From IMG/VR virus record IMGVR_UViG_3300032030_000047, positions 1 to 64,000 of that record: a DNA stretch of 64,000 nucleotides. One strand, given 5' to 3'. Numbering within the stretch: position 1 is the stretch's first letter; every line of letters starts with the position of its first letter. Of the stretch, positions 1 to 64,000 are shown in pieces. The stretch is from a virus (Duplodnaviria; Caudoviricetes). Under the pieces are notes generated by a model that worked only from the letters and a program-made list of their open reading frames with translations, had not been told where the DNA came from and ran no database searches. A program made the translations under genes and the position numbers.

Positions 1-76
1 CGGAGCATATTAGGAGGACTTGGACAAAATTGTGAACAAGCCAATCTAATATGCGCTCAAGCTATGCTTGATTCAT
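1..76 (-). CDS. Partial hypothetical protein (code 15), runs off the left edge
   Basis: GGAGG RBS then ATG AAT CAA GCA TAG CTT...; MNQA(Q)LERILDWLVHNFVQVLLICS. Confidence 0.4.
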
Positions 77-121
77 ATGTGTCTCACCTCCATGTGGAGA
101 TTTATATAAACCGCGAAGCGG

Positions 122-2233
122 TTATAAATTGGATAAATGATTGCCTAATGATTCTAATAAATCTAAAAATCCTGCTAAAAAATGCATTCGCTCTAATTTG
201 GTTGTAGCAATTGCAGCGGCGCTTGTTGCTTCCCAATCATTACGAATTGGTTCCTTATTATAAGTAGTTAATTTTACTTGCATACCTTTATAATTTGGGC
301 CAAAATTATTAGTTTGCAACTGCGACATGATATTATATGTTTCCTATAGGATATAGGAACTTGGTACAACCAATCCATTTAATTGATATAAATGTAAATC
401 TTGAACAGAGCCGGTAATTAATTGAGAATTCTAAACCCATTTATTTACATCCGCAGCAAACAAAGTAGCGTCGTTAAACATAAACATACCCATAAGTGCG
501 GAAAAATAATTCTCTATAGTGGGCTTAAGAGCCCTTCCAATCATAAGTTTGCCACAATTAATCATAGCAATAAATAACTATTCTGTATCTAGTGGAGTTA
601 AACCGCCGGCTTCAATCATTGAATTAATAATATCTAGCTCGCTATCCAAATTGGAGCCAAAAGCTGCGCCACCAAATCCTCCTTCTTGTTGAAATATGCT
701 TGATCCAGCTGATTCATAACCTTTTACAGTTGAATGAATATTAAAATGAGTAATTAAATCATTTAAAGTATCATTATTTTTGTTATTTTCATTAATAAAA
801 TTTTGAATTAATGCTTCTTGTTCCTATCTTGCGGCAATTAATTCTAGTGTGTTTTTCATATAAGATTCATATGTACTAGTGGCTGTTACTTTACCAAAAT
901 GCTCTTTTTGAGATTTCCATAATTTATCTTCTAAATTAGAAAGCATCTATGCATTAAAGTTAAAAGTGGTGATTAATGCACCCGCTTCAATATCATCGGT
1001 TGGATTTGCTGAACCACCTAAAATTGCGCATATATGGTTTGCTATTAATTCTAGCATACTTAAATCTTCACCGACATAATAGCACTATGTTGAAACAGTA
1101 CTGGCAGCAGCAATCATTTTTTTTATTTCTGCTGGTTGCATACCAATAGACTTTATCCATTCATCATAATTAAGTTTTGTTTTTCCAGTTTTTTGTAATA
1201 AATCCCAATTATTTTTTAATGCGGTCTAAATACGTGATACCTTTTTATCTAAATCATTAATTTGATCAAAAGCTTTTGATGACATGCCATATTGTTTTTG
1301 TATAGATTGTAATACGCTTCCTAATTCTGGAGAATTGAGTAAAAGCTCTGTAAACTATTTAAACGCTGAACTACTTATTATCTCTTCAGCAGTTTGTTCA
1401 AATTTATCTTTTGGCAAGGCTATATTAATAGAACTTGATAACATTTCATTAGCTTTTATAGTTAAAGCTGCTAATAATGCATCTTTCTAACCAGGATCTA
1501 ACTATAAATTCTTATTAAATAATTTTGCGCCGTATTGTTTAATAATAATATTAGTTAAAATAGTCATTTTTCCATGGTCAATAAAAATAGATTCAAAAGC
1601 GGCCTTTCCATTAGCTTTCATAGCAAATAAACTATTATTTATACCTTTCTATTTATTTAATTCTTTTTTTAAATCTTCTTCATACTATTTCTTATTAAAA
1701 TTCTAATCTTTCATTTTTTGTGAAGTTAAATTAAGTTCACTTTGATATTTCTAAAATGCATCATTGTTATTGTGAATACGTTTTAACTCGGTGTCTAAAG
1801 TTTTACTAAATTCTTCTGTGCCTTTAAGAGCTCGATTAATATTTATAATAAAAGAGTAATAATCATTTAATATATCCTCTGGATTGATATTAAAGGAATC
1901 TCGTATTTCCGGATGAGCTGTATTAAAATTTTGAAAAAACTGTAATTCTTTTTGTCGTTCAAATTCAGCGCTATTTTTTAAAAAAACTAAAGCTTCAGAC
2001 AAACCAGTTCCGGCTGATCCAGTAGAAGTAATACCAAAATTACTTTTTACGTTAATAATACTATTTAATGCTTGCCTGTACAGTTTTTGATACATCGGAG
2101 AAGATTCAGATTTCAATGATTCATAAAAAACATATCGTCTTCCTAAAGTTAGTTCTTGAATTTCTGCCTATGAAAGATGCGTTAAATCTCGTTTTTTTCG
2201 TCCAGAGTTTTGTTTAGCTCTTTTTCTTGACAT
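122..2233 (-). CDS. Large hypothetical protein (~703 aa, code 15, many in-frame TAG)
   Basis: AGGAGG RBS and ATG at 2233; track fragments 1751-2116 and 122-328 are in one frame and separated by TAG where checked; ends TAA at 122. Confidence 0.7.
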
Positions 2234-2304
2234 TCTCTCTCCTCCTATCTAAAAAAATAAAAGCTATTCCCCTTGGAATAGCTTCCCATAAATAAGTCAT
2301 ATCA

Positions 2305-3120
2305 TTAGAATTGAATTACTTCAATTTCTTCAACTTCATCATTTTTTAATTCAAACCCCTGCGCCTGCATCGTTAATATATTTAAAACAAATGCTCTTCC
2401 TGTAAAAGCGGCGCCAGTATCCATATCTAATCGTCCAGTACTCAATTTAATAGGTACGGCTTTATCACAAGATTTACAATCTGCATACTCGTGCAAATAT
2501 GGCGTGGGTGTATGTCCAAAAACTACTGTGCGTCCTAATTTCCAATCATTATCAAAGCTAGTACGACTCCAAAGTAAATATTCGGCATCGTATTCATCTA
2601 CTGGCTGGGAAGAATATTCTTTTTCTGCAACACGCGTAAATGAGTTGTAGCCGCCACCCGAATGGCAAAAATCTAATTTTCCATAACTAAAAGTATAAGG
2701 AAGTTTTTCTAGTTGCTCTACAATATCCATAGGCATACCATCCATAATCCAATCTGTAAGTGTAGACATTCCTCCATTATACAAACTAGTCTGAATAGCT
2801 TCATATCTATAATCAAAACCGCGTGTACAACTTAAAAAATGATGCGCTTCTTCACGTGTAGGCGGGGTATAAGGATGATATTCTTGTTTTAATTCACGCG
2901 CAGCGGCGCAAAACATATCTTCATGATTTCCTTTCAAATAGCCAACTTGCGGATCAGCAAGAAGCTCCTTCATAATACGATATCCATCTTCTCCACGATC
3001 ACAAGCATCGCCGCCGAAAATTATACTACATTCAGGATCCTGTGTCTTACAATAATTCATAATAGCATCAAATAATGGACGACAGCCGTGAATGTCTGTA
3101 AAGAAAAATATATCGTGCAT
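2305..3120 (-). CDS. Calcineurin-like metallophosphoesterase (Ser/Thr phosphatase-like)
   Basis: DIHG, GDACDRG and GNHE motifs. Confidence 0.85.
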   Translation of the reverse strand: MHDIFFFTDIHGCRPLFDAIMNYCKTQDPECSIIFGGDACDRGEDGYRIMKELLADPQVGYLKGNHEDMFCAAARELKQEYHPYTPPTREEAHHFLSCTRGFDYRYEAIQTSLYNGGMSTLTDWIMDGMPMDIVEQLEKLPYTFSYGKLDFCHSGGGYNSFTRVAEKEYSSQPVDEYDAEYLLWSRTSFDNDWKLGRTVVFGHTPTPYLHEYADCKSCDKAVPIKLSTGRLDMDTGAAFTGRAFVLNILTMQAQGFELKNDEVEEIEVIQF

Positions 3121-3135
3121 TTGAATTATTCTCCT

Positions 3136-3276
3136 TCAGGGTTCTGGATGGGTACTTTCATACTTTCTAATCTTCCTATTTAGCTTACCAATTAGTCCTT
3201 TATTTAGTTCTTCTCCACGTGCGCGTAGAAGGTCACGGCGGTACCGCCACCGTAGATACTGTGTATACTCGTTCAT
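3136..3276 (-). CDS. Small hypothetical protein (46 aa)
   Basis: ATG at 3276 overlaps the upstream stop; open to TGA. Confidence 0.5.
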   Translation of the reverse strand: MNEYTQYLRWRYRRDLLRARGEELNKGLIGKLNRKIRKYESTHPEP

Positions 3277-3476
3277 TTTATCCACTCCTTATTCCATTTA
3301 GTATTATCATCTTTATCTTCTGGATTTATACTTAATAGTGAAATTGCACTATCATACGCATCCAATAGTGTTTCTTGCTTTTGAACCAAATCGCAGTAGC
3401 CGCAATTGCGATCACAATCACGGCTAATGCATTCACGTTCGATTTTAAGGATACGAATTACTTCAACCTTTTCCAT
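3273..3476 (-). CDS. Small Cys-containing hypothetical protein
   Basis: MEKVEVIRILKIERECISRDCDRNCGYCDL; 3' part of the track ORF. Confidence 0.6.
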   Translation of the reverse strand: MEKVEVIRILKIERECISRDCDRNCGYCDLVQKQETLLDAYDSAISLLSINPEDKDDNTKWNKEWIK

Positions 3477-3729
3477 ATACATCCTCGTATTTTCTAGCAG
3501 GAGATAATTCTTCTGGTGTAAAAGCCCAAGTCTCTCCATAGTCACTATAATTATATATATTACCATCTGGGCCGGGCCATCCCCAAATATAAATGATGCT
3601 ATCGTCAGAGACTGTTTTATGAAGCTCTGATTTTTTAATAGGTAAAATAATAGCATCTTTATCTGTGCGATGCTCTCCATACATAGTACCCCAAATAATA
3701 TCTGGCAGGTTATCAAAAGTAATTATCAT
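3463..3729 (-). CDS. Hypothetical protein
   Basis: ORF with RBS, operon-like spacing. Confidence 0.6.
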   Translation of the reverse strand: MIITFDNLPDIIWGTMYGEHRTDKDAIILPIKKSELHKTVSDDSIIYIWGWPGPDGNIYNYSDYGETWAFTPEELSPARKYEDVYGKG

Positions 3730-3731
3730 TT

Positions 3732-5105
3732 TTACTCCTGTGCGATAGCTTCCTGCGCTTCTTCAATATCAGGAGCATCGGCTTCTTCTTTATAAATCCC
3801 TTCTAGAATTTTAAAACTGATGTTTTTCATCTTATATACTTCAAACTTTGAACGGTTCATAATACGTGCAACTACACCTTCGCGCACATGGGACTTTCCA
3901 ATGGGGTCAGGTCCATCATAATACTGTTCAATCTTACGCACTACATATTCGCCGGGATTTACATCCTCAGGAATTACAAAGCGCTCGAATTCCATTACAT
4001 GATTTACGCCCCACTTATCACAATAGGTCTGAATCTGATCAGGAGACAACTCAATTTGCTCGCCATCTTCATTTACCATAGTGATTCGATATACATATAC
4101 TTCACAACAAGGTTTAATTTCAGTAGTCCATCCATCTTCATCTACTACACAAGAAAATGCGCGTTCATACTGTCCATCCTGCTGGCATCCATAGGAGAAA
4201 GTAGTAATATCACCATACATCTTGCTAAACTCTTTATCTTTAATCTTAGAGTTAGCTACTTGTCCCATAATGGGTGCGCCATTCGGCCCTTGGAATCCCA
4301 CGATTTCGTAATAGACTACCATTCCCTTAGGAAGCTTACCTTCAAACTTCGCAGCCATAGCATGGCGGAAATCATCGCTTTCATAGAAGCCACCTTGCCG
4401 CTTACCATCAAGAACAACACGCCGAGTCCCAGTTACATAACCATACTCATAATAATCCTTACCATGTCGCCGCAGAAGCTTATCCAACCAAGTACGCTTC
4501 GTATGAAGCAGAGGAAGATGGCCCGTTCTACCTGAGGTTCCATGCATCTTAAGCGTAAGCTGAATTTCATCACCATTGTGGAACTTATCCAGATTATAGG
4601 CAACCTGCTCAGTATCTACATGTTCAAAGAAAGTCGGCGCATAGTTTACTTTAGCCTTCTTAATCTTTTCACCATGCCATTCTCCACGAGGATTACACTT
4701 AGGAATATACTTTTTACAGATTTCCTCACCATTGAGAACAGTAATCTGATCGCCCGGCTTCAGTTCACTAATGTTCGTGAACTCGGACAGACAAGTAATA
4801 TTCAGATATAGTCCATTAGACTTTTCTCCACGCAACTTAATAGCTTTTACATTGCGCTTATCAGGATCCATATAACCGCCAATGTTATTGCCGTTTTCAT
4901 CCTTCTTACGCACGAGGTTATTAATTTCGCAGAACTTTTCAGACAGCTGCAAATCGCAAGGGAAATATACACCAATATCCCCAATATGAGTATCAAGACC
5001 GACGATTACATCCTCTTCAAATACACGTAGAATCTGAAGGCGGTCAGCATTAGAGTGCGGCCGCAGATCTTTTACTTGTACAACAAAACCACAATGTTCG
5101 CTCAT
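3732..5105 (-). CDS. ATP-dependent RNA ligase with N-terminal OB/tRNA-binding-like domain (DRB0094/Rnl5-like)
   Basis: Motif I KMHGTS, motif IV EGVV, motif V YKMKN; N-terminal HSNADRL OB-type segment. Confidence 0.85.
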   Translation of the reverse strand: MSEHCGFVVQVKDLRPHSNADRLQILRVFEEDVIVGLDTHIGDIGVYFPCDLQLSEKFCEINNLVRKKDENGNNIGGYMDPDKRNVKAIKLRGEKSNGLYLNITCLSEFTNISELKPGDQITVLNGEEICKKYIPKCNPRGEWHGEKIKKAKVNYAPTFFEHVDTEQVAYNLDKFHNGDEIQLTLKMHGTSGRTGHLPLLHTKRTWLDKLLRRHGKDYYEYGYVTGTRRVVLDGKRQGGFYESDDFRHAMAAKFEGKLPKGMVVYYEIVGFQGPNGAPIMGQVANSKIKDKEFSKMYGDITTFSYGCQQDGQYERAFSCVVDEDGWTTEIKPCCEVYVYRITMVNEDGEQIELSPDQIQTYCDKWGVNHVMEFERFVIPEDVNPGEYVVRKIEQYYDGPDPIGKSHVREGVVARIMNRSKFEVYKMKNISFKILEGIYKEEADAPDIEEAQEAIAQE

Positions 5106-5138
5106 TTAAATCATCCTTTCTCTCTTTCTTACATAATA

Positions 5139-5166
5139 ATTATATCATAATTTTAGGAATTATCAA
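5139..5166 (-). promoter_or_regulatory. Sigma-A-like promoter, one of ~17 near-identical copies
   Basis: TTGATA-N16-TATAAT; same TTGAC(T/A)-N16-18-TATAAT motif at 5355, 7180, 9566, 11179, 13678, 14820, 17014, 19178, 22198, 26039, 27938, 28443, 33681, 35332, 41539, 59519. Confidence 0.75.
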
Positions 5167-5378
5167 TCTTTAATCTTTTTGCAATTTCATCCAGTATTAT
5201 ACTACGCATACTGTCATACGCGGAAGATTCATTAGAATCAAAACGAATATAATCTAATAATTCAAAGTACAAACCTCTATTTGAAAACTGGTTTACTTTG
5301 TTTTTATATTCTTCATAAGTAGTCATATACATTTTCTTCCTTTCTTACATAATAATTATATCATAAATTTAGAAAATG

Positions 5379-5594
5379 TCAATTATCCATTTCTCTATGT
5401 TCAATCCGCCATTCACCAGTATCATCATCGCACCAAACAACTAAATTTACACGCTGCCCGTTTTTCAAACCATGTACATAGTTATGTGAATTATAGGATA
5501 GCGGGCCGATTTCTTCAATTGTATCCGCTGCGCCAGAATCAAGCACTAATTCATATATCGTATCTGATAAGTAATCTTTTAATTCATTGCTCAT
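5379..5594 (-). CDS. Hypothetical protein
   Basis: ORF track, overlapping start/stop with neighbour. Confidence 0.6.
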   Translation of the reverse strand: MSNELKDYLSDTIYELVLDSGAADTIEEIGPLSYNSHNYVHGLKNGQRVNLVVWCDDDTGEWRIEHREMDN

Positions 5595-5872
5595 TAATAT
5601 AAATCCTCACTAAATAATTCTTGAATAGTAGGTTCTGTAATATAAGGATTAATTTGATCGTGGAGATAAGCATGTTTCCACGCCTCTACTCTATTATAAA
5701 AATTATCATGCTCATCAAGGAAACCCTGATCATTTTGATTGCTTTCAAAATCATCCTTAGAATATCCAAGTTCTTTTAGAATATAGAATGCATCACAATG
5801 ACGATGCACAGGCAGGATAATTTCTTTATTTTGTTTCTTATCATAAATACGAACCGCCGCGCTAGTAATCAT
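5594..5872 (-). CDS. Hypothetical phage protein
   Basis: ORF track, operon spacing. Confidence 0.65.
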   Translation of the reverse strand: MITSAAVRIYDKKQNKEIILPVHRHCDAFYILKELGYSKDDFESNQNDQGFLDEHDNFYNRVEAWKHAYLHDQINPYITEPTIQELFSEDLY

Positions 5873-5874
5873 TA

Positions 5875-6114
5875 TTATTTCTCCTCTGTCGTAAAGAAGA
5901 ATTCAGTCCATGATCCGACATCATACCAAGTTCTATCATTTTCTGTCCAAGTTCTAATATAATAACTAACAAACGGAGTCTTTTTATTCTCATTCGCTTG
6001 TTTAATAAAATCGTTAATAGAACGATATACATCTGCTGTAGTTTCACAATAAGCAATTTGTCTCTCTATTCCATTATGATTCTTGAACCATAGAGTCATT
6101 TTTCTTTTCCTCAC
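5875..6114 (-). CDS. Hypothetical protein
   Basis: ORF track; true start may be ATG ACT near 6099. Confidence 0.6.
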   Translation of the reverse strand: MRKRKMTLWFKNHNGIERQIAYCETTADVYRSINDFIKQANENKKTPFVSYYIRTWTENDRTWYDVGSWTEFFFTTEEK

Positions 6115-6289
6115 TTTCTTGTATTATTCCATCGTAATTAAGCTGCATTTTGGTTAAAATCTCAAAACCACATTGTGGGCAATTAATATAGGAATTTGCA
6201 TGTATATCTTCTGGTTTATAGCCTAGCAATGCACCGCAATTATTACAGCGGCAAATTAATCCATAGTATCTTGGGCTTAGTATAATCAT
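6074..6289 (-). CDS. Small zinc-ribbon protein
   Basis: CNNC...CPQC. Confidence 0.65.
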   Translation of the reverse strand: MIILSPRYYGLICRCNNCGALLGYKPEDIHANSYINCPQCGFEILTKMQLNYDGIIQESEEKKNDSMVQES

Positions 6290-7008
6290 ACCACTTTACA
6301 GTACCATACAATAGTACATTTTTCTCCTTTTACTTCCTTATGTGCTTTTACTTTCATTCTTAGCTTAAAAGCCATACCAACTTCAAAATTTTTGGTGCCT
6401 GTTTCCCATATATACATATTACCTTCGGCATCACGCATATAATGCGTATGCTTTTCTCCAAAGTGGTCCTCGCGCGTGATATTTTCTTTAACAACGATTT
6501 CTTTTTCAAGCCAATCATTTTCTTTTCCTTGGTAGGTGCTATTACTAGTAACACTCCCATTAAGAAGATTACTGACAAGCTTGGCAACTTCTTCATGCGG
6601 TTTCATCCTATCTTCATAATCTTGCACTTGCTCCCACTTCAATTGAATAGGTTCAATGCCATTTAAAACTTCGGGCGTGGGAAATTTACTAGGAGTATAA
6701 TACCCAAAAGTAGTATTACGCCAAATATTAGTGCGGTCATTTTCAGCCCACCTCTCTACTACTCGTTCGTCTCCTTTATATAAAGTAATATAACCTTTTT
6801 CATCAAATCCAAAAGCATGGCGAGCATTGAAATCCATTAGATTGTTTTTAACTGGTTCATTAGGATACATGCGCTGATACTCTGCGTCAGAATACCAACG
6901 AACTTTTTTAAGTCCCTTTGTCGTAAGTACGTTTACATATAAACGCTTGTTTTCTTCAAATGGCTCACCTTGCTGTTCCAAGTTTTGATACGTCTTAGCA
7001 ACAGGCAT
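6286..7008 (-). CDS. Hypothetical protein, possible C-terminal OB-fold
   Basis: 240-aa ORF with RBS. Confidence 0.7.
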   Translation of the reverse strand: MPVAKTYQNLEQQGEPFEENKRLYVNVLTTKGLKKVRWYSDAEYQRMYPNEPVKNNLMDFNARHAFGFDEKGYITLYKGDERVVERWAENDRTNIWRNTTFGYYTPSKFPTPEVLNGIEPIQLKWEQVQDYEDRMKPHEEVAKLVSNLLNGSVTSNSTYQGKENDWLEKEIVVKENITREDHFGEKHTHYMRDAEGNMYIWETGTKNFEVGMAFKLRMKVKAHKEVKGEKCTIVWYCKVV

Positions 7009-7211
7009 TTGACTTCTCCTCGTTTTCTTTAGTCAGCATTTGTCTATATTTCTCGCGCAATTCTTCATTAGTATATTCTTCATAAGAGGTAAAATGATAC
7101 TGCCTCATAATCTCTTCAACCAGATTTTCAATCATTTCCTTATCCATTTTAATTATCCCCTTTCCCTCTTTCTATAAAAATTATAACATAAATTTAAAAA
7201 AAGTCAAATGG

Positions 7212-7430
7212 TCATTCGACCATTTGACAAAGTTGAAAGGAAGTGAATTTTTGGTTTGGTACTGCGTCTACATAATCCAATAAAGGAATCATATAGATTA
7301 TAGGGTCATTTTCAAGTTGGTATACACATCGTAGCTGTTCTACTAGAGGGTTTCCTGCTTTTGCCATTGCCATTCCTTGCTGGGCAATAGCTGGGATATC
7401 TTGTTCTTCGATAATTTTCTTATTCCACAT
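7212..7430 (-). CDS. Hypothetical protein
   Basis: ORF track. Confidence 0.55.
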   Translation of the reverse strand: MWNKKIIEEQDIPAIAQQGMAMAKAGNPLVEQLRCVYQLENDPIIYMIPLLDYVDAVPNQKFTSFQLCQMVE

Positions 7431-7431
7431 T

Positions 7432-8370
7432 TTATTCTGCCTTTATATTAATATAATTTAATACTTCTTTCATTCCTAATCCACCTTCATCCCAAGGCTT
7501 CATACAATATTCCCATAATTTAGGATGCGTTTTCTTTAATAGCTAGAAACGATTTGGTTCTTTTTCCATATGGCATCCAAATGCACAGAAAATGCAGCCA
7601 GTGCGATCTTCACCAGTTGTTTCTAACTTACCTTTACGATTTTTCTTTATTTCACCATAAACTGATGCATATGGCAGGTTCTTATCTTGAATATATTGTA
7701 AAATATCTTGCTCTGTCCAAAATGATAAAGGACGACTAATCGGTTCAGCGGTATTAAAAGCATTGCAGCCCTGCTGAAGCCATATATTGCGGCGACTAAT
7801 TGATTCTTCGGCGAGAGTTCCTATAATTGGATATCGGCCCGTTTCTTTTTGATATTTATGTGCTGGTTGTTTTTTCATAACATCACAGCAATAGTCACTA
7901 ATATTAAAAGGTGCATCAACTAAGTATGCCCATTTACCATCCCCAAAACCAAACGTCTTGGTAGGAATTTCTCCGCGTAATGTTTTCGCGCGAACAGAAT
8001 TGGGATCACGTTTAGCGGTATATACATATCCTGCTATACGTTTACTAATAATAGGATATCCAAATTCTTCTATTACCTATCTAAACGAACGATTCGGCCG
8101 CCGAATTTCTACATTATCTATAGTTTTAACGAATTCTTTTAATTCTGGATATTCCAAGCCAGTATCAAAAAATACCGCAGGAATGTCAGGATATAAAGAA
8201 CGAGCGATATCCAATAAAACAGTGCTGTCTTTTCCGCCGGAGAAAGATACGTATACTTCACCATTGAAGTGATCGTAAAATTCTCGTATTCGTAATTCTG
8301 TTTTTATGATTTTTGCTTCTAATGGCAACGCCTAAGCCTATTTTAAATCAGTTGCAGTAAATAAAGCCAT
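7432..8370 (-). CDS. PAPS-reductase-family protein (312 aa, code 15, 4 in-frame TAG)
   Basis: SFSGGKDS PP-loop, RTGCIFC; fragments 8077-8328 and 7543-7878 join through TAG: MALFTATDLK(Q)A(Q)ALPLEAK. Confidence 0.85.
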
Positions 8371-8774
8371 TATTCTTCCCTCACTATAAAATCAAATGGC
8401 TGTTTATTCAACCATTGTTCTGAATATTTATTTACATTATAATAATAATACTCACCGTCTGATACATATGCATGTTCAAGATTCTTATCAAAGTCTTCGC
8501 TTTGAATAAACTCAATATACTTTTCTTTAGGCATTAAATAACCGTACTGCGCCATCCAGTCTTCTACTGGGACTGCTTCTAGGAATAAATCATTAATTTC
8601 TACATCATGCAAATATGGTACTTCTTCAGCATCCATATAGTCTTTAGGGATAACAAATATAAACAATCCCTTTTCAGTAAGTTCTGGCGACATTTGATTT
8701 GTAAGTTTTCCAACGCACCATTGTCCATTGTGTTTATATAGGACGCGCATTCCATCGTGAATTTTTAGATCCAT
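8370..8774 (-). CDS. Hypothetical protein
   Basis: 134-aa ORF with RBS. Confidence 0.65.
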   Translation of the reverse strand: MDLKIHDGMRVLYKHNGQWCVGKLTNQMSPELTEKGLFIFVIPKDYMDAEEVPYLHDVEINDLFLEAVPVEDWMAQYGYLMPKEKYIEFIQSEDFDKNLEHAYVSDGEYYYYNVNKYSEQWLNKQPFDFIVREE

Positions 8775-8785
8775 TATGTCTCCTC

Positions 8786-9547
8786 TTATAAAATGTATTT
8801 AATATAATAATGCATTAATTCATATTGCATTGATTCAATTAGTTGCAGTCCTTCTGTTTCAATTGCTTGCTGGCTAGCTGTTTTTTTAAACTCATTGCGG
8901 CAATCGTCTAAGAGATTAGCAATATTTTCACAGCCATCATTATAATATGCAGTATTAGATTCTAGCGTATCTCTTTTAGCATATAAAGCTTCTTGATAAT
9001 TAAGAGGTAATAGTTTAAGTAATTGAGATGCGCTAGTAAAATTCAAAAAGTTATTTTTCATACTATATAAACGTAAAGCATGTGAATAACGTTTTCCAGC
9101 GGGCATATTACGCTTAGTAAGCTGATGCGCCATTCCGGCCATTGCGTATAGCATATGAGAATAATTACAATGTACCATTTTATTTAAGATATATTCATTG
9201 TTTAAATATTTTTCCAAAATAGCGGTATATTTAGGTTCATAATATTTATAAGTTCCAACAAAGCATTCAACACTATTTGGAGATGTTTTCTTAAGAAGAT
9301 TAAGCGCAAGACGAATATCTTTATACATACACTTGCCATCTTCGACTTCAAATTCACCGCTATATGGCTCGCGCGCGGTTGATAAATCTTCAATAGTAGG
9401 AAAAACAAATGTAAAAGTATCAATATCGCTATTAGTATTATCTAAACAATAATTTTGACTACCAATTAAGACAGTCATTACTACTTCATATCCTTTATCT
9501 TTGACCCATTGATGGTGCCTTTTAACTGCTTCTATAATATCCATCAT
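8786..9547 (-). CDS. Pol-beta-superfamily nucleotidyltransferase (PF10127/RlaP-like)
   Basis: GSQNY...SDID motif. Confidence 0.75.
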   Translation of the reverse strand: MMDIIEAVKRHHQWVKDKGYEVVMTVLIGSQNYCLDNTNSDIDTFTFVFPTIEDLSTAREPYSGEFEVEDGKCMYKDIRLALNLLKKTSPNSVECFVGTYKYYEPKYTAILEKYLNNEYILNKMVHCNYSHMLYAMAGMAHQLTKRNMPAGKRYSHALRLYSMKNNFLNFTSASQLLKLLPLNYQEALYAKRDTLESNTAYYNDGCENIANLLDDCRNEFKKTASQQAIETEGLQLIESMQYELMHYYIKYIL

Positions 9548-9565
9548 CTTCCTCCTTATAAATTA

Positions 9566-9594
9566 ATTATATCAGAAAATATGAAAAAAGTCAA
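9566..9594 (-). promoter_or_regulatory. Sigma-A-like promoter
   Basis: TTGACT-N17-TATAAT. Confidence 0.75.
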
Positions 9595-9629
9595 GCAATT
9601 GATTGCTTGACTTTTCAGAAAGAGAGAAT

Positions 9630-11120
9630 TTATAGAACACTAGAAATTGGCGCATAGCGCTCCCCTTCTAGTACAGTTCGCATCATTTCGACTCCATCTT
9701 TACCTGAAAGCACTCCTTCAAGCGCGCTCATAGAGAAGCCGCTGCAATAGGAGAAACCCGGGCCAATGGCTGGTATATTAGGCTGACGAGCATCGAGATT
9801 CCAAAAGATTACCCTTGGTGCGGTATATCCTGCCCACATCCACTCTTTAGTTTTAGCTTCAATGAGCGTATCAATCTGTGAGCGATTCATAGGACGAACA
9901 CGACCCCAGCGATCAAGGGAACGTGCGCCGCAAGTCAAGCCATCATCGAATTCCATATCTGAAAATATGTAAATCGTTTTAGGCATTTCGGAATCTGGCA
10001 CATGATTACGCAGACCAGTCTCCAACAGCATATCAAATACTGCCTCAAGATTCGTATTCTGTCCCCAGTCTGCATCTACTGCACGCTTGAATTTATCATA
10101 GATATCGACGCCTTTAAATTCAACAAGCTGTGGATTGGCGCTAAAGGTAATAAAGTGATTCTGGAACGGGCCTTTTCCACGTTCAGCAATGTATGCGCCC
10201 ATAGAAACCGCGGCTTCCATAGGAGTACCGCTCATACTGCCGCTGACATCAACTACTGCAATGCCAGGCTCTTCACGGCCATTGTAATAATCTTTTAGAT
10301 TATCCCAATACTTCTGCCACGCCTGACGCTCAGTAGCAGAGGGAGTGCGCCATGTACTGAGAATCTGATGCGCGATTTCGACAGGATTCAGTACACTTGC
10401 ATTTACTTTAGCGTCCTTGCGGGACATAAATTCAGCATAGCGCTCCTTAGTTTCCTCGCGGCGCATAAAGGCATTCTTATAGAGAAGTCCTGCGCGAGAA
10501 GGTAGATGATCGAATGCAATCTGATTCCACCGATTCTGGCTCATAAGAGTTTCAACCAGATGGCAAGCTTTACGACCTTCAGAAAGCATTTTACGATACT
10601 CACGTTCGGTCATACCAAATTCGCGCACGAACTTACGCCCACGAATCTTACTCTCTTTAGAAGAGGCATTGATCGAAGGCATCCATTTATAAATAAGATG
10701 ATCTTCATTCTTATCAAGAACACGGAAAATATATCTCATCATTGCGTCTTCGCATGGCGTATCAAATAGTTCAAAAAGGTCATCATAACGACCATAAGTT
10801 GCCACCAGAGGAATTAGGTGTTCCATCTCCCGCTCATAATGAGTAGCTAGCCACTTAATACAGACGCGGAAAAATCGTCTTTCGCCTGCGCCACCGCGCA
10901 CGTCGCGCAGATAGAAGAGGCACTTCAGTGCGAGAGTAGCATTCTCTTCATATGCCTGCTTAAACATATTAATAACATCATCGTCTGAACGATTCCGCAT
11001 AGAACCGCCCATAGCAAACATATCTAGCACCTTATTAAGCGTGGTGACGTGGGTAATAGCGCCATTTTCGGTAAGCGCATAGTTAGTATCCATTTTCAGA
11101 TTCTTTAGTAGTTCGTTCAT
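9630..11120 (-). CDS. DUF2828-family protein, helical N-terminus plus vWA domain (Ro60/TROVE-like architecture)
   Basis: TENGA...LRDVRGGAGER N-terminus; DVSGSM MIDAS, SDMEFD, FWNL; start MNELL after AGGAG. Confidence 0.8.
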   Translation of the reverse strand: MNELLKNLKMDTNYALTENGAITHVTTLNKVLDMFAMGGSMRNRSDDDVINMFKQAYEENATLALKCLFYLRDVRGGAGERRFFRVCIKWLATHYEREMEHLIPLVATYGRYDDLFELFDTPCEDAMMRYIFRVLDKNEDHLIYKWMPSINASSKESKIRGRKFVREFGMTEREYRKMLSEGRKACHLVETLMSQNRWNQIAFDHLPSRAGLLYKNAFMRREETKERYAEFMSRKDAKVNASVLNPVEIAHQILSTWRTPSATERQAWQKYWDNLKDYYNGREEPGIAVVDVSGSMSGTPMEAAVSMGAYIAERGKGPFQNHFITFSANPQLVEFKGVDIYDKFKRAVDADWGQNTNLEAVFDMLLETGLRNHVPDSEMPKTIYIFSDMEFDDGLTCGARSLDRWGRVRPMNRSQIDTLIEAKTKEWMWAGYTAPRVIFWNLDARQPNIPAIGPGFSYCSGFSMSALEGVLSGKDGVEMMRTVLEGERYAPISSVL

Positions 11121-11179
11121 TTTCTTTCTCCTTTTCATCTTAGCCTTTAACAAGGCCGTAGGTTTTCTTTATATTTATA

Positions 11180-11590
11180 TTATATCATAATTTCAGAGGA
11201 AGTCAAATGTTTAAGTTCTTCAATAAAATCCTCATATTTCTTCAAATAATTAGAATCAATTTTAATGATTTCATAGCTATCAGCATAATCGCCACCATCA
11301 TGCTCAATAGAACCATACCATCCTGGGCCAGTATATTTTTCCCAATTTAGAATGTTTTGTTCCCATTCGGTATAATACAAATAATCCCAATCTTCTTTAC
11401 ATGTAACATTAAAAATTCTCATCCAAGTTTCATCATCAGGAAGGGAAATACCACTTTCTGCCACATAACGTGTACCAGCCAGCGCAACTGCATCATGTCT
11501 GATTGCACTAGCCTTATCATAATGATGAGTTCCATCTATAGATACATAAACTGGCCTAGAATTAATTACTGATTCATATTTAATCTGCAT
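11180..11590 (-). CDS. Hypothetical protein
   Basis: ORF track. Confidence 0.6.
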   Translation of the reverse strand: MQIKYESVINSRPVYVSIDGTHHYDKASAIRHDAVALAGTRYVAESGISLPDDETWMRIFNVTCKEDWDYLYYTEWEQNILNWEKYTGPGWYGSIEHDGGDYADSYEIIKIDSNYLKKYEDFIEELKHLTSSEIMI

Positions 11591-12143
11591 CTATTTCCCT
11601 CTTATTCCATATATCTTCTTTAATCTGATCCAAGTTTACTGGATAGCAATTATGAGCATCCATTTCTACATGATAACACATTTTATCCCAATCTGCCCAC
11701 TTATCTTTGGTATGGCTGTGGCCACAAAGATTAGCTACTTTGCGCCAAGCCTCGTTATTTCCGGTCAAAGTGGGATAATGCGATAGGTAGAAACTCCATT
11801 TTCCACTCTTAATAACAGTAGCATAAGAATCCCTTTCTGTGCCGAGAAGCTGGATTTTGGGGCACGCGGGTAGGATTTTTCCTATCTTTCCTAAAGTATC
11901 GTGATTCCCGAGAATCCATATTTGGTGTCCCTTAAGCCGCTGCAGATAAGGAATAGCAGTATCAACATCACTAAGAGCAATATCACCTAGATTATAAACA
12001 AAATCTTCGTCTCTTACAACCGAGTTCCAACGTTCCACGATAGCTTCGCACATTTCTTCTGTAGAAAAGAAGCCACGCGGTTCGTATAGGAACGGTTTGT
12101 TATGCATTAAATGCAAATCAGAAGTAAACCAAATATCTCCCAT
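11580..12143 (-). CDS. Metallophosphoesterase (possible RNA 2',3'-phosphatase)
   Basis: SDLH, NLGD, GNHD, SHYP, GHSH motifs; adjacent to the kinase. Confidence 0.85.
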   Translation of the reverse strand: MGDIWFTSDLHLMHNKPFLYEPRGFFSTEEMCEAIVERWNSVVRDEDFVYNLGDIALSDVDTAIPYLQRLKGHQIWILGNHDTLGKIGKILPACPKIQLLGTERDSYATVIKSGKWSFYLSHYPTLTGNNEAWRKVANLCGHSHTKDKWADWDKMCYHVEMDAHNCYPVNLDQIKEDIWNKREIDAD

Positions 12144-12144
12144 T

Positions 12145-12672
12145 TTATGACTCCTTCCAGTAGGGATCCATCATAAAGGAGAAATCTCCTTTCTTATCTC
12201 CTACTTCAATAATTTCCGTGGCGCGGCGATCTTCTTCAAGAGTCGGCGCCTTAAAGGAGCGGAACATGCCACGAATTACATCAGGGCCTACATAAGCCAA
12301 GCCCTCGCGCGTTGCGTCCCGCTCACAACATTCAGTATACAAGGTATAGAATACGACATACTTAATTTCATAATCTACGCCAATGCGGTCAAGCGCATTG
12401 GTAAGCTTCTTGCGCGAAAACTCATTAAGATGAGTAGCATCTGCAATTACATCAAAACCATAAACAAGAGTCTGCGCCAAGGTGCCTACAAACTTTTTGA
12501 AAACTTCCTTTTCATGGGCAAAATAATCTTCGCCTTCTTTAAGCATAGAAAATCGAATCTCATCACGAGAAACATAACGAATATCCTGCTCACTATGCTC
12601 TGCAATGAAAGCATCGCTCCAAGTGCTTTTGCCACAAGCGCTCGGGCCGCAAAGAATATATAAAATCGCCAT
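12145..12672 (-). CDS. P-loop polynucleotide kinase (T4 Pnk kinase-like, AAA_33)
   Basis: GPSACGKST, SRDEIR, DATH. Confidence 0.85.
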   Translation of the reverse strand: MAILYILCGPSACGKSTWSDAFIAEHSEQDIRYVSRDEIRFSMLKEGEDYFAHEKEVFKKFVGTLAQTLVYGFDVIADATHLNEFSRKKLTNALDRIGVDYEIKYVVFYTLYTECCERDATREGLAYVGPDVIRGMFRSFKAPTLEEDRRATEIIEVGDKKGDFSFMMDPYWKES

Positions 12673-13532
12673 TAGTAATTCCTCCTAAGAATAAACTGTG
12701 CATGAGTATGTAATGTAGGAATAAAAAATAGATTTTTCCAAGCCTCTGTGTAATATGGAAGTTGATAATGTGTCTCAAAAATGGGAGTATAATCACCAAC
12801 TAAGTCAATGAGATCTTTTAACATCCAACTAAAATAATCCTCTTTCATTTCTTGTTCCCAGCCGTTATCTTTCCATTGATATTTCATAAGAAAATGAATA
12901 AAATTGCGCCAGATTGCAATAGTACTATGTTCTTTTTCAAATTCTTTAATATATTTTGGATCAATATTAAGCTGGCTAATGATATGCTCACGCTGAGTAG
13001 TAGTTACAATATTTTTATTATAATCAAAGTACATATCTCGAATAGTAATGTACTTCGGCTGCAATTCTTCAATAAGGCGCCGGATAGTTTCTTTACCGTC
13101 AGGACTAGAGGAAAAAACCTCATGTAACACAGAGGAAAAGTTAATGCAGATTTCATCAGGCCGATAATGCTGTTTTGCCATAGCAATCATATCTTCAAAA
13201 CTATCATGTCGATCTGCAAAAGTTCTTTCTTTATGAAAGAAGAAGGTATTTTTATCCGCAGGAGACTCAAGTTTAGTCCAAGCCTCAACAATCAGATCAT
13301 CGTTAATGTCATAACCGTAGAAAGTAGTATTGGGAAACAGCGGCGCGAGCATACGAATCATAGCACCATCGGCGCATCCGAAGTCAATAACAAGCTTCGC
13401 GCCGATGATTTTATCCATAAAGAAAGCTTTATCCCATACCGACTTACTCATTTCTTCAGTATAAATATCAAAATTCATTTTTACGCTCCTTCGTATATTC
13501 TTTCGGCATTTTGCCATATAGGATAAACTCAA
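12672..13532 (-). CDS. Class I SAM-dependent methyltransferase
   Basis: VIDFGCADG, YGYD, SSVLHEV; start could be MNFDI. Confidence 0.8.
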   Translation of the reverse strand: MSLSYMAKCRKNIRRSVKMNFDIYTEEMSKSVWDKAFFMDKIIGAKLVIDFGCADGAMIRMLAPLFPNTTFYGYDINDDLIVEAWTKLESPADKNTFFFHKERTFADRHDSFEDMIAMAKQHYRPDEICINFSSVLHEVFSSSPDGKETIRRLIEELQPKYITIRDMYFDYNKNIVTTTQREHIISQLNIDPKYIKEFEKEHSTIAIWRNFIHFLMKYQWKDNGWEQEMKEDYFSWMLKDLIDLVGDYTPIFETHYQLPYYTEAWKNLFFIPTLHTHAQFILRRNY

Positions 13533-13650
13533 TCGAATTCAGAGGATTAAAATCAGTAGTGCGCGAATGTGTTACTTCTGGGAAACCAGTATGCTCGTTA
13601 TATCCATGAATATGAGCGTCATACTTATCATATTCAATGTTATTTTCCAT
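13468..13650 (-). CDS. Small hypothetical protein
   Basis: First ORF after promoter 13678 with RBS. Confidence 0.55.
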   Translation of the reverse strand: MENNIEYDKYDAHIHGYNEHTGFPEVTHSRTTDFNPLNSIEFILYGKMPKEYTKERKNEF

Positions 13651-13707
13651 TTTCTCTCTCTCCTTCCTTACATAAAAATTATACTATAATTTTTAAAAAA
13701 AGTCAAA

Positions 13708-13739
13708 TAAAAAAATGGCGACAAGTATAACTTGCCGCC
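13708..13739 (-). terminator. Rho-independent terminator
   Basis: GGCGGCAAG-TTATA-CTTGTCGCC followed by A and a T-run. Confidence 0.8.
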
Positions 13740-14195
13740 GATTATGATTGCCAGTCTTAATGGGGCGACTTTTGCTAAAACGCATTATCCCACTGGCGCC
13801 GTAGGGTGGCGAGTTTAGGTGCCGCCGCCTACACACCTATGATACACGGTCGTTATTAGCAGAGTGACCGGTACCTCTGAGGCCGATTTAACGAGCTGGC
13901 CGCGTACTCGATGACACTCTCAAACCCAATTCTGCCGGATGCATCTAACCTGAGTGTCCTTTCCATACTTCCACATGCCTGTGACCTTTCAGCTGGTTAT
14001 AAGGTGCTTCGGGCAAACATATAAGCCAAAGGAGTTATTAGCTGTCGCTTATATGCTGATATCCCTGGTCCCTCGCCTTAACCCGTAAGGTTCATTTATG
14101 TAACCTACACCGACACTTATTTATCACGCAAAAGCGCTTGCGGACGGATTGCACGGGTACGTCTCCGGTGGGCCTCCTATCTTCGTATGGGGTTA
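13708..14195 (-). ncRNA. Candidate large structured ncRNA (~490 nt), family unknown
   Basis: No credible ORF, GC-enriched, many stems and an H-type pseudoknot (13801-13840), ends in a terminator. Confidence 0.65.
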
Positions 14196-14204
14196 CCAAT
14201 ATTA

Positions 14205-14432
14205 TTAATCTTCCCTAAAAGCGCAGTCGATTTCTTCTTTGGAAAGACAATAATCCTCTTCATCATTATACATTATTTCTTTCAAATACAAGTCAAAAAC
14301 ATCGCTATGACCATAGCTTGTCACTACATGATCTGCAGCCTGACTCCACCCATTAGCGGCTACAATACCTTCATCGTAAGTTTCTTTATCCCTATAACTA
14401 TCATACCAACCAACTTTATACTTATAAAACAT
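14205..14432 (-). CDS. Hypothetical protein
   Basis: ORF track. Confidence 0.6.
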   Translation of the reverse strand: MFYKYKVGWYDSYRDKETYDEGIVAANGWSQAADHVVTSYGHSDVFDLYLKEIMYNDEEDYCLSKEEIDCAFRED

Positions 14433-14794
14433 TATTTATGCTCCTTTCGATAGTCGATGCGATTTTCGCGCACATCAGGAACCTCTTCCCAGACTTTGCA
14501 ATCTTCAATAATAAACTGATTAAAATCGTGCCAGAATCTCCAATCCATATCAAGGCCATTATACCAACCATAATGCTGTCTACCAGTCTTACGATCGTGC
14601 ATAATAATCTCAACATACATCATCATACCGCTATTATCCTCAAACTTATGAATAAAAGTTCTGTTTTGAGAAATATAAAAGCGACCAAGCCATAGTTCGT
14701 CATCTTCAATACACTTATTTACATAGCGGCAATACTGATTAAACCAACGTTGATGGTTCTTACGCTTATGAGATTTCATACTGTACTTACGCAT
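14432..14794 (-). CDS. Hypothetical protein
   Basis: ORF after promoter 14820. Confidence 0.65.
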   Translation of the reverse strand: MRKYSMKSHKRKNHQRWFNQYCRYVNKCIEDDELWLGRFYISQNRTFIHKFEDNSGMMMYVEIIMHDRKTGRQHYGWYNGLDMDWRFWHDFNQFIIEDCKVWEEVPDVRENRIDYRKEHK

Positions 14795-14844
14795 CTCTAT
14801 CTCTCCTTTCTGTATTTATATTATACCAGAAATTTTCGATAAAG

Positions 14845-15300
14845 TCAAACATTAGGATGCCACTCTTCAATTTCATACCCATGTTCTTTAAACCAACGTT
14901 GTACCATTACGCGTTCACTACAAGGATTGGTTGGGACTTCATAGAAGAGAAAGGCAAAATCTACATCTGAAAGATGCTCATCGCGGCAAATCTGTGTAGC
15001 AAGTTTTCCTAAACTATTTTGAATCGTAATTGGATTAATTTTATCGAGTTGAATTTTATAATTTTGGAGGAATAAGCAATCTTCTGGGTGCTTAGGATTG
15101 CATTTCCCGTTACACAAACCATCACAGCTATGTCCCGGCTTAAAAGGAGGACAATCGACACATATCACTCCACGCGCGTCTTTCCCTATTTTTCTCCAGC
15201 GCGGGTTCCATATAGTTGTTGAAAGGCCAATTAGGTTTTTGGGGAAGTTACGCACTTGCGCCCAATAAGATGTGTAAAGTTTCAATATTCTGCCTCCCAT
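14845..15300 (-). CDS. Hypothetical protein (DUF488-like N-terminus LYTSYW)
   Basis: ORF track; C-terminal CSER...RWF. Confidence 0.6.
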   Translation of the reverse strand: MGGRILKLYTSYWAQVRNFPKNLIGLSTTIWNPRWRKIGKDARGVICVDCPPFKPGHSCDGLCNGKCNPKHPEDCLFLQNYKIQLDKINPITIQNSLGKLATQICRDEHLSDVDFAFLFYEVPTNPCSERVMVQRWFKEHGYEIEEWHPNV

Positions 15301-15617
15301 CCTTCAAACTTAGGTTTTCGCGCGAGTTCAAACTTCTCTTCTTGCTGATTCCATAGAAAGTACCAATATTCGCGCCGAGAAGGAAGTGAATAAAGACCAG
15401 GTTCTACCTTACAAACCTCTGCGGCTTGAGCATAATAATCTTGCAAGTCACACCAGTTTTCTTCTACTGCGCGAATAGCGACATCTTTTTCGTAGTAAAA
15501 ACCTACTCGTTCTCGAAGACCACAACTTGGAAGCTTCTTAGAATCCAAATGCCAAGGTTCACTCATTACATAGATTTCATAGATTGGAGTTTCATCTTTA
15601 GCCATACTTACCTCCAA
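15282..15617 (-). CDS. Hypothetical protein
   Basis: ORF track. Confidence 0.6.
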   Translation of the reverse strand: MEVSMAKDETPIYEIYVMSEPWHLDSKKLPSCGLRERVGFYYEKDVAIRAVEENWCDLQDYYAQAAEVCKVEPGLYSLPSRREYWYFLWNQQEEKFELARKPKFEGWEAEY

Positions 15618-15953
15618 TTACTTTTCGGAATTCATAAGAATACGCTGATGCTCGATTGCATCTTCAATATGAGAATGGTCATATGTAGTACCATCGGTGC
15701 ATTCCCAAGTTGCGGCAATAAGTTTCAGATTGCGCTTAATCTTATTGCGCTCAGTGGCAGACATAAACTGTCCTGTTACTGGATTTGCATGTGCTTCAGG
15801 TACAAGGTCTTTAAGGCGCATTCTGCACCAACCCTGACCGCATTGCCCTGCTTGGTCTGTATCATAGCATAGTGCATAACTGTGATTATCAATCACTACA
15901 TACTGATAAACTTCATAACGTTTGCCATTCTTACGATGATACATAATTTCCAT
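15618..15953 (-). CDS. Hypothetical protein
   Basis: ORF with RBS. Confidence 0.6.
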   Translation of the reverse strand: MEIMYHRKNGKRYEVYQYVVIDNHSYALCYDTDQAGQCGQGWCRMRLKDLVPEAHANPVTGQFMSATERNKIKRNLKLIAATWECTDGTTYDHSHIEDAIEHQRILMNSEK

Positions 15954-15982
15954 TTCTCAGATACTTCCTTTCTTTATTTAAG

Positions 15983-16096
15983 CAGTCCCTGTTGGAATCG
16001 GACCAACACGTGTGGAGTCATGGTGCCAGATTGGAGAGTTGAACTCCAAATACCCTATCTGACAAGTCCACTGCGCTACCATTACGCTAAGGGACT
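15983..16096 (-). tRNA. tRNA-Gln(UUG) interrupted by a 43-nt insert (16021-16063) between positions 34 and 35
   Basis: AGTCCCT/AGGGACT-G acceptor, D arm, GTGGA-CTT|insert|TGAC-TCCAC, T arm GTTGG-TCCGATT-CCAAC. Confidence 0.8.
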
Positions 16097-16099
16097 ATA

Positions 16100-16202
16100 A
16101 ATGCGGGTGAGGATTTGAACCTCACATAGTTGGCTACCCGCTCAATTTAATGGCAAAATGTCACCAACCTCGCGCAGCGTCTACCCATTTCGCCACCGCA
16201 TT
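16100..16202 (-). ncRNA. tRNA-like RNA with acceptor, D and T arms but a long non-canonical arm in place of the anticodon arm
   Basis: AATGCGG/CCGCATT, GGCGAAATGGGTAGACGC, GTGAGG-TTCAAAT-CCTCAC. Confidence 0.6.
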
Positions 16203-16204
16203 AG

Positions 16205-16289
16205 CGACACTAGCACGGCTCGAACGTGCATACCCTTTCAAGTAACCGCAGATTAGCAATCTGGTGCGTTACCATTCCGCCATAGTGTC
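16205..16289 (-). tRNA. tRNA-Ser(GCU)
   Basis: Cloverleaf, long variable arm, G73. Confidence 0.85.
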
Positions 16290-16298
16290 ATTTTATTA

Positions 16299-16478
16299 TT
16301 AAGAATACCATTTTGGCATCTGTTCAAATATAGCTACACCTTCAGTATAACCTAAAGAGTGTAAACATCTTACCATTAAATCATCAGCACGCACATGGGC
16401 ACCTTCTTCATCATATACATCATTGTCTAAATCTTCTGCGATTTTTTCCATCCGTTTAGCAAATTCTTCTTTAGTCAT
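16299..16478 (-). CDS. Small hypothetical protein (59 aa)
   Basis: GAGG RBS, MTKEEFAKRMEK...PKWYS. Confidence 0.6.
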   Translation of the reverse strand: MTKEEFAKRMEKIAEDLDNDVYDEEGAHVRADDLMVRCLHSLGYTEGVAIFEQMPKWYS

Positions 16479-16617
16479 ACTAATATCCTCTCTAAAATAG
16501 TAAAACGCCGCGGAAGAGTTGCGGATACTACTCGGCCTCTTTCAAATAGGGCTCTTCCACCATAAGGTTCCCAACGCGGCAATCTATTAGCGCCGAAGCG
16601 CGAATATTTAATTAACC

Positions 16618-16713
16618 TAGGCCATTTAAATTTGAAGGACTTGAACCTTCTCAAAAATTTATTAAAGCAAATTTTCTTTATCCTGTTATAAAAAACTATG
16701 CTGTAATGGCCTA
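16618..16713 (-). ncRNA. Y-RNA-like RNA (terminal stem, CAGCA motif, residual T arm)
   Basis: TAGGCCATT/AATGGCCTA stem, ACAGCA, GAAGG-TTCAAGT-CCTTC. Confidence 0.6.
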
Positions 16714-16716
16714 AAC

Positions 16717-16830
16717 TAGACAGCTTCATAATTAATTGCTCTACCAATTGAGCTACTTCTCCAATGGAGAAGATTGGATTTGAACCAATGACGCATTCTT
16801 TCTATGTAAGCAAACTGCTGTAACTGTCTA
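16717..16830 (-). ncRNA. YrlA-like Y RNA (circularly permuted tRNA mimic)
   Basis: TAGACAGT/GCTGTCTA stem; T arm, then CTTCTCC-ATT-GGAGAAG closed acceptor, then D arm GCTC-AATTGGTA-GAGC. Confidence 0.8.
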
Positions 16831-16835
16831 TAATG

Positions 16836-16906
16836 TCGAAGATGTGCGATTCGAACGCCTATTGCTGCTCCCGAAGCAGCCGTGTTACCGTTACACTACA
16901 TCCTCG
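16836..16906 (-). tRNA. tRNA-Pro(CGG), weak T stem
   Basis: GCTGC-TTCGGGA-GCAGC anticodon arm. Confidence 0.7.
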
Positions 16907-17028
16907 ATAAACGCGGCATAAGCCGCGCAAGAAGGAGATGATTACCATGTTACTTTTGCAACAAACTTTTTAGTTGCCTCTTCTTTAAACTTTTTCTCTC
17001 CTTTTACACTATTATTATATCAGAATTT

Positions 17029-17331
17029 TTACTCATTGTCAAGCATTTGATCTTCCATTTCTTCGATACGTTTTTCATCTTTTGGCGACCAATTTTTTGA
17101 TGGCGCATAATTTCCATGGATTTTGCGCCTGTGTCCACGATTATTTGTTTTTCTATAGCGCGAGCACACACCACAAGAGCAATGAATTTTAAATGAGTCA
17201 TATTTATTAAACTCATTAAAATAATCATCTTCATGATAAACTTCTTCAGTAATGCGTTTATGCCGCAAAGCGTGTCTCTTATGCTGATACCTTAGATAAC
17301 CTCGATTATCATGCATATGCATCAACTCCAT
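17029..17331 (-). CDS. Basic His/Cys-containing hypothetical protein
   Basis: HCSCGVC motif. Confidence 0.6.
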   Translation of the reverse strand: MELMHMHDNRGYLRYQHKRHALRHKRITEEVYHEDDYFNEFNKYDSFKIHCSCGVCSRYRKTNNRGHRRKIHGNYAPSKNWSPKDEKRIEEMEDQMLDNE

Positions 17332-17342
17332 CTGATATAATG

Positions 17343-17428
17343 CGCCAAGAGGAAGTGCCGACCTCCATTCCTGTTACAGAACCAATCCGCTTCCAACGGA
17401 TGCTCAGGGCCGCCTGAGTTCTCTCGGC
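17343..17428 (-). tRNA. tRNA-Ser(GGA) with 8/4 cloverleaf
   Basis: 8-bp acceptor, 6-bp D stem with 4-nt loop, V arm, 4-bp T stem, G73. Confidence 0.75.
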
Positions 17429-17431
17429 ATA

Positions 17432-17518
17432 TGGCGACCACCTGAGGTATCGCGCCCCATGCCCTTTAGCACGCACCGCTTTCGAGGCGGGCCTAGTAAC
17501 TTTACTAGTTAAGTGGTC
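17432..17518 (-). tRNA. tRNA-Ser(CGA) with 8/4 cloverleaf, encoded CCA
   Basis: GACCACTT/AGGTGGTC, CTAGTA-AAGT-TACTAG, GGGG-CGCGATA-CCTC, G-CCA. Confidence 0.75.
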
Positions 17519-17756
17519 AATAAAGAGATTCTATCTTTTTTGGTTCCGGATTATACCATTTTTTATGTGCTCCGCAATAAGGACAATATGAATATAGTTT
17601 AGTAATCTCTTGTTCGAAACTAAAACTTCCGTCTGGCTTTCTCTTATTGGAAGAACAAGCATATTCAAATCCACATTTGCAATGAGCATATAAAGCTATA
17701 TCGCCTAAATATTTCCTTATTTCCCAATGATGGTCTATACCACGCCCTTTTCTCAT
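17517..17756 (-). CDS. Zinc-ribbon hypothetical protein
   Basis: HCKC...CPYC. Confidence 0.65.
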   Translation of the reverse strand: MRKGRGIDHHWEIRKYLGDIALYAHCKCGFEYACSSNKRKPDGSFSFEQEITKLYSYCPYCGAHKKWYNPEPKKIESLY

Positions 17757-18055
17757 TCCATATACCTCACAGGCTTATCATGTAAAATCGCATATTCAAT
17801 TTCACTACGGGTACTCGCGCCGATGTACTTATCTTTATTAATTACAAAGATTTCATCCGCCATATCAATCTTGCGCTTATGAATATCATCGAGCATTTCT
17901 TTTTGCTCAGCAGTAAATACATCACCAGCATGGCCAAAGCATCCCACACTAATAACTATATTACCCTGAAGAGTTAGCTCTTTATTGATACGTTCAAAGT
18001 CTTCTTTGAAGCGCGTACTGCCGCATAAGGTTACTACATTGTACTTGCCTACCAT
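17753..18055 (-). CDS. Conserved hypothetical protein (Rossmann-like, DUF4406/deoxyribosyltransferase-like)
   Basis: VVTLCGSTRF...HKRKIDMAD...YIGASTRSEIEYA; GGAGG RBS before ATG 18055. Confidence 0.7.
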   Translation of the reverse strand: MVGKYNVVTLCGSTRFKEDFERINKELTLQGNIVISVGCFGHAGDVFTAEQKEMLDDIHKRKIDMADEIFVINKDKYIGASTRSEIEYAILHDKPVRYME

Positions 18056-18071
18056 ATTATCCTCCAATAAG

Positions 18072-18142
18072 AGGCTTGAATGGGAGTCGAACCCATCTAC
18101 CAAGTTTTGCAGACTTGTATCTAACCGCCTGATTCTCAAGCC
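18072..18142 (-). tRNA. tRNA-Cys(GCA)
   Basis: Cloverleaf, U73. Confidence 0.9.
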
Positions 18143-18151
18143 TATATAGTG

Positions 18152-18222
18152 TGGAGATACGGGGTGACGCTCCCCGGCCTGAAGCTTGCAAAGCTACTGT
18201 TCTACTGTTATACTATATCCCC
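18152..18222 (-). tRNA. tRNA-Ala(UGC), atypical T loop
   Basis: GGGGATA/TATCTCC with G3-U70; T loop AGCGTCA. Confidence 0.8.
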
Positions 18223-18227
18223 ATAAG

Positions 18228-18301
18228 TGCCCGGGGTGGGAGTCGAACCCACAAAACCACGGCTCTGAACCGCGTACATATGCCAATTCTGTTACTCGGG
18301 C
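18228..18301 (-). tRNA. tRNA-Leu(CAG), short variable loop
   Basis: Cloverleaf, 5-nt variable region, A73. Confidence 0.85.
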
Positions 18302-18587
18302 ATAACAGCACTTTGGAATGGTGTTTTTCGCCCCAATTACAGAGGTCCGGCCTCTCTAACCTGTGCTATTATTTTCGGAATTATTTCTTGTGCTACCGAT
18401 TGCACACTTTTTAAATCGCTCCAATAAATTAAATTGTTAGTAAATAATGAGCAGGAGCTTACTCGTTGCGCCTCAATGTTTTGCATATTATTTTAATTTT
18501 TGGCGCAATGTTTATCTTCTCTATGCGAAACCCACGGACATTATATCGCTTTATTTAGTGCACTGGGATAAATAAGATAAACATAAG

Positions 18588-18661
18588 TACCCGTGAGAGG
18601 GATCGAACCTCCAAAATACTGGGTTTGAGCCAGTCACATATACCTGTTCTGTTACACGGGC
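18588..18661 (-). tRNA. tRNA-Leu(CAA), short variable loop
   Basis: Cloverleaf, 5-nt variable region, A73. Confidence 0.85.
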
Positions 18662-18734
18662 ATAAAACAAGACTCATTTTGTAAGATTGATTAAAAGTCA
18701 ATGACAAAAAGAATTTGCTGTATGAGTCTTTAAG

Positions 18735-18805
18735 CAGGAGAGCCTGGATTCGAACCAGGACGAGCGGTTTTGGAGACCGCGCGACTACCGTTATCTTACT
18801 CTCCT
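18735..18805 (-). tRNA. tRNA-Trp(CCA)
   Basis: Cloverleaf, G73. Confidence 0.9.
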
Positions 18806-18872
18806 ATACAATCTCGCCGCAGTACCACGTTCATAGAATATTTTACGACCGCTATTGCGAGACATTCGGTCG

Positions 18873-18949
18873 TGGTCGGGCATTCTGGAATCGAACCAGA
18901 AACCTCAGACTTATCAGGTCTGTGCGCTAACCAATTGTGCCAATGCCCG
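18873..18949 (-). tRNA. tRNA-Ile(GAU)
   Basis: Canonical, encoded CCA. Confidence 0.92.
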
Positions 18950-18951
18950 GA

Positions 18952-19165
18952 AGCTTCCCCTGTGCCAAAGCTATATACGTAACGGGCCACAGGGAGACCG
19001 ACTACACACATAATGTATGTACTCACGTGATATCTCTATCTTTGCATCATTAAGGCTTTTCATCCCAAGTGTATATATCGTTTCAACTTGCTTGGGCTAG
19101 AGATTGCCGCCACCTTTCCGCGCTTTGTAGTCACAGCCATGTCAGGTGGATTGCGTAATTTCCTT
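18952..19165 (-). ncRNA. Candidate structured ncRNA after promoter 19178
   Basis: Stems CCACCT/AGGTGG, TCTCTA/TAGAGA, CCCAAG/CTTGGG, CCCTGTG/CACAGGG. Confidence 0.45.
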
Positions 19166-19282
19166 CTTACTGAAATAATTATACTATAAATTTTATTAAA
19201 TGTCAAATATACGATTTATGCCGACATCGTGAAACGCCTGTCTCATCTTATTTCACCCACGCATGACAGTATGTTGGGAAGT

Positions 19283-19359
19283 TGGCGCCACCGGCTAGAG
19301 TCGAACTAGCATCCTCTGCTTTTTCAGAGCAGTGTACAGACCGCTTATACGACAGTGGC
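19283..19359 (-). tRNA. tRNA-Phe(GAA)
   Basis: Cloverleaf, encoded CCA. Confidence 0.9.
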
Positions 19360-19365
19360 ATAATA

Positions 19366-19442
19366 TGGGTGATACGACAGGACTTGAACCTGCAATGTCT
19401 GGAGCCACAATCCAGCGTGTATACCATTCCACCACGTACCAC
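19366..19442 (-). tRNA. tRNA-His(GUG) with G-1
   Basis: G-1:C73, encoded CCA. Confidence 0.9.
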
Positions 19443-19445
19443 ATA

Positions 19446-19521
19446 TGGTACCCTGTATAGGAATCGAACCTATGACACACGGCTTAGAAGGCCGTTGTTC
19501 TGTCCGCTGAACTAACAGGGC
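19446..19521 (-). tRNA. tRNA-Arg(UCU)
   Basis: Cloverleaf, A20, CCA. Confidence 0.92.
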
Positions 19522-19526
19522 ATAAG

Positions 19527-19600
19527 TGCACGTGGTGAGAATCGAACTCACGATACCCGGTTTAAAAGACCGGTGCCATCAACCACTTGGCTACACGTGC
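19527..19600 (-). tRNA. tRNA-Lys(UUU)
   Basis: Cloverleaf. Confidence 0.9.
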
Positions 19601-19664
19601 GAGTTAATTAATAAATCTCCTATGTTTTCGTTTCATTATAATCACCTTCATAATATATTCTAAG

Positions 19665-19736
19665 TACCCGCGATAGGAGTCGGACCTGCAACCTCGAAAT
19701 TAAGAGTTTCTTGCGCTACCATTGCGCCACGCGGAT
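19665..19736 (-). tRNA. tRNA-Lys(CUU)
   Basis: Cloverleaf, T loop TCCGACT. Confidence 0.8.
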
Positions 19737-19844
19737 ATATTCCGTGGCTCTTTTACTTCGCCACGGCGAAGGTTATTCTCACTACCGCGAACAACTTTAA
19801 AGGGCGTCCATAGTGTCCATACTATCACTGGCTATTATAGGATT

Positions 19845-19920
19845 TGGTACCCGCTGACGGACTTGAACCGCCGACATCTTCCTTGTAAGGGAAGCACTCT
19901 CCCAGCTGAGCTAAACGGGC
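19845..19920 (-). tRNA. tRNA-Val(UAC)
   Basis: Canonical, CCA. Confidence 0.92.
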
Positions 19921-20163
19921 ATATAGTAGATTTGGGATTCCACCCCGTGGTCTACCACACCACACCTCTGCTATCTTGATGAGCTAAAGCGACACGTCTA
20001 CGCATGAGGCACTAACATAAGGCGACAAACATTTTACGCAGTTTTCCCATACCTGCAACCTTAACCTACCTGGGTCTAACGTTATACACCGGTGTTGTGT
20101 CACGGATTTCTTTCCACCCGGCTTAGTCCTACGGCTATTCTTTGGAAGGGGAATAGCACCCAG

Positions 20164-20237
20164 AGCCATCGAAGAGACTTGAACTCCTGACCCACACACT
20201 TCTTTATGTGCCACTCTACCAACTGAGCTACGACGGC
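20164..20237 (-). tRNA. tRNA body with unreadable anticodon loop (undetermined or pseudo)
   Basis: Intact acceptor, D and T arms; loop TAAAGAAG is 8 nt and lacks U33. Confidence 0.65.
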
Positions 20238-20277
20238 ATAAAGAGCGGAAAATCCGCTCAAGGAAAGTTACTAAAGC

Positions 20278-20817
20278 TTAGGGCCATTCTCCAAGGGGCA
20301 TTCCAAGTCCTGCGCGCTCAACATTGGTATTATAGAATACACCTTCAGTTGCAGGCCCAGTCAGAAGCTCACTGGCAATTGTCTCATATAGAGTACTAAT
20401 TACTCCATGGCAATCATTTAGATTATCAGCCGCGAACTGTACAACACAGTTGTTGAATACAACATAAGTAGTACCAATCCACTGATATCCTTCTTCCGCG
20501 GGGCATACAGAATATGCATAGGCAGGATTCTTGGCAAAAGCAGTATCAAACAGCTCAACCTTACTCTTAAAGGTGCGGTTGCTTGGAACGCCATCAATCA
20601 TGATCTTTAGTGTTACATTACCAAAACCTACTTCATCTGGTAGAATCTGGCATAGGGCTGCAACCTTGTCTCCGTTGTTACAGGAGAGAACAACAGAAGG
20701 ATGTTCACCACTAAAGTCAACATTGAAAGCAATCTGCGGATCGCCATCAAATAGAGCTTCTAGCTTCCTTACTAGAATAGTCCATGGGGGAAGAATCTTT
20801 AGTCTTGGTTCATTCAT
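20278..20817 (-). CDS. Conserved hypothetical phage protein
   Basis: 179-aa ORF with GGAGG RBS. Confidence 0.75.
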   Translation of the reverse strand: MNEPRLKILPPWTILVRKLEALFDGDPQIAFNVDFSGEHPSVVLSCNNGDKVAALCQILPDEVGFGNVTLKIMIDGVPSNRTFKSKVELFDTAFAKNPAYAYSVCPAEEGYQWIGTTYVVFNNCVVQFAADNLNDCHGVISTLYETIASELLTGPATEGVFYNTNVERAGLGMPLGEWP

Positions 20818-20859
20818 ATTATAGGTACCTCCAAAATGAATTGCGCTTTTCGCGCGAAG

Positions 20860-21401
20860 CCTCCAGCCGACGATTCGAACGCCGATTTTGTGGTCACGTC
20901 TCCAATACTTATCCTTCTACCTCCATTAAAATTTTTTCTACTTCATAATCTGAAGCATAGTGTACTATAGAGGATGCATTGTTCTTTGGCGCTACAAAAC
21001 GTAAAGTTTTTCGTGTACTACATTCAGTAATGGGAATGAGATACCCTTGTCCATTCCAATTGGTATAAAAATAATCAATTTCAGTATCTAAATATTTTCG
21101 ATGATTATCATATTGTCCTTGTTTAACATTTCGAGTAGAGCGACATTCAAATGTTACTCCCGAAATATCTTCATCAATTGGATGGCAACTTTTACATTGA
21201 ATACGAATAAACTTACCGTTTATATCTGCTACAAAATCATATCTACAAGGAGAAATTGGTTGACTTACTACAATACCTAATTTAGTAAAATCTAATTGGC
21301 ATTGTAATTCAGTTATTGTGCCTTTTTGTATTGTATCCATATTTTTCCTAGGATAAGTTTAGTGACGTAGCCACACGTTCTGTCCCTTAGACTAGCCGGA
21401 G
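20860..21401 (-). tRNA. tRNA-Arg(ACG) split by a 470-nt insert (20896-21365) that carries an endonuclease ORF
   Basis: CTCCGGC/GCTGGAG acceptor, D arm GGACAGAAC as in Arg(UCU), TGTGG-CTACG|insert|GA-CCACA, CGGCG-TTCGAAT-CGTCG. Confidence 0.78.
20909..21340 (-). mobile_element. PD-(D/E)XK homing endonuclease (I-Ssp6803I/PDDEXK_5-like) inside the tRNA-Arg insert
   Basis: KGTITE...RYDFV...IQCKS...IDYF pattern. Confidence 0.8.
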
Positions 21402-21520
21402 ATAATGTGCTACCTTCATGGGCCGTGGTCCGCATGCAGAGCCTAAGCGTGAACCCTCTCGCAGTAGTAGCACGGGATGCGTCAAATCCATCCACTGGGT
21501 TGTCAGCTGAACAACAATCG

Positions 21521-21594
21521 TACCTCTCGTGAGATTCGAACTCACACTGTATGCGTTCTTAGCGCACTATCTCTGCCAATTGGATTAGGGAGGC
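21521..21594 (-). tRNA. tRNA-Leu(AAG), short variable loop
   Basis: GTGCG-CTAAGAA-CGCAT, A73. Confidence 0.8.
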
Positions 21595-21675
21595 AAATTA
21601 CAGGAATTAGTTTCACACTACCTGCTCGTGTGCCACGTCTTTTCAGCTGCTAACTGGAGGCCCGTGTGGTGGGTC

Positions 21676-21761
21676 TGGTGCGCCGGGATGGGATCGAACC
21701 ATCCGAGTCATTGACAGCGGTTTTACGGACCGCCCCGCTACCTTCTACGGACTACCGACGC
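21676..21761 (-). tRNA. tRNA-Tyr(GUA), C33
   Basis: Long variable arm, A73-CCA, loop CCGTAAA. Confidence 0.8.
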
Positions 21762-21764
21762 ATA

Positions 21765-21990
21765 AATTTTCAGATGAAGCCGATCGCTCTTCACTTTAAC
21801 GGAACTGTTACCTTCCGGATCTGTCTCGCAGTATCTTGCGCTCACGCTGTTCATTATAGTCCCTGCTTGTGAGACCCCAGGACTATTACCAACCACTCGC
21901 GTCCCACCGCCTTCTTCAATATCACTTATAGGTAATAACGCTTACGCTCCCTCTTCGCTGATATTGTCATGCGCCAAAGCCTTGTCCGTT
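21765..21990 (-). ncRNA. Candidate structured ncRNA
   Basis: Stems CAATATCA/TGATATTG, ATAGTCC/GGACTAT, CGGAA/TTCCG; no ORF. Confidence 0.4.
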
Positions 21991-21997
21991 GGTAGAG

Positions 21998-22070
21998 AGC
22001 CCCCACTCGGATGCGCGCCGAGGTTTATCGCTTACGAAGCGATTGTACTAGACTGCTGTACGATAGAGGC
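21998..22070 (-). tRNA. tRNA with CGU anticodon (Thr), atypical T loop and U73
   Basis: ATCGC-TTCGTAA-GCGAT; T loop CGCGCAT. Confidence 0.7.
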
Positions 22071-22229
22071 AAATGGGAGAAGTCAGTCATTCCTAATGCT
22101 CCCTGGAGTTCAATTTATATCCCGCCTAAAAATGACACTCATCGGCGGCGTACAAGAAAGTTTTCTTTCTCGGGATCTCTCCCCTTGGTACATAAATATT
22201 ATAACAAAATTTTTATTAAAAGTCAAATA

Positions 22230-24065
22230 TTAATCGAAGCAATCTCCAACATGATTAATTATTACTTCTATACCCAATGGAGTACCATAATCATTAATAG
22301 AAATAAGTTTTTGCCACTTGCCTTCATGGCCTTCCGGTTCTATATAAAGCCATACTTGCCCCTGTTCATCTATTTTTGTTTCCTTAACTTCTTTCGCAAT
22401 AGCTGGAGGAAGTGGTGGAATAGTAGGAGTAGGGGTAGGAGTTGGTGTTGGACTCGGCCGCGGAGTTACTGTAGGAGTTTCGGTTACGACTGTGGATGTC
22501 TCGGTTGGAGTAGGAATTATCGTTGGAGTGGCTGTCGGTATCGTAGGTGTCTCTGTTGGTGTAGGCGTAGGCGTTGGTGTTGGAGACGGAGTAGGTGTAA
22601 CAGAATACTCAACCGCTGGTAGCGGGAAATCGCTAATCTTTGTATCTTGTGGTGTATACAAAGTCGCAGTTGTGTTTGTTAAAAGTGGAATCCCACCTTG
22701 TGATCCGTTGAAATCATATTGTCCATATTCGCCTGCCGCTGTTTGCGGATTACTTAACTTAATACTATAATGCAATTCTACAGAATCGCATAGTAATAGA
22801 TTAGTATTAATAATCCACTCGAAATAATCATTCTCTTCCTCACCGTGATATATTAACGTAAATAGTTCTCCAAAAGAGAATGTTACATTATCACTAGTGG
22901 TCGCATCAATGCGTTCTCCATTCCAAATTACATAAAGTCTACTAGCATCTGGAATAAAGTCCATATCATATTCATTACCTAAATTATCAATACCAGAGCC
23001 CATATAGTCCTTTACATAACTACCTGTAGTAACATACGATATTTCTTTGCCAATATTACTTAAAGAGAAACTTCTGCCGCCATTCAAATATTGCATAAAT
23101 GACTGGGCATATTGGCTTGTTCTATAAGAGAAATCTTCGCTATCGACATAAACTGCATAGCAATTGAAGCCTTTATGCTGTGCATCGACATAAGACATCA
23201 TAGCATAATACAGTGCCACATCTGAAGATACAGCATGAGCAGCCAAATTGCTCCTAATATAGCTAGTCGCATTATTATAATAGTTACGAGGATCCCAATC
23301 CCATCCATGTTCATACAAATCGCCATCGCGATTCATAGCTTTTCTAACTTCGACAAAATATTCGTACCAGTCTGCGGGCGCAGCGTAAGTACCATACTTA
23401 AATAGATATGTGTCTGGCCCGGCGACAATATTGTTTCCATACTGCTGTACTACTACAGTTTCCCCTTCTGTTTTTGTGCCAGCATAGCGTAATTCTCCAT
23501 TCTTTTGGTAAACATGTGTATCTCCATCGCTAAGTATAATTAAATACTTATTGGATGCTGGTACTCCGCTATGATGAGCAAGCATATCTGTACCAACTAG
23601 AATACCAGAATTAAGATTAGTACCACGATGGGTATATTTAGAAGGATGGTTTTTTGCTATTACAGTCCCATCTAGTTGCCTATAAATCTTTGATTTGCCA
23701 TAAAAATATACAATTCCGACATTAATATCATCTCTAGTATCTGCTGCGGACATATATTGCTGTAATAGACGCTCCGCCGCACTATCCATGGACAGAGAAG
23801 CATCTACTACAAATACAATATCATATACATCAACGCTAGTAGTTGGTATTTTTAGCATTATATCAGACTCATAGTTTTCATCCAAATTAGTAGCTGTTTT
23901 AGTAACAGTCACTTTATTCAGATTAGTATGAGCAATTGTTGGTATATTTACCTCACCACTATCTATTGATATTTCTGGGGTGTACTCGTCACTTTCTATA
24001 ATTGTCTCAGCAATACTAGCAAATGGCATCATGAGGGCTGTTAATATTGCTAGAAATTTTTTCAT
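22230..24065 (-). CDS. Secreted vWA-domain protein with Pro/Thr-rich linker
   Basis: Signal peptide, DASLSM MIDAS, LSDGD, (TP)n repeats. Confidence 0.8.
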   Translation of the reverse strand: MKKFLAILTALMMPFASIAETIIESDEYTPEISIDSGEVNIPTIAHTNLNKVTVTKTATNLDENYESDIMLKIPTTSVDVYDIVFVVDASLSMDSAAERLLQQYMSAADTRDDINVGIVYFYGKSKIYRQLDGTVIAKNHPSKYTHRGTNLNSGILVGTDMLAHHSGVPASNKYLIILSDGDTHVYQKNGELRYAGTKTEGETVVVQQYGNNIVAGPDTYLFKYGTYAAPADWYEYFVEVRKAMNRDGDLYEHGWDWDPRNYYNNATSYIRSNLAAHAVSSDVALYYAMMSYVDAQHKGFNCYAVYVDSEDFSYRTSQYAQSFMQYLNGGRSFSLSNIGKEISYVTTGSYVKDYMGSGIDNLGNEYDMDFIPDASRLYVIWNGERIDATTSDNVTFSFGELFTLIYHGEEENDYFEWIINTNLLLCDSVELHYSIKLSNPQTAAGEYGQYDFNGSQGGIPLLTNTTATLYTPQDTKISDFPLPAVEYSVTPTPSPTPTPTPTPTETPTIPTATPTIIPTPTETSTVVTETPTVTPRPSPTPTPTPTPTIPPLPPAIAKEVKETKIDEQGQVWLYIEPEGHEGKWQKLISINDYGTPLGIEVIINHVGDCFD

Positions 24066-24079
24066 TATGCATTACTCCA

Positions 24080-24463
24080 TTACTTGGTTAGTGTTACGGT
24101 TACTCGGAAAATCCAGTCTGCATTATCTGCATTTAGATTAAAACTATAGGTTTCGCCGCCATCTATAGAGAACCAATCTCCATCGGGCGCTTTAGCTTCC
24201 CATCTATAAGACTTGTTATAATCGGCGGGATTATAATAATCGGATTGTTCTGTAGTAACATTGGCAGTAAGCGTTACTGTAGCGCCTTTCTCTAGTGTCT
24301 GATTAGCTTGCGCGCAACTAATTGATACATGCCAACCAGGGTCTGGTAAAGCCATTGTGACATTGGGGTCGTAGCCCTCACTTGTCGCGGTGCCCTCCGA
24401 CAGAGCCGGAATAACTGCAAAACATAGCGCTAGAGTCATAAGTAGTACGATTAGTTTCTTCAT
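24080..24463 (-). CDS. Secreted Ig-like protein
   Basis: Signal peptide, beta-rich with YRWE and FRVTV. Confidence 0.7.
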   Translation of the reverse strand: MKKLIVLLMTLALCFAVIPALSEGTATSEGYDPNVTMALPDPGWHVSISCAQANQTLEKGATVTLTANVTTEQSDYYNPADYNKSYRWEAKAPDGDWFSIDGGETYSFNLNADNADWIFRVTVTLTK

Positions 24464-24562
24464 TGTGTATTCCTCCTTTTATTTTAAAATAAGGACGCCA
24501 ATAATGGCGTCCATACATCGCAGCCAAAAGGCGGTAGGTTCCAAGCTCCGCCTAATGGAAAG

Positions 24563-24646
24563 TCCGGGTGGTGGGATTCGAACCCACAAGGAGCTTCGCT
24601 CCGACAGATTTTAAGTCTGTTGCCTGGGCCGTTCGGCTACACCCGG
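24563..24646 (-). tRNA. tRNA-Leu(UAA), long variable arm
   Basis: Canonical type II cloverleaf. Confidence 0.9.
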
Positions 24647-24740
24647 ATAAAATACAGGATTCGTTCGCCACACGTCTATGGTCAAGCAGAGTATTAAGTG
24701 AAGTAGCTTTCTCATCACTCCTGTAAATTTGATAGTATAA

Positions 24741-24799
24741 AACCCCGTATGCGAACTATCATTGCGCTCTAGAAACGCCTGCTTTGCTGTCTCGGGGAT
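24741..24799 (-). ncRNA. Mini Y-RNA-like element
   Basis: CCCCG/CGGGG stem followed by AGACAGCAA. Confidence 0.5.
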
Positions 24800-24809
24800 C
24801 AATTTACGG

Positions 24810-25345
24810 ATTCTTCATCCGGGATTAATTTATGGGATATTCATCCCATTCTTGATTTCGGGGAATCTCCCCTGCGGCCAAGAGAAGCCTTATCTACGGC
24901 GCGAGAGGCGTGCTAGGTTCTTGACCTAGCGGGTTGCGCTTCGGCGTAGGGGTGGACCAAGCCTTTCAACTAGCCCAAACGGTAGTTTTTCAGTCATACT
25001 GGACATCCTGTAATAGAAAATGCAACTAGTATTCAGCACCATTTCTCGATGCTGGCATCTCCTAATAGGAAGCACGTACTCATTAAGCACATACCACGAC
25101 TAGTTCCGACATTTATAACGCGCGCGTCTCAGTCGTCAGCAATCGCGCTAGATGAATGGTCTATTTTTTACTTGCTACTGCCATCACCATCGAAAGCGCA
25201 AGCTATATATTTATCTAACCCCTATAGTGGGTGGTTTTCGCGTTTTATATACCGATTCGGAAAACATAGAGACCGGTTGTCCGTTTCATATGGTAGAATA
25301 CATCGACCGGTACGGGCGTCCGGTCGGAACGGCTCATACTACCAA
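24810..25345 (-). ncRNA. Candidate large structured ncRNA (~535 nt)
   Basis: No credible ORF; at least 7 hairpins, e.g. CGACCGG/CCGGTCG, CAGCATC/GGTGCTG, GCTAGGT/ACCTAGC, ATGGGAT/ATCCCAT. Confidence 0.55.
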
Positions 25346-25351
25346 AAATAC

Positions 25352-25413
25352 TAGGCACATTAAAAAAACTTTTAATAGCAAGTTATTCCTCATAGGTTTG
25401 CTGCGTGTGCCTA
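25352..25413 (-). ncRNA. Mini Y-RNA-like element
   Basis: TAGGCAC/GTGCCTA stem followed by ACGCAGCAA. Confidence 0.55.
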
Positions 25414-25417
25414 TAAC

Positions 25418-25478
25418 ATGACACCTTATATTTTATCAGAATATATGTAAATGATTATAAAATTGCTGTCGGTGTCAT
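25418..25478 (-). ncRNA. Mini Y-RNA-like element
   Basis: ATGACACC/GGTGTCAT stem followed by GACAGCAA. Confidence 0.55.
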
Positions 25479-25479
25479 T

Positions 25480-25730
25480 TTAATTACCGAGGCCCTCGCA
25501 TATACGTAATATGTGGATACCTCGTGCCTCCTGTACCTTACAGGTCGGTCTGTCTATTCTGTATACATGCTATTTTAGTATCACTCTTTTGGCATAGCTG
25601 CCTCACCACGGCTGTCGTCGCTCACGAGACCTGCGTCCGTAGATAGTATGGGCGTACCATTGCTATCTATTACCACAGCGCCGGACCTCAACCGGCCAGT
25701 CATATCCTGTCAATTCAGGCTTTATGTGGT
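25480..25730 (-). ncRNA. Candidate structured ncRNA (~250 nt)
   Basis: Stems ACCACA/TGTGGT, TAGATAG/CTATCTA, CCTGTA/TACAGG, CGAGG/CCTCG. Confidence 0.45.
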
Positions 25731-25734
25731 TGAA

Positions 25735-25809
25735 TGGTACCCTATCCCGGGGATGATCCGGGCCTTCGTGCTTGAAGGGCACGCGACTTAACCGATTGTC
25801 CAATAGGGC
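25735..25809 (-). tRNA. tRNA-Glu(UUC), C33 and atypical T loop
   Basis: CGTGC-CCTTCAA-GCACG; T loop ATCATCC; CCA. Confidence 0.75.
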
Positions 25810-25901
25810 ATATCAAAGAGGGCACGTTTTATAGTGCGGTGCCCGAGCACTAACACTCTTTCACCAAATGCTGCAGAGGTGAAGGGAATGTTGAAGTAGC
25901 G

Positions 25902-26019
25902 CGGGAGATAGAGGAGTTGAACCTCTCTAGCGCGGTTAATTGTCTGATATAGGGCCTGCCCCTATTATATCTCTTTGGTATCAGGCCAGCCGCGTGCTAA
26001 TCCGATTAGCGAATCTCCC
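25902..26019 (-). tRNA. tRNA-Asn(GUU) interrupted by a 47-nt insert (25940-25986) between positions 34 and 35
   Basis: GGGAGAT/ATCTCCC-G acceptor, CGCGG-CTG|insert|TTAA-CCGCG, AGAGG-TTCAACT-CCTCT. Confidence 0.8.
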
Positions 26020-26070
26020 ATATCTTTCTTACAAATATATTATAATATAATTTTGTAAGAAAGTCAATGA

Positions 26071-26676
26071 TTAAATTTTTTCCCATTCTTCATCGGAATA
26101 AGAATTAATTTCTTTTTTTGTCCTTGGCAAATTCATACTGTCACACCATTTACGAATACTGTTATCTTCTACTCCAAATTGTTTTCCAATTTGAGTAAAA
26201 GGCATAGTTCGAATTAATTGCTTTAATTCTTCTCGTGAAGGTCTTTCACAAGCTCTTCTAGCCTTTGCTGCACAACTTGGACAGCGAATCGCGGCAGAAT
26301 CTATTTGACAATGGCAATCAATACAATAATTTAATTTAGCAGTCATTTTATCATTACGTTCATTAATTAATCTTTGTGCTAATTCATTATTGAACACATG
26401 CTCCGTTGGAGCATCATAATAACCGCTATGCACTCCTCTATGACAATTCGCGCATAATAAAAAACATTTTTTTACTTCATTTAAGTCAGTTTCAATATCA
26501 TGACAAGTTCCTCTTGAAGATATTCCATAATCCTTTTTAGTCGGGTCTTCGTGATGAAATTCTAATGCGTCTGCGAATAAATCAAAACCGCATATCTGAC
26601 ATTTTCCACCTAAAACCTAAATAAGATTTTGTTTTCTTCTTCTACGATAATTACTTACATCTTCTGCTCTACTCAT
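26071..26676 (-). CDS. Free-standing HNH endonuclease with C-terminal DNA-binding segment (201 aa, code 15)
   Basis: GGAGG RBS; MSRAED...LI(Q)VLGGKCQICG...EFHH...LCANCHRGVH. Confidence 0.8.
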
Positions 26677-26760
26677 AATAATTCCTCCTATGAATTAAAA
26701 TTATGGCCGGTAATAGGAGTACCTTCATCTCGTTGGTCATGACTCCAACGCTACCCAAAC

Positions 26761-26878
26761 TAGACGTACTCATAACCGCGCTTCTGCCAATTGAGCGACC
26801 ATCCAATGGCTGGATGGGTTGGATTCGAACCAACACTTGACGGGCTCCCAAAGCGAAGAAATATTGCTGATACGTCTA
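26761..26878 (-). ncRNA. YrlA-like Y RNA (circularly permuted tRNA mimic)
   Basis: TAGACGTA/TACGTCTA stem, TCAGCAA, T arm GTTGG-TTCGAAT-CCAAC, closed acceptor CCATCCA-GCCAT-TGGATGG, D arm, TTATGAG. Confidence 0.8.
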
Positions 26879-26881
26879 AAG

Positions 26882-26953
26882 CGACCTTACGCAGAATTGA
26901 ACTGCGGTTTCAGGCGTGACAAGCCTACGTAATTACCACTATACGATAAGGCC
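26882..26953 (-). tRNA. tRNA-Asp(GUC)
   Basis: Cloverleaf, G73. Confidence 0.9.
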
Positions 26954-27005
26954 AGATGGCGCTTTCGCGCCGTGCATACTAAAAGGTATGCTGTTATGAT
27001 CAGAG

Positions 27006-27077
27006 CGACCTTACAGGGAATCGAACCCTGGTTTTCCGGTAGACAGCCGGATGTAATAACCTCTATACGATAAGGCC
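27006..27077 (-). tRNA. tRNA-Asp(GUC), second copy
   Basis: Same acceptor as 26882 copy, different anticodon and T arms. Confidence 0.9.
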
Positions 27078-27248
27078 ATATAATGCCGAGCACACCCTCG
27101 GCTTGGACTATTAGGGCCGTACCAATACTGGCGCGTATGCTTTAAACTTCTATCACCCTACTGTAAGAGATTATAGTGAGTAGTCGCTCACTAGCAGTAG
27201 GTTGCTAGCCGCGCATCGGTTTAGTCACCGTTTTTGCTAAGGTGAACG

Positions 27249-27321
27249 TAGCGGGAACGGGATTCGGACCCGTGTTTGTTGGGTATGAGCCAACCGTGCT
27301 AGACCTCTGTACTATCCCGCG
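27249..27321 (-). tRNA. Initiator-type tRNA-Met(CAU)
   Basis: C1:U72 mismatch, CTCATAC loop. Confidence 0.8.
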
Positions 27322-27355
27322 ATAAAATTGCCCTACTCCCAACTTCTCATGGGTA

Positions 27356-27730
27356 CGCCGCATATGGAATCGAACCATCTTCTACGCCATCTCTTGGCGT
27401 TTGGGAACTCCATTCCCACCTACGGTTTTCGGGCGCTATACCAAGTCTGCGCTTGGACTACGTGTAATTATCCTCAGTGTCACTGAGTCTCGTTTTACAT
27501 CCGCCGATGCCATACGTATGTAGGAGTTCCTTTGCATTCATGTAGCGTTGGATAGCCATACAAATCAATCCACAGCCTAGCCGAATATTCCTTTATTGAG
27601 CCTTCACACTGCTCAGGGTGGAGAGTCTAGGTATACCGCCTCCCTATTCGCGTGTCACCTAATTGTATTTAAGGGCCGACTAACAACGACTGCCCCTGCA
27701 TCTTTTACCTCACGGCTGGCTTGATGCGGC
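27356..27730 (-). ncRNA. 375-nt RNA with tRNA-like termini (acceptor stem plus T arm)
   Basis: 5' GCCGCAT pairs with 3' ATGCGGC-G; ATGG-TTCGATT-CCAT T arm; multiple internal hairpins. Confidence 0.55.
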
Positions 27731-27735
27731 CATAG

Positions 27736-27808
27736 TCCGCCACCAGGGACTCGAACCCTGAACCAATCGGATATAAGCCGAGTGCTCCACCAATTGAGCT
27801 TGTGGCGG
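27736..27808 (-). tRNA. tRNA-Ile(UAU)
   Basis: CTCGG-CTTATAT-CCGAT, A73. Confidence 0.8.
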
Positions 27809-27973
27809 TTATAATGCAAGTTATTAGGATTTTATTTCTGCACTTAAACGTTTTTATTGAGGTATCTCTAGCGGGACTCTTGGCACTTGCTCCCCATTCC
27901 CAGTCCAAACTGTCATCTTCCCTCATTCAACATAATTATTATACAATAATTTCTGCTGAAAGTCAAATATTAG

Positions 27974-28156
27974 TTAATCAAAGAGTTCAGAAAGTCCTTC
28001 TGTAGAAAAGCCTGCGGATGCGAGAAATCTTGCAAAAGCTTCACACACTTCATCGCGCGGAATACCATTTTCATTTTCTACATCAAAATGAATCTCATTT
28101 CCAGAAACATTGCCATCTTCGTCCTCAAATTCATACCAGAAACTAATTCTTTCCAT
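27974..28156 (-). CDS. Small acidic hypothetical protein
   Basis: GGAG RBS, ORF track. Confidence 0.6.
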   Translation of the reverse strand: MERISFWYEFEDEDGNVSGNEIHFDVENENGIPRDEVCEAFARFLASAGFSTEGLSELFD

Positions 28157-28159
28157 CTT

Positions 28160-28420
28160 TTACTCTCCTTCCCTTTCTTCATTAATTATAGCACAAATTT
28201 CTTCTCTAGTCAAATACTCATCTTCCAATTCATCATAAGAAAAATTCATAATAAAATCGTCCAACATAGCTTCTCCTTTCAGATCAAGAAATTTATGTTT
28301 GCGATTCTGTTCGCAGTAAGGACATGAACCATGATTTCGACAAGAATAATCAAATACTTTCGAGCCATGATAGGGCTTCCGATGTTCTTTCCCAGACTTA
28401 ATAGCCTTATCCAGTGCCAT
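28160..28420 (-). CDS. Hypothetical protein with SCRNHGSCPYC motif
   Basis: First ORF after promoter 28443. Confidence 0.7.
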   Translation of the reverse strand: MALDKAIKSGKEHRKPYHGSKVFDYSCRNHGSCPYCEQNRKHKFLDLKGEAMLDDFIMNFSYDELEDEYLTREEICAIINEEREGE

Positions 28421-28473
28421 CTCTCACCCTCCTTACATATATATTATACACGAAATTTGAAATAAAGTCAAAT

Positions 28474-28808
28474 AAAAAATTCCGTAAATTTGATTAGCTA
28501 GTGGCGCTAGTGCTCAAAGATACGGAAAATTATGGCGCTGAGGTTCGCTATTCCTCTGCCATCGGGCGATATGTCGTGTCGCCTTACGCCTCTCTTCACA
28601 CCTCAAGGATTGGTGAATGCACATCCGTAGCATCAGTACGAACGAGGACTTTCGTGCTCGAATTAACGCTTATAGATATTTTACAGACGCTATAAGTCGT
28701 TGGATACTTTGCTTTCCTAGGCAAGCTAAGACATAGTATCAGTGTCTGAAGTACTTATACGGTGCTTTCATACCGCTTCTCTATTGTCGCGATAGGCTAG
28801 AGAAGAAC
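28474..28808 (-). ncRNA. Candidate structured ncRNA (~330 nt) ending in terminator-like hairpin
   Basis: CTTCTCTA/TAGAGAAG, GATACT/AGTATC, CTTATAG/CTATAAG, GGCGA/TCGCC, TTCCGTA/TACGGAA plus T-run. Confidence 0.55.
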
Positions 28809-28813
28809 CTAAG

Positions 28814-28884
28814 AGCACCATGCGAGACTTGAACTCGCCGCATCTGCTTGGAAGGCAGACATATTTCCGCTATACGAATGGTGC
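28814..28884 (-). tRNA. tRNA-Gly(UCC)
   Basis: Cloverleaf, U73. Confidence 0.85.
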
Positions 28885-28901
28885 AAATAGCCCGAAGGCT
28901 A

Positions 28902-29825
28902 TTATCTATGTCGACGTTTTACTTCTTCTATTAGACTTTGCTTTAAATATATACGATATAATTTATTCCACACCATTTCATAAAATTCGGGCTTTACTAA
29001 ATAGTAACATACTATACGTAGCCATACTTCAGGTGTATTAGTGCGTCCTGAAATTTTAAAATACCGAATCCCCTTATCAGAAAGCTCTCGCACTCTGTCT
29101 AAAGTAACCATATGTTCGCGCGCGAAAATACCTGCAACACATTCATCTGCAGAAGGTGAAGAACCAGCAGAATCGCAATGAAGAACTTGCTCTTCTTCTG
29201 TAAGAGGCAAATTTTTATACATTTTACTTAACTGTAAATAGTGTTTCGATCTTTCAGGACAATGACTACGACAAGGCTCTGCACAAACAACTTCAATATT
29301 ATTCAAATGTTTCAATTGTTTAATATATTCGTCATCATTATTACAGTTGTAATTCATGACATAGATATTGTTTTTAGTTAATTCATTAACTTTGTCTATA
29401 TCAGTAATATTTAAAGTAGTAGAATAAATAATATCTAATTGTGGATATTCTCTTTCCAAATACTGCTTTAGTATCGGAGAAAACAAGGTTACAGCATCGT
29501 GCGGGCGCATATAAGTATGTAAAAAGTTATTACAATCTGGGTCTAAGACATCATGTTCATCTAAAAGCAAATTAGTACATACATGTCGTATTTGCATAGG
29601 TGTTGTATTAATCCATTGCATAATATCTTGAATTGGCGTAGTATTAATAATATTTTGCGCCTCTCGACCACCGTTCCACATTAGATATGGTGGAAAATCA
29701 TATACGTTGTCCATTACATGATCTGCGATAAATTGCTCTGGATATTGTTGTTTATATTCATATAATAATTTTACCAAAGGAAATTGCCGAATATATCCAG
29801 GAATTGAAAATAATTTATCAGGCAT
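28902..29825 (-). CDS. U32-peptidase-like TIM-barrel protein
   Basis: C-terminal YFKISGR motif, Cys cluster CAEPCRSHC...C. Confidence 0.55.
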   Translation of the reverse strand: MPDKLFSIPGYIRQFPLVKLLYEYKQQYPEQFIADHVMDNVYDFPPYLMWNGGREAQNIINTTPIQDIMQWINTTPMQIRHVCTNLLLDEHDVLDPDCNNFLHTYMRPHDAVTLFSPILKQYLEREYPQLDIIYSTTLNITDIDKVNELTKNNIYVMNYNCNNDDEYIKQLKHLNNIEVVCAEPCRSHCPERSKHYLQLSKMYKNLPLTEEEQVLHCDSAGSSPSADECVAGIFAREHMVTLDRVRELSDKGIRYFKISGRTNTPEVWLRIVCYYLVKPEFYEMVWNKLYRIYLKQSLIEEVKRRHR

Positions 29826-30270
29826 TGTGTGTCTCCAATATTTTTTTTAATTCAGATAAATCTCTCTATTTTTGTATAAAATAAGATAATATTTCACGCG
29901 TAACCAAGAATAATAATTCTTGTAATAAGAATGAATTTGCTTCCTTAGGCAAATTATCATATATATTTAAGACTATATCGACATGACGCGGTTTTCGCGC
30001 CAAAGCACGCAAAAGAAAGTATAATTCTAAATACTATATAGCTATTGGATCTGTAATATAATATAATTCTGCATACTGTTTTGTAAACTGGACAATATAA
30101 TCTCTTAATCGTACATAATCAGTAGTATCTAGATTGCTTTCATAAAATAAATTTCCCCAGTTAATATATGACGGGGCTATCCAAGAATTTAAGTATGAGG
30201 ACATTGTATCAACAGAAGGTACTTTAAATTGCTTCATAGCATAAAGTGCCCTTAATTTGCTAACATTCAT
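29818..30270 (-). CDS. Hypothetical protein (150 aa, code 15)
   Basis: Track ORF 30034-30270 continues through two TAG to a TGA that overlaps the next ATG. Confidence 0.65.
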
Positions 30271-30776
30271 TCAGATATATATTTTTCAGCGAGAGTCATA
30301 CGATCATATTCTTGCTCTTGCTCTAGTTCAGACAGTAATTGATCAATTTCTTCATCGTCCCCAATACTGTGAATTATTAAAGCTAATACATATCTATATT
30401 TAATTTCCGTTTTTAATTGTGTTATTTCTGTTTTATCCGATTCAACTTGAAAAGCTTCTTTTAATTGCGGCAAATATTCTATATTAATACCTTGAATTTG
30501 AAAGATGAATAAAGAAAAGAAATGACATAATACTGTGCGTTCTCCTTCAGTATAGTATTCTTCATATACTTCATCTACAATAGGCTTAAAATAATTATAA
30601 TCGCGCGCATAATCTATTAAATATGCCTCATTACGAATTAAACCAATTACACTAAAAATAGCTCCCATTGGATATTTAAAACGTGGAATATAATTTTTTA
30701 TTAGCTATATTTCATCTTCATTAGGATTTCTTTTAGCATTAAAAATCCTTAATAAGCGTAACTCTGTAACATCCAT
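30267..30776 (-). CDS. Hypothetical protein (169 aa, code 15)
   Basis: GGAGG RBS and ATG 30776, one TAG, joins track ORF. Confidence 0.65.
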
Positions 30777-30788
30777 TTAATTTCCTCC

Positions 30789-31502
30789 TTAACCATTCGG
30801 ATTGTAACCCCAAGCAAATGAACATCCGCCATTAAATGAAGTACACCAACCATTGCAATTAGTTGAACATGTGTCACCGCATCCCTGACAAGCATTACTG
30901 CAGCCTGTACATCCTTTGCAACTACCGCTACAACTGCCACTACAAGAACCAGTGCATGTATTACTGCAACCTTGACAGCTACCTTGACAGCCACCACTAC
31001 AAGAACCAGTACAAGTACCACTACATCCTTTACAAGTGCCAGTGCATGTATTACTGCAACCTTGGCATCCGCCACTACAAGAACCAGTACAAGAACCGGT
31101 ACAACTCCCACTACATGTACCAGTACAACTGGTACAGCCACGACAAGCACCTGTACATGTACTATAACAAAGCCCAGTGCATGAACTATTACAATCGGTC
31201 GAATTGGCCGTTAAGGAATAATTCTCATTAGATGTCAATCTAGTAGCCGCGGCTTGAATAGCATATACTAAACTGCCTTGATTAGCTGTTAGTCCAGTTG
31301 GGCTAATACGATTAATATTACCTACTGTTTCATTAAAATGAGAAATTTTAACAGGACTTCCTGCTGCCATAGTTTCGCTCCAGCCGGTATTATAAGCAGC
31401 AAGTGATCCGTTAAAGCGTCTGCGATACATTTCATTATTAACTCGTGTTTTTAAAGCTTGCATATCACTTGCTGTTAAACTATTTCCAGCTGTTAACGCC
31501 AT
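30789..31502 (-). CDS. CXXX-repeat radical SAM target protein (33 Cys) with ~100-aa N-terminal domain
   Basis: C-x3 and C-x2 periodicity with Ser/Thr/Gly-rich spacers; directly downstream of a radical SAM/SPASM gene. Confidence 0.85.
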   Translation of the reverse strand: MALTAGNSLTASDMQALKTRVNNEMYRRRFNGSLAAYNTGWSETMAAGSPVKISHFNETVGNINRISPTGLTANQGSLVYAIQAAATRLTSNENYSLTANSTDCNSSCTGLCYSTCTGACRGCTSCTGTCSGSCTGSCTGSCSGGCQGCSNTCTGTCKGCSGTCTGSCSGGCQGSCQGCSNTCTGSCSGSCSGSCKGCTGCSNACQGCGDTCSTNCNGWCTSFNGGCSFAWGYNPNG

Positions 31503-31508
31503 GACTTA

Positions 31509-32819
31509 TCACTCCTCGGAATGTTCAAAATCCGCCAACGTGAGCAACATATCATACTCGTCGTCGTCAATTAGATATTTTGCTGTTGTACGGTCTAAAT
31601 AAACAGGCATTCGTTTTTCTGAATGTAACTGTCTAAAAAATTTATTTAAATAATAACTATTAGCTAAAGAGCGAGCGCGTTGCATCCAACAAAGACCTGT
31701 ATCTCGTTTGTCTAAAATACCTCCAAACTTTTGGTAATTCCAAGCTGCACACCAAGAACAACCAGAAGCAACGGAACAATTAAAACATTCATCTGTAGAT
31801 TGAGTACGTCGATTAATTGCTTTCATTTTATACCAATAATCTTTTTCTTTTTCTGTCTGATAAATTCCATGATCTACATTGCCTATAATAATAGGATCTA
31901 CTTCTGTGCCTAAAGAACTAGGCATATAGCGTAGACATGGATATGCATTTCCATCAGGGTCAAAAGCCAACATATCTCCAGTACCACCGCACCAGTTAGT
32001 TAAATTACTACTGAGAAGTGGCTTGCCATAAAATTCTCCAAACATACTCGAAAAAACACCTTGCTTAGATAAAATTTTATCTGCAAGCTGTTTTAATTGT
32101 ATATAATATATCTTTGCTTCCTCTATGGTCCATTTACGTTCATTTATTGGATTACCAACAATAAAAGCGCATTCTTTATCAACAAAAAAATCTACTATTT
32201 CACTCAGCATAGGCAAATTTTCTGGTGAAATTGTAATTTTTGTACCAGGTACTTGGTGTCTTACTGTTCGCCAATCTTCATACGCGGCAATAGCTCTATC
32301 AAAGCTACCATTGCCATCATAATCCTTTCTACAAGCATCATGTACTTGTTTTGGGCCATCAATAGTAATGCAGAGACTTAAGAAACTTAAGAATTCATCT
32401 ACATACTTTTGAAATGCATCTGTAAAATAGAGTAAGCCATTGGTAGAAATGTTAAATCGAAAGTTTGTTGTCCACGGATGATCTAACTCTATACATTTAT
32501 TGAGAAAATATCTACTGCCATACTGAATAACGTCCATATTCATCAGAGGTTCGCCGCCGATAAATTCAATAATAATACCTTTAGTATGATGATTAATTAA
32601 AGTATTTGGATCGTTTTTCGCATAGGCTTCAAATAGTAAGTCCATTCCTTTTTTCATGACTTCTTTTGTCATGAATTTATGTCCTTTATTAATTTGATAA
32701 CAGTAGGAGCAATTTAAACAACAATCATCAGTTACTTGAAACGTTATAGTCGGACAATTGACTTTAGGGTCTGCTGACCTATAACGTTTCATGATATAAT
32801 TATGAAACTCGTGAAACAT
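31509..32819 (-). CDS. Radical SAM/SPASM maturase, CXXX-repeat-target type (copy 2)
   Basis: CCLNCSYC (CxxxCxxC), GGEP, SPASM WCGG...YPC...CFNC...CSWC...C. Confidence 0.9.
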   Translation of the reverse strand: MFHEFHNYIMKRYRSADPKVNCPTITFQVTDDCCLNCSYCYQINKGHKFMTKEVMKKGMDLLFEAYAKNDPNTLINHHTKGIIIEFIGGEPLMNMDVIQYGSRYFLNKCIELDHPWTTNFRFNISTNGLLYFTDAFQKYVDEFLSFLSLCITIDGPKQVHDACRKDYDGNGSFDRAIAAYEDWRTVRHQVPGTKITISPENLPMLSEIVDFFVDKECAFIVGNPINERKWTIEEAKIYYIQLKQLADKILSKQGVFSSMFGEFYGKPLLSSNLTNWCGGTGDMLAFDPDGNAYPCLRYMPSSLGTEVDPIIIGNVDHGIYQTEKEKDYWYKMKAINRRTQSTDECFNCSVASGCSWCAAWNYQKFGGILDKRDTGLCWMQRARSLANSYYLNKFFRQLHSEKRMPVYLDRTTAKYLIDDDEYDMLLTLADFEHSEE

Positions 32820-33112
32820 TAATTATAAAACTCCAATGTATGCTGCGCGAAGTTAAAACTAAAATTCATCCCTGCTCCCTGAGGACGATATTTATTAGCA
32901 ATTTCATTCTTAAGTTTTTCCAAACGAATAGAAAGTTCAATTGCGGCATCCCATTTCTTATCCAGATAAGAAATTTTCAGGCCATCTACTCCTTCATTAT
33001 AATTATACAGTAGATAACTTAATACGCCCATATAACCATTGTACTCGTCAAAAAGTATCTCTACCTTTTCAATGTCCTCGCTAGAAACATCTACAACTAC
33101 TCTGTCTTCCAT
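32819..33112 (-). CDS. Small CXXX-system accessory-like protein (paralog of 34998-35270)
   Basis: True start MEDRVV; shares YxxYMxxLxYL and DKKW...xELE...KY(K/R)PxG with paralog. Confidence 0.7.
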   Translation of the reverse strand: MEDRVVVDVSSEDIEKVEILFDEYNGYMGVLSYLLYNYNEGVDGLKISYLDKKWDAAIELSIRLEKLKNEIANKYRPQGAGMNFSFNFAQHTLEFYN

Positions 33113-33145
33113 ATCCTTTAATCTCCTTTTATATAAAATAATAAG

Positions 33146-33233
33146 CAGCCCCTGAAAGATTCGAACTTTCATAACCTCGGCAGAGGATATAACGGTTTTA
33201 GAGACCGGCGTCTTGCCATTAGACGAAGGGGCT
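33146..33233 (-). tRNA. Amber-decoding tRNA (anticodon CUA), long variable arm
   Basis: AGCCCCT/AGGGGCT-G, CCGGT-CTCTAAA-ACCGT, V arm CCTC-TGCC-GAGG, GAAAG-TTCGAAT-CTTTC. Confidence 0.88.
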
Positions 33234-33234
33234 A

Positions 33235-33261
33235 TAAAAGGGCTGATTCTCGGCTCAGCCC
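33235..33261 (-). terminator. Terminator-like hairpin just 5' of the CUA tRNA
   Basis: GGGCTGA-GCCGAGAA-TCAGCCC-TTTT. Confidence 0.6.
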
Positions 33262-33271
33262 AGAGCCGTCA

Positions 33272-33616
33272 TCAGACCATGAAAATCTTATCGAAAATAT
33301 CAAACAAAGTAGGAATATCCTCGGGATTGGAGCTAGAAAAATGATACGTATGATACTTATTTACAAATGCATTGAGCGCATCCTTATAAGCATTCTGCGC
33401 CTTAACCATCTCCTTACGCGCGGCTTCGACCTTATCAGCCATTGCCTTGCGCTCGGCTGCTTCCTTTTCTTTCTTCTCCTTCTCTTCCCGTAGAGCCTTT
33501 TCCTTTTGAATCTTTTCCAGATTTTCCTGTTCTTTTAGTTCAAATTCAGCACGATTTGCTTCCTCTACTGAATTATAGAACTTACCGGTGCGATCGCTAA
33601 ATACCTTAATAGCCAT
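33272..33616 (-). CDS. Coiled-coil hypothetical protein
   Basis: E/K/A-rich; follows promoter 33681. Confidence 0.7.
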   Translation of the reverse strand: MAIKVFSDRTGKFYNSVEEANRAEFELKEQENLEKIQKEKALREEKEKKEKEAAERKAMADKVEAARKEMVKAQNAYKDALNAFVNKYHTYHFSSSNPEDIPTLFDIFDKIFMV

Positions 33617-33705
33617 ATTACTACCTCCCTATGTAGTAAAAAATATATTTAAGCAAGTTCCTTTCCTTGCTTATACATATATTATACACTGAATTTTGAA
33701 AAAAG

Positions 33706-35001
33706 TCAAGTTTTAGATAGAAGCAATAATTTATTATATTCTTTCAATGTAATCAAATGCATTGCAATATCAACAGGTAAATACATCTTTTTACGTTTGG
33801 CCATATTATGTTTTCTATAATATTTATTCCAATAATAAACGCCAGCAAGAGCTTCTGCACGGTGCATCCAACATATGTTGGTACTACGTTTATTGTATGT
33901 GCCAAATTCATTATAGTTTTCAGCTGAGCACCAGGCGCAACCTGACGCGACAGGACAATCTAAACATTCCTGTGTTGATTGTGACTGTCGAGTAACTTTT
34001 TTCATATCATCATATATAGCCTTATATTCTGGAGTGTTATATATACCATGGACATTGCCGATTACTATAGGTTTACGCTCTGGACTTAGTGAACTTGCCA
34101 TATAACGTAAACAAGGATACGCCAGTCCTTGTGGGTCAAAAGCTAACATTGCAGATGTACCGCCACAATAGTTATTAGTCTCACTTTCTGGAACTGGTTC
34201 TCCTTTGAAGTCAGAAAATAAGGAACTTTCTGCGCCTTCTACTTCAAGCAATCTATCTGCTAACTTAATTAGTAATTTATAATATAACTATGCTTCTTCT
34301 TCTGTCCATTTATGCTCAAATATAGGATTAGCATGAATTGTTGTACAACCCTTAGATAAAAAGAAATCAAATATTTCTCCGATTTTAGGTAGGTTTTCAG
34401 GCGCAATTGTAACTTTAGTATCTGGTATATTATGCTTCTTTACAAGAAACCAATCATTCCACGCGGCCATAGCTCTATCGAAACTGCCAGTACCGCCCAA
34501 ATCTACTCGACAAAGGTCGTGTATATCTTTGGGCCCGTCTATTGTAACATTCATACTGATAAGGCTATGATATTTATCTAAGAATGCTTGTACCTTTGGC
34601 TCAAAATAGAGTAAACCATTTGTACTGATGGAAATACGGAAATTGGTAAGCCAAATATGATCGCGTTCACAGCATTGTTGGATAAAATATTCTACAATAT
34701 AATCCATCACATCTACATTCATAAACGGTTCGCCGCCGATCATATCCAGAATGATACCATATGTATGTTTATTGATGACCATATTCTCGTCATTCTCTTC
34801 ATACAATTTGAATAGTAAGTCAACTGCGTCCTTAGCCACTTCTTTACTCATCATCGCATGACCCTTATGCGTCTGATAACAGTAAGAACATTTTAAACAA
34901 CAATCATCTGTCACCTAAAAAGTGATATTGCGGCATTCTGCCTTTGGATCCTCAAAAGAATATATAGATCTTACTTCCTCTGAATAGTCATGACTTTTCA
35001 T
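33706..35001 (-). CDS. Radical SAM/SPASM maturase, CXXX-repeat-target type (copy 1; 431 aa, 2 in-frame TAG)
   Basis: MKSHDY...ITF(TAG)VTDDCCLKCSYC; fragments 34288-34914 and 33706-34251 join and align end to end with copy 2. Confidence 0.9.
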
Positions 35002-35270
35002 TCTTTGTAAAACACCACCTGGGTATTATCAAAGTCAAATTCATATCGATCCCATTCGCCCTCAGGTTTATATTTAGCTTCAATTGCTGATTTAGCAAGA
35101 TCAAGTTCAATCCATATATCTGCTGCTTCATTCCATTTCTTATCGTAAATATCTGTACTAAAAGTATTAGCAGCCAGATATTCTAACATACTCATATAGG
35201 CATTGTATTTGTAAAATAGACGCCGCACATTTTCACATTCTTCATGTGTAATATCAATTGCTTGCTTCAT
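34998..35270 (-). CDS. Small CXXX-system accessory-like protein
   Basis: 90 aa, ATGA-coupled to radical SAM copy 1. Confidence 0.7.
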   Translation of the reverse strand: MKQAIDITHEECENVRRLFYKYNAYMSMLEYLAANTFSTDIYDKKWNEAADIWIELDLAKSAIEAKYKPEGEWDRYEFDFDNTQVVFYKE

Positions 35271-35331
35271 AAATTAGTCTCCTTAAAAATTATTATAGGA
35301 TAAAGGATACTCCTTCCCTTATCCTATAATA

Positions 35332-35360
35332 ATTATATCATATATGGAGGAAAAAGTCAA
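35332..35360 (-). promoter_or_regulatory. Sigma-A-like promoter of the radical SAM cluster
   Basis: TTGACT-N17-TATAAT. Confidence 0.75.
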
Positions 35361-35764
35361 ATATTTATTTCCTGCCACCCCGCTGGGTAAGCACTTGGTG
35401 ACCAAATATTATTGTCAATTGCGCTTTCATATACTTTGCCTTCAAACATAACGCGGTCGCCGCGCATATATGTGTTAGTACTATCAGGCTGTTCCCATTC
35501 TGGAATTACATCTGGATCTGGGATTAGTACTTTAGCCCAGAGACTTGGTGCGGCAGTAGGAGTCCATGCTTCTTGCGCCGCATGTGATTGAAGACATTTG
35601 TATAATACATTTTCGTATTGTACTCTGTCTCCTTGTAAATATGCGGCAGTAGCGTTCCAGACAGGAAATAACTGGACTGCTTCAATTGAGTCCTCATCGG
35701 ATAAGGATAGGGCTGCTTTTTCTATATAAGGGCGTAGCTTGCGCGCTAATTCAAGTAATGTCAA
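35357..35764 (-). CDS. Carbohydrate-binding (CBM5/12-like) phage protein
   Basis: Two W...Y..GD.V.(Y/F).G/N..Y repeats. Confidence 0.75.
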   Translation of the reverse strand: MTLLELARKLRPYIEKAALSLSDEDSIEAVQLFPVWNATAAYLQGDRVQYENVLYKCLQSHAAQEAWTPTAAPSLWAKVLIPDPDVIPEWEQPDSTNTYMRGDRVMFEGKVYESAIDNNIWSPSAYPAGWQEINI

Positions 35765-36010
35765 TTACTCCACCCCCAATAGTATTTTTGTGGCGGCAAG
35801 CTCCTCCTGTAAAGAGGAGATGCTTGCGGCCTGCTATAACAAATATTCATCCTTGCCATATTCTTTATAGTTATATTTGTAACCAGAAACGGTATGCTCG
35901 CCAACTTCTTCTTCATATGGCTCAACATTAGAAGCGATAAAGACAGAAGTGGCTGTAATTTCGATTGGTTGTGGCTCAACTGTACCATAAATAACTCCGT
36001 AATCTTTCAT
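35765..36010 (-). CDS. Small tail-associated protein (81 aa, code 15)
   Basis: MKDYGVIYG...EYLL(Q)QAAS...LLGVE. Confidence 0.7.
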
Positions 36011-36015
36011 CTTTA

Positions 36016-37962
36016 TCAACCTCCATAGTGTTGCCGCCATTTATTAATGTTGGCTTCGTAGGTTGCGTTCTTAGACGGAATATACATAATACGTCCATTG
36101 AAGTAACGTAGTGTCGCATTCGCGGCAACGTCTGCGCTATAGTTAAATGGGCCTGCTCCATCACCGGAACTATAAAGGCCGCCAATACCGAATAGGTTAG
36201 TACCATTTAAGGCGGTATTAGTCCAAAGTGCGTCACCGACTGGGAAAGCACTATTGGCATTATTGGCGCACTCAATTGGTAGATAAGCCCAAGTATAGTC
36301 TGGATTCTGATAACCCATCGCGGAAATCCAGTTTGGCGCTGCGCCAGGAAGCTGGAATCCTAGTGGAGTTTCACCATGATATGGAATACCACCTTCAGAG
36401 TTGCTACCGCCGCGAGTTGTAATATTAGCAATTAGCCGCCACATGCTACCCCATGGATTTTCCATACCACGATAGCTAATTGCGCGTAAGCCTGCAGTTG
36501 TAACGGTTTCCTTAGTACCATCACGGTCAATAACAGTTTGAGGAGCGGCGCCAGTGCCGTTACCGATACTGGAAGTAGAACCAGTAATAATAGCGCAACT
36601 AGTGGCGTTATTGCGAGCAACATTGACTACACCTTTTTCTAGGGCAGATTGTCCATTCATAGTACCAAATTCAACCATCTCTAGCATCTGATTGGCAGAT
36701 TCAAATTCGAGGTTGGTAAGCTGCCAACCTTCACCACGATTAGATGCCATTGTTTTAACTTGGTTTAGGTTTAGATTTTTGCCGATACCAGTAAAGATTT
36801 TTGCGCCCGCAATAGAGCTGAGTTTATCTTCGGAGAAAGTAACATTCTCATCGTTTAAAAGATATTCATCTGCGCTAGTGTCATAGACGCTGCCTTCAAA
36901 TGCGGGAAGAAGAACGTAATCGAGTTCTTCGTTTCCTAGCTTGAATAGAGGATGAAGCTCAAAGCCTGCGCGCTCATCTGCACTTAGAATTAGACTTTCT
37001 TTTTGTACGGTTACGCCGCGGCTGCCTGCGCTATCTTTGATAAAAGTGCGAGAGTAGTAGAACTTGGGCTGGTAAATCATTACCTGGCCATTAGAGCCAT
37101 CTTCGCGGTAATTAGAATCGCCATAGAAGGCCGTAATTGTGCCATCATCGGCTACATTACAACGCATGCGGCCGCCGTACATGGTGTATCCATTGAAATC
37201 GCTTCCGGCCCTACGACTTGCGGCATCCTGAGTGCGCTCAAAGGACTTATTTTCGTAGTCGATTAGTAAGCCGAGTGTGCCATCGGCGCTGTAAGTACCG
37301 GCTTTTACTAGCGCCTTGATGATTGCTTCTTGTGTGGCATCACCGGCTTTGATGTTTCCATCTGAGCCAACAATAACAATCTTACCGGCGTTTTCAGTGC
37401 CAAGGTTGCTTACTCCGCCAGAGCTGGAGCCGCCGCCAGATGGAATGCGCGCGATTGCGCTATCAACATAGGCTTTAGTTGCAACTGTGGATGTATCGGC
37501 TTTCTGCGCGAGTGCGGCAGTAATAGCCTTTTGAGTCATGCTACCATCTTCGTTATCGCCTGTAGATTTATATAATTTCACTACCTCGGGCATAGTAAAG
37601 GGTGTGGCGTTGTCAGGATAGAGAACTTTATAGCCACGACCATTGTAGGTGTCGGATGAGGTCTGGGTTAGCTCAAAAGCTAACTTGGAAATCTCATCAT
37701 CTACGTCTTCTGTTGTAAGAGTATTAATTTGTGCTTCTTGCGCTGTTTCTAAAGCTTCCTGCGCAGTTGCAAGCAAATCCGCGGCTTCAGATTTTGCCGT
37801 TGCAATTTCAGTCGCAGCATCTTCTACTGTTTGAATTGCCGCTGCTGCATCCTATTCTGCTTTTTCTGCCTTTGCCGCTGCGGCATTAGCCTTAGCAACA
37901 TAAGTTTCGGTTTTTCCTTGTGGAGTCATTGCTTTTGCAAGCATTACATCCAATATATCCAT
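36016..37962 (-). CDS. Tail fibre/receptor-binding protein with C-terminal C-type-lectin (Mtd-like) fold (648 aa, code 15)
   Basis: SYRGMENPWGSMW...GG.Y..G..AG.F...G R motifs; N-terminal extension through one TAG. Confidence 0.7.
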
Positions 37963-38183
37963 TAGCTTTCACCCCCGTTTTCTTCCTCTGTAACGGGAGT
38001 CATACTTTTCCATTGTTTTTGGCTGTTAGCAATAAATACTTCCATAGTATCTACTACTATTGCGACAGATCCCAACGTAATATACTTTGGATCAATAGTC
38101 GCTAAATCTGCAGCGGTGTCGCAGAAATGCTCATAAGTAATTATATTATCAGAGCTACCTCTTTTACTCATTATTGCCGCCAT
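37962..38183 (-). CDS. Small structural hypothetical protein
   Basis: MAAIMSKRGSSDN after GGAGG. Confidence 0.65.
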   Translation of the reverse strand: MAAIMSKRGSSDNIITYEHFCDTAADLATIDPKYITLGSVAIVVDTMEVFIANSQKQWKSMTPVTEEENGGES

Positions 38184-39372
38184 TCTATTCGCCTCCATTT
38201 ATCCAAGCATAAGATATAGTATCATTTTCTACAGTTACTTGCAATTGATAAGTACCTGCTGTAGTTGGCATATCAGGCATACTGCCCCATAATACAGTTT
38301 TAGCATCATTCTCTCCAACAATAACACGTACGAAATATGCACCAGTCTAATCAGGTGCGCCTATTTTTGTAGCAAGTGGAACTAATGGTTGGTCATTATC
38401 ATCAACGCTTTCTAACGCACTAGCAAGAGTGTTTGGAGTAAGATAACCTGCATCATTTTGCCATGTACTTACATTAGTTGGTAGATTAGTTAAATCATTA
38501 TAACTGCCACTAGTTGCCACCAGTTTCAAAGCATCTAATTTGGTCTTATCCGCGGCCGAAAGTAAACCATTTGTAGAAGTGGTCGCAACTTGATAATTAC
38601 CACTTAGGATACCTTCATTAGTAATGGTTAAATTATCACCAACCTAAATGCCGCCAAGAGTTGAAGTTGTTGCAGGGCTTAATGATATAGTCCGTGTTGA
38701 TGCAAGAGTTCCGCCACCTGTTAATCCAGTTCCGGCTGTAATTGAAATATTACTTAAAGTGGTACTTACATAATTTTCTAAGCGTCCTTCTGGAATTAAA
38801 TCTAACGTATTATATGTAGCTAATGCACTACTTAATGTTACTTGGTTAGCGGTAATTCCATTAGTAACTGCAATATTATTAGCATTGACTGCTTGTAATG
38901 TCGTGACACCAGTAACTCCTAGTGTGCCGCTTAGACTAGCATTAGTTGCGCTCAAATTACCATTTAAGGTAGTTGCGCCTGTTACAGTTAAGGTATTACT
39001 AACTGTTGTGGCTAATGATAACGTAATTGCTTCTGCCGCTATGATTTTATCTGTTACTATTAAATTATTAGTAATGGTTATATTGCCTGAAGCACTAATA
39101 TTTGCAGCAGAAATGTTTCCACTAGCAGTAAGATTAACAAAAGAAGGGCTCGCTTGAAAATTTAATATACCATTCTCAATAGTAAAATTGTCGTTATTAG
39201 CAATTTTGATTATACCCCAAGTATTTTTTGAGGCTACATATCTATCAGCATCATTTTCAGCAATAAATACTTTTGTCAAACTTAAAATCTAACTTTCCAT
39301 ATTATTTAACTTGGTAGCAGTTAAAATATCTCCTGATTTCCAAGTTGTTCTTGTATAAGCCGTTAATGCCAT
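38164..39372 (-). CDS. Tail fibre-like protein (~402 aa, code 15)
   Basis: MALTAYTRTTWKSGDILTATKLNN; beta-repeat T/N/G-rich body; LVATSGSYNDL. Confidence 0.7.
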
Positions 39373-39480
39373 AATCCTTTTTCCTCCTTAAAAACATCAT
39401 TTGACCCATATGATGTTATTTGTCATAATAAAAGTCTTAACGCCTAGATTTATTTTAGGTATCTAGTTCTAAAAAAATTC

Positions 39481-39786
39481 TTAATCTTCTGCCGCGAGAC
39501 GTTTACCTTCACTATCACATAAATAGTCGCCATTTGAGTCAATAAAATAATGTGCATATGAACGACGCACTAAAATATAACCGCCGTTAGAATCAACCAT
39601 ATGCTTTCCATTAGCGTCAAGAAAATAAACTAAAGGAACACCTGCCCCGCCAATCATTTTCCATGTATTGTTTTTATTGACATATCCTACGGCATGTTTC
39701 CATTCCGCTCCATTATATACATATGGCTAAGCCCATTCCCAATCATTGGTTTCCTAAGAATAAATCTGCATTCCTCCATGTACCAT
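39481..39786 (-). CDS. Small tail-associated protein (101 aa, code 15)
   Basis: Open with two TAG; YVYNGAEWK. Confidence 0.6.
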
Positions 39787-39790
39787 GTAA

Positions 39791-41431
39791 TCACCTCAAT
39801 CGTATCCAAATCCTTCCGTTTACTTTCACGCGTCCTTCGCCCCATTCTTCGTAGGTAGGAATCTCAGAAATTGTACCAATAATACAAGAAGGATAATTAC
39901 GCTCTTCCCAAGGAGTCATAAGAGATACGGTACCATTAGGGCCAGAGCATACGGCACATCCAATATGCTTTTTTAATTTCTATAAGTCTTCATATGGATA
40001 GGCTAACACTCTTCCACTTACTGCAACTGGGGTGTTATATCCCTAAGAATGATTTTCTCCTATTGCAAAACCAAATGTATCAGAAATAATTTCGCATCCA
40101 CGCTATAGGCGCTTAGTTGTTAAGGCTAACATTCCATTGCCGAGTTCTCTGATGCAACGACCTGGCTCTTGACGTTTTCTTTCCCATTTATTATCTTTCC
40201 TATATTCAGCATAATCATTCCAAGCCGCGCCCATAAGTACATTACTGGTGCTGACATAAACATTAGTATTAAATACTGCTGCATCAGTATTACGAATAGC
40301 TTTGGTTGAACCGCTGATATAAAATTTAGTATTATTAACTGGGGTCATAATACAACCCACATCACCCCAAGTAACATCTCGATTGTCATCGCTAAATTTA
40401 ATTAAGGCTTGTCCAGTCGTACCTCCTACGGGGATTTCATAGAAGGGCTCAGAATATTGAAAAAATAATTGGCCTTCAGTACCCTCTACAGGTAAAGCAT
40501 CACCATAGTCGATATTTTCTGTTCCATTTAAACCATTTACAGTCAATGCGCCCAACATCGTGTCACCGGCACGCTATACATAGTCTGAAGAGTTTTTAGT
40601 CGCCATACTTCCAAATGCACCCTAATTACAATAAGCTAAGTGAGAAGCATTTGAAGTTGTTTGATAACGACCATCCCAATAGGCTAGTAAATTAACAGTT
40701 GGAATATTAGTATTATTTGCCCAAGTAGAAGCAGCAGTAAGAGCATTAACAGTTGTCCTATTTTCAATTGCCCGAGTTGTAAAAGCAGCAGTAGTTGTAT
40801 TACCGGACATAATTAATTGATTTGCAGTGAAACTATCTGCTCCAGTTCCTCCTAGCGATACTGGTAGTGTGCCAAATGTTAATGCCCCGTTAGTACTAGT
40901 CGCATAAGCCGCGCCTTTAGCAGTAGATTTCCATGTAGGCGCGGAAGTGCCGCCAGCTGATACTAATATCTGATTAGCAGTACCCGCACTAGTTGGAGCA
41001 TATATTCCAGTTGCACGAGTCTATGAAGCATTATTTACAGTTACAAGTCCATAATATACAGAGCGCTCCGTGGTAAGTCCTGTCCCAGTGCCTAATGCGC
41101 CATTAGTAGTAGCATCATCTACTCCGTATGTAACTGCGGCACCAAAAGCGCCTTTATTGCAATAAGCAAGATTAGATGAAGAAGCATTATATAAACCATT
41201 CCAATATGCTAAAGTATTTTTAGTTACTAAATGAATATCATTAGCGGCAGAAGTCCATTCTAAGTTACCTGACGATGTTTTATTATATATATTTCTGCTA
41301 ATTAAGTTTTTATTAGCATCAGTAACTACTGCCTAAGAAGCTGTAAGACTAGAGATATTTTCATTAGTTGTATAAGTTGTATCCGTAACGCGCAAACTTC
41401 CTTGCACGATTGTCGATTTTAAGATTGCCAT
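39791..41431 (-). CDS. Tail fibre with C-terminal intramolecular-chaperone-like domain (546 aa, code 15)
   Basis: Fragments in one frame; WNDYAEYR...PG...VAVSGRV; internal repeat LAYW...LAYCN.GAFG. Confidence 0.75.
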
Positions 41432-41571
41432 AAGTTCGCGCCTCCTATTATTTTAAAATAACAATAAGGAGCAGCACAGCTGACTCCTTATTGATTCAGT
41501 AGAGAGACGGCGCGAAGCATCGGCTCTCTACCAATTATATTATACTATATTTGGTTTTGAAATGTCAAGTA

Positions 41572-44073
41572 TTAGAGTTCTATAAATTCTGATGAGAGTA
41601 ATTCAGAATTTTTTCTAATTTTCGCTTTGTCCATTTGTTCAATTATATCATAAAAATTAGCCTAGCCTTGTTTTGTAAACTAGGCCATATTAGATGTAAT
41701 ATCATATAATCGAAAATTAGTAAGATAAAGGTCAGTTCCTAATGTACCAGTACTAGTATAGCCCCAACCAAAAGTTAAGTGGCGATAACTTAAATAAGTT
41801 GTCCCTGCTACATAGGCTGAATACGTAGTAGTACATGGTTTACTAATAGCGTCTGTTATTTTAAAAATATAGAAACAATCTTTTTCCCCATTAAAATCTG
41901 CTGGAATACCTTCATTTACAATCGTAGTTGGTGAAGGCTGAACACCGCCGCCACTCCAACCCATATTGTTAGTCCAGCCCCATGTAGTAGCATTAGAACT
42001 TTTTCCGCGAACGTGGAAAGTCGCGATATAAGTATGATTTTGCTATAAATGCCACCAATTATCTCGAGTGGTATCATAAGCTGCAACAGTATTTACAGAT
42101 TGATTAACCAATTGAAGTCCGCCCCACATGGTATTACCGTTAGCAGATTGAGTAAGATTAGGCGGCCGATAAATATGATATCCTTCTTCTACTAAAGTAA
42201 CTTGACAATTACTTTGAGTATATCGGCTTAAGCCGTTAGTAAATTCTAACTTAGTTCGGCTTAACTCAGCAGGAAATAGAATATTATCTTGATGCTCGAT
42301 AAATTCATATGCATGGGTACCACCTTTATTATCAATTTTGGCACCAGTATGATATAGTTGGAGAATATCATCGGTCGGTAGGGCGGTTACATAGATGCGG
42401 AAATCACTTAATTCTCCAGAAGTAGTCCTGTGTGCACCGCCCGCTAAAGAATAGAATGGAAAAATATGGCTAAAAGATTTTAATGCTCCACTCTAATTAG
42501 CAGTAACTTTAGATACTCCATCTTTATAAAAAATTAATTGGCTTCCATTATATACTAAAGCATAGTGATGCCATTCATTTAGAGTTAAGTGGCTGCTAAC
42601 ATTGATACGCACGCAAGTGCCGCTAACATTGCAGCAATCAAAACAGGAATCACGCATATTAGCAGCAGTTGTATAATAATCAGTAGGAAGACTATTATTT
42701 GTAGTGCTAAAAATACCACTTGTCTGCAGACCCCAAGATGTTGGTTTCATCCACCAACTAAAAGTAAGCGCTGTAGATTCAGGAATATTACATTGTCCTG
42801 ATAATAAATAATTAGATGAATTGGCTGCTTGATTATTTTTAATACAAGCATCATAGCGTGCAGATGTGGATGATAAAATTGCGGATGTATCATGTAATGT
42901 ACCATGATGTCCATAACCGCTGCTATCAAAGACTGATGTTGGCATATAAGAATTATAATTATCGTCTAATGGAGAGGGACACCAAGCTGTTGGAGTAGAA
43001 CTTTTTTCTAATTTAAAATTCTTAAAATAATAAGTGCCAACTAAACCACTAAAACCTAGATGCAACGATATATTACCATATCCAGTGCCAGGAGCAGCCC
43101 ATGTACTAGTATAATAAACCTATATCCATTGGCCTAAAGTAAAGTTACCCTATAATCGTTTGTATCCATTGCCGCTATTAATAAATATAGTTGGTAAAGT
43201 AGTCCCTGATTCAACTTTAATTTCACATGATAATGTATAAGTATCTCCAACTGTAAGTTTTGCTCCTACATTATCATTACTATTTTTAGCAAATCCTATA
43301 GAAGCATAATTACCATTTCCAGAAGCAGCAATAATTTTTAAACTACCATCATCCATATATGTTCGTGTGATACCAGAAGCATTTCCTCCACTAGTGACTT
43401 TATGACTTTCTAATATAAAATTTTCACTACCATATAGAAAACCAATGGAATCTAACTTATAATGCAACACTAACCCCTAACTAATTTCCTTAACTTCGGC
43501 CGCAGAGAGGCAGTGCGAATATACACGAAAATCATTAACATAACCTGTTAAAAATTCATTACCGCCTGGATGATCACAACCTATTTCTAAAAAGTTCGCG
43601 GAAGTAATATCTGTCACTGTTACTCCCGCTTCTGCTAAGGTCTTACTAGTAACTTTAGTGCCATCTAAATATGTTGTGACAGTAGTATCATCTAAAGTGC
43701 AACATACATGGTGCCATACACTAGTATTGGCAATTGTGCCGCCGCTTACATATTTATAAGTGCTACCTCCTGCAAATTGCCATCCGGAAGTATAAAGTGT
43801 CATATGAGCTTGCCCAGGACCGCTATCATGTGAAATACCGCCAAGAGCGACTACAGTACCTGTGCTTTTAACCCATGCACAGACTGAAGTATTTTTTATT
43901 GTAGTCATTTCTTCTGGCATAGTCATTTTTATCCAAGTGCTTCCATTAAAGTAATAGCACTTTCCAATTTTACCACTATTATCTACTGTAGCACCATTAT
44001 TAGTTACGGTAACGCCGCTACATCCTATGTTATCTAATGTGCCATTAAGCGGCAACCATACCTATAAACTCAT
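41572..44073 (-). CDS. LamG/concanavalin-like tail protein (833 aa, code 15)
   Basis: MSL(Q)VWLPLNG; two LamG repeats WHHV/WHHY...NDFRVY/SDFRIY; four track fragments in frame. Confidence 0.8.
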
Positions 44074-44321
44074 ATTCTCCCACCTCCAATAGGGGTAATC
44101 CTAAAATGGGTTACCCCATTTTGCATCGTGTAGGAGGCTTTCATACAATCTATAAACATCTCCTCTAGTTCATCATCTTTATAAAGGGTGGCGAATGCAA
44201 GATTATCATTGGAAAGTTGCCAATATATCTAAGAGTCATTACTCTAAATCTCGAATGTACTGTAATTTAAACGCACAAGGCCCTCAAGTTCAGTGCCATC
44301 GGCGAGTACAAGTTTATACAT
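44070..44321 (-). CDS. Small hypothetical protein (83 aa, code 15)
   Basis: MYKLVLADGTELEGL; stop overlaps the next ATG. Confidence 0.65.
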
Positions 44322-44336
44322 TGAATATCACCATCC

Positions 44337-47300
44337 TTATGTAAATATGAAGTCAAGGGAAGAATCTGTCGTGTTGTATTGTAGTGTTACGTGAGAATTC
44401 ACAGTATAAGTTGTAGCACTTATCGCTCCACCTTTCATTGTAATACTAGTATCATGTAATAAAATTGTAGTCGCGCCACTCTTAACGCCGACTGGATAAA
44501 TGGAATCAGAGGTATTGGCGGTAGTAGTTGCGTTCGTGGCATTTCCATTAAACGTAGTAGCATAAACAGTACTCCATTTTTTTGAATCAGTGCCCAATGT
44601 CATTGAAGCAGTTGGATACATTGCATCAGAGGTAACTTCCACTCCTTTTGTGGATGCGTCTAATTGCGGTCTTAAAACAACTTTTGTACCGTATATACCA
44701 ATAATACCACTATTATCAGTACCTATACTTCCTTTTTTTGTGGTATTATACATAAACTAAATACCATTAGTATAAGCAGCGGATTGAGTGCTTATTTGTA
44801 ATTTTGTACCAGTATTTGAACCATCAAGGGCATAAGCATAATCTGTATAATTGGAGCTATCTAAAACTTTTCTCCAAGCTTGCCAAGTTCCATTATTTTT
44901 TCCTCGAACAGCAATTTGGCCAGTACGATAATCACCGTATATTTCATGTATCCAAGAATTATTATACTTTTCAACATAAGCAACACCATCACTCTAACTA
45001 TATAAATCACTCCTATTAGTATCACTTACATACCAAATACCAGTATCTAAATCATTAGTAATAGCTAAGGCCGTGGTAGCAGTAACATTTGTCCCGGCCA
45101 TTCTATACGTAGTCTCAGCTGCAGCATTACCAGTAATATAAATTGGGCGGTCTGCGGCACCTTTATTCGTGTTAGATAAATAACTATGGGTGTGTGAAGA
45201 AGGAGCAAAGGTAGTAGGCTTATTATTAATATTATCCCAATGAATCTTTAAATTATAAGTCCCTGCGTCTCCTTTTGCTATTGGATAACAATAAGGACTA
45301 TAACTATTAGTACCAAATACATAAAATGCTGTATGATGTTTTCTAAAAGTACCATAACTATATTGTGGTAATTTTGTATTAGTATCTACTGCTGAGGTAT
45401 TATAAATATATACTTCATAATATCCATTACTATTAGGAGTTAAGCCGCCTTTAAAAATTCCTGCCTCATTAGGATAAGCAATACATAATTCTCTTAATAA
45501 TGCCTTTAGCCATTCTTCGTCACTATCGCTAGTAGTTAATTTATCTGTAGAGCCGACTTTAACTGTGTTAGTGCTTACTAGTAATGGACATAACCGTATT
45601 TTAGGATTTCCACTTGATCCATATATTTTATTAATAAAAAGGCTATCCCACGCTGTTCCACTAGCACCTAAAGTTCTCGTATTAGTCGCTTCTGGAACTA
45701 GATTACCAGTAATAGTTACCTATCCATGTTTAAAATTTGCTACCTATGTTCCAGTAGTAGCACGAATAGTATCCCAAGTGCCTGAAGTCGCAGAAGTATA
45801 TACTTGTATATCAACTTCTCCAGAAAATAACCTGATTCTATCTGGGCCGGAACCAGCAGCAGCATCATTACCATGAAATAATAATAGTTCTGATTGTTCG
45901 TTTGCTGCTGTTTTAGACCCGTAAATAGATTCACCTATATATGTATGATTAAAACTTCCTGGATTATCCCCATAAACTCCATAGAATGCAATATAATTGG
46001 TGCTACCAGAGTTAGCGGTAGCATAACCTGTATTCGCGGCCGCATCGGCATTTCCAATACGTAGTGGACCTTGTATCCAAGTAGTATTAGTAAATAAGGA
46101 AGTACCATTTACATATAATTTATAATTATTATTAGCTCCCCCAATACTAACATTTCCAGTTTTATATACTTTTAGCAAATTATCATTAGAATAAATTCCT
46201 AAAGAAACATAATTATCATTACTATTATTTCCTACATAATGAAAATTAAGATATCCTGCGTTACCCGGATTCATGGCCTATCCAGCCATAACTCCAACAA
46301 CATTGGCTCCAGAACTTAAATTTGGAACTGTTACAGTTGTACCCCACACATAGGCAGAAGATATAGTTGCAGATGTAGTTAATTTTAAAATTGCGGTTGA
46401 AGTACCAACAGAACTAGCTAATTCGTTAGACCAATTATTATCTCCTCTCCAGAACTTAGCAGCAGTATCAGTAGAAGAAACCCAATAACTTTCGTCTCCG
46501 CCTAACAGTTCCCACTTGCCTGCAGTACTCCATACATATTCACGGGCGGTATCTTTATCAATAACTACATCGCCGGCAGCTACAGTAGTAGCACTACCGC
46601 CTACTTTTGGATCTTCTGTGCCGCCATCAGTAATAGCAACTGTAGCAGCACCTAAAAACCGCATGGCTTTTGATAGTCCCAAAGATGTAACTAGCATCGA
46701 TGCCGCCAAGCTGCCACCTAAGCTAACATCATTACCGGCAATTGTTACTTTAGAATTAGCTAATTTCCCATTAGCAATCGCTCCAGTAGCAATACGATCC
46801 ATAGAAATAGTGCCGGTAAGTTGTCCAGCTGGAAGATTAGTAAGAGAAGCACCGGAACCGCTAAATAATTTACCAGTGATAGTACCGTCTGGAGCAATAC
46901 GTAAGTTATTAGCGGATGAATAATCATCTGCTCCAAGATACATATAAGTCATGGCATCGCCGCTGCCAGAGACACCTATGCGAGCAAATATATTATTGGC
47001 ATTATCATACCAGTTAATATAACCATGTGCCCAACCGCCACCATCAGAGTTCTTACGATTCATACGTAATCTAATGTCTTGTTCAGTAGGAAGAATTATA
47101 GTACCATTATCATCAATTTTAGTTTTACTATCCTAAACTTGCCCGGCGGTTCCATTAAATCGTACAATTGCTTCATCGGTAGAGGTAATTGCTTTTACAA
47201 AATATGATTCCGCTTTCTATGAGGCAGTTCCTAAGGCCGTCCCAGCCGCAAATTTGCTTCCATCCCAATATATTGGAGTTGTCGCTGCCCCGATTGCAGT

Positions 47301-48194
47301 TGTCCCTATTGCAGATTTGAGAGCATTAGCGGGAGTAATATAATAAATAAAATGATCAGATTCAATTGTCGCTAATTTTGCAGTAGAAGTTTTCGCTGTA
47401 GCGGCACTTGTATATAACCAAGTACCTTTTATATATTTTCCTTCAAAATTGCTATCTGTTTTTAAGGTTCCACCATCATTGTATAAATAAGAAGTAGTTA
47501 TTTTAGTATAATCAGATAACTTAGGAGAAGTACTTTCTGTAATAGCTGCCGTAGTAGTAATTGTTATAGTAGACCAATTTAAATTAATGGCAGTATCATC
47601 TACATATAAATTATCTATCCAAATGCCATTATAAGTATTTGCGGTATTATTTACATATAAAACACCTGGTTCGGCTATTCTATAATATAGCCCAATTTTA
47701 TTTGCTAAAGTCCCTTCTATGAGTGCTGCTTGCTAATCTACTGCCCATGCTCCATTATTAGCAGCACGTTTCCAATAAAAAGTTACATGGGCAACGCCTG
47801 ATGGATTAGCACTATAACCGCCACCAAAATGCAGATCAAAAGAATTCATAAACCATTGTGCAGATGAACCAGTAGTTACGGTAGAATAAGGAAATGTAAT
47901 TTTATACCATTGTGAACGTTCTGCACTTGCTCCAATTAATGGATAAATTCTACTAGTAAATCTTAATGTTTTTTCGCCACCGATGGTCTATGCCCCTGTA
48001 TTTATAATACCGCTCGCACTAGCACTCGCATCAGCAATAGACCCTGTTAATGTATACGTAGTTCCGCTTTTACTACCACTTAAAGTAAGTGGAGCAGTGC
48101 CACTCGCGCTAATAGAACTAATTTTGTCCTTATCTTTTAAATCATAAACCTTATTATCGGGAGTTTTTATCTAACTAATATATCCATCAGCCAT
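44337..48194 (-). CDS. Very large tail fibre protein (~1285 aa, code 15)
   Basis: MADGYIS(Q)IKTPD; fragments 46278-47063, 45744-46274 and 44337-44753 in one frame. Confidence 0.75.
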
Positions 48195-48211
48195 TCAGGC
48201 CACCTCCCTTA

Positions 48212-49339
48212 TTAAGTCGCTTTTGTTACAGTAACACTTGTTGTATTCAATAGTACTGTCTTTGAATCTTGCCCATCCCAAGCAATTGCAACATTAGTAG
48301 CCCTATCCGCAGCTACTTGTGTATTCGCTGCAACAGTAGCTTGTCCAGTACCCCCAGTACTATTTGTACTCAAACTAATAGTTGGCTGAGTAATTGTAGG
48401 AGCTGGCAAACTAACTAAGGCTTTTGCAGTTTGCCCGCTACCACTAGTAGAAACTCCAGTAGCTATTGTTGCTCCATTAGTATCTGTATCAGCAAGTGAA
48501 CCTGTAGCTACACGCGTTGCGGAAGTAGCGGCTTTAGGAACTGTTACAGAAGCAGTATCAATATTAACCTATTTGGTAGTCTATGTATCCATTGTTACTC
48601 CACCTAGAGTTAATAATTCATTCGATACGCTCCATCCTTTTATCCAAGCATCAGTACTAGTACTCGCAGTTCCAGTTCCTTTTGCAGTTGTCTAATCAGT
48701 TCCTGCAGAAACTTTAGATGCCGTTACAGAGCCACTTACTCCTGTTACAGTTGTAGTAACAAGTTTCTTAGTAGTAGCAGAAACGGATTTAACAAATGTA
48801 TCTTTATTGTCGTCAGTGGGCGTATATACTACGTTCGTGCCAGAGGCTGTACCCTTTACATAGGTAGTATTAGGAGTTACATTAAAAGCAGGCTACGTAC
48901 TTACCTTTAATTTAGCGCTAGTCCCGACAACTGTCGCAGTCTTTTTATCTAATTCAACATTAGTTACAATATTGCCTAATTTAATACGAGTGTCTCCTAA
49001 TTTTTCCCATGTGTATCTAGGATTTGCGCCTGAACCATTATCTACCGTAACATATTCATTATATATATCAGAATCATCATCATCTGGTAATGTGGTTGAT
49101 TTAACTAAATAGATTTTCCCTAAAGTGCTTGTATTAGTATTATTATTTGCGGCTAGCGTACCGGTATAAATTGTACTATTGTATGTAACTTGTATACCGG
49201 CTGGTATATTTGCTACAGTAGGCGCCGCTGCGCCATTCCAAGCTAATACAAAAATCCCATTTATCAACGAGCGTGCCGTTGTATCTTTTATATCATATGT
49301 ATTACCATCAGGTAATTTAATTTGAGAAATATCTGCCAT
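48212..49339 (-). CDS. Tail-associated protein (375 aa, code 15)
   Basis: MADISQIKLPDG; Thr/Ser/Ala-rich; fragments in frame. Confidence 0.75.
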
Positions 49340-49353
49340 TCATATTCACTTCC

Positions 49354-49998
49354 TTATGAACGATTAAAGACGAGAATCTCTCCGTCTAGCTCGGTATTTA
49401 TTTTGTTATTCCAAAAAGTACGTTCTTGGGCGGTAATATGTTTTACTTCATCATTAATATGATTATTTAATTCAGCGCGAACTGCGGCAATTACATCGTC
49501 TCCTACAAAAGGTAAGCTTGTTACATAGGCAGAACCGTCACTGATTTTTATTCCGGGAACAACAATTGTAGTATTGTTATTTACATAAGAGCCACGATCG
49601 GTATAAACGCAAATAGTTCCTTCCGGGGCGACATAATTTGAATGGCTATTCCATTCCGCCGTAGTCCCAATCATTATATTTTTACCAGTAATATCTCCTA
49701 CTAACTCCCATCTAGTACCGGTATAAATAAATGTATAAATATTATTTTCTGATAACATATTTGCGCCAATTGCTGCTCCATTGTAATAAATAGCCTTCGC
49801 ACCCGTGTTATTAACATTTAAAGTCGCATTCGCGCTAACAGTTCCTACTTTCAAATTGACATATACACCTGCCGCCAACTCAAAGTTATTAATTGCGGCG
49901 GTAAGTGCTGTACTTGTACCGCTCGCAATAGTAAATAAAATTGGCTCAATTAGGTGTGTACTATTATCATTTAACTATACAGAATGTATATATCCCAT
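49354..49998 (-). CDS. Tail-associated protein (214 aa, code 15)
   Basis: N-terminal extension through one TAG; ATLNVNNTGAKAIYY. Confidence 0.7.
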
Positions 49999-50012
49999 TT
50001 ACCTCACCACCA

Positions 50013-51089
50013 TTATGGAGTTGCGCTATTATCAGGTACAACTACCGTAGTTGGAGTTACAGTTAAAGTGGGTAAGGTTCCAAGATTAGTAATATTTGGT
50101 ATTGACCTAGCTTCGTGTGTTAAACTAGGTACTGTACTATTTACGAGCCGCAAAACGCCTTGATTTACAGTTGCGTTTGAAGCTGTGCCCGCATCCCAGT
50201 CGGTAATATCATCTGCTGTAATTGCGTCTCCAAGTTGCGGTAAAGCGCCTGGGTCCCATCCAGAAGAGCTACCGACGCTAGCTGTACTAGACTTTAACGC
50301 ATAACTACCCTCATCACCTAGTAAAATCCAGTAAGAACTTGCGGCATTGTTACCTTTAGAATATACATATTCCTTAGCTCCTACTAATAATACATCGCCA
50401 GCAGCATAGTTCTCATAACTTGTTTGTGCATCAGGTAAAATTGGATGTCCTTCTCCATCTTGCACAGGAGTCTCTCCAATAAAGTGCATTGGTGTAGTTA
50501 AATCCTATAAGCCTTGCGCGATGTTATCTACATAGCTCTTTGTTGCTGCGCCCATCGCGGCAGTAGGATTACCATCTAGTATAACCGGGCCAGTAAATGT
50601 TCCACCGCTTTTTGGCATTGCTTCATCTGCTTTCTGCCCTTGCGCGGCAGTAGCAAATGCATTTGTATTCTAATATGCGGCAGAGCCTAGCCCATGTACT
50701 GCGGCTTCTTGTCCAGCAATTCTTACCGTACCATCTGTAACGCCATCTTGTACTAATATACTATGATTAGCATACCAATATGAATTATTGCCATCTTGTG
50801 CAAACGTAAAAGCAATAACATCATCTGGCGCGCAAACACAATTTCCTTGAACCGGATATGCGTTTGTAGTACCAACTTGTAAAGTAACATTAGAAGTAAC
50901 TAAATTACCATTTACAAAACGTACTTGAACTGTGATGCCATTCATAAGAGCATCAAAGTCTGGCAAGGTAACTACTTTTGCGGCGGTATTTGCCGGAATA
51001 TCCGCCCCACAGACACCATATAATGTAGAACCAACTAATATCTAGCTGCCAGACTCTCCAATCTATACTTTACCAATATAGCTTGCCAT
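50013..51089 (-). CDS. Tail-associated protein (358 aa, code 15)
   Basis: TLYGVC...AAKVV; fragments 50670-50966 and 50013-50489 in frame. Confidence 0.7.
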
Positions 51090-51092
51090 TTA

Positions 51093-51632
51093 TTATTCCT
51101 CCTTAGTAACATCTGTTACTACCGTCTCTTTCTTCCAAAGTAGTTCTGGAAGCATTCCATTAGTAATTTTAAAGACATTATTTTCTATCGTGGCTGTGGT
51201 TGTAATACCCGGTAGCCAACTTACTACACTTCCAATAGTTGTTTGCTTTACATCAAAATTAAAATTAGAAAGCTGCGTATATCCACTTGCCGCGGCATAG
51301 TGATATATTCGTTTGGTTGATAAGTCAACATATAACTTATCTTCAGAACCCGGTGACGGAAACGCTGCGAAGTTTTCCTTCTTAACAATTTCAGTCTCAT
51401 TCCCATTTAGGGTTCCGGCATCTATAAATGGGAGATTTACTACATTGGTACTCCCATCTCCAACCTTCAAACGAGAAAAAGGGTGAGTTGCGTCTGCACT
51501 ATAGACGATCAACTCACCCTAAAGCGGTACGAAACCCGCAGACCCGTCCCTAGGACCGGCCTTATTCCAATTGGCTTCGGTATCGCTTTTCAACCGAATT
51601 CTCGTCTTTATAGTGTTATTTGCTGTTGCCAT
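51093..51632 (-). CDS. Mtd_N/hyaluronidase-N-like tail protein (179 aa, code 15)
   Basis: RIRLKSDTEANW...PL(Q)GELIVY...LKVGDG...LPF. Confidence 0.75.
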
Positions 51633-51664
51633 ATAAAGACCTCCTTGCTATCATTCCAAGCAAG

Positions 51665-53425
51665 TTAAATAACTTCTGTGCTGCTGCCGCAGTCAAATAC
51701 TATGTATGTATCTTGAGTTTGCTCTAAATCTGCTACATCACCAGTGACAGAAATTCGAGCAAGGTCTAATTTTTTTCCTATCTAGGTTACTTCTTGAATA
51801 CCACCATGTCCATCAGGGACAATCGCTCCTTCAAGCACATCTAGGTTTAATGCGGCCTAATCAAGAGTAATTTTAACCTATTTATTCGCATTAGGAATCT
51901 ATTCATTTCCGTTAATAAATATCTATTCTATTTTATTAATATGTTCAGTATGTGGGTCAGAAGTAAGTGTAATTACCTTATTGTCATCAGGTGTAACTTC
52001 TTCACCATCTAGAATAATGCGTTCAATTTTATTAACTTGCGCTTCTGCTTCGATGCCGGCTAATTTGCTTTGTGCATCATCAGTAAACTCTGATATCTAT
52101 AAATTAACGCTATTCGGTAAATTGTCTATAGTAGTAGGTCGAACTTCTTCACCATTTTTTAAAATATGTTCAATAGTGTTGCGCTATGCGCCCTCTTCTA
52201 TATTATCTAATTTTGATTTTAATTCATCGGTAAAATCATTAGATGTAAGAGTTTTTCCTTCAACCTTATCTACTTTTTCATCAAAACTTTCGGCCAAATG
52301 GGCAATTTTACTTTGAGCAATATCTGCATCTGGATCAATATCAGCATCACGAATACTGCCTTTAACTGCATAACTACCCTCATCGCCGAGCAATCGCCAC
52401 ATTGCTCCTGTCCAAACATATTCTTTAGATTCAGATAAAATAACATCGCCAGGCTAAGCCTGCGAAAATACATATCCTCCAATACGTGGGTCTAATCCAC
52501 TATTAGGAGTAATAGCAACGGTTGCCTCACCAATAAAGTGCATTGCGCCGGTAAGTCCAGCAGTTAAACCGTCTACATATTGTTTAATAACTCTATTTGG
52601 AACAAGCGCATTATTATTAGCTATAGAGTCAGCAATTGGTAGAGTGTAAATTGGTTCTGTCCCATTACCAACTAACACCTGATCCGCGGGCAAACTATTT
52701 TTTCCAGTACCGCCCTGTTCTACCGAAGCAACGCCACTCAAATCTTCAAACGCAGGCTAAGCTCGTTCAACTGTAACAATACCATTTTCTTCTGTTACTG
52801 CAGTAACAAACTAATGCGTGCGTGCGGCATCAGTATTATTCAACCGATTAATAAAATATTGAATTTGTTCATAAGTTCTATTAATAAGAGTAGGATAATC
52901 TTCTAAATTAGAACGTCCAATCCAATTTACGATTGTAGTTAAATCAGTTAAATCAATAAAAGTACTAGTGTCAATTATCCAAGGAGACTCCTCATTATTT
53001 TCCTTATAACGTAAATACCATTTATCAATATTTTCTCCTGTGCCACGCACAAGTTGATAAATACGTGGAGCAATATTAACTTCTACGTCTCCGCTAACTA
53101 GGTTTTCTACAAAACTTTGAAGTCCTTGAATTTCTTGAGCTGTATATGTTGGTTTGCTTTCTTGTTTCGCCCAATTAAACACATCTGCAGCAATTGCTTG
53201 TACCCATGGTAATTCATGAAAATAATGCTATCCATCACCAATTTTTATTCCAATTGCTGGCGGAGTATTCTCTGGCATACTATTTGAAAGCTAATCAATA
53301 ACTCTATTACGAGGAAAGGCGCAAATAGCGGCTTCACCTAATAATAAAATCACATCGCTGTTCATCCATTGGCTATATGTACCATAGCGTAATCGTATTT
53401 TCGTTTCAAGTACATTTTCCGCCAT
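51665..53425 (-). CDS. Mtd_N-like tail protein (586 aa, code 15)
   Basis: RLRYGT..W...GE...KIGDG...LPW; VASVEQGGTG; fragments in frame. Confidence 0.75.
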
Positions 53426-53439
53426 TGCCTTTCACCTCC

Positions 53440-54165
53440 TTATGCTGTACCCCCATAGATAACTAATGTGTCCCCAGTTGGTACATATAATTTGGAGGTT
53501 GAAACTTGATTGAATGTCATAAAACCAGTATTCTAAACTATAACGTAATCCTAATCTGTCATTACGTTCCCTTCATTATCTAGCGGAGCAGACTTAACAC
53601 CACCTAAACGTATATTGGTTGCGACCTCTAATGTGAAAGTACCGGAACCATCACCGGTTGCACCTACTATATCCCAAACGCCGTTGATAATCATATATTC
53701 ATCATAATGACTACCATCGGTAGAAAGCATCATATATAATGTATTCTCATCCGCTTCTGCGGCCGCGGGCAACTCAGTAACAACTTCACGCTTTAAGTGA
53801 TTGGCCGCAAGAATTTGTTCATCTACATATTGTTTATTAACAGCGTCTGTTGGCTCAACAGGCGGATTGGTAATTGTTAAATGTTCGATTGCATCTCCCG
53901 CAATAGCAGAAATAACTTCTAAATTTTCTGTAAATTCATCGCTAAATGTCAATGAACCGTCTGACATTAGTTTGAAATAACGTGTATCTAATTTATTTAG
54001 GTAGGGTAAATGCGCCCAATCACGAACGCCGTCACCTATCTTTATTAGAAAAGTATCAGACTCAAGCCCGTACTCACCAGCGGCAAGTACGGGATTTCTC
54101 GTAGTCCAATCGGCGGCTTCGTCATGCCTAATTTGTAAAGTAACTTTTACTGTATTAGTTGCCAT
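53440..54165 (-). CDS. Mtd_N-like tail protein (241 aa, code 15)
   Basis: QIRHDEAADWTTRNPVLAAGEYGLESDT...KIGDG. Confidence 0.8.
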
Positions 54166-54635
54166 TAGGCTTCGCCTCCATTCAAAATTGTATTCGTAAT
54201 CAACATAGCATTTACGGGAATATATTCTCCATCCCAATAATATAAGATTTTATTATCAAGGTCAAAATATAACATATCCTCCGTTCCAACAGAAGGAAAA
54301 TTATCAAAAGTTTCAAATAGAATTTCTTGTCTGTTAGTTTCAAGATAGGTGCCAAAATATTTGTAGAACTCTTCGCGCGTGCCTTTGTAGCCGCTATTAG
54401 CCGCAAAGTTGAATAGCCAATCACCCATAATGGCAAGATTTTGCATCTCCCATGGATAGATAGAGCTAATTGCGGAAGGATTCGGGAATGGCGGCATTAC
54501 GCTGCCGCTATCATTATTATTACCCCAAGGATATAAAACTGCTAAGCCTCCGGCGCGAGGATGCAGTGGCATTATTGTTGGCTCGTATTCCAATAATAAA
54601 TCCCGGGTTCGATGCCGTGTATCTATATATCTCAT
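54165..54635 (-). CDS. Hypothetical structural protein
   Basis: ORF track; LYFDL...YYWDG..Y. Confidence 0.65.
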   Translation of the reverse strand: MRYIDTRHRTRDLLLEYEPTIMPLHPRAGGLAVLYPWGNNNDSGSVMPPFPNPSAISSIYPWEMQNLAIMGDWLFNFAANSGYKGTREEFYKYFGTYLETNRQEILFETFDNFPSVGTEDMLYFDLDNKILYYWDGEYIPVNAMLITNTILNGGEA

Positions 54636-55009
54636 GCGAACTCCCTAATTTCACAGATAGGAAGACTAAAAGCAGAGTAATAGGAATCAATAGATGCGCC
54701 ATTGGTTGGAATTGTTTTAGGATCGGATGTATCGGCGCCATCTGCATATACGGGTGTTTTATAAATCTTAACATCCCATTCATACCTATTACTTGGTTCT
54801 ATTTCTAGTGTATCCTCATGTTCAAAAGGAATGTTGAGTTCTTCCTCTGTGATTGGATATTGTCTTTGATAAATTACTTCCTTCTTTAGTGGATCATAGA
54901 TAGAGAAGACCGCTATATCTCCTTGCTCTGTCCCAGGAAGTAAAGGTAGAGTAAAAGTCCCCGTATCGCCGCGAGGAATGATTAAGCGTCGCTATATTAC
55001 TCTAATCAT
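54632..55009 (-). CDS. Hypothetical structural protein (125 aa, code 15)
   Basis: MIRVI(Q)RRLIIPRGDTGTF; TGA overlaps the next ATG. Confidence 0.7.
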
Positions 55010-55021
55010 ACTACCACCGCC

Positions 55022-55558
55022 TTATTTATATTTCTTATGTAAAGCTTCTGAACATTTGAGTATTGCTCCAATGTCATAGCCTAGTGTTTCAAACTTTATC
55101 CATTTCTTTTGTGCCCATTCTAATTCTTCATCTACATCGCAGATAAAGCATTCTACAAGCATTGCAGCCGCAACTTCACCAATAGAACATAATTCCTAAT
55201 ACATAGACTAATATAAAACTTTAGTTTCTTTTTCCCAATTTACCCATTTTGTAATTAAGTCTTTTACTGAATTACGCTTGGTGGCTACGTCTACCTCTGG
55301 CGTGGCATGTTTAAACCAATTTTCTGGTATAATTTTGGGCTGATTTAGTTCTTCTAATTTAATTAGCTTATGAAAATGAGTTGCGTAATAGTGTGAAAGT
55401 TTACGATAATTTTTGGTTTCACAGATATGATGATAATCATGGCATTTAGCAAAGCCATAAAAGCCCAAGAAATCATATGCTTTTGCCATATCATCATGAT
55501 ACATTATTCCTTCTACCATATGAGAAGCAAGTTTATTAAAGATTTCTTCTACTGTCAT
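55022..55558 (-). CDS. Helical (ferritin-like) hypothetical protein (178 aa, code 15)
   Basis: H...G.M.H...WE..T..LY; extends through two TAG. Confidence 0.65.
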
Positions 55559-55769
55559 GATAACTCCTCCAGCCGCTATAAAATAGCATCAATTTTCTTA
55601 TCCTAGTTTTCTAGGTGAGATTGTATCTCACCTAGAACGTTATTTAACTAGGAATTAAAATGTTCTTCAATTTCTTGTTTATCAGTTTGTTTAGTATTTT
55701 CATTTAAGTTTTGGAGGCTAATAAGAAAATCAAGAACATTTATTGTATCTACAAAGTTCTAATTCCACA

Positions 55770-56183
55770 TTAACGAATCTGGGTTACAACTACATTAATA
55801 TGAGCATCTGTAAGTGCGGTTTCACCATTTAAAAACTGGAGGGTAGTTGGACTAGTGAGACAGTTACAGTTGCAGTTATTTTCAAGTACACGTACAAAAG
55901 TTTTAAAACCAAATGTGCGAGTGTCAGTTACTGCGGCAGGAACAAACGTTGTAATCGCCTGTGGCTGAGCTACATTATTTACATAAAGCTGTACAGTTAC
56001 TTCAGTCGCGGCATCTGGAGTAGCAAAACCATCCATTTCTACTAGGTAAATACCACGTTTATTAAGTTGAATGGTGCTAGGAGCACTTAGGCTTTCGCCG
56101 CATCCCTTGTCTACGACTACGTTATTGAATACGAATGGGGCATTAGCTTCTACTGCTAAATTGCTAGAATAAGTTTGTAACAT
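55770..56183 (-). CDS. BclA-C/C1q-like beta-sandwich protein
   Basis: GIYLV...Y.N...PQA; start MLQTYS after GGAGG. Confidence 0.65.
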   Translation of the reverse strand: MLQTYSSNLAVEANAPFVFNNVVVDKGCGESLSAPSTIQLNKRGIYLVEMDGFATPDAATEVTVQLYVNNVAQPQAITTFVPAAVTDTRTFGFKTFVRVLENNCNCNCLTSPTTLQFLNGETALTDAHINVVVTQIR

Positions 56184-56271
56184 TTCTATTACCTCCGTAT
56201 AATAAAAAATAAGGGCGTACATAAGTACGCCCATTAGCTTATATGTTATGGTGTACTGAATACACTCTTAA

Positions 56272-56907
56272 TTACATATTGCATCCTCCACAGAATGGAG
56301 AATTACCGGCATTGTATGTCCATCCCTGAGGATAACGAACAACACCATTTAGCTGATTCTGGAGTTCTAGCTGGTTGATACGATTCTGCATCGCTTCCAT
56401 CTTGTCGTCCTTAATCATGTCTTTTAGTCCCTGAATCTGAGCTGTGAAGTTAGCATTAGTCGCAGCATCGCGCATTGCAGCATCATAATTGCTCTGCATG
56501 ATAGCTTGTTTTGTTTCGCAGCAACACTCGTTGAAGCGAGCAAGTTGATTAGCCTGACCAATAGCTAGGCCAGCGATATCACGCTGTAGCTCATTGTACT
56601 TGTCAGATAGGCCATTCATTAGGTCATGATATACCTGATTAGTAGTTGCTATGGACTGAGAAGCACCATAATTAATAGCCTGCATTAGGTCACGATTTTG
56701 ATCCTGTAGATCATTGAAGTTGAACCCATTCTGTACAAAGTCTTGGGTTGCATACTGTGGACGATAGCCACCGCCAAATCCAAAGCCACCGTTCATCATA
56801 GCGAGGATAGCGAAAAGCCAAATCATTCCGCCCCAACCATTTCCGCCCATGCCATCGTTGTTGAGTAGGGCGACATCAGAAGCACTAAGTCCGTTTTCTC
56901 CCATCAT
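56272..56907 (-). CDS. Gln/Asn/Gly-rich conserved phage hypothetical protein
   Basis: WIWLF-like segment, CCCET, ELQNQL. Confidence 0.75.
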   Translation of the reverse strand: MMGENGLSASDVALLNNDGMGGNGWGGMIWLFAILAMMNGGFGFGGGYRPQYATQDFVQNGFNFNDLQDQNRDLMQAINYGASQSIATTNQVYHDLMNGLSDKYNELQRDIAGLAIGQANQLARFNECCCETKQAIMQSNYDAAMRDAATNANFTAQIQGLKDMIKDDKMEAMQNRINQLELQNQLNGVVRYPQGWTYNAGNSPFCGGCNM

Positions 56908-57087
56908 AATCTGCCTCCTTTTAAAAATATTTTTGTAAAGTACTATGATATAAAGGAAGAGATTGGATTACTCCAATCATATGATAGGTGATAATGAAAC
57001 GACTAAACTTTAAAAAAATCTGCGGGAGAGTAAAAAAAATAAGTACGAATTTTTAATTCGTACTTAGGAAAATTTAAAAATTTTAAA

Positions 57088-57626
57088 TTATGAATTAATA
57101 TTGGCTAATTTAAAAATTGTAAATTCATTATGACCCCCTGCTGAATAAATACTCATTGGAAAAGTAGAAGAATATGCTCCAGCCACTATTTTATCGCCTA
57201 CAGCACACTTATAAATTGCTGTAATACTAGTTGATTGATTTTGATTTACCATATTCATTTCTAACTATGCACCAGAAGAATTTAAGTGTGCCACTGCGGT
57301 TCTACCACTAGTCATAGAATTTGAATAATTTGTAAAATTCGCAATATAAATTCCCGCTTTAGTACAAACAAATTGACCATTTGACCAAGTAGCCCCAATG
57401 TTTATTTCTTCAGTGTTGAATGGAATCCAACCAGTAAAAGATACATCTCCATTTGCGTCATAGTGTACTCTTGAAAAGATTATTTCTTCAAGCGCACCAA
57501 TTCTATTGGTAGAAAAATCATTAAATTCATTTTGGGTTATCCCGCCCCCCCCTCTAAGAGACGAGCACTTTCTGCAAGAGCAGCATTAACTTGAGAACCT
57601 GTATAAGCTAAATTATATTCTCCCAT
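57088..57626 (-). pseudogene. C1q-like fibre gene split by a frameshift at a G8 tract (57545-57552)
   Basis: MGEYNLAYTGSQVNAAL stops at TAA 57537-57539; the downstream C1q-like frame has no start; one extra G gives 179 aa. Confidence 0.7.
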
Positions 57627-57711
57627 TTATTTTCCTCCTTAGTATTATGCAATACGTTCCCACATATATACCGCTAGATTGATAATTACTCATAATTGAT
57701 ACTTCCTTTGC

Positions 57712-58203
57712 TTAAGCCGTACGCTACCAAGCATACACTGCTAAATATGGAGGTAAAGAACTTTCCGTGCCAGTATTTCCGTGGGTATGCGCCGCCCCAC
57801 CTCCAGTATAACCAGTATATAATTGGTCCTAGGCTGGAGTCGTATCATTTGACGCAACAGCATTCGCTATATGTCCGCTAAAATTCTAATCATCTGTGCC
57901 CGAGTGCCGAGTAACTGAATTGTGTCTATGACTAGGTATCTCGTTAATCGTTAATGTATGTGCTTGAGTAGTATGACTATGTGTCGCATTGCCACCAATG
58001 CTTCCTGCTGTATATGTATCTCCGGCACACAGCAAAAACTAATCTCGAATTCTTTCCCATGTACCTCCAAATAATGAGGATGGATCTGTTGAAGCAACAC
58101 TAATATAAATTGCACCAACTGGATATATTAAATCAATTAAACTCTGTCTAGTTGTATATAAATCGTGCTATGCACCCGTATAAGCACTCTAATAATTCGC
58201 CAT
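57712..58203 (-). CDS. Baseplate/short tail-fibre protein (163 aa, code 15)
   Basis: YPVGAIYIS...P..LFGGTWE...FL...G...GG..TH...PPYLAVYAW(Q)RTA. Confidence 0.8.
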
Positions 58204-58285
58204 TGAATCACTTCCTATAAAAAGAATAAGAGGGACAAGAGTCCCTCTTATTTTAAAACATGAAGCTCTTGTATCTCGTCACAAG

Positions 58286-58573
58286 TCATGTATTTAACTG
58301 TTTAATAATTTGATTCAAATCCACTCCATTCGCTTGTGCCATTTGTCTAGCTACTCCTTCCAATCCATTCGGATTAGCCTTCATCATCTGAACAATCTGA
58401 GCAAACTATGGATTCTATTGTATCATTCCCATAAACGTTTGTTGAGGATTAGATGCCATTTTGAGTTGCTGCATCATTCCTTTAACTTGTTGTATAGAAT
58501 TATCAAGTGACTGTGTCTGCCCCAACTGTTGTGGTTGCTGACCGTTTCGCATTTGACTTATTAGACTTGGCAT
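58286..58573 (-). CDS. Gln/Met-rich hypothetical protein (95 aa, code 15)
   Basis: MIQ(Q)NP(Q)FAQ. Confidence 0.7.
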
Positions 58574-58916
58574 TTATCCATTCCTCCACTGCGGCTAAAC
58601 GGGCCGCTAAGTCATTAGTATCTACTTGCACTGGTGTTTGATGTGGCTTTACATCAAACCCCTGTACATTCTTATTTCCATTAGCATCTGTCCTAATCCA
58701 CCATATAATATCCTAATCTGCATCTGGCAAATAAATCTCGCTATTAGCGCCCATAGGGAATTGCCATGCGGCATTCTCGCCGTGAATTGGTGCCGCTGTA
58801 TACACAGGCAAACGCTGTTGCTACATAGGAAAATACGGATTATTATTATATGGAGTAAAAGATGCCCCGCCATTTACTAGTGGCTGCTAATTCTAAGTCT
58901 GAAAATAATTACTCAT
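58503..58916 (-). CDS. Hypothetical protein (137 aa, code 15)
   Basis: GENAAWQFPMGANSEIYLPDAD(Q)DILWWIRTD. Confidence 0.7.
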
Positions 58917-58917
58917 C

Positions 58918-59181
58918 TTAATCCTCCAATTGATCCAGTAGCGCCAAAACCTCTTTTAACTTAGTTTTTAGTTCAGATAAACTTGACTTTTGCGCCGGAT
59001 CATATAAAAACTTACTCATCATCCATCCCGTTTTACCATTTATCAATACTTTACTCCAGTCGTCTTCAGTTTCAAGTACATCGGCCGCTGTACCTTGCGG
59101 AATAGCAGTAATAATTCGCCCGCTAGGCTCTCTACGGAGCCTAACAGGGCCTGTATTGCCATCAACCTTCACTATTTTCAT
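58918..59181 (-). CDS. SH3b-domain protein
   Basis: VRLRREPS...WSKV..NGKTGWMMSKFL. Confidence 0.8.
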   Translation of the reverse strand: MKIVKVDGNTGPVRLRREPSGRIITAIPQGTAADVLETEDDWSKVLINGKTGWMMSKFLYDPAQKSSLSELKTKLKEVLALLDQLED

Positions 59182-59494
59182 GTTTGGATTCCTTCTCTTT
59201 GTTCATCTCAAAGACTTGCTCTTCAATAGCCGCGCTAACTACATCTTCATCAAAAGTTAAATGATACTTTGCGAGTAGCTGTTTTACTAAATCCATAGCA
59301 TACCTTTTCTTATCTTTACCAGTTGTAATAGTGATAATCTGCTCTGCGGCAGAAACCGCTACACGAGAGAACTGGCGCAGAAGCTAAAGTTGCTGCGGAG
59401 TCAGCTTAGCCATTAGCCAAGGGCGAACAAAACTTACATAGACGCCAATTAGGATAATAATTGCGCCAATTATAATTTGAGTAATGTTTGTCAT
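59162..59494 (-). CDS. LL-H-family-like holin (110 aa, one TAG)
   Basis: N-terminal TM helix; AV.AAEQ...GKDKK.YA...AIE..V..M. Confidence 0.75.
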
Positions 59495-59543
59495 TTCTCA
59501 TTTCCTCCTTTTTCTTTTATTATATCACATAAAATGTAAAAAG

Positions 59544-60251
59544 TCAAATATTAAGGAATTTCGTCATCATATAGCCTGTTTTACCCTGATAGGTAACTTT
59601 TGTCCATCCGGTATCTTCAAGCACCTAAACACGTTCGCCTTTATCTACACGCGTTAGAACATTCGCGCTGGCAGATGGCGCAGAACGTAATGCTACTTTT
59701 GTGGCATTTACTACAGCACTACCAGTTACAGGTGCTGGAGCTGGAGTTGGAGCAGGCATGTCCCCATACTCAACGCCCTTAAGTTCGCCCCACTCAGCCC
59801 ATTTAGAATGTGTAATTTCTGTAATAATTACACCCACTCTCGTACCAGAAGCCTCAATAACTTTGCCCTCACCAACATACAATCCTACATGAGAACGATC
59901 GTTGCCATTCTTTAGCACGAAAACTGCCGTACCAGGCTTCAATTCCTATCCATCAGAACGTTTCCCGTTTACTAACTTTCCCTACGCAACACAATACTTA
60001 TTCCACATTGTGTTACTGCCGTGATACATAAATCCTCCAAGTTGTTTAAATGCCCAAGTAAAAAGTCCGCTACAGTCCGCTACCATATGTCCGATCCAAC
60101 GAGAACCATATAATCTAGCAGTTTCACCTGTTGCTGCATCTTGCTTTGCTTGAGTCCATTTTTCTCCTGCTGTGCCAAGTATGTACCCCCATTTATTATT
60201 ATAGGCATACCAAAACTTATCAATAAGGTCAGCCGTTTTCACTGTCGCCAT
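59544..60251 (-). CDS. Endolysin, NlpC/P60-like catalytic domain plus SH3b (235 aa, 4 in-frame TAG)
   Basis: ADCSG catalytic Cys, SHVGLY His, VIEA; Pro/Ala linker; SH3b. Confidence 0.85.
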
Positions 60252-60582
60252 CTTCTTCACCTCCATCTTCTTCTTCTTCTTCGTTTAACTTATTAGTTAC
60301 CCGATTAATTATAGTTTTCAATCCACCTTTGTCAATCCAGTGAAGTAAAAACTTATCACTATAAAGATACTTCTCTCCTAAGCTATTAACCAAATATGTA
60401 GACACATTCGCCATCATAATTGTATCCATCCCAACAATTGAAGAAGCAAATGCTTCTGCGGCGGAAGGGACAATTGCGATAGCTACGAGCGCAGAGAACC
60501 GATAAATGGCCCAAACCCAACAAATAAATTTGCTAAGTTTCTTACTGTATTGTAGGGCCGCCGCAGCGACTTTGTTTGCCAT
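60229..60582 (-). CDS. Membrane protein, possible second holin
   Basis: Two hydrophobic segments, acidic tail, upstream of endolysin. Confidence 0.6.
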   Translation of the reverse strand: MANKVAAAALQYSKKLSKFICWVWAIYRFSALVAIAIVPSAAEAFASSIVGMDTIMMANVSTYLVNSLGEKYLYSDKFLLHWIDKGGLKTIINRVTNKLNEEEEEDGGEEDGDSENG

Positions 60583-60587
60583 TTAAA

Positions 60588-61004
60588 TCACCTCAGTCTA
60601 TAATGGGGTTTTTCTTCTCCAAACATTTTCCATCGTAGTACATCGTCCAAAACAATACAAGCAGAAGCAAGTATAAACCATATAATGCAGAAAGGTACGC
60701 TACATTGATGCCAGAAGAAAGATAAGCGTGAATAATGCCAGATATTAAGTTTTAATATAATATTAAGAATAATACCCGCAAATGCCTCACTAAAAATAGC
60801 AATACCCATACCAATTGTACACTACTGGAAGAATGGCATATCCCATTCTATTTTTTCATTAACGCCGCCAATTAGTACGCAAATTAATCCACCTAGGACA
60901 AACACTGTCCAATGTAATAGACCGTCTTTCCATATACATTCAAGTGCATAATAGATTGCGCCAAAGATTAAAAATAAAATAATATCTTTAAGAAACCGTT
61001 TCAT
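60588..61004 (-). CDS. Multi-TM membrane protein (CmpB/ABC-permease-like, code 15)
   Basis: HWTVFVLGGL...WDMPFFQ(Q)CTIG...G.ILN..L...IW.YS. Confidence 0.8.
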
Positions 61005-61731
61005 TTTCAATCACCCTTAATACTTCAGACTGATATTCGTCTGGAATTGGAGTTCCATAAGTAATTGCGGCAATTGCTTCTATTGTCTCAAGCGCATTGA
61101 TATATTTTTTAAGCGCATTATAATATGTTGTATGGTATACTCTATGCGCTGTTGCCGCAGAGACAATCTAATTAATTTCTTCTGCGGTAAAGAAAACACA
61201 ATCTTCCCCATCTGCATGATATGGGATTATATCTTGAGTTTGCGCCATAGCGCTTAAACTCATTAGGTTAAGCTGGTCTTGTGTAGTAAGAGAGAAATGA
61301 CGCGTTTCGCCATGTACATCTAAATCAATTCCTTCTTCAATCGCACGGCGGCAAGCCGCGGACATTTCTGCAATCTTATGCATGCGTACAAATGCGATTG
61401 ATTCTGCTTCTATTTCATCAGTTGACTCGGGTAAAGGTGGAATGTCATCTTCTTCTACCGGTAACTCTTCATCTTTTTCAATTGCATCCATATAGATTTG
61501 ATATTCTGATTCAGAAATCTCTATAACCTGTGCTTCAATATATGCCCTATCGGTTTTACAAGGCATCATCCAAGCGGCGCGGTAAGTAATTCCATCGTAT
61601 ACTACATATTCACCCTTTTTCTCATTGCAACGTAAATAACTATGGCCAAGCGTAGAATAACGAACAAAATTAGCTGAAGATACCGCGCCGATCATCTTAT
61701 TCTCAAAGGTCATTATCTTATAATATTTCAT
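60988..61731 (-). CDS. DUF4376-like protein (247 aa, code 15)
   Basis: HFSLT..DQLNL...YHADGE.C...YHTTY.N.LK.YI. Confidence 0.75.
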
Positions 61732-61750
61732 TAACAACACCTCAAAAAGA

Positions 61751-61775
61751 GGAGGTAGGAATAAATCCTACCTCC
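61751..61775 (-). terminator. Rho-independent terminator
   Basis: GGAGGTAGGA-TTTAT-TCCTACCTCC then TCTTTTT. Confidence 0.75.
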
Positions 61776-61781
61776 TATATA

Positions 61782-64000
61782 TTAGATCGTTAAGATTTGA
61801 CTAAACTTCAAGCCGCGAGAATCAACTTGATTTGTTGTATTATTATTAACACCGGCTTTCTTTAAGACATAGCCAAAGTTGAAACCGTTATTAACAATTA
61901 CTGAACGTGTCCAGTATTCATCGGCTTCGAGCCATCTACCAGCAGGAGCGCCTTGTGTAGATGCGCCTAATCTAGCATCAAAAGTCGTAGAAACGGGCTA
62001 TAAGCCTAATGCTTGCATTTCTGCTGTAGTGACAAAAATGTACGTATAGGTTGAACCCGCCTTTTCCATTACATAAATATCTCCGCTGCGTAATTCGTTA
62101 GTCTTAATGTAAATACTATCTGCTACAGTAGTAGAAGATGGTACTACAGTACTAGAGTTAAGTTCTCTAAATACGCGCATACGATAATCGCCCTCGCCCC
62201 AAGAAATTGCTTTATTTGGGAAACGTAGATTTAAGTAATACATAAAGTCGCTACTATTACTAGTATTTACAGTCCAACCATTAGCCTAATAATCATAGAC
62301 AATAATATTGTCTAAATCTAGCCAAGGTAGCGGCGCAGGCATATTATTTTCTTCTAAATTTTTATATACAGAATCATTTATCAATACATGCGCTAAACTA
62401 TATGGACGTATATAATCACGCGTAATGCCACCACTATTAGATAAGCTATAAGTAAAGCCCATTTGTGGATCATAAACCATGCTACCAATAGTATAGGCAG
62501 TTTCGTCTTTGCATAATATAGATTGTAATGCAATTGGTAAACCACCAACGACACGCGTATTCATAATAGTATCTAATGAAGAATTGCCCCATCCAAAACC
62601 GTCACTCTATACTCTACCTTGATAATAAGTGCCATAAGCAAGTGTAGATAGAGAAGCTAGGTTGATTGAACTCTTAGCCGTATTACCAATCGCGCGAACA
62701 GAAGTAGTGGCATTATCACTAAGATAGGATAAACCATATGTAATTTGTTCATGCGGCCAGTTGGCTAAGCGCTTACATTCACCTTGACCTAAATCCTCGG
62801 GCCAATATTTCATCCAATAAATCGTGCCTTTACCATTGGAAACTTGGCGTGTTGCACCGTCTGTAGAATCAGCGCCACTACCTAATTGTCCAATATTAAT
62901 ATAGGCATCAGAATTATAATTCTGCCAATTAATTGGATATACAGCAACTTCAGAAGCTACATTAGAGCCATTTAGACCATAGTAAACATACAAGGTAGGC
63001 TCATTCGCGGGATGACGTAATACAACCATATTTCTCATGCCTAGCGTTGTACTTGAGCCAATTTCTACAGACTAACTCGCCGCATTATACATATCTCCGA
63101 AACCAATACGAGGCCCAGAAATTGTATTCCCGGATTTTCCATAGAATAGACCAAAGCCATTCTTAATGCCGCTACTAATATCACTATAATAGCAACTGAC
63201 AAGAGTGCTATAGTTTGTAGTAATACTTTCTGTCATTTCCTCATTGAAGCAGAAATCTATGGCTAGTGTGAATGCATCATTATCAGTACGTAACGGTTGA
63301 ATTGTGGTAGCATATGGTCTAAAGTTCGCACCATCAGTACGTAATGGAGTACTAACTAACTCAGTACCTTCTACTATACTATCCGCGCCCATAGTGCATA
63401 TCATGCGATTTACACCAGTTTCAATCTTATCACTGATGTTGTATGCATCTTTCATAGAGCCATCCATGGCAGATAGTACTGCTAGCTATTCAATAGAAAG
63501 ATTGCTAGTATCTGCAAACAACGTATTAATGGAAATATTCTTTCCTTCAATCCAATTTGCATGAATTGCATAATAAGTATCCGCCGCGGTTGGATTAATA
63601 TTGGTAGGTAATTTCTCCCAGCCATTAAAAATCTTATATGTTACATAAGCGCCATTAAAGTTAATAGAGCAAGTTTCAAAATTGGCAGCATGAATTTCCT
63701 GTACTGTAGGAGCTTCTTGGTCATATCCGCCGCCATAAGCAACTAGCCCAGGACTAGTCTTTACCAAACGTCCATCTGGCTCTTTATCTAAGTACCACTT
63801 AATCTAATATGTACGCGGTACCGCCCTAAAGTACGTAATAATACGTAAATTAGAGAAGACATAAGGAAGCCCGGTTTGAGAGATTGGCTAACTAGAGCTG
63901 CTTAAATGCCATCCTGAATATTCAATATATTCACTAGTAAAGTCATCTCGGCTACCAAAAATATAAGATTCACGTTCTGTCTAAGGCTTTGTCGGCATCT
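61782..64000 (-). CDS. C-terminal part of a large virion-associated protein (code 15), partial
   Basis: Five track fragments in one frame separated by TAG; ends TAA 61782. Confidence 0.7.

Follow-up and report, generated by a model that had tools for sequence, protein, structure and literature searches.

Putative Mobile Introns in the Anticodon Loops of Three tRNA Genes from an Uncultured Phage of the Rumen and Their Possible Removal without a Ribozyme

Introduction

To our knowledge, all established tRNA introns of bacteria and their phages are self-splicing. tRNA damage inflicted by host nucleases is repaired by Pnkp and Rnl1 of phage T4 and by the bacterial Pnkp/Hen1 system, for neither of which we know of a function in intron splicing. 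Structures resembling tRNA may also serve as processing signals; an example is the mascRNA of MALAT1, which is cut out by RNase P and RNase Z. The closest described counterpart of the present locus is found in the Lak megaphages. Devoto et al. (2019, Nat Microbiol, PMC6784885) reported “enigmatic” tRNA introns there and stated of one that it “may encode a tRNA”. Phage tRNA introns of this kind have barely been described before, and the notion of a first-pass annotation that the inserts dealt with here would constitute a new intron class does not hold entirely in view of the Lak report.

In the uncultured rumen phage under study, three tRNA genes are split inside the anticodon loop. The window, i.e., the whole stretch of DNA that was analyzed, comprises 64,000 nucleotides of an 87,623-nt contig. 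With a probability of roughly 0.5, the three genes would be functional, and their inserts would be mobile introns without a ribozyme, falling into two structural classes.

Interrupted tRNA Genes and Their Boundaries

In its default mode, ARAGORN predicts 24 tRNAs on the minus strand, with Gln, Asn, and Arg(ACG) absent from the output. The intron mode adds c[15982,16096], c[25901,26019], and c[20859,21401] with inserts of 43, 47, and 470 nt, respectively, labeled Pro, Thr, and Ser because the insert boundaries are ambiguous to the program. After in-silico deletion of positions 16021-16063, 25940-25986, and 20896-21365, Gln(ttg), Asn(gtt), and Arg(acg) are called. The genes, all from ARAGORN intron mode, and their introns are as follows:

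15982 to 16096, minus strand: tRNA-Gln(UUG) gene; 5′ exon 16064-16096, 3′ exon 15982-16020
16021 to 16063, minus strand: Gln intron, 43 nt, tRNA-shaped, inserted between U34 and U35
20859 to 21401, minus strand: tRNA-Arg(ACG) gene; 5′ exon 21366-21401, 3′ exon 20859-20895
20896 to 21365, minus strand: Arg intron, 470 nt, inserted between G36 and G37
25901 to 26019, minus strand: tRNA-Asn(GUU) gene; 5′ exon 25987-26019, 3′ exon 25901-25939
25940 to 25986, minus strand: Asn intron, 47 nt, tRNA-shaped, inserted between G34 and U35

The anatomy of the inserts, their exact boundaries, their conservation, and their polymorphism are matters of direct observation. The boundaries are fixed exactly by naturally uninterrupted alleles in related phages. 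The uninterrupted gene L180:1179-1251 equals the joined Arg exons of the window through base 71, the two bases past the acceptor stem being AC in L180 and GC in the window; likewise, L181:10212-10283 equals the joined exons of an interrupted Asn allele in L189, and 35 uninterrupted copies of the Gln gene are found in relatives. The three interruptions proposed by the first-pass annotation are thus real and precisely placed, as judged from ARAGORN, splicing in silico, and natural intronless alleles. Its statement that no intact gene for Gln(UUG), Asn(GUU), or Arg(ACG) is present can be extended from the window to the whole contig, which is about 48% complete, yet contains the tRNA array from end to end. 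Among relatives with complete genomes, G001 likewise has its Gln gene, and G004 its Asn and Trp genes, solely in interrupted form. The predicted folds of the inserts and precursor contain no bulge-helix-bulge (BHB) motif, in agreement with the initial reading, no EndA gene was found on the contig, and no RtcB gene was found either.

Two Structural Classes of Inserts

The Gln and Asn introns are both tRNA-shaped (class 1), whereas the Arg insert, grouped with them in the first-pass annotation, is structurally distinct and represents a homing-endonuclease element (class 2). In the consensus fold of the window Gln insert with its L220 variant, a 7-bp acceptor-like stem starting at base 1 is followed by a 5-bp T stem with the 7-nt loop UUCAACU and an A-CCA tail; U precedes the insert at position −1, and G occupies position +1. 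In the minimum free energy (MFE) fold of the single sequence, the 7-bp stem and the 4-nt tail are preserved, and the hairpin differs slightly (z=-2.6). All seven stem positions are paired, which is matched by 127 of 20000 shuffles. An identical copy of the insert is present in L232, and the L220 variant differs by three changes, none of which breaks a pair. The Asn insert is less regular, with an acceptor-like stem of seven positions (six pairs and one C-A mismatch), a hairpin at the T-arm position whose degenerate 5-nt loop lacks the T-loop consensus, and an A-A tail. Homologous inserts at the Asn site are found in L104/L182, L161/L002, and L189; when the three Asn alleles are compared by eye, both partners of the pairs at stem positions 3 and 4 are seen to vary, and in the L104 allele a hairpin G-C pair is changed to G-U.

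The Arg insert consists of 25 nt, a 432-nt endonuclease ORF of the PF11645 family, and 13 nt, that is, 38 non-coding nucleotides:

20909 to 21340, minus strand: ORF within the Arg intron, 143 amino acids, PD-(D/E)XK homing endonuclease of the I-Ssp6803I family
20896 to 20916, minus strand: 3′ end of the Arg intron, containing the 3′ strand of the 9-bp ORF-closing stem, which overlaps the stop codon, followed by the tail

The ORF matches PF11645 over its full length (E=5e-17) and phrog_5018 (E=2e-18), with a weak match to 2OST. The last five nucleotides of the intron pair with anticodon bases 34-36 and intron bases 1-2, so that a single helix contains the two splice sites at a distance of 3 bp; the MFE fold of the whole precursor recovers this helix as well as the ORF-closing stem (z=-4.9). 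The same anticodon-pairing rule is followed by different sequences in L061/L073, L197, and L198. In all, four class-2 introns, which interrupt genes for Arg, Asn, and Ile, retain the helix spanning the 5′ splice site, and their endonuclease ORFs are 42-45% identical.

In relatives, inserts of 175-189 nt are also found (L182:4730-4992 and L196:5883-6169), the motifs of which presumably resemble small group I introns. Self-splicing of the RNA, by a strongly reduced or novel ribozyme in the short inserts or by a group I core that overlaps the Arg ORF, would be in line with these longer inserts, with the precedent of established tRNA introns, and with the unusually stable Arg precursor; the lack of an Rfam match to the Arg intron is weak evidence to the contrary, because the putative small group I introns of relatives were missed by Rfam as well. 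It is, nevertheless, highly improbable. All known self-splicing cores are much longer than 43 or 47 nt, and the non-coding ends of the Arg intron, with little room for a conserved core in the diverged class-2 ORFs, offer no space for one either, as the first-pass annotation had argued for group I. Furthermore, the inserts end in A or U instead of the terminal G of group I introns, the 5′ exons of Asn and Arg end in G and not in U, and the tRNA shape is the only thing that the unrelated insert sequences have in common.

Recurrence and Selection in Relatives

The proposed search of related phages revealed intron-less as well as intron-containing alleles. At the tRNA-Gln locus in rumen metagenomes, 34 interrupted copies carry more than 20 distinct inserts of at least six unrelated families, inserted at 34/35 or 35/36, and uninterrupted alleles are as common as interrupted ones. 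Bases 1-7 of each insert form 6-7 of 7 possible pairs with the seven bases preceding a 2- or 4-nt tail (ACCA, GCCA, AU, AC, CC, or UC), and the same tRNA-shaped design recurs in the Trp and Leu(UAA) genes of relatives. Depending on the family, the observed stem is matched by 0.4-8% of shuffles; in three insert families, both partners have changed in 9 of 22, 7 of 20, and 3 of 21 pairs of the consensus fold. On the basis of these comparisons, the nested insert fold is seen to be under selection.

Besides the inserts, tRNA-like modules of the phage include Y-RNA-like matches and orphan T-arm motifs. Together with the encoded DUF2828 “RNA-binding” protein and the covariation of the nested folds, they would fit a scenario in which the nested element is the true product, acting as a tRNA-like decoy or Y-RNA-like partner, while the outer tRNA is a processing scaffold whose halves are discarded. 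This is very unlikely, since it leaves the covariation of exon stems and the exactly restored anticodon loop unaccounted for, and intronless alleles are as frequent as interrupted ones.

Removal of the insert converts 34 of the 34 interrupted Gln copies into tRNA-Gln(UUG). Among their 13 distinct exon sequences, seven pairs are variable, five of which are paired throughout, and 2 of 273 pair cells are broken. Judged by their exons, the interrupted tRNA genes are not decaying, nor are inserts confined to this genome. In L058, an HNH gene and a second whole tRNA-Gln replace bases 27-34 of the resident tRNA-Gln. Disruption of the genes by tRNA-like mobile elements and a homing-endonuclease cassette, with the phage relying on host tRNAs, is a distinctly unlikely explanation: the anticodon region of tRNA-Gln is indeed a hot spot of mobile DNA, inserts are polymorphic between close relatives, and host tRNAs are usable by the phage, but dead genes would hardly keep a near-perfect cloverleaf in 34 copies, base-exact insertions that restore a 7-nt loop every time, compensatory changes within the inserts themselves, and one and the same insert on diverged Gln exon backgrounds (L220 and the window).

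RNA Repair Genes

About 11 kb from the tRNA array, in the window as well as in relatives, an RNA ligase with complete nucleotidyltransferase motifs is encoded. The RNA repair genes of the window and their neighbors are the following:

3732 to 5105, minus strand: ATP-dependent RNA ligase with an N-terminal OB domain and a nucleotidyltransferase domain
8786 to 9547, minus strand: RlaP-family nucleotidyltransferase, RNA-repair associated (PF10127, E=9e-7; phrog_388)
9630 to 11153, minus strand: DUF2828/DUF7788 protein (PF25043, E=6e-40; PF11443, E=2e-24; phrog_850, E=1e-110)
11580 to 12143, minus strand: calcineurin-like metallophosphoesterase, candidate 3′-end healing enzyme (PF00149; phrog_547, E=2e-38)
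12145 to 12672, minus strand: polynucleotide 5′-kinase of the T4 Pnk type (PF13671, E=5e-15; phrog_505)
12672 to 13532, minus strand: SAM-dependent methyltransferase with only generic methyltransferase Pfam matches

Profile and motif matches confirm the earlier assignments of ligase, kinase, phosphoesterase, methyltransferase, and nucleotidyltransferase. The ligase contains the motifs KMHG (KxHG), EGVV, and KMK (KxK) and matches phrog_968 (E=2.5e-64), PF09414 marginally (27.8 bits), and PF21189 (19.2 bits). For the kinase, the best PDB matches are T4 Pnk 1LY1/1LTQ (E=7e-7), and orthologs that are 59-95% identical occur in G001-G005; the methyltransferase has no Hen1 match in PDB. The phrog_850 match places the DUF2828 protein in a phage “RNA-binding protein” family, with a weak vWA match (PF13519 VWA_2, E=0.0099; 16.9 bits, below the 27-bit cut-off).

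The earlier link between healing and sealing genes and introns was not upheld. The kinase and a ligase of the OB and PF09414 type are present in every relative tested, including G005 without an interrupted tRNA, and the intron-bearing relatives lack a sequence homolog of the window ligase. Being lineage-core genes present in an intron-free relative, ligase, kinase, phosphoesterase, and nucleotidyltransferase are not markers of a dedicated splicing system, and the co-occurrence of ligase and kinase with introns lends no support to one.

The complete heal-and-seal set adjoining the array, with T4 Pnk-like kinase, metallophosphoesterase, ligase, and methyltransferase, would be in line with the cyclic-phosphate route favored by the first-pass annotation. 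A metal-independent endonuclease, either of the phage itself or an anticodon-nuclease-like enzyme of the host, would cut both sites to leave 2′,3′-cyclic phosphate and 5′-OH ends, which would be healed by phosphoesterase and Pnk-type kinase and sealed by the ligase, possibly with 2′-O-methylation at the junction. Such a route would also cover the Arg intron, and the Gln and Asn inserts directly follow base 34, which coincides with the cutting positions of zymocin/PaT-type and colicin E5-type ribotoxins. It is regarded as rather unlikely, given that no candidate endonuclease is found among the ORFs scanned, EndA is absent from the contig, and tRNA mimicry from base +1 to the CCA tail is left unaccounted for; moreover, G005, although free of introns, has the cassette just as well, as expected for repair of host-inflicted tRNA damage.

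Proposed Splicing Route

Removal of the inserts at the RNA level by proteins would be the most economical reading, because the inserts are real, without BHB, not decaying, and located in sole isoacceptor copies, and because the two short ones and the non-coding ends of the Arg insert are too small for group I. It is about an even chance that RNase P makes the 5′ cut, another endonuclease the 3′ cut, and the phage ligase seals the exons. The minimal substrate of RNase P is an acceptor/T-arm minihelix with NCCA, and the tRNA shape of the short inserts points to cutting of the RNase P type. In class 1, the insert is a nested tRNA mimic, with the acceptor-like stem beginning at base +1, the T-arm-like hairpin, and an N-CCA or N-N tail. 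Host RNase P would cut just 5′ of insert base 1, leaving a 3′-OH on the 5′ exon; a second endonuclease, RNase Z-like or other, would cut past the tail and provide the 3′ exon with a 5′-phosphate. The stems of the tRNA itself would keep both halves in place, and the break would be sealed by the phage ATP-dependent RNA ligase in the way phage ligases seal anticodon-loop nicks. Since such ends are 3′-OH and 5′-phosphate, the ligase would be needed, and kinase and phosphoesterase would not.

The 3′ splice site is located one or three nucleotides past the nested “discriminator”. In most bacteria, RNase Z cuts directly after the discriminator, and the 3′ nuclease is for this reason not explained by RNase Z. 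The Arg intron, not being tRNA-shaped, would need a nuclease other than that of class 1, a double-strand-specific RNase being the simplest guess; the stagger between its two splice sites is 3 nt, however, and that of RNase III is typically 2 nt. If protein splicing holds true, ordinary tRNA-trimming enzymes together with an RNA ligase would remove ribozyme-free introns.

Comparison with Known Systems

Like the present inserts, the Lak introns interrupt the anticodon region, vary in presence between close genomes, are conserved in sequence where present, and have no identified ribozyme or mechanism (PMC6784885). The lineages differ: genomes are about 180 kb long with 38% GC in the present one, and about 540 kb long with 26% GC in Lak. 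Set against the published description of Lak, the rumen phage inserts show in addition covariation and an exact boundary rule, by which the first base of the insert is also the first base of the stem and the tail is N-CCA or N-N; furthermore, a single site accommodates many independent families, and a second class bears an endonuclease.

Bacterial tRNA group I introns share the anticodon-loop location and the mobile pattern of presence and absence, and I-Ssp6803I of the tRNA-fMet intron and the Arg-intron endonuclease are both members of PF11645; what is missing here is a ribozyme core, a terminal G, and, in Asn and Arg, the U at the 5′ splice site. The resemblance to T4 Pnkp and Rnl1 or bacterial Pnkp/Hen1 lies in the encoded T4 Pnk-like kinase, phosphoesterase, and ATP-dependent ligase and in the proposed joining step, which would be the same sealing of an anticodon-loop nick; in contrast to T4, the window ligase is of the OB and PF09414 type and not Rnl1, and in contrast to Pnkp/Hen1, the methyltransferase has no Hen1 similarity.

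Short anticodon-loop introns whose proposed removal is protein-dependent and followed by ligation recall the archaeal and eukaryal BHB introns (EndA/TSEN with RtcB or Trl1), albeit without the motif and without EndA or RtcB genes, and at positions 34/35 and 36/37 instead of 37/38. Plant mitochondrial t-elements (PMC1920247) are likewise non-decoding tRNA mimics that set exact cuts by the tRNA-end-processing enzymes RNase P and RNase Z in a longer transcript. t-elements and mascRNA punctuate mRNAs or lncRNAs, and their flanks are never rejoined, whereas here the mimic is located inside another tRNA, the flanks of which must be ligated.

Interrupted tRNA Genes and Their Uninterrupted Alleles

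The 87,623-nt contig, of which the window is the first 64 kb, is estimated to be about 48% complete. In the window, the tRNA array spans positions ~15,980 to ~33,230 on the minus strand. Default ARAGORN detects 24 tRNAs and Rfam adds one tRNA-Ala(UGC), none of them being a tRNA-Gln, tRNA-Asn, or tRNA-Arg(ACG). In intron mode, ARAGORN adds c[15982,16096] and c[25901,26019], and with a slightly relaxed threshold c[20859,21401]; because of boundary ambiguity the three interrupted genes are labeled Pro, Thr, and Ser. Removal of the following inserts restores a 7-nt anticodon loop with the cognate anticodon.

16021-16063, minus strand: Gln insert, 43 nt; upon removal, ARAGORN reports Gln(ttg)
25940-25986, minus strand: Asn insert, 47 nt; upon removal, ARAGORN reports Asn(gtt)
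20896-21365, minus strand: Arg insert, 470 nt; upon removal, ARAGORN reports Arg(acg)

Uninterrupted counterparts are found in nature. Up to base 71, the joined Arg exons of the window equal an uninterrupted gene of a related phage (L180:1179-1251); the acceptor stem is then followed by two bases that are AC in the relative and GC in the window. An uninterrupted tRNA-Asn gene (L181:10212-10283) is identical to the joined exons of an interrupted Asn allele of another phage (L189), and the uninterrupted tRNA-Gln gene is present in 35 locus copies in related rumen phages. The three junctions proposed in the first-pass annotation are thereby confirmed, as is the identity of each isoacceptor. The search of related phages suggested there has thus yielded both intronless and intron-bearing alleles; presence or absence of the insert is polymorphic among close relatives, and the insert sequence is conserved. 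Intact Gln(UUG), Asn, and Arg(ACG) genes, which that annotation reported as absent from the array, are also lacking on the rest of the contig, where no further tRNAs were found.

Several other elements of the array deserve mention. The tRNA-Ala(UGC) missed by default ARAGORN (18152-18222, minus strand; Rfam, 45 bits) has a G3-U70 pair and a non-canonical T loop. The tRNA at 20163-20237 (minus strand; Rfam tRNA, 48.6 bits) has an 8-nt anticodon loop, given by ARAGORN as "aaga", and could be either a four-base decoder or a tRNA with an aberrant loop. An odd tRNA-like element is situated between tRNA-Ser(GCU) and tRNA-Gln (16099-16202, minus strand). Its T arm and its acceptor pairing are clean, but no strand was found that would complete an anticodon stem; it is reported only by ARAGORN at a relaxed threshold, as an implausible intron-containing Phe(aaa).

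The tRNA-Shaped Gln and Asn Inserts

The Gln insert opens at base 1 with a 7-bp stem, whose 3′ strand is abutted by an adjoining 5-bp stem with a 7-nt UUCAACU loop, and it ends in a single-stranded A-CCA; as modeled, it has the make-up of a tRNA acceptor/T-arm minihelix, and its 3′ end resembles a mature one. For the Asn insert the same plan is predicted, with six of seven pairs (one mismatch), a degenerate loop, and an A-A tail. When the complete precursors are folded in silico, the host cloverleaf persists, with the nested element branching off the anticodon loop. A tRNA or minihelix fold is thus obtained for the Gln insert, less cleanly for the Asn insert, and not for the Arg insert, which is therefore not filed with the tRNA-shaped introns.

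The minimal substrate of RNase P consists of a coaxial 7-bp acceptor stem and 5-bp T stem, a T loop, and a single-stranded 3′ NCCA. All of these features are predicted for the Gln insert, whose context comprises a 12-bp coaxial stack, U at −1, G at +1, and ACCA; the Asn insert has the stems, with the tail A-A and without the T-loop consensus. A fold of this kind might also suggest that the nested element itself is the real product. This explanation is considered very unlikely, as the exons, too, behave like functional sequence (see below).

The Gln 5′ exon was used to scan IMG/VR and the JGI metagenomes, with some contigs occurring in both collections. The scan yielded 34 interrupted tRNA-Gln locus copies with more than 20 distinct inserts, which belong to at least six unrelated sequence families and are sited between tRNA positions 34/35 or 35/36. 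In every insert at this locus, bases 1-7 form six or seven of seven possible pairs with the seven bases before the tail, and the tail is either N-CCA (ACCA, GCCA) or N-N (AU, AC, CC, UC). The observed stem was reached in 0.4-8% of shuffles, depending on the family. In three insert families, both sides had changed in 9 of 22, 7 of 20, and 3 of 21 consensus pairs, respectively. The same design is found in the Trp (75 nt, ACCA) and Leu(UAA) (47 nt, ACCA) genes of relatives, and in two further Asn alleles, read by eye, the stems change on both sides. As judged from these comparisons, the nested fold is under selection.

The 43-nt insert of the window recurs unchanged in one metagenomic locus (L232) and with three substitutions, none of which breaks a pair, in another (L220), there within a tRNA-Gln of different T arm; both copies come from metagenomes, and no further one was found in IMG/VR. 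The insert is, hence, not restricted to this genome, a restriction which, together with decay, would have spoken against the initial proposal.

Decay is not seen either. Each of the 34 interrupted Gln copies yields a valid tRNA-Gln(UUG) after removal of the insert. Among their 13 distinct exon sequences, seven stem pairs vary, five of which are paired in every sequence; of the 273 pair cells, only 2 lack pairing. Some complete or near-complete relatives have no phage copy besides the interrupted one, as is the case for Gln in the genome G001 and for Asn and Trp in G004. The notion that the inserts simply mark dead tRNA genes is quite unlikely in the light of these counts; from their sequences, the interrupted genes are alive.

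The Arg Intron

The Arg intron is made up of 25 nt, a 432-nt ORF, and 13 nt. The ORF matches PF11645 (PD-(D/E)XK_5; E=5e-17) over positions 1-137 of the 138-position profile; a weak 2OST match is confined to the N-terminal half (residues 5-73). PF11645 also includes I-Ssp6803I, a homing endonuclease from a cyanobacterial tRNA-fMet group I intron (PMC3384342). Intronless alleles of the Arg gene occur in L180, L178, and other related loci. By its sequence, the Arg insert is classified as a putative homing-endonuclease mobile intron of the I-Ssp6803I family.

The loop containing the ORF is closed by a 9-bp stem, and a further helix joins the 3′-terminal five bases of the intron to anticodon bases 34-36 and intron bases 1-2. 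Both helices are recovered in the minimum free energy fold of the whole precursor (z=−4.9), and the second one would place both splice sites in a single helix, 3 bp apart. Three more PF11645 introns, in Asn (L061/L073 and L197) and Ile (L198) genes of relatives, follow the same rule with different letters; all are sited at 36/37, and base 34 is paired with the last intron base. The tRNA-shaped inserts, in contrast, are found at 34/35 and 35/36, and the end structures differ as well. No link was found that would make the short inserts shrunken endonuclease-bearing introns.

A separate arrangement is seen in some relatives (L058:4496-5070; also L035, L051, L202, and L246). There, an HNH endonuclease ORF with an in-frame TAG interrupts the resident tRNA-Gln after base 26; it is succeeded by another tRNA-Gln(UUG), which is complete and differs from the first, and then by the remainder of the resident gene from base 35 onward. 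A replacement tRNA is thus supplied by the endonuclease cassette itself.

Known Intron Classes

Group I introns possess a catalytic core (P3-P9) of roughly 150 nt or more; the 5′ exon ends in U, forming the U-G pair of P1, and G is the last intron base. Such a core is ruled out by size in the Gln and Asn inserts (43 and 47 nt) and in the 25 plus 13 nt outside the Arg ORF, whose interior would be the only room for it. None of the three inserts ends in G, the final base being A in Gln and Asn and U in Arg, and the 5′ exons end in U (Gln) or G (Asn, Arg). An Rfam search at E≤10, including the Arg intron, gave no match. This negative result is weak, since a putative small group I intron (L182) is missed equally. 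Self-splicing is the least probable of the explanations considered.

The insert of L182:4730-4992, a suppressor tRNA(CUA) gene, and that of L196:5883-6169, a tRNA-Leu gene, both in relatives, are 175 and 189 nt long and share motifs which we take to resemble the conserved core of small group I introns of the Azoarcus type; the L182 insert is not recognized by Rfam.

In the predicted folds, a bulge-helix-bulge intron is dismissed for want of 3-nt bulges, as the splice sites of the Gln and Asn genes are located at the base of the nested stem and those of the Arg gene within a continuous helix. The splicing endonuclease EndA (PF01974) has no match in the 87.6-kb contig, with controls matched in archaea, and RtcB was looked for and not found. 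The first-pass observations that the short inserts have no room for a group I core and that no insert forms a canonical bulge-helix-bulge are thus borne out.

The RNA-Repair Genes

Two genes of the set were characterized as follows:

3732-5105: RNA ligase with OB and nucleotidyltransferase domains; KMHG, EGVV, and KMK motifs; phrog_968, E=2.5e-64
12145-12672: kinase; the best PDB matches are T4 polynucleotide kinase

By motifs I, IV, and V, the product of the former is a predicted ATP-dependent RNA ligase; its PF09414 score is just above the cut-off. Genes for a metallophosphoesterase, a SAM methyltransferase, an RlaP nucleotidyltransferase, and a DUF2828 "RNA-binding" protein were confirmed, the methyltransferase having generic methyltransferase matches only and no match in PDB to Hen1, the 3′-terminal 2′-O-methyltransferase of Pnkp/Hen1-type repair systems. 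Kinase orthologs, 59-95% identical, are present in all five relatives (G001-G005), including the intron-free G005. One PF09414-family ligase each is found in the four relatives searched (G001, G003, G004, and G005); that of G001, the one inspected, has the OB plus nucleotidyltransferase architecture. No sequence homolog of the window ligase was detected in G001-G005, and its gene lies at the same relative position as those of the relatives, ~11 kb from the Gln end of the array.

An RNA healing and sealing set dedicated to the introns had been suspected initially. The genes are real; the link to the introns does not hold, as G005, a complete 181-kb genome with no interrupted tRNA, encodes kinase and ligase as well, so that co-occurrence cannot separate splicing from repair. 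The cassette is not evidence for a dedicated splicing system. It looks, from gene content, like a standing RNA-repair system of the phage lineage and may make such introns tolerable. Among the small ORFs in and around the array, no extra nucleases or homing endonucleases were found by Pfam.

A Possible Splicing Route

A pathway of RNase P, a second endonuclease, and the phage ligase is assigned a probability of about 0.5. The nested mimic would set the 5′ splice site exactly at the point where RNase P cuts a pre-tRNA, and cleavage would leave a 5′ exon with a 3′-OH. A second endonucleolytic cut past the tail would generate a 3′ exon with a 5′-phosphate. The halves, held together by the acceptor and anticodon stems, would then be sealed by the ATP-dependent RNA ligase; since 3′-OH and 5′-phosphate ends are direct ligase substrates, neither kinase nor phosphoesterase would be needed. 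A variant that would draw on these two enzymes, with cyclic-phosphate ends being healed and then sealed, is regarded as unlikely.

The weak point of the proposed RNase P route is the 3′ cut, which is 1 or 3 nt past the nested discriminator. The RNase Z of most bacteria cuts elsewhere; the Thermotoga enzyme is known to cut after CCA. A model with RNase P cutting one base upstream and RNase Z after the discriminator, which reproduces the Gln loop for some 34/35 families, was rejected as a rule for all inserts; it gives the wrong anticodon for the 35/36 families and fails with N-CCA tails.

A wider proposal, still tentative and held at somewhat less than even odds, is that of a new, ribozyme-free tRNA splicing. 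Since the intron itself is a tRNA mimic, it would be excised by the cell's tRNA end-processing enzymes, that is, RNase P and, at the 3′ site, an RNase Z-type enzyme cutting after N-CCA or N-N, and the phage ligase would rejoin the exons. Such introns may originate from capture, by the repair ligase, of small tRNA-like RNAs into loops cut by host anticodon nucleases, and they may persist because the inserts shield the tRNA gene from homing endonucleases targeting the site. The Arg class would use instead the helix setting both splice sites 3 bp apart.

Other Features of the Phage

TAG is apparently a sense codon in the late/structural genes (window 33706-64000, contig to 71363). With readthrough of 15 TAGs, the frame 61782-71363 stays open over 3194 codons, 12 long frames merge likewise, and a PAPS-reductase-like early gene (7432-8391) needs one TAG readthrough. 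The suppressor tRNA(CUA) at 33145-33233 (minus strand) combines a Gln-like acceptor (A1-U72, G73) with a long and unusual variable arm, features that would fit TAG=Gln.

Two permuted tRNA-like modules (~16620-16800 and ~26720-26870, minus strand), with sub-threshold Rfam matches to YrlA (Y-RNA-like), have the order T arm, acceptor 3′ strand, short loop, acceptor 5′ strand, and D arm; together with the DUF2828/DUF7788 "RNA-binding" protein (9630-11153), they may form a phage Ro/Y-RNA-like pair. A 1.1-kb GC-rich non-coding stretch (24650-25735, minus strand) between tRNA-Glu and tRNA-Leu(UAA) contains a full-length match of the orphan Rfam motif cow-rumen-3 (24951-25095, minus strand; 107 bits), and a cow-rumen-4 match (33618-33676, minus strand) is located upstream of the suppressor tRNA. 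This phage group is accordingly a source, at least in part, of these orphan motifs. The array region also encodes a protein of the peptidase-U32 family (28902-29825, minus strand), the family of tRNA/rRNA hydroxylases, and a radical SAM/SPASM enzyme (31509-32819, minus strand).

Comparison with Known tRNA Introns

To our knowledge, every established tRNA intron of bacteria and phages self-splices, and protein-dependent tRNA splicing is regarded as an archaeal and eukaryotic trait. If the proposed route is true, a third way of tRNA splicing would exist in bacteria and viruses, assembled from ordinary tRNA-processing enzymes and a repair ligase, and a function would emerge for the RNA ligases that are so puzzlingly abundant in large phages. 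The window is a good test bed: two structural classes are present in three genes, the smallest member measures 43 nt and has a minihelix design ending in a full ACCA, the repair cassette is encoded in its entirety, and intronless alleles from nature can serve as controls. With this design, the maturation of tRNAs or guide RNAs could also be placed under the control of a ligase.

The claim of a new intron class has to be narrowed. tRNA introns have been reported in Lak megaphages and called enigmatic, and one may itself encode a tRNA (Devoto et al. 2019, PMC6784885); later mechanistic work was not found in the literature on tRNA introns, phages, and tRNA-processing enzymes. The kind of intron is, hence, already known though unexplained, while the splicing route would be categorically new if demonstrated. 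With the "enigmatic" introns of the Lak type, the Gln and Asn inserts of the window share the anticodon-loop site, the tRNA-like fold, and the presence/absence polymorphism.

Follow-up and report, generated by a model that had tools for sequence, protein, structure and literature searches.

Introduction

How could a tRNA gene whose anticodon loop is broken by 43 extra nucleotides give rise to a functional tRNA, and what is the extra piece? This question is raised by a tRNA-Gln(UUG) gene in a rumen phage. The gene lies in what we call the window, which is the whole 64,000-nt stretch of phage DNA analysed here, and the piece that interrupts it is itself shaped like a small tRNA. To our knowledge, protein-dependent tRNA splicing is regarded as archaeal and eukaryal, and bacteria and their phages are known only with self-splicing group I tRNA introns.

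The source record is an 87.6-kb fragment of a large phage (about 48% complete by CheckV) that is present in sheep, goat and cattle gut data and whose host is presumably bacterial. A complete relative (G006) has a genome of 193 kb. The lineage is one of ~190-kb rumen phages, distinct from the ~540-kb Lak phages. Nearly all sizeable reading frames of the window are carried by the minus strand. In the late genes TAG is read through, and one frame of 3193 codons is open only if TAG is a sense codon. At least 24 tRNA genes form an array at 16.2-33.2 kb. One of the tRNA genes, at 33145-33233, encodes an amber suppressor tRNA(CUA); it is a separate gene and is uninterrupted. The 99-nt tRNA-like element listed in Table 1 is missing in one relative, where a strain-variant joint runs from 16099 to 16203.

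The recoding of TAG had led to the idea that the interrupted tRNA could be a lock on glutamine decoding of TAG. This idea does not fit, as the anticodon UUG reads CAA and CAG and the suppressor tRNA(CUA) is encoded separately and intact.

Results

The insert lies between U34 and U35 of a tRNA-Gln(UUG) gene

The 5' half of the gene served as query in exact-word scans of IMG/VR and JGI metagenomes, which retrieved homologous loci from related rumen phages. In the uninterrupted homologues (L001/L010, L005 and L004), which ARAGORN identifies as tRNA-Gln(ttg), the anticodon loop reads CTTTGAC. Exon 1 ends in CTT and is identical in the window, L003, L007, L008 and L009. Because the loop CTTTGAC of the empty alleles is restored only by the division CTT/insert/TGAC, the insert must lie between U34 and U35. 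The original prediction had placed it exactly there, and the uninterrupted homologues fix this position, on the minus strand.

The outer cloverleaf is intact (acceptor stem AGTCCCT/AGGGACT, D arm, anticodon stem GTGGA/TCCAC and T arm). Its discriminator base is G73, and the CCA end is not encoded, the next bases being C and then TTA. The coordinates of the gene, its parts and the other features discussed below are collected in Table 1.

Table 1. Interrupted tRNA genes, their inserts and candidate RNA-repair genes. Positions are those of the window unless a related locus is named.
Feature	Position	Strand	Description
Interrupted tRNA-Gln(UUG) gene	15983..16096	-	114 nt: 71-nt tRNA plus 43-nt insert
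Exon 1	16064..16096	-	33 nt; acceptor 5' strand, D arm, anticodon stem 5' strand, C32-U33-U34
Insert (proposed intron)	16021..16063	-	43 nt, tRNA-shaped
Inner acceptor stem, 5' strand	16057..16063	-	GTCAGAT; base 1 directly after U34, which is -1
Linker	16049..16056	-	AGGGTATT; 8 nt
Inner T arm	16032..16048	-	TGGAG / TTCAACT / CTCCA; 5-bp stem, canonical 7-nt T loop
Inner acceptor stem, 3' strand	16025..16031	-	ATCTGGC; contiguous with T stem, giving a 12-bp coaxial stack
Tail	16021..16024	-	ACCA; discriminator A plus CCA; 3' junction right after tail
Exon 2	15983..16020	-	38 nt; starts TGAC (U35-G36-A37-C38); anticodon stem 3' strand, variable loop, T arm (loop TCCGATT), acceptor 3' strand, G73
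99-nt element	16101..16199		Free-standing tRNA-like RNA; relatives in phage genomes
Interrupted tRNA-Asn(GUU) gene	25902..26019	-	47-nt insert (25986..25940) after G34; same design
83-nt insert in tRNA-Gln	L003 = L006		After U35; tail AC
86-nt insert in tRNA-Gln	L007, L011, L016, L040		After U34; tail AT
76-nt insert in tRNA-Gln	L009		After U34; tail GCCA
ATP-dependent RNA ligase	3732..5105	-	457 aa; Rnl5/NgrRnl-like; candidate exon sealer
Polynucleotide kinase-like P-loop protein	12145..12672	-	PF13671; phrog_505; putative 5' end healing
Calcineurin-like phosphoesterase	11580..12143	-	PF00149; phrog_547; adjoins kinase; candidate 3' end healing

The gene was missed by ARAGORN in its default mode and by the Rfam gathering scan. 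With introns allowed, ARAGORN detected the gene and a 43-nt intron, but with the junction one base off, and called it Pro(tgg). This identity is contradicted by the uninterrupted homologues and would place A, not G, at position 37. The Thr or Glu identities that ARAGORN gave to other alleles are contradicted by the same homologues. Gene finders that miss such tRNAs, or that report Pro or Thr in place of Gln, distort the tRNA inventories of recoded phages.

The insert has the shape of the top half of a tRNA

The insert had been predicted to fold as a 7-bp acceptor stem and a 5-bp T stem with a 7-nt T loop, followed by ACCA. The parse given in Table 1, which runs from GTCAGAT through the linker AGGGTATT to the ACCA tail, agrees exactly with this description. 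All 12 pairs are standard or G-U pairs in a fixed top-half geometry, a result equalled by 1 of 20000 shuffles. RNAfold also predicted the inner hairpin, both in the isolated insert (z -2.6) and within the precursor, where the hairpin and the outer cloverleaf coexist (-38.5 kcal/mol, z -2.0).

The insert is not a bona fide tRNA, because its 8-nt linker substitutes for the D and anticodon arms. The GG of the linker could mimic G18/G19 of a D loop. The sole alignment of the insert to the Rfam tRNA model is a 19.1-bit hybrid between the outer D arm and the inner T arm. The features of a minihelix-type RNase P substrate are all present, namely the stack of 7 and 5 bp, the 7-nt T loop, the RCCA end and a U at -1.

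One further copy of the insert was found, in L008; it is identical in sequence and lies between unrelated flanks. When viral contigs were searched with a 21-nt piece of the T arm, the only match was to unrelated coding sequence. No free-standing copies of the inserts were detected by blastn-short against all fetched loci and the genome. A 24-nt scan for the 86-nt insert described below found it exclusively within tRNA-Gln (L040 and L041).

Related phages carry unrelated inserts of the same design

In related rumen phages, the tRNA-Gln gene is either empty or holds one of three further, mutually unrelated inserts (Table 1). These allelic REPLACEMENTS of the 43-nt insert are likewise tRNA-shaped. 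In all three, the first base is +1 of a 7-bp acceptor stem stacked on a 5-bp T stem. The T loop is TTCGATC in the 83- and 86-nt inserts and TGCAAAT in the 76-nt insert. In a rigid test of top-half geometry, the 83- and 86-nt inserts formed 12/12 pairs and the 76-nt insert formed 9/12, with a bulged C in its T stem. Over their full length, the longer inserts can be aligned to the Rfam tRNA model, with 43.0, 29.3 and 23.4 bits (gathering score 29). They possess a D arm, and only the anticodon arm is degenerate. Thus, the 43-nt insert is the minimal form of a design that is common to the longer ones.

The same design recurs in the tRNA-Asn(GUU) gene of the window. The tRNA-Asn gene of L016 carries a homologous insert of 46 nt, which has the T loop TTCAACT and, relative to that of the window, one compensatory pair. 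The 5' junction flush with the inner +1, first seen in the 43-nt insert, is found in the three other Gln inserts and in both Asn inserts, and the base at -1 is U in all Gln alleles. In minimum free energy folds, the outer cloverleaf and an inner fold resembling a tRNA are seen in the Asn gene of the window and in the Gln alleles with 43-, 83- and 86-nt inserts; the L009 precursor and the L016 Asn precursor gave no clean fold. We take the conservation of structure across unrelated inserts as a stand-in for covariation among homologues of the 43-nt insert.

The 3' side is more variable. Among the six insert types of the lineage the tails are ACCA, GCCA, AC, AT, AA and A, and the distance from the end of the inner acceptor stem to the 3' junction is 1, 2, 2, 2, 4 or 4 nt. 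The CCA ending that was described for the 43-nt insert is therefore real in the window but is not a general property of such inserts. The exonic loop nucleotides sum to seven in every case. The sole property that the inserts have in common is a tRNA shape together with an exon 1 junction that is flush with the inner +1.

The interrupted gene appears to be under selection

The exons of insert-bearing alleles differ at 0-5 of 64 nt. Among alleles that share the 86-nt insert, the outer anticodon stem is either GTGGA/TCCAC or ACGGA/TCCGT, a difference of two compensatory pairs, and the outer T stem is either GTTGG/CCAAC or GATGG/CCATC, a difference of one. For instance, L007 and L016 are separated by a single change in the 86 nt of the insert and by five changes in the 64 nt of the exons, four of which are compensatory. 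As these changes occur in the outer stems of alleles that bear an insert, they point to a functional interrupted gene rather than to a pseudogene. The comparison thus argues for selection on the tRNA-Gln while it is interrupted.

The flanks are unrelated in most pairings (about 60% identity in global alignment), whereas exons and insert hardly vary. For example, the window and L008 share all 43 nt of the insert and have flanks that are about 60% identical. The window and L009 present the reverse situation, in which the downstream flank is 92% identical and the inserts are different. Exchange of inserts therefore outpaces divergence of the neighbourhood. Taken together, these sequence comparisons suggest that the inserts are constrained, interchangeable cassettes that are probably mobile.

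Such exchange might also be expected if the insert were a selfish insertion at the DNA level, or if the gene were decaying, with the phage using the tRNA-Gln of the host in place of its own inactive one. A clean insertion leaves exons intact, so a restored 7-nt loop does not by itself prove splicing, and inserts come, go and swap among close relatives such as the window and L009. One DNA contig also contains an uninterrupted variant, in which 16008-16070 is replaced by 20 nt to give a Gln allele with a different anticodon stem. However, near-identical exons set within unrelated flanks, and compensatory changes in those exons, speak against decay. Likewise, the same design recurs in tRNA-Asn, and no second, uninterrupted tRNA-Gln(UUG) was found in the 87.6-kb record, which is about half a genome. 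We consider a selfish or decaying element very improbable.

The conservation of the insert, which is at least as high as that of the exons, could instead mean that the mini-tRNA is itself the product, acting, for example, as a decoy for host defences that target tRNAs or as a partner of the Ro60-like protein. The tRNA-Gln would then serve mainly as a scaffold for expression and processing, and its halves would perhaps not be rejoined. The ACCA and GCCA tails would provide the excised RNA with the 3' end of a mature tRNA, and there are other free-standing tRNA-like RNAs (the 99-nt element and its relatives) as well as a Ro60-like protein. But the compensatory changes preserve the outer anticodon and T stems, which indicates that the outer tRNA itself is used. 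In addition, four unrelated inserts at one site are easier to understand as an interchangeable intron than as one specific effector. For these reasons we regard the mini-tRNA as an unlikely end product of the locus.

Two sheep-gut metatranscriptomes contain the phage, in the form of assembled contigs with a depth of about 5 at the site. Among the RNA-contig joints listed from this thin cover, none skips 16021-16063, and the joints near the site are strain variants.

Known classes of tRNA intron do not account for the insert

Group I introns need a catalytic core (P3-P8) of about 200 nt or more. At 43 nt the insert is far below this size, and therefore it cannot self-splice. No Rfam intron family matched it: a cmscan search of 15900-16300 with E values up to 10 returned only tRNA and one chance match, and a gathering scan of the whole window returned no intron family, ribozyme or RNase P RNA.

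A bulge-helix-bulge (BHB) intron of the archaeal type was rejected as well. A 4-bp GTCA/TGAC helix can be drawn in the window, but its second bulge is 8 nt and the pairing is missing from the inserts of L003, L007 and L009. The endonuclease EndA (PF01974) had no matches in G000, G001, G004, G005 or the complete G006, whereas controls matched in four archaea. Neither RtcB nor an RNase Z of the metallo-beta-lactamase type was found in five phage records, one of which is a complete genome. As we found no ribozyme, EndA, RtcB or RNase Z in the phage, the tRNA-processing enzymes of the host are the natural readers of a tRNA shape.

The phage encodes a putative Rnl5-type RNA ligase

The 457-aa ligase has a nucleotidyltransferase domain (PF09414) and an N-terminal OB domain (PF21189), and it matches phrog_968, RNA ligase, at E 2.5e-64. 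In its motif I (KxHG), K186, H188 and G189 are invariant in 18 homologues. The top Foldseek match was the Naegleria gruberi RNA ligase (NgrRnl; E 4e-12), obtained with a low-confidence model (mean pLDDT 56), and searches of PDB sequences with the ligase sequence and profile returned nothing useful. With its OB domain and a nucleotidyltransferase domain that includes the motif I lysine, the protein appears to be of the Rnl5 type. Ligases of this type join a 3'-OH to a 5'-phosphate, which are the ends left by RNase P and RNase Z.

The complete 193-kb relative contains the ligase and has no interrupted gene among its 71 tRNAs, so that the occurrence of the ligase does not follow that of the introns. 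Therefore, the ligase seems to be a general repair enzyme and not a dedicated splicing factor, although splicing could borrow it. Absence of the ligase from fragmentary records carries no weight in this comparison.

A polynucleotide kinase-like protein and a calcineurin-like phosphoesterase are encoded side by side, and in their vicinity are a methyltransferase, an RlaP nucleotidyltransferase, the Ro60-like RNA-binding protein and the ligase. The ends left by RNase P and RNase Z need neither kinase nor phosphoesterase; both enzymes suit ends with a 2',3'-cyclic phosphate and a 5'-OH. This raises the possibility that the insert is a real intron removed by another endonuclease, which leaves such ends for the kinase and phosphoesterase to heal and the ligase to seal, as in fungal and plant tRNA splicing or in the repair of anticodon loops by T4. 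The tRNA shape would then serve recognition, folding or a later role of the excised RNA. The neighbourhood of RNA-repair-type genes is in line with this route, and a tail of varying length (1 to 4 nt) makes more sense when the position of the cut is set by distance from the outer anticodon stem, as the exonic loop nucleotides always number seven. However, we found no candidate for the nuclease: EndA is absent, no ribozyme family matches, and none of the other three Gln inserts has the BHB-like GTCA/TGAC pairing. Such a route would also leave unexplained why four unrelated inserts all start at +1 of an acceptor/T-arm stack. We view removal by another endonuclease as improbable, though less so than the two accounts considered above.

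Discussion

A model for removal of the insert

Based on the anatomy of the locus, we tentatively propose, with not quite even confidence, that the 43-nt insert is an intron that is cut by RNase P at its 5' end and by a tRNA 3'-end endonuclease at its 3' end, and that the exons are sealed by the phage ligase. We infer all of the enzymatic steps as follows. The precursor would be an outer cloverleaf whose anticodon loop bears the inner mini-tRNA. RNase P of the host would read the inner acceptor/T-arm stack, with its U at -1 and its RCCA tail, and would cut 5' of G+1 of the insert, so that exon 1 ends in U34 with a 3'-OH. A 3'-end endonuclease, which could be a CCA-tolerant RNase Z or RNase E, would cut after ACCA, so that exon 2 begins at U35 with a 5'-phosphate. 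The tRNA halves would be held together by the outer stems, and the Rnl5-type ATP-dependent ligase would seal the nick to give the loop CUUUGAC.

The first part of our model concerns the 5' cut. The inner +1 junction is the position at which RNase P cleaves, and bacterial RNase P RNA contacts the RCCA tail of its substrates; two of the alleles have such a tail. Since base 1 of the insert is the inner +1, cleavage at the usual RNase P site would release an exon 1 that ends precisely at position 34. This consequence had been drawn from the 43-nt insert, and its geometry holds. Comparative anatomy thus supports, without proving, an intron whose 5' end is set for RNase P.

The second part of our model, the 3' cut, is its weakest. 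A CCA sequence is an anti-determinant for many RNase Z enzymes, and if host exonucleases make the CCA ends, exon 2 would be destroyed. As the junction lies 1-4 nt past the stem, no single ruler from the inner helix explains the position of the cut. Nevertheless, the earlier view that a cut after CCA has no obvious enzyme was too strong: RNase Z of Thermotoga maritima cuts just past an encoded CCA, and RNase E directly generates CCA ends in some Escherichia coli precursors (PMC7479834). The NCCA ending is encoded by 7 of 24 ordinary tRNA genes of the source genome. Across the lineage (n=169), 66 ordinary tRNA genes have an encoded NCCA end, and in 95 the encoded sequence stops at N73-C74, with U as the usual next base. 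Three of the six insert tails (ACCA, GCCA and AC) match these two endings, consistent with cleavage by the endonuclease that ordinarily processes tRNA 3' ends. The remaining tails (AT, AA and A) are unlike the usual endings of tRNA genes.

In a broader and still more tentative form, we suggest that this locus may represent a third route of tRNA splicing, used in bacterial viruses, in which a mini-tRNA intron is handled by the end-processing enzymes of the host and an Rnl5-type ligase of the phage. The introns of this route would be interchangeable mobile cassettes, and the mini-tRNA may itself have a function. If RNase P and a 3'-end nuclease do make the cuts, these introns persist by imitating the most conserved RNA-processing substrate of their host, which would be a new way for an intron to persist. 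Such a mechanism would also account for the failure of gene finders to detect these tRNAs or to name them correctly.

The mechanism can be tested on one small substrate, a precursor of 114 nt with a 43-nt intron that has the minimal shape of an RNase P substrate. Nature provides a series of alleles (empty, 43, 76, 83 and 86 nt, with tails ACCA, GCCA, AC and AT), and the phage provides a ligase gene. The window locus is the smallest and best-controlled substrate of its class for work on mechanism.

Comparison with known systems

The insert belongs to a class of phage tRNA introns that has been published without a mechanism. 'Enigmatic' introns were described in tRNAs of Lak megaphages, where they recur with the same sequence in different samples; one intron 'itself may encode a tRNA', and its junction as given by software is one base off compared with intron-less alleles (Devoto et al., 2019, Nat Microbiol; PMC6784885). 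A 2026 survey of jumbo phages counted such introns and remarked that they 'could encode another tRNA' (PMC13037316). The two papers offer neither a mechanism nor a rule for the structure, and our search of the literature on nested or tRNA-like introns found nothing beyond these two. As judged from intron-less alleles and the predicted fold, the window insert has the features of the class described in 2019, that is, an insert in the anticodon loop with a tRNA-like fold. Both the Lak introns and those studied here are short anticodon-loop inserts in gut phages with a recoded stop codon, and both include a tRNA-like intron and a software junction that is off by one base. The phages differ in size (~190 kb in the rumen lineage, ~540 kb in Lak). 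What is described here is a 43-nt insert reduced to a minimal top half, four unrelated inserts together with empty alleles at one gene, and a base 1 that is always +1 of the inner acceptor stem.

The closest parallels to the proposed cuts are minihelices and mascRNA. McClain, Guerrier-Takada and Altman are said to have introduced acceptor/T-arm minihelices as model substrates of RNase P in 1987, and Wilusz and colleagues reportedly described mascRNA, a tRNA-like RNA released by RNase P and RNase Z, in 2008. These RNAs resemble the insert in having a 12-bp acceptor/T stack, a T loop, a 3' RCCA or discriminator and a U at -1, and their tRNA-like fold, embedded in a longer transcript, specifies precise cleavage at both of its ends. 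They are, however, released from a linear precursor and nothing is rejoined, whereas here the flanks are tRNA halves that need to be religated.

Sealing has its parallels in T4 Pnkp/Rnl1 and in the nick-sealing Rnl5 ligases NgrRnl and DraRnl. The resemblance lies in a kinase, a phosphoesterase and an ATP-dependent ligase, and in the ligation that would be required, at a nick in an anticodon loop. In T4, the enzymes mend a tRNA that has no insert and that an anticodon nuclease of the host has damaged; at the locus described here, an intron would program the break. Unlike T4 Rnl1, the window ligase is Rnl5-like, and PF09511 is not among its Pfam matches.

Group I tRNA introns also occupy the anticodon loop, including position 34/35, are patchy in distribution and have intron-less alleles. 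Unlike them, the 43-nt insert is far smaller than the group I core and is not self-splicing. The introns of archaea and eukaryotes (BHB, EndA/Sen, RtcB/Trl1) are similarly short, do not self-splice and lie in the anticodon loop; proteins excise them, and a ligase rejoins the exons. The phage genomes differ in having no conserved BHB, EndA or RtcB, and their insert lies at 34/35 rather than at 37/38.

Alleles and interrupted tRNA genes

In one contig of X1, the best DNA sequencing run for this phage, window positions 16008-16070 were swapped for 20 nt. This contig encodes an uninterrupted tRNA-Gln(UUG) whose anticodon stem (GCCGG/CCGGC) differs from that of the window. Thus, interrupted and uninterrupted alleles of this tRNA coexist in one sample. 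The insert of the tRNA-Arg(ACG)-like gene contains an endonuclease ORF. Exactly its 470 nt are missing from one DNA-run contig (joint 20895 to 21366), which shows that there is an allele lacking the intron. Related rumen phages (L007, L012 and L016) have an uninterrupted tRNA-Arg(acg).

The insert of tRNA-Asn(GUU) displays the same acceptor/T-arm geometry as the tRNA-Gln insert, with 11 of 12 pairs formed, a GGCAGGC loop and an AA tail. Compared with it, the homologous L016 insert differs by one compensatory pair; its loop is the canonical TTCAACT, and its tail is a single A. ARAGORN miscalled both interrupted genes as Thr(ggt).

Features of the window (no prefix) and of loci from related rumen phages (L prefix)
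Feature	Position	Strand	Remarks
Metallophos phosphatase	2305-3120	-	
Rnl5-like ligase	3732-5105	-	
PAPS-reductase/PP-loop protein	7432-8370	-	
RlaP nucleotidyltransferase	8786-9547	-	
Ro60-like DUF2828/DUF7788 protein	9630-11138	-	
Phosphoesterase	11580-12143	-	
Polynucleotide kinase	12145-12672	-	
Methyltransferase	12672-13517	-	
tRNA-like element	16101-16199	-	flanked by tRNA-Ser(GCT) and tRNA-Gln
Relatives' copies	L007 7476-7603; L017 6071-6196; L016 17850-17955		
tRNA, four-base anticodon aaga	20163-20237	-	8-nt anticodon loop; ARAGORN call; Rfam tRNA 48.6 bits
tRNA-Arg(ACG)-like gene	20859-21401	-	470-nt insert
PD-(D/E)XK endonuclease ORF	20909-21340	-	PF11645, E 5e-17; within the 470-nt insert
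cow-rumen-3 RNA	24951-25095		107 bits
tRNA-Asn(GUU), interrupted	25902-26019	-	47-nt insert after G34
tRNA-Asn, interrupted	L016 6523-6642		homologous 46-nt insert
Amber suppressor tRNA(CUA)	33145-33233	-	89 nt; long variable arm; uninterrupted
cow-rumen-4 RNA	33618-33676		
Rfam tRNA match	L008 932-991	-	42.5 bits
Rfam tRNA match	L011 843-911	-	26 bits

tRNA-like elements and tRNA 3' ends

The tRNA-like element beside tRNA-Gln was called by no tRNA finder and is absent from L003. Its relatives keep the acceptor ends GCGG.../...CCGC, a Leu/Tyr-type D arm (GGCGRAATRGGTAGAC) and the T arm GTGAGG TKCAAAT CCTCAC, while the middle varies in length and sequence from one relative to the next. [quoted passage not shown] A weak YrlA-like match (23 bits) overlaps L011 887-1006.

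We tallied the encoded 3' ends of 169 ordinary tRNA genes from this lineage's genome records (G000, G001, G002, G004, G005 and G006) and L007. Full NCCA is encoded by 66 genes and N73-C74, mostly followed by T, by 95; only 8 genes have a base other than C at position 74. This bias suggests that tRNA 3' ends mature by an unusual rule in this phage-host system.

Genomic surroundings

Window 2305-13517 (-) is an RNA repair module, whose genes are listed in the table. In-frame TAG codons are found in late genes (33-71 kb), and nearly none occur in early and repair genes.

In three RNA runs, contig depth reached ~130-580 at window 24851-25718 and 14001-14434, versus 5-30 elsewhere. The first of these stretches contains the cow-rumen-3 RNA. 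Both this RNA and cow-rumen-4 lie here within a phage tRNA array; Rfam lists the two motifs only as sRNA genes.

Follow-up and report, generated by a model that had tools for sequence, protein, structure and literature searches.

A homing endonuclease gene inside a phage tRNA-Arg(ACG) gene: a candidate protein-dependent intron with a predicted RNA rod

How can a tRNA gene be interrupted by an insert that consists almost entirely of coding sequence, and could a mature tRNA still be made from it? This question is raised by a tRNA-Arg(ACG) gene of a tailed phage. The DNA analysed, here called the window, is a stretch of 64,000 nucleotides forming the first 64 kb of the IMG/VR record IMGVR_UViG_3300032030_000047, a record of 87.6 kb with an estimated completeness of 48%. 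Protein-spliced introns are taken as a trait of Archaea and Eukarya, and the tRNA introns so far described in bacteria are, to our knowledge, all self-splicing and of group I. The reading favoured here, to which we give roughly an even chance, is that the insert is a candidate protein-dependent intron whose exons would be sealed by a phage ligase.

An exact insertion in tRNA-Arg(ACG)

The window carries an array of at least 24 tRNA genes on the minus strand, at about 16-33 kb, a CUA suppressor among them. When introns were allowed, ARAGORN placed an intron of 470 nt in a split tRNA at c[20859,21401]. The 5' exon (nt 1-36 of the tRNA; 21366..21401, minus strand) has the anticodon A34 C35 G36 (21368-21366) as its 3' end; it is followed by the insert (20896..21365) and by the 3' exon (nt 37-73; 20860..20895), which does not encode CCA. 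The insert is made up of 25 nt, an ORF of 432 nt and 13 nt, so that 38 nt are non-coding. The 87.6-kb record contains no second tRNA-Arg(ACG) gene.

To find intact alleles, viral contigs were searched with the anticodon arm as it reads once the exons are joined, two of its positions being allowed to vary, which gave 21 loci. In the syntenic locus L109, an IMG/VR record of 188 kb, the intact tRNA-Arg(ACG) is identical to the window exons joined G36|G37, and in L107, also syntenic, the uninterrupted gene is nearly identical to them. The flanks of both loci are 85-96% identical to the window, and both are without exactly the 470 nt. The insert boundaries are fixed by the identity of the L109 allele to these joined exons; CUACGGA of the intact allele is regenerated by this one boundary pair only. 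The two loci thus display the presence/absence polymorphism with exact boundaries that is typical of a homing element. A preliminary description of this DNA, made from its letters alone, had placed a mobile insert of 470 nt (25 + 432 + 13 nt) after G36: the L109 allele shows this to be exact, and the clean empty site in a related phage bears out the mobility. BLAST against named phages gave matches only to the neighbouring tRNAs, and a pattern search of IMG/VR with the 5' insert junction returned only three chance matches, all in coding DNA.

The sole long ORF of the insert (20909..21340, minus strand) encodes 143 amino acids, followed by a stop codon. It matches PF11645, the I-Ssp6803I family of PD-(D/E)XK homing endonucleases, over the whole domain (E 5.2e-17; residues 1-134 on profile positions 1-137 of 138), and it also matches phrog_5018. 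A search of the PDB with the single protein gave a weak match to the I-Ssp6803I structure (2OST, E 0.28), while a profile built from 28 homologs matched the same structure with an E-value of 2.3e-13. Residues E11, D35, Q48 and K50, which we take from knowledge of the family to be the PD-(D/E)XK catalytic residues, are invariant across the 28 homologs. On these profile matches the ORF product is a homolog of I-Ssp6803I and a member of PF11645, as had been supposed from the sequence at the outset. DNA cleavage by I-Ssp6803I reportedly gives a 3-nt 3' overhang. Its target is the pseudo-palindromic anticodon-arm DNA of tRNA-fMet (PMC3384342). The phage endonuclease would likewise cut the pseudo-palindromic anticodon-arm DNA of an uninterrupted tRNA-Arg(ACG) in co-infecting relatives, and repair would then copy the 470-bp element into the site between nt 36 and nt 37.

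The RNA rod and its relatives

The two non-coding arms of the insert, the 5' arm of 25 nt (21341..21365, minus strand) and the 3' arm of 13 nt (20896..20908, minus strand), can pair with each other and with the exon bases around the anticodon. From its base outwards, the resulting rod consists of a U33·G37 pair and an ACGUC/GACGU helix, in which CGU, the last three bases of the insert (20898-20896), is paired with the anticodon ACG and positions +1..+2 of the insert with -5..-4; then of an A·A mismatch, CUAA (21362-21359) paired with UUGG (20905-20902), one bulged A, and a 9-bp helix of ACUUAUCCU (21358-21350) with AGGAUAAGU (20915-20907). The stop codon UAA of the ORF (20911-20909) lies inside this distal helix, and an AGGA Shine-Dalgarno-like motif is located between the rod-pairing part of the 5' arm and the ATG. 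The minimum free energy fold of the whole 542-nt precursor (-140.4 kcal/mol, z = -4.99; none of 100 shuffles folds as well) keeps the acceptor, D, anticodon and T stems, and it includes all three insert pairings by which the ends had been proposed to extend the anticodon stem and to loop out the ORF.

The geometry of the fold places the two junctions on opposite strands of one continuous helix and, since the mature loop has 7 bases, they are 3 bp apart; if both junctions were cut, the two products would have 3-nt 3' overhangs. In the zipped anticodon arm itself, nt 27-33 pair with nt 37-43 to give a 7-bp helix, to which nt 34-36 add a 3-nt tail and, in the rod type found in the window (type 1), the insert side mirrors this 7-bp helix and 3-nt tail.

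Protein searches yielded 80 relatives of the endonuclease, and a scan of IMG/VR confirmed 133 relatives, the best 80 of these 133 loci being kept. At 69 of 87 homolog loci ARAGORN found the ORF within a tRNA gene, and several of the other 18 turned out on inspection to be split tRNAs that the program had overlooked. Removal of duplicates left at least 58 distinct homologous inserts, all at 36|37 and all composed of an ORF plus about 40 nt. When the exons are joined in silico at 36|37, ARAGORN calls a normal tRNA with the expected anticodon for 58 of the 58 inserts, and the cut gives U33 and a purine at 37 in every one. At least ten tRNA species are interrupted, including Arg(ACG), Asn(GUU), Thr(UGU), Pro(UGG), Ile(GAU), Met(CAU), Gln(UUG), Ser(GCU), Glu or Lys, and others. 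In all 58 relatives, and over at least ten anticodons, the three 3'-terminal bases of the insert are paired with the anticodon (anticodon/insert end: ACG/CGU, UGU/ACA or AUA, UGG/CUG or CUA, GUU/AAC or AGC, CAU/AUG), and +1 onward pairs with -4 onward. The same architecture in 58 distinct inserts therefore means that the pairing in the window is no chance match.

Most inserts of the family are 442-522 nt long, and the ORFs of the viral-contig relatives, with lengths of 137-262 aa, are 37-57% identical to that of the window at the amino acid level. Extra RNA in the inserts of 657-846 nt was considered and rejected, as their longer ORFs (204-262 aa) fill them too. Apparent breaks in the ORFs are explained by in-frame TAG at conserved Gln positions, in recoded phages, or by a lost ATG (L082). 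On the endonuclease tree the anticodons of the host genes are clustered (14 changes versus a mean of 33.9 with shuffled labels) and, where a clade switches to another tRNA, the terminal trinucleotide follows: a Lys/Glu-type insert is nested among Asn inserts, and two Ile inserts end in AUC beside AGC. Identical endonucleases are also found in different tRNA-Pro exon contexts (L041, L045); homing must therefore be frequent, and intact-looking exons may be recent invasions.

In L004, the closest homolog (75% identity in the tree alignment), which is also inserted in a tRNA-Arg(ACG), the distal helix shows compensatory changes from CCU/AGG to UGAU/AUCA and from U·G to C-G. Across rod columns 34 to +7, with the register picked by a strand-symmetric score, there are 429 Watson-Crick pairs, 94 G·U, 17 A·C and 70 other combinations, and the difference between G·U and A·C has a binomial p of 4e-14, a value overstated by the relatedness of the rows; in the distal helix the corresponding counts are 94 G·U and 59 A·C. 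The sense-strand excess of G·U pairs thus argues for an RNA structure under selection on that strand rather than a mere inverted repeat of the DNA, the rows not being independent of each other. Three rod types are set apart by a conserved internal loop: that of the window has 5' YAA-A-C and 3' G-YA-UUR, the second 5' UUGAC and 3' GCUGAUGU, and the third 5' AGAGAUUU and 3' UCUAAGAUUUU. The internal loop was discarded as a constant ruler to the splice sites because the proximal helix measures 7, 3 or 5 bp depending on the rod type, and inspection revealed no similarity between the right half of the rod and the right half of the DNA target, of which it might have been a mimic.

Splicing, selfish insertion and other readings

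Group I introns are a known precedent for an endonuclease gene in a bacterial tRNA gene. Rfam models gave no group I or other ribozyme match in the window from 20780 to 21530 (751 nt) at E-values up to 10, none in a 20-kb scan, and no ribozyme match in 34 related loci; the scans returned only tRNAs and sub-threshold noise (snoR19, IS009, partial tmRNA). A catalytic core of the P3-P9 kind is thus not matched by the covariance models, and the lack of a group I core, read earlier from the scarcity of sequence around the ORF, is upheld by this search and by the 38 nt available. Group I introns follow a 5' exon that ends in U, which forms the U·G pair of P1, and end themselves in G (omega G), whereas the L109 allele sets the end of the 5' exon here at G36 and the last base of the insert at U (T at 20896). 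A cryptic self-splicing RNA, either a degenerate group I-like intron or a new small ribozyme with a core overlapping the coding sequence, is accordingly very improbable: it would agree with group I being the sole class of tRNA introns described in bacteria and with the residence of the closest characterised homolog, I-Ssp6803I, in one of them, and the Rfam models do not span every possible ribozyme, but the divergence of the ORFs in sequence and length leaves little room for a conserved RNA core, and the junctions do not have the bases that group I splicing uses. We consider it marginally less probable still that the insert is a small transposon-like cassette with terminal inverted repeats, in which the rod would be a feature of the DNA only. 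Imperfect inverted repeats of about 20 bp do flank a nuclease gene; yet DNA repeats would decay symmetrically instead of favouring G·U on the sense strand, the repeat extends into the exon and varies with the anticodon, there is no direct target-site duplication at the insert, whose 3' end is the reverse complement of the anticodon, and the protein is a homolog of homing endonucleases and no transposase.

Splicing by proteins would need a different set of signals. In the bulge-helix-bulge (BHB) motif, a 4-bp helix separates two 3-nt bulges, each of which contains one splice site. This motif is absent from the precursor fold, where the junctions lie on the continuous helix with no 3-nt bulge, and it is likewise absent in the 58 relatives; the early impression that no canonical BHB is present was therefore correct. 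EndA (PF01974) was found in 0 of 50 carrier phage records, the genome of the window included, with archaeal controls positive and bacterial controls negative, so that these records supply no splicing endonuclease of the EndA/Sen family. RNase III (PF14622) was also found in 0 of the 50, its controls being positive. This enzyme cuts both strands with a 2-nt stagger; an RNase III site was rejected, as the stagger of the junctions is 3 bp and one of 2 nt would leave an 8-nt loop. No RtcB was found in the genome of the window.

The window does encode candidate RNA-repair enzymes. An ATP-dependent RNA ligase-like protein of 457 aa (3732..5105, minus strand), with a DraRnl/Rnl5-type N-terminal part and a PF09414 domain (27.8 bits, cut-off 27), matches TIGR02306 (RNA_lig_DRB0094) with an E-value of 1.6e-13, below the trusted cut-off, and has no sequence match in the PDB; it is the candidate for sealing the exons. 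Two putative end-healing enzymes are a P-loop polynucleotide-kinase-like protein of 175 aa (12145..12672, minus strand), matched weakly in NCBIfam by PSTK (E 3e-8) and by the kinase part of bacterial Pnkp (E 3.8e-5), and a calcineurin-like metallophosphoesterase of 271 aa (2305..3120, minus strand; PF00149, E 4.7e-10). An RlaP-family protein (8786-9547) and a DUF2828/DUF7788 protein (9630-11153) are also encoded in the window. At E<=0.001, PF09414 is present in 42 of the 49 carrier records, where 28 matches exceed the Pfam cut-off, and in 21 of the 24 carrier records with a completeness of at least 90%. The ligase was dropped as a specific marker of rod inserts, since it also occurs in the intron-less relatives G048 and G049; for the same reason it permits the splicing model without singling it out. 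Phage RNA ligases are common for other reasons, such as repair after the action of anticodon nucleases.

Two further tRNA genes of the same phage are interrupted in another way. The tRNA-Gln(UUG) gene at c[15982,16096] has a 43-nt insert (16021-16063) between nt 34 and 35, for which an intact allele exists in G049, where the anticodon stem differs by a compensatory change from A-U to G-C. The Gln insert is predicted to fold as a tRNA-like minihelix with a 7-bp acceptor-like stem, a T-arm, a discriminator and CCA (tail ACCA). At the same position, 34|35, an Asn(GUU)-like gene (c[25901,26019]) is interrupted by 47 nt; this second insert has a 6-bp stem and an ACAA tail. Both are minihelices with a T-arm-like hairpin, and their ends do not zip the anticodon loop. 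The rod insert had been proposed as a possible ancestor of these short inserts, an idea contradicted by their position (34|35 and not 36|37), by the missing zipping and by their folds: they are of a different kind and no ORF-less descendants of it. Since the Gln insert is a minihelix ending in ACCA, its ends correspond to tRNA 5' and 3' end-processing sites, which implies handling by cutting and ligation, and the two inserts suggest a dependence of this phage on tRNA cutting and ligation.

The main competitor of splicing is an unspliced selfish insertion, in which a homing endonuclease gene breaks a dispensable tRNA-Arg(ACG) whose function is lost; we hold it to be rather doubtful, though a serious contender. 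The rod and the tRNA body would be kept as a scaffold for the endonuclease mRNA: the chimera would be freed from the tRNA polycistron by RNase P and 3' processing, and its message would gain protection from the tRNA fold, much as recombinant RNAs are stabilised when grafted onto a tRNA anticodon stem. Several observations agree with such a loss and weigh against an intron: no splicing machinery emerged from the Rfam scans or from the searches for EndA and RNase III, whose 2-nt stagger also misfits the junctions; homing is so active that the exons need not have lasted long since the invasion; RNA-level selection on the rod is expected here as well, as the rod could serve expression of the endonuclease instead of splicing; and phage tRNAs are usually dispensable. 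What a selfish insertion leaves unexplained is the re-matching of the last three bases to each new anticodon, the constant 36|37 site with junctions symmetric on the helix, and the interruption of the Gln and Asn tRNAs with no endonuclease to benefit. Nor is a replacement tRNA found with rod-type inserts: among nine fully examined genomes, of which eight are rated complete, there are 12 high-confidence rod-split tRNAs, none of the 12 has a replacement copy beside it, and 10 of the 12 are the sole gene for their anticodon (the exceptions being CAU and UUC). This status fits a functional gene and, equally, a selfish element in single-copy accessory genes. In favour of the protein-dependent intron, every insert is filled by its ORF with no room for an RNA core, the last three bases track the anticodon also after target switches within endonuclease clades, the ligase, the kinase-like gene and the phosphoesterase occur in one window, and the end-processing boundaries of the Gln insert point to cut-and-ligate handling.

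If the insert is such an intron, its removal could proceed as follows. In the transcript the roughly 40 non-coding bases would zip the anticodon loop, U33 pairing with G37 and the anticodon with the last three bases, and would thereby lengthen the anticodon stem to a rod of some 25 bp with the ORF in its end loop. The rod would present the two junctions, 3 bp apart, to a protein endonuclease that is presumably neither EndA nor a phage RNase III. A candidate cutter is a host tRNA-processing enzyme such as RNase P, which might take the zipped anticodon arm of 7 bp for a pseudo-acceptor stem because this arm with its 3-nt tail resembles an acceptor stem with its tail; other candidates are another host double-strand RNase or the intron-encoded protein itself. 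The nicked anticodon loop would be sealed by the phage ATP-dependent RNA ligase, after healing of the ends by the kinase and the phosphoesterase if needed. A broader proposal, tentative and put by us a little below an even chance, is that tailed phages of bacteria have their own protein-dependent tRNA splicing pathway, which would be neither group I, group II nor BHB splicing. Rod introns at 36|37 would then be recognised by their shape, a zipped anticodon arm in which the anticodon is paired to the intron 3' end; both strands would be cut with a 3-nt stagger into ligatable ends, possibly by the homing endonuclease acting on the RNA, and the phage RNA ligase would seal them.

If splicing occurs, bacteria-infecting viruses would possess an undescribed splicing route, their RNA ligase and kinase genes would gain a second role, with repair genes doubling as splicing ligase, and the system would offer a simple bacterial model for the origin of protein-spliced, endonuclease-carrying introns. 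If it does not, a widespread selfish gene would be silencing single phage tRNAs on a tRNA scaffold, which is likewise undescribed.

Relation to known introns and repair systems

The closest known relative by its protein is the group I intron in the tRNA-fMet gene of Synechocystis PCC 6803. That intron contains a self-splicing core besides its ORF and measures about 655 nt in all, whereas the window insert has 470 nt, 38 of them non-coding, gives no group I match, has G at the 5' splice site and U as its last base, and resides in a phage. The two elements share a homologous endonuclease (I-Ssp6803I; PDB 2OST, PF11645), a tRNA host gene, insertion in the anticodon loop beside the anticodon, mobility by homing and a pseudo-palindromic anticodon-arm target (PMC3384342), which is predicted in the present case.

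In architecture, the insert resembles the archaeal BHB introns with LAGLIDADG endonucleases, such as the rRNA introns of I-DmoI or I-ApeI. These also combine an ORF with short paired ends that pair with exon bases, have no ribozyme and depend on proteins for their removal, as the rod insert would; they are spliced by EndA and a ligase, and pre-tRNAs of archaea likewise have the anticodon paired with the intron. Unlike them, the rod insert has no 3-nt bulges or 4-bp central helix, is placed at 36|37 and not at 37|38, encodes an endonuclease of another family and is found in a virus of bacteria, among phage records in which EndA is lacking. The resemblance to archaeal endonuclease-carrying introns advanced in the preliminary description holds as an analogy, and fails as membership of that class on account of the missing EndA and the continuous helix.

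Among phages, a review of 2014 knew of no tRNA intron (PMC3984707). Our literature search found no description of the rod-type insert class and, for the time since that review, only the report on Lak megaphages, whose tRNA introns are called 'enigmatic' in the available text (Devoto et al. 2019, PMC6784885). As far as that text goes, the Lak introns are similarly phage tRNA inserts of no Rfam class, present in some and absent from other related phages, and one of them is tRNA-like, as is the Gln insert of the window; unlike the rod insert, they come there with no reported endonuclease ORF, rod or 36|37 rule (PMC6784885). The phage of the window is smaller, with an 88-kb record estimated at 48% completeness, and is not assigned to the Lak phages.

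For the sealing step, the parallel is provided by heal-and-seal systems, namely T4 Pnkp with Rnl1, Trl1 of yeast and plants, and DraRnl-type ligases, to which the ligase, the kinase-like protein and the phosphoesterase of the window correspond. These systems repair damage or follow EndA/Sen cleavage, and we know of no intron link described for those of phages; in the present case the link is drawn from the co-occurrence of the genes. A tRNA nicked in the anticodon loop is the classic heal-and-seal substrate, and it is as such a tRNA that the split tRNA-Arg would emerge from excision of its insert.

Short tRNA-like inserts and other RNAs of the tRNA array

Two further tRNA genes of the window, both on the minus strand, are interrupted between nucleotides 34 and 35 by short inserts. 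The gene for tRNA-Gln(UUG) (15982-16096) carries a 43-nt insert (16021-16063) that takes the form of a tRNA-like minihelix, with a 7-bp acceptor-like stem and a T-arm followed by ACCA. An uninterrupted allele is present in G049, a relative without the endonuclease intron (8545-8616), and between the window and this intact allele the anticodon stem shows a compensatory A-U to G-C change. The insert of a tRNA-Asn(GUU)-like gene (25901-26019) is 47 nt long and has a 6-bp terminal stem, a 5-bp inner hairpin and an ACAA tail at its 3' end, so that it looks like a degenerate form of the tRNA-Gln insert; no intact allele of the tRNA-Asn(GUU)-like gene was found.

Between tRNA-Ser(GCU) and tRNA-Gln, which in G049 are separated by only 4 nt, the minus strand of the window holds an unusual element (16100-16205) of some 107 nt that resembles a tRNA. 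It has an acceptor-like stem of 6 bp and a T-arm, as well as two inner hairpins. A permuted tRNA-like arrangement (16630-16770), in which the T-arm and the 3' strand of the acceptor are followed immediately by the 5' strand that matches it and by the D-arm, underlies a sub-threshold match to the Rfam YrlA (Y RNA-like) family (16731-16797, minus strand; 36.8 bits, E 7e-5). Since genes for an RlaP-family protein (8786-9547) and a DUF2828/DUF7788 protein (9630-11153) lie close to this match, the three together may constitute a phage RNA-repair or Ro-like module.

The minus strand also encodes a tRNA to which ARAGORN assigns a four-base anticodon (aaga; 20163-20237; Rfam tRNA 48.6 bits) and which may have an 8-nt anticodon loop. 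Matches above the gathering score to the cow-rumen-3 (24951-25095; 107 bits) and cow-rumen-4 (33618-33676; 56 bits) RNA motifs of Rfam, likewise on the minus strand and both within the tRNA array region, point to a phage of the rumen or gut.

Suppressor tRNA and TAG codons

The minus strand of the window also encodes a suppressor tRNA(CUA) whose variable arm is long (33145-33233). The window's own endonuclease ORF is free of TAG. In related phages such as L010 and L035, endonuclease ORFs hold in-frame TAG at conserved Gln positions, one of them within the TELQC motif of L010, and TAG is therefore read as Gln by some of the carrier phages.

Unusual inserts and flanking RNAs in related phages

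In phage record L051 (~520-1060) an endonuclease ORF accompanied by a rod of type 1, the type found in the window, lies between an intact tRNA-Leu and an intact tRNA-Ala. It is flanked by an anticodon-arm-like stem only (UCUGC/GCAGA, loop UUUGU..AA), around which the remainder of a tRNA is not recognisable; possible readings are a host tRNA that has decayed and a mimic of the target.

Two other loci, L078 (1388-1444) and L020 (183-240), contain matches to the HDV-like ribozyme of F. prausnitzii that, at 31-34 bits, stay below the gathering score of 44. Both directly adjoin tRNA genes, and the one in L078 begins at the 3' end of a split tRNA-Pro.

In locus L070 a tRNA-Leu(UAA) (1272-1396; Rfam tRNA 43 bits), immediately 3' of an endonuclease-split tRNA-Pro, contains at 36|37 a 40-nt hairpin insert without an ORF, whose pairing register is apparently one base off and which may represent a version of the 36|37 inserts that lacks the ORF. 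Finally, a tRNA of record L002 (2367-2515) has a 74-nt "intron" that consists of a complete suppressor gene for tRNA(UUA) (2402-2475), similar to the tRNA-in-tRNA case that Devoto et al. (2019; PMC6784885) reported for Lak megaphages.

Follow-up and report, generated by a model that had tools for sequence, protein, structure and literature searches.

We identified, in the genome of a rumen phage, a tRNA-Asn(GUU) gene that is split within its anticodon by a 47-nt minihelix insert. This insert is very probably a discrete mobile insertion of the intron type, and the sequences compared here suggest that it is probably removed at the RNA level to give a working tRNA-Asn. The whole explanation that we favour, of a mobile, tRNA-mimicking mini-intron that is removed by protein and has a role in immunity to an HNH endonuclease, we regard as evenly balanced.

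Genomic setting

The window (the whole 64,000-nt stretch of DNA that was analysed) covers positions 1-64,000 of an IMG/VR virus record of 87.6 kb, which is approximately 48% complete. Its genes lie on the minus strand throughout, its late genes contain in-frame TAG codons, and a tRNA array extends from about 15.9 to 33.2 kb. The window phage (G000) has a GC content of 38%, and the phages that carry the inserts described below form a clade of TAG-recoded rumen phages of 130-190 kb, including a 98%-complete sister genome (G001) of 176,887 bp. A search of the phage GenBank collection with the region matched single tRNAs, and no other relatives.

Matches to the window were found in sheep, goat and bovine gut runs, metatranscriptomes among these, with low coverage of the phage bin in the RNA runs. 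A contig from an RNA run (X17, record 14) agrees with the window at ~99% from position 26250 to exactly 25987, the last base of the first tRNA-Asn exon, and continues for a further 103 nt; we have not counted it as evidence.

Structure and register of the tRNA-Asn gene

The tRNA-Asn(GUU) gene occupies positions 26019-25902 on the minus strand (118 nt) and is complete, with a 7-bp acceptor stem, a D arm, an anticodon stem (CGCGG/CCGCG), a T arm with the loop UUCAACU, and a discriminator G, G73, that can be read straight from the sequence. The two strands of the anticodon stem are separated by 54 nt. Exon 1 (25987..26019, minus strand) contains the 5' strand of the acceptor stem, the D arm, the 5' strand of the anticodon stem and C32, U33 and G34, and equals the 5' part of an uninterrupted allele (L325). 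Exon 2 (25902..25939, minus strand) contains U35, U36, A37 and A38, the 3' strand of the anticodon stem, the variable loop, the T arm, the 3' strand of the acceptor stem and the discriminator. Neither default ARAGORN nor the Rfam tRNA model called a gene at 25902-26019. With introns allowed, ARAGORN placed a 47-nt intron in a gene called at c[25901,26019], and the spliced sequence was accepted as a tRNA with the anticodon GTT.

Four registers are possible from the sequence alone, giving the anticodons AUU, GUU, GGU (the choice of ARAGORN) and GGC, and we settled the register with natural alleles. A gapless scan with the anticodon arm identified 55 viral contigs with uninterrupted tRNA-Asn genes, whose anticodon arms are the same as the exon sequence around the junction. 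The L325 allele is identical at 71/71 positions to the window exons joined at G34|U35, and a second uninterrupted allele (L312, 3922-3992), which scores 52.8 bits on the Rfam tRNA model (gathering threshold 29), equals the joined exons of G001. Only the G34|U35 register reproduces the loop CUGUUAA of the uninterrupted alleles. Thus, the insert corresponds to positions 25986-25940, between G34 and U35. The preliminary description had placed a tRNA-Asn(GUU) with an insert at 34/35 at these coordinates and had left Asn(AUU) as an alternative; the uninterrupted alleles bear out the former, and the L325 match settles the register as GUU.

Anatomy of the insert

The insert (25940..25986, minus strand) is missing from otherwise identical alleles, and consists of two stacked helices. 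The 5' strand of the outer helix, GCCUGAU (25980..25986, minus strand), begins at the first base of the insert, which is the 5' splice site. A 14-nt unpaired linker (25966..25979, minus strand), almost the same as that of the nearest relative (L410), leads to an inner, T-arm-like hairpin (25949..25965, minus strand) with the 5-bp stem AUAGG/CCUAU and the 7-nt loop GGCAGGC. The outer helix then closes with its 3' strand and tail, AUCAGAC-AA (25940..25948, minus strand), so that a 7-bp helix with one C-A mismatch is stacked on a perfect 5-bp stem, exactly the layout first proposed for this element. The minimum free energy fold of the gene retains both the cloverleaf and the insert hairpin (-39 kcal/mol, z = -2.9), and the geometry of the insert recurred in 4/200,000 shuffles of its own letters.

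A 2-nt deletion relative to L410 allows two readings of the tail: AA after a mismatched 7-bp helix or, by homology, AUCAG followed by ACAA after a 5-bp helix. ACAA is the end of three full-length relatives of the insert. Viewed as an RNase P minihelix, the insert has G+1, a possible G-C end pair and 11/12 stack pairs, lacks U54/A58 in its loop, and has ACAA in place of an RCCA tail. The window insert is hence a weak tRNA mimic, with its non-T-loop GGCAGGC, ACAA tail, loss of 2 nt and C-A mismatch.

A family of inserts in phage anticodon loops

The window contains a sister case, a tRNA-Gln(UUG) gene (15983..16096, minus strand) with a 43-nt minihelix insert (16021-16063) at 34/35 that ends in ACCA. 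Early pattern scans identified Asn, Gln and Lys tRNA genes with inserts in other phage contigs, and these inserts carry the outer stem GUCAGAU...UCUGGC-AC(C/A)A of the window Gln insert. We then screened 80 loci around a clade-marker protein (20278-20817), together with the window, L036, L163, L166 and L199, for inserts that matched the geometry and whose spliced product was accepted by ARAGORN, and obtained 29 distinct inserts in eight tRNA species: Asn (12), Gln, Leu(UAA) and Lys(UUU) (4 each), Pro (2), and Ile(UAU), Thr(UGU) and Val(UAC) (1 each). They lie at 34/35 (20 inserts), 35/36 (5), 32/33 (3) and 36/37 (1), and range from 43 to 91 nt, the majority being 43-50 nt long.

The family has several constant features. 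The first base is G in 23/29 inserts and the last four bases are N-C-N-A in 24/29 (ACCA in 14), a pattern that the window insert, G...ACAA, fits. The closing pair of the inner stem is G-C in 29/29, as in G53-C61 of tRNAs, while all other helix positions take between three and seven base combinations each and outer-helix sequences differ widely. The loops fall into a U(U/G)CAA-type, T-loop-like class and a (G/A)GCA(G/A)-type class, the latter including the window GGCAGGC; GGCAG-type loops occur in seven of the 29. Members differ in the distance from the helix to the 3' splice site, which is 1, 2 or 4 nt. When each of the 29 inserts is taken out from its first helix base, the anticodon loop returns to 7 nt, with U33 and a purine at 37, and ARAGORN accepts the resulting tRNA. 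Since the screen demanded pairing, the percentage of paired positions is circular; all ARAGORN calls of introns in Asn genes, in a list made without the geometry filter, nevertheless had the geometry. Both helices covary across the 29 members, and two compensatory double changes separate the inner stem of L410 from that of the window insert, so that the minihelix is supported by homologue covariation as well as by folding.

Judging from its alignments, the window Asn insert belongs to one family with the Gln insert, of which it is a diverged member. Global alignment with L410 gave z = 9.2, with L409 z = 4.9 and with the insert of G002 z = 4.4-4.5, and none of 1000-2000 shuffles aligned as well. 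The initial view that the Asn and Gln inserts are unrelated consequently fails, since the Asn insert is homologous to Asn inserts (L410 and G002) that have the stem sequences of the Gln insert. The window Asn insert was not retrieved by a covariance model (R1) based on six family members that share the canonical GUCAGAU...UCUGGC stem; searched against 56 phage records, the model returned four known carriers and, as weak matches, the 3' halves of ordinary tRNAs only.

So far, the family is confined to the anticodon loops of phage tRNAs. A search of metagenome contigs and GTDB genomes with the canonical stem pattern returned the same few phage contigs, and no true bacterial or archaeal case. Relatives of a U32-like protein led to no related loci, and five loci found through RNA ligase relatives contained no family inserts. 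A scan for an anticodon stem plus a gap was too loose to be of use, giving 117 mostly chance matches of which two were real (L033 and L036). We considered as a splicing candidate the 179-aa protein (20278-20817) that lies beside several interrupted tRNAs, and rejected it as a clade-wide core gene with >1000 clusters, which is to say a marker.

Conservation and mobility

The insert is conserved more strongly than the HNH gene and the spacers nearby. Between G000 and G001 it is identical at 46/47 positions, compared with about 97% identity for the exons, 97% for the neighbouring tRNA-Glu, 90% for the upstream HNH gene and its leader, and 37-74% for spacers. In two further loci (L446/L447, ENA/Logan contigs) the insert is identical at 47/47 positions, and the adjoining HNH protein is just 83% identical. 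Selection on structure had previously been argued from a shared fold and a shared position. The fold now has the support of the 46/47 identity set against flanks of 37-90%, of the compensatory changes and of the covariation, whereas the position is not fixed, with family members also at 32/33, 35/36 and 36/37.

The insert is a discrete insertion or deletion on an otherwise intact, conserved tRNA gene. Both exon alleles, that of the window and that of G001, were found with and without it, indicating either that precise gain or loss has occurred more than once or that recombination over short tracts has moved the insert. We additionally found that inserts have moved between tRNA genes. The inserts of a Lys (L414) and an Ile (L396) gene are identical at 41/47 positions, and the tRNA-Gln body of the window recurs in L397, where it is interrupted at 35/36 by another insert, of 83 nt. 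At its Gln locus, G001 has a different tRNA-Gln without an insert and, behind it, a remnant of the 3' exon of the window type.

The same comparisons bear on whether the insert is removed at all. It might stay in the RNA, either because the gene is the casualty of a selfish element and the phage relies on the host tRNA-Asn, or because the RNA serves some other purpose in its unspliced, tRNA-shaped form, such as that of a decoy for host nucleases that target tRNAs. The existence of uninterrupted alleles, which indicates that the tRNA can do without the insert, is compatible with such an outcome, as are the degraded tRNA-mimic features of the insert (its 2-nt deletion, non-T-loop and ACAA tail). 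Among the 15 joints listed for contigs of runs on the window, none spans 25940-25986, a result to be read in the light that assembled contigs cannot show mature tRNAs. However, on two backgrounds the exons equal working uninterrupted alleles, and 46/47 to 47/47 positions of the insert are kept next to DNA that is 10-60% diverged. A proper 7-nt loop and an accepted tRNA in all 29 removals would moreover be unexpected of dead genes, and in the near-complete G001 the interrupted gene is the sole tRNA-Asn of the genome. We thus consider retention of the insert to be quite improbable, and prefer its removal from a gene that still provides tRNA-Asn.

Probable removal of the insert from RNA

Since the tRNA-Asn gene is probably still functional, the insert would be removed by proteins and not by self-splicing. 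A group I or other self-splicing intron can be dismissed, as the insert has 47 nt and two helices, no ribozyme core, and no match to any Rfam intron or ribozyme with the E threshold relaxed to 1. Inspection by eye ruled out hammerhead, hairpin, twister and pistol cores, in agreement with Rfam. It is likewise no BHB intron: there are no two 3-nt bulges split by a 4-bp helix, and the splice sites lie at the base of a helix and in a 3 x 6 internal loop. Searches of five phage records for an EndA-type domain (PF01974), RtcB, RNase P RNA and RNase Z-like metallo-beta-lactamases found none, with positive controls.

The window encodes several candidate RNA-repair enzymes, all on the minus strand. An ATP-dependent RNA ligase (3732..5105; PF09414 with a PHA02142 OB fold; phrog_968, E = 2.5e-64) is a candidate for sealing the exons. 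It has a diverged syntenic counterpart in G001 and is present in every other large record tested, including relatives with uninterrupted tRNA-Asn, so that the ligase does not separate carriers from non-carriers. A Metallophos phosphoesterase (11580-12143) and a P-loop kinase (12145-12741) form a candidate end-healing pair (11580..12741), and an RlaP nucleotidyltransferase (8786..9547; PF10127) belongs to a type associated with RNA repair, whose activity has been described (PMC12776372). The kinase, phosphoesterase and RlaP trio is kept in G000, G001 and G002. The window further encodes a second Metallophos protein (2305-3120) and a DUF2828 (Ro-like) protein, and many proteins of these phages have no known family.

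The constant features of the insert family are those of the top half of a mature tRNA: a helix that begins at the 5' splice site, usually with a G-C pair, a 12-bp stack and an N-C-N-A end. Bacterial RNase P and the tRNA 3'-end enzymes read a G at the start of a helix, a 12-bp stack and an N-C-N-A-like tail, and acceptor/T-arm minihelices are classic substrates of RNase P. By analogy, the insert would fold within the tRNA-Asn precursor as a coaxial minihelix, part acceptor-like and part T-arm-like; host RNase P would cut at its first helix base, as at the 5' end of a tRNA; a tRNA 3'-end endonuclease, RNase Z- or RNase E-like, would cut past its N-C-N-A tail, here ACAA; and the phage RNA ligase (3732-5105) would join the 3'-OH and 5'-phosphate ends of the exons. 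The ends left by RNase P and RNase Z/E are a 3'-OH and a 5'-phosphate, which an ATP-dependent ligase could join without healing. Both Thermotoga maritima RNase Z and E. coli RNase E have been shown to cut directly past an encoded CCA (PMC7479834). The varying distance to the 3' splice site (1, 2 or 4 nt) means that a simple RNase Z ruler fails as an explanation, and the weak tRNA mimicry of the window insert, which model R1 did not retrieve, likewise speaks against a simple form of this route. We put this combination of RNase P, a 3'-end nuclease and a ligase forward tentatively, as clearly short of an even chance.

Its serious rival is an endoribonuclease dedicated to the task, whether a phage protein that has escaped recognition or an enzyme of the host, that reads the minihelix and its tail and makes both cuts. 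The products would have 2',3'-cyclic phosphate and 5'-OH ends, which the kinase and phosphoesterase would heal and the ligase would seal, as in tRNA repair of the T4 type. The phage encodes a full set for such a reaction (kinase, two Metallophos proteins, RlaP and ligase), with the trio kept in all three genomes; a 3' splice site that obeys N-C-N-A in 24/29 inserts at no fixed distance from the helix fits sequence-specific recognition, and the many proteins without a known family leave room for such an enzyme. Nevertheless, we found no EndA-type domain and no candidate nuclease, the wide variation of outer-helix sequences argues for recognition of shape by generic tRNA enzymes, and defence against host anticodon nucleases gives the repair cassette an obvious role of its own. 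We therefore think a dedicated nuclease unlikely and continue to prefer excision by the tRNA-processing enzymes.

Association with an HNH endonuclease gene

Directly upstream of the tRNA-Asn gene, at a distance of 51 nt, we identified a gene for a free-standing HNH endonuclease (26071..26676, minus strand; PHROG HNH families, E = 1e-21) with one in-frame TAG. Homologues that are 63-87% identical were surveyed in 11 other loci, and the gene directly downstream of each was inspected. It was a tRNA-Asn with the 47-nt insert of the window type in L446 and L447, with a 46-nt insert in L448-L450 and with a 50-nt insert in L452-L454; an uninterrupted, Asn-like tRNA with the altered loop CCGUUAA (a C33 variant), changed at position 39 too, in L444 and L445; and no tRNA in L451. 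An interrupted tRNA-Asn was counted directly downstream of the HNH homologue in 9/11 loci. Among the survey loci, this HNH gene lies upstream of 0/78 distinct uninterrupted tRNA-Asn genes and of 1/13 distinct interrupted ones, that of G001. With six distinct interrupted and two loop-variant genes counted as HNH-adjacent, the association of this HNH gene with interrupted or variant Asn genes is significant (Fisher p = 4e-4).

The insert splits the palindrome GTTAAC, which corresponds to G34-C39 of the common allele, and the hexamer is absent from both loop-variant genes as well. With its GTTAAC-containing anticodon-arm sequence interrupted, the gene would probably be immune to the upstream HNH endonuclease, and the HNH gene and the interrupted tRNA gene would for this reason spread and persist together, in the manner of collaborative homing. 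The link between HNH homologues and interrupted tRNA-Asn genes is new here, and suggests self-immunity at the DNA level. To this immunity link we give just under an even chance. Twelve of the 13 distinct interrupted Asn genes have no adjacent HNH gene, and the HNH link is consequently not the whole reason for the introns.

A protective role had been proposed before at the level of RNA, namely that the insert, once transcribed, keeps the anticodon loop from anticodon nucleases of the colicin E5 or PrrC type until it is spliced out. Anticodon nucleases are known to attack the tRNAs for Asn, Gln and Lys. All three are among the hosts of the family, 20/29 inserts lie at 34/35, and these phages invest in tRNA repair genes. 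Yet splicing would leave the mature tRNA no better protected than any other, and identical alleles occur without the insert; other inserts occupy 32/33, 35/36 and 36/37, or lie in Leu, Val, Thr, Ile and Pro tRNAs, and the pattern of presence and absence, together with the HNH association, resembles that of a selfish DNA element. A shield of this kind is thus unsupported and in our view very unlikely, the data leaning towards protection of the DNA from the HNH endonuclease.

Comparison with known tRNA introns

A close likeness is to introns in the tRNAs of very large phages. Devoto et al. 2019 (PMC6784885) described conserved, 'enigmatic' introns in the tRNAs of Lak megaphages, for one of which an encoded tRNA was predicted, and a 2026 survey (PMC13037316) noted, in 262 jumbo phages with alternative codes, tRNA introns that 'could encode another tRNA'. 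By our own reading of Table S6 of the former study (PMC6784885), an acceptor/T-arm module lies by the 3' splice site in 4/4 Lak introns, preceded by an extra 5' hairpin. Like the inserts of the present family, the introns of Lak and jumbo phages are short, non-self-splicing and highly conserved, interrupt the anticodon loops of TAG-recoded phages, are present or absent in relatives, and have a tRNA-like module by the 3' splice site. The Lak introns differ in length (79-114 nt) and in having an extra 5' hairpin and an A-rich linker, whereas here the whole insert is the minihelix, mostly of 43-50 nt, and its helix begins right at the 5' splice site; Lak phages have genomes of 540 kb, in contrast to the 130-190 kb of this rumen clade and the 38% GC of the window phage. 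Our literature search for the mechanism of these tRNA introns found no paper.

Group I introns of tRNA-Leu (UAA), tRNA-fMet and tRNA-Ile in bacteria and phages (for example in Azoarcus, PMC13168695) are also mobile, interrupt anticodon loops of bacterial type and are at times paired with a homing endonuclease, but are ~200 nt or more in length with a P3-P8 core, in contrast to the 47 nt and two helices of the window insert. The BHB introns of archaea and eukaryotes share protein-dependent removal from the anticodon loop followed by ligation, and in some archaea occupy non-canonical positions; here, by contrast, there is no BHB, EndA or RtcB, and the phage ligase is ATP-dependent and of the type that joins 3'-OH to 5'-phosphate. 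RNase P minihelix substrates and the mascRNA of MALAT1 have, like the insert family, a 12-bp acceptor/T stack, G+1 and an NCCA-like tail. Those elements lie at the end of an RNA or between genes, whereas the insert lies inside the anticodon loop of another tRNA, so that ligation is needed. Collaborative homing, known from F-CphI and the psbA intron of cyanophage S-PM2 and from T4 mobE and I-TevIII (PMC6083498, PMC2790892), similarly places an endonuclease gene beside a gene whose intron would split the target. It differs from the present case in that the intron here is not a group I ribozyme, the HNH target is predicted, and most interrupted Asn genes in the clade have no HNH gene.

Implications

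Some of the family minihelices bear the G3:U70/A73/CCA alanine identity set. In its widest form, the proposal would be of a third, so far undescribed tRNA splicing pathway, in which a miniature-tRNA intron has its own mature ends as splice sites, is excised by RNase P and RNase Z/E-type enzymes and leaves exons that the phage ATP-dependent ligase rejoins. The minihelices set free may be small RNAs that can be charged, and an intron may reach new sites either by being ligated into an anticodon loop that a nuclease has cut or by travelling together with a homing endonuclease whose target in DNA it disrupts. We regard this wider proposal as doubtful.

In bacteria and their viruses, tRNA introns are not known to be removed in any way other than by self-splicing ribozymes. 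A 47-nt insert that is not self-splicing, in a conserved and apparently working tRNA gene, and that mimics the ends of a tRNA, would imply protein-catalysed tRNA splicing in a bacterial system, and such splicing would here probably reuse RNase P-type recognition and an RNA repair ligase. The features of the family, with its 29 inserts at four loop positions in eight tRNA species, its G start and N-C-N-A end, and its tail of 1, 2 or 4 nt, provide constraints for experiments. Finally, the HNH association offers a possible reason for the persistence of the introns, in that the interrupted tRNA gene may be shielded from homing endonucleases in competition between phages.

Clade marker and genes within the tRNA array

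The product of 20278-20817 (minus strand), 179 aa long and without a Pfam family, is 83-85% identical between phages that are otherwise diverged, has more than 1000 database clusters and is encoded within tRNA arrays; we used it as a marker of the 130-190 kb rumen phage clade. The tRNA at 20163-20237 (minus strand) has 8 nt in its anticodon loop, is read by ARAGORN as having the four-base anticodon AAGA and scores 48.6 bits against the Rfam tRNA model. The amber-suppressor tRNA(CUA) of the window (33145-33233) is flanked by a U32-peptidase-like protein and two radical SAM/SPASM enzymes (28902-35001, minus strand). Some members of the U32 family are tRNA or rRNA hydroxylases.

RNA-run contig depth across 24510-25777 is 10-40 times that over neighbouring genes. 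This stretch contains cow-rumen-3 RNA (24951-25095) and further unannotated GC-rich sequence, and apparently represents abundant structured RNAs.

Larger tRNA inserts

A PD-(D/E)XK endonuclease of the I-Ssp6803I type (PF11645) is encoded by a 470-nt insert in the window tRNA-Arg(ACG) (20860-21401, minus strand). Two contigs, one from a DNA run and the other from an RNA run, jump precisely these 470 nt (20895 to 21366), indicating that insert-free alleles coexist in the samples. The suppressor tRNA, uninterrupted in the window, contains an insert of about 173-177 nt in the sister phage G001 (140729-140991) and several clade members (L369, L370, L372, L382, L393 and L404), each possibly a small group I intron.

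Minihelix inserts and tRNA-like elements in related loci

The body of the window tRNA-Gln(UUG) (15983-16096, minus strand) recurs in contig L397 (11464-11618), where the minihelix insert is another one, 83 nt long and located at position 35/36. At the corresponding G001 locus (153548-153692; L130:13520-13720) we found a different tRNA-Gln without an insert, directly followed by a remnant of the 3' exon of the window-type tRNA-Gln. In contig L312, tRNA-Ile(UAU) (654-774) is interrupted at 34/35 by a minihelix insert with loop GGCAGCG and tail ACCA, accommodated as an insertion by the Rfam tRNA model (50.3 bits); the tRNA-Asn of the same contig is uninterrupted.

Downstream of HNH homologues, contigs L444 and L445 (both 2107-2200) contain an Asn-like tRNA not called by ARAGORN; its loop reads CCGUUAA (C33), and its T-loop is the unusual AGCAAAG, similar to the (G/A)GCA(G/A) loops of many minihelix inserts. 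A D-armless tRNA-like element stands free, outside any tRNA, in a marine metagenome contig (L219:7309-7365); it shares the outer stem of the canonical inserts (GUCAGAU ... UCUGGC-ACCA), and has a hairpin resembling an anticodon arm (CAU) and a U-run 3' of the element.

Finally, the inserts of three tRNAs for Lys or Ile (L414:7781-7901, L396:39-160 and L371:8362-8505) have an outer stem of GGGG(C/A)(U/C)U paired with ...CUCC, plus ACCA. The resulting G1-C72, G2-C71, G3:U70 and A73-CCA make up the set of alanine identity elements of tRNA-Ala minihelices. The excised RNAs might be charged by AlaRS.
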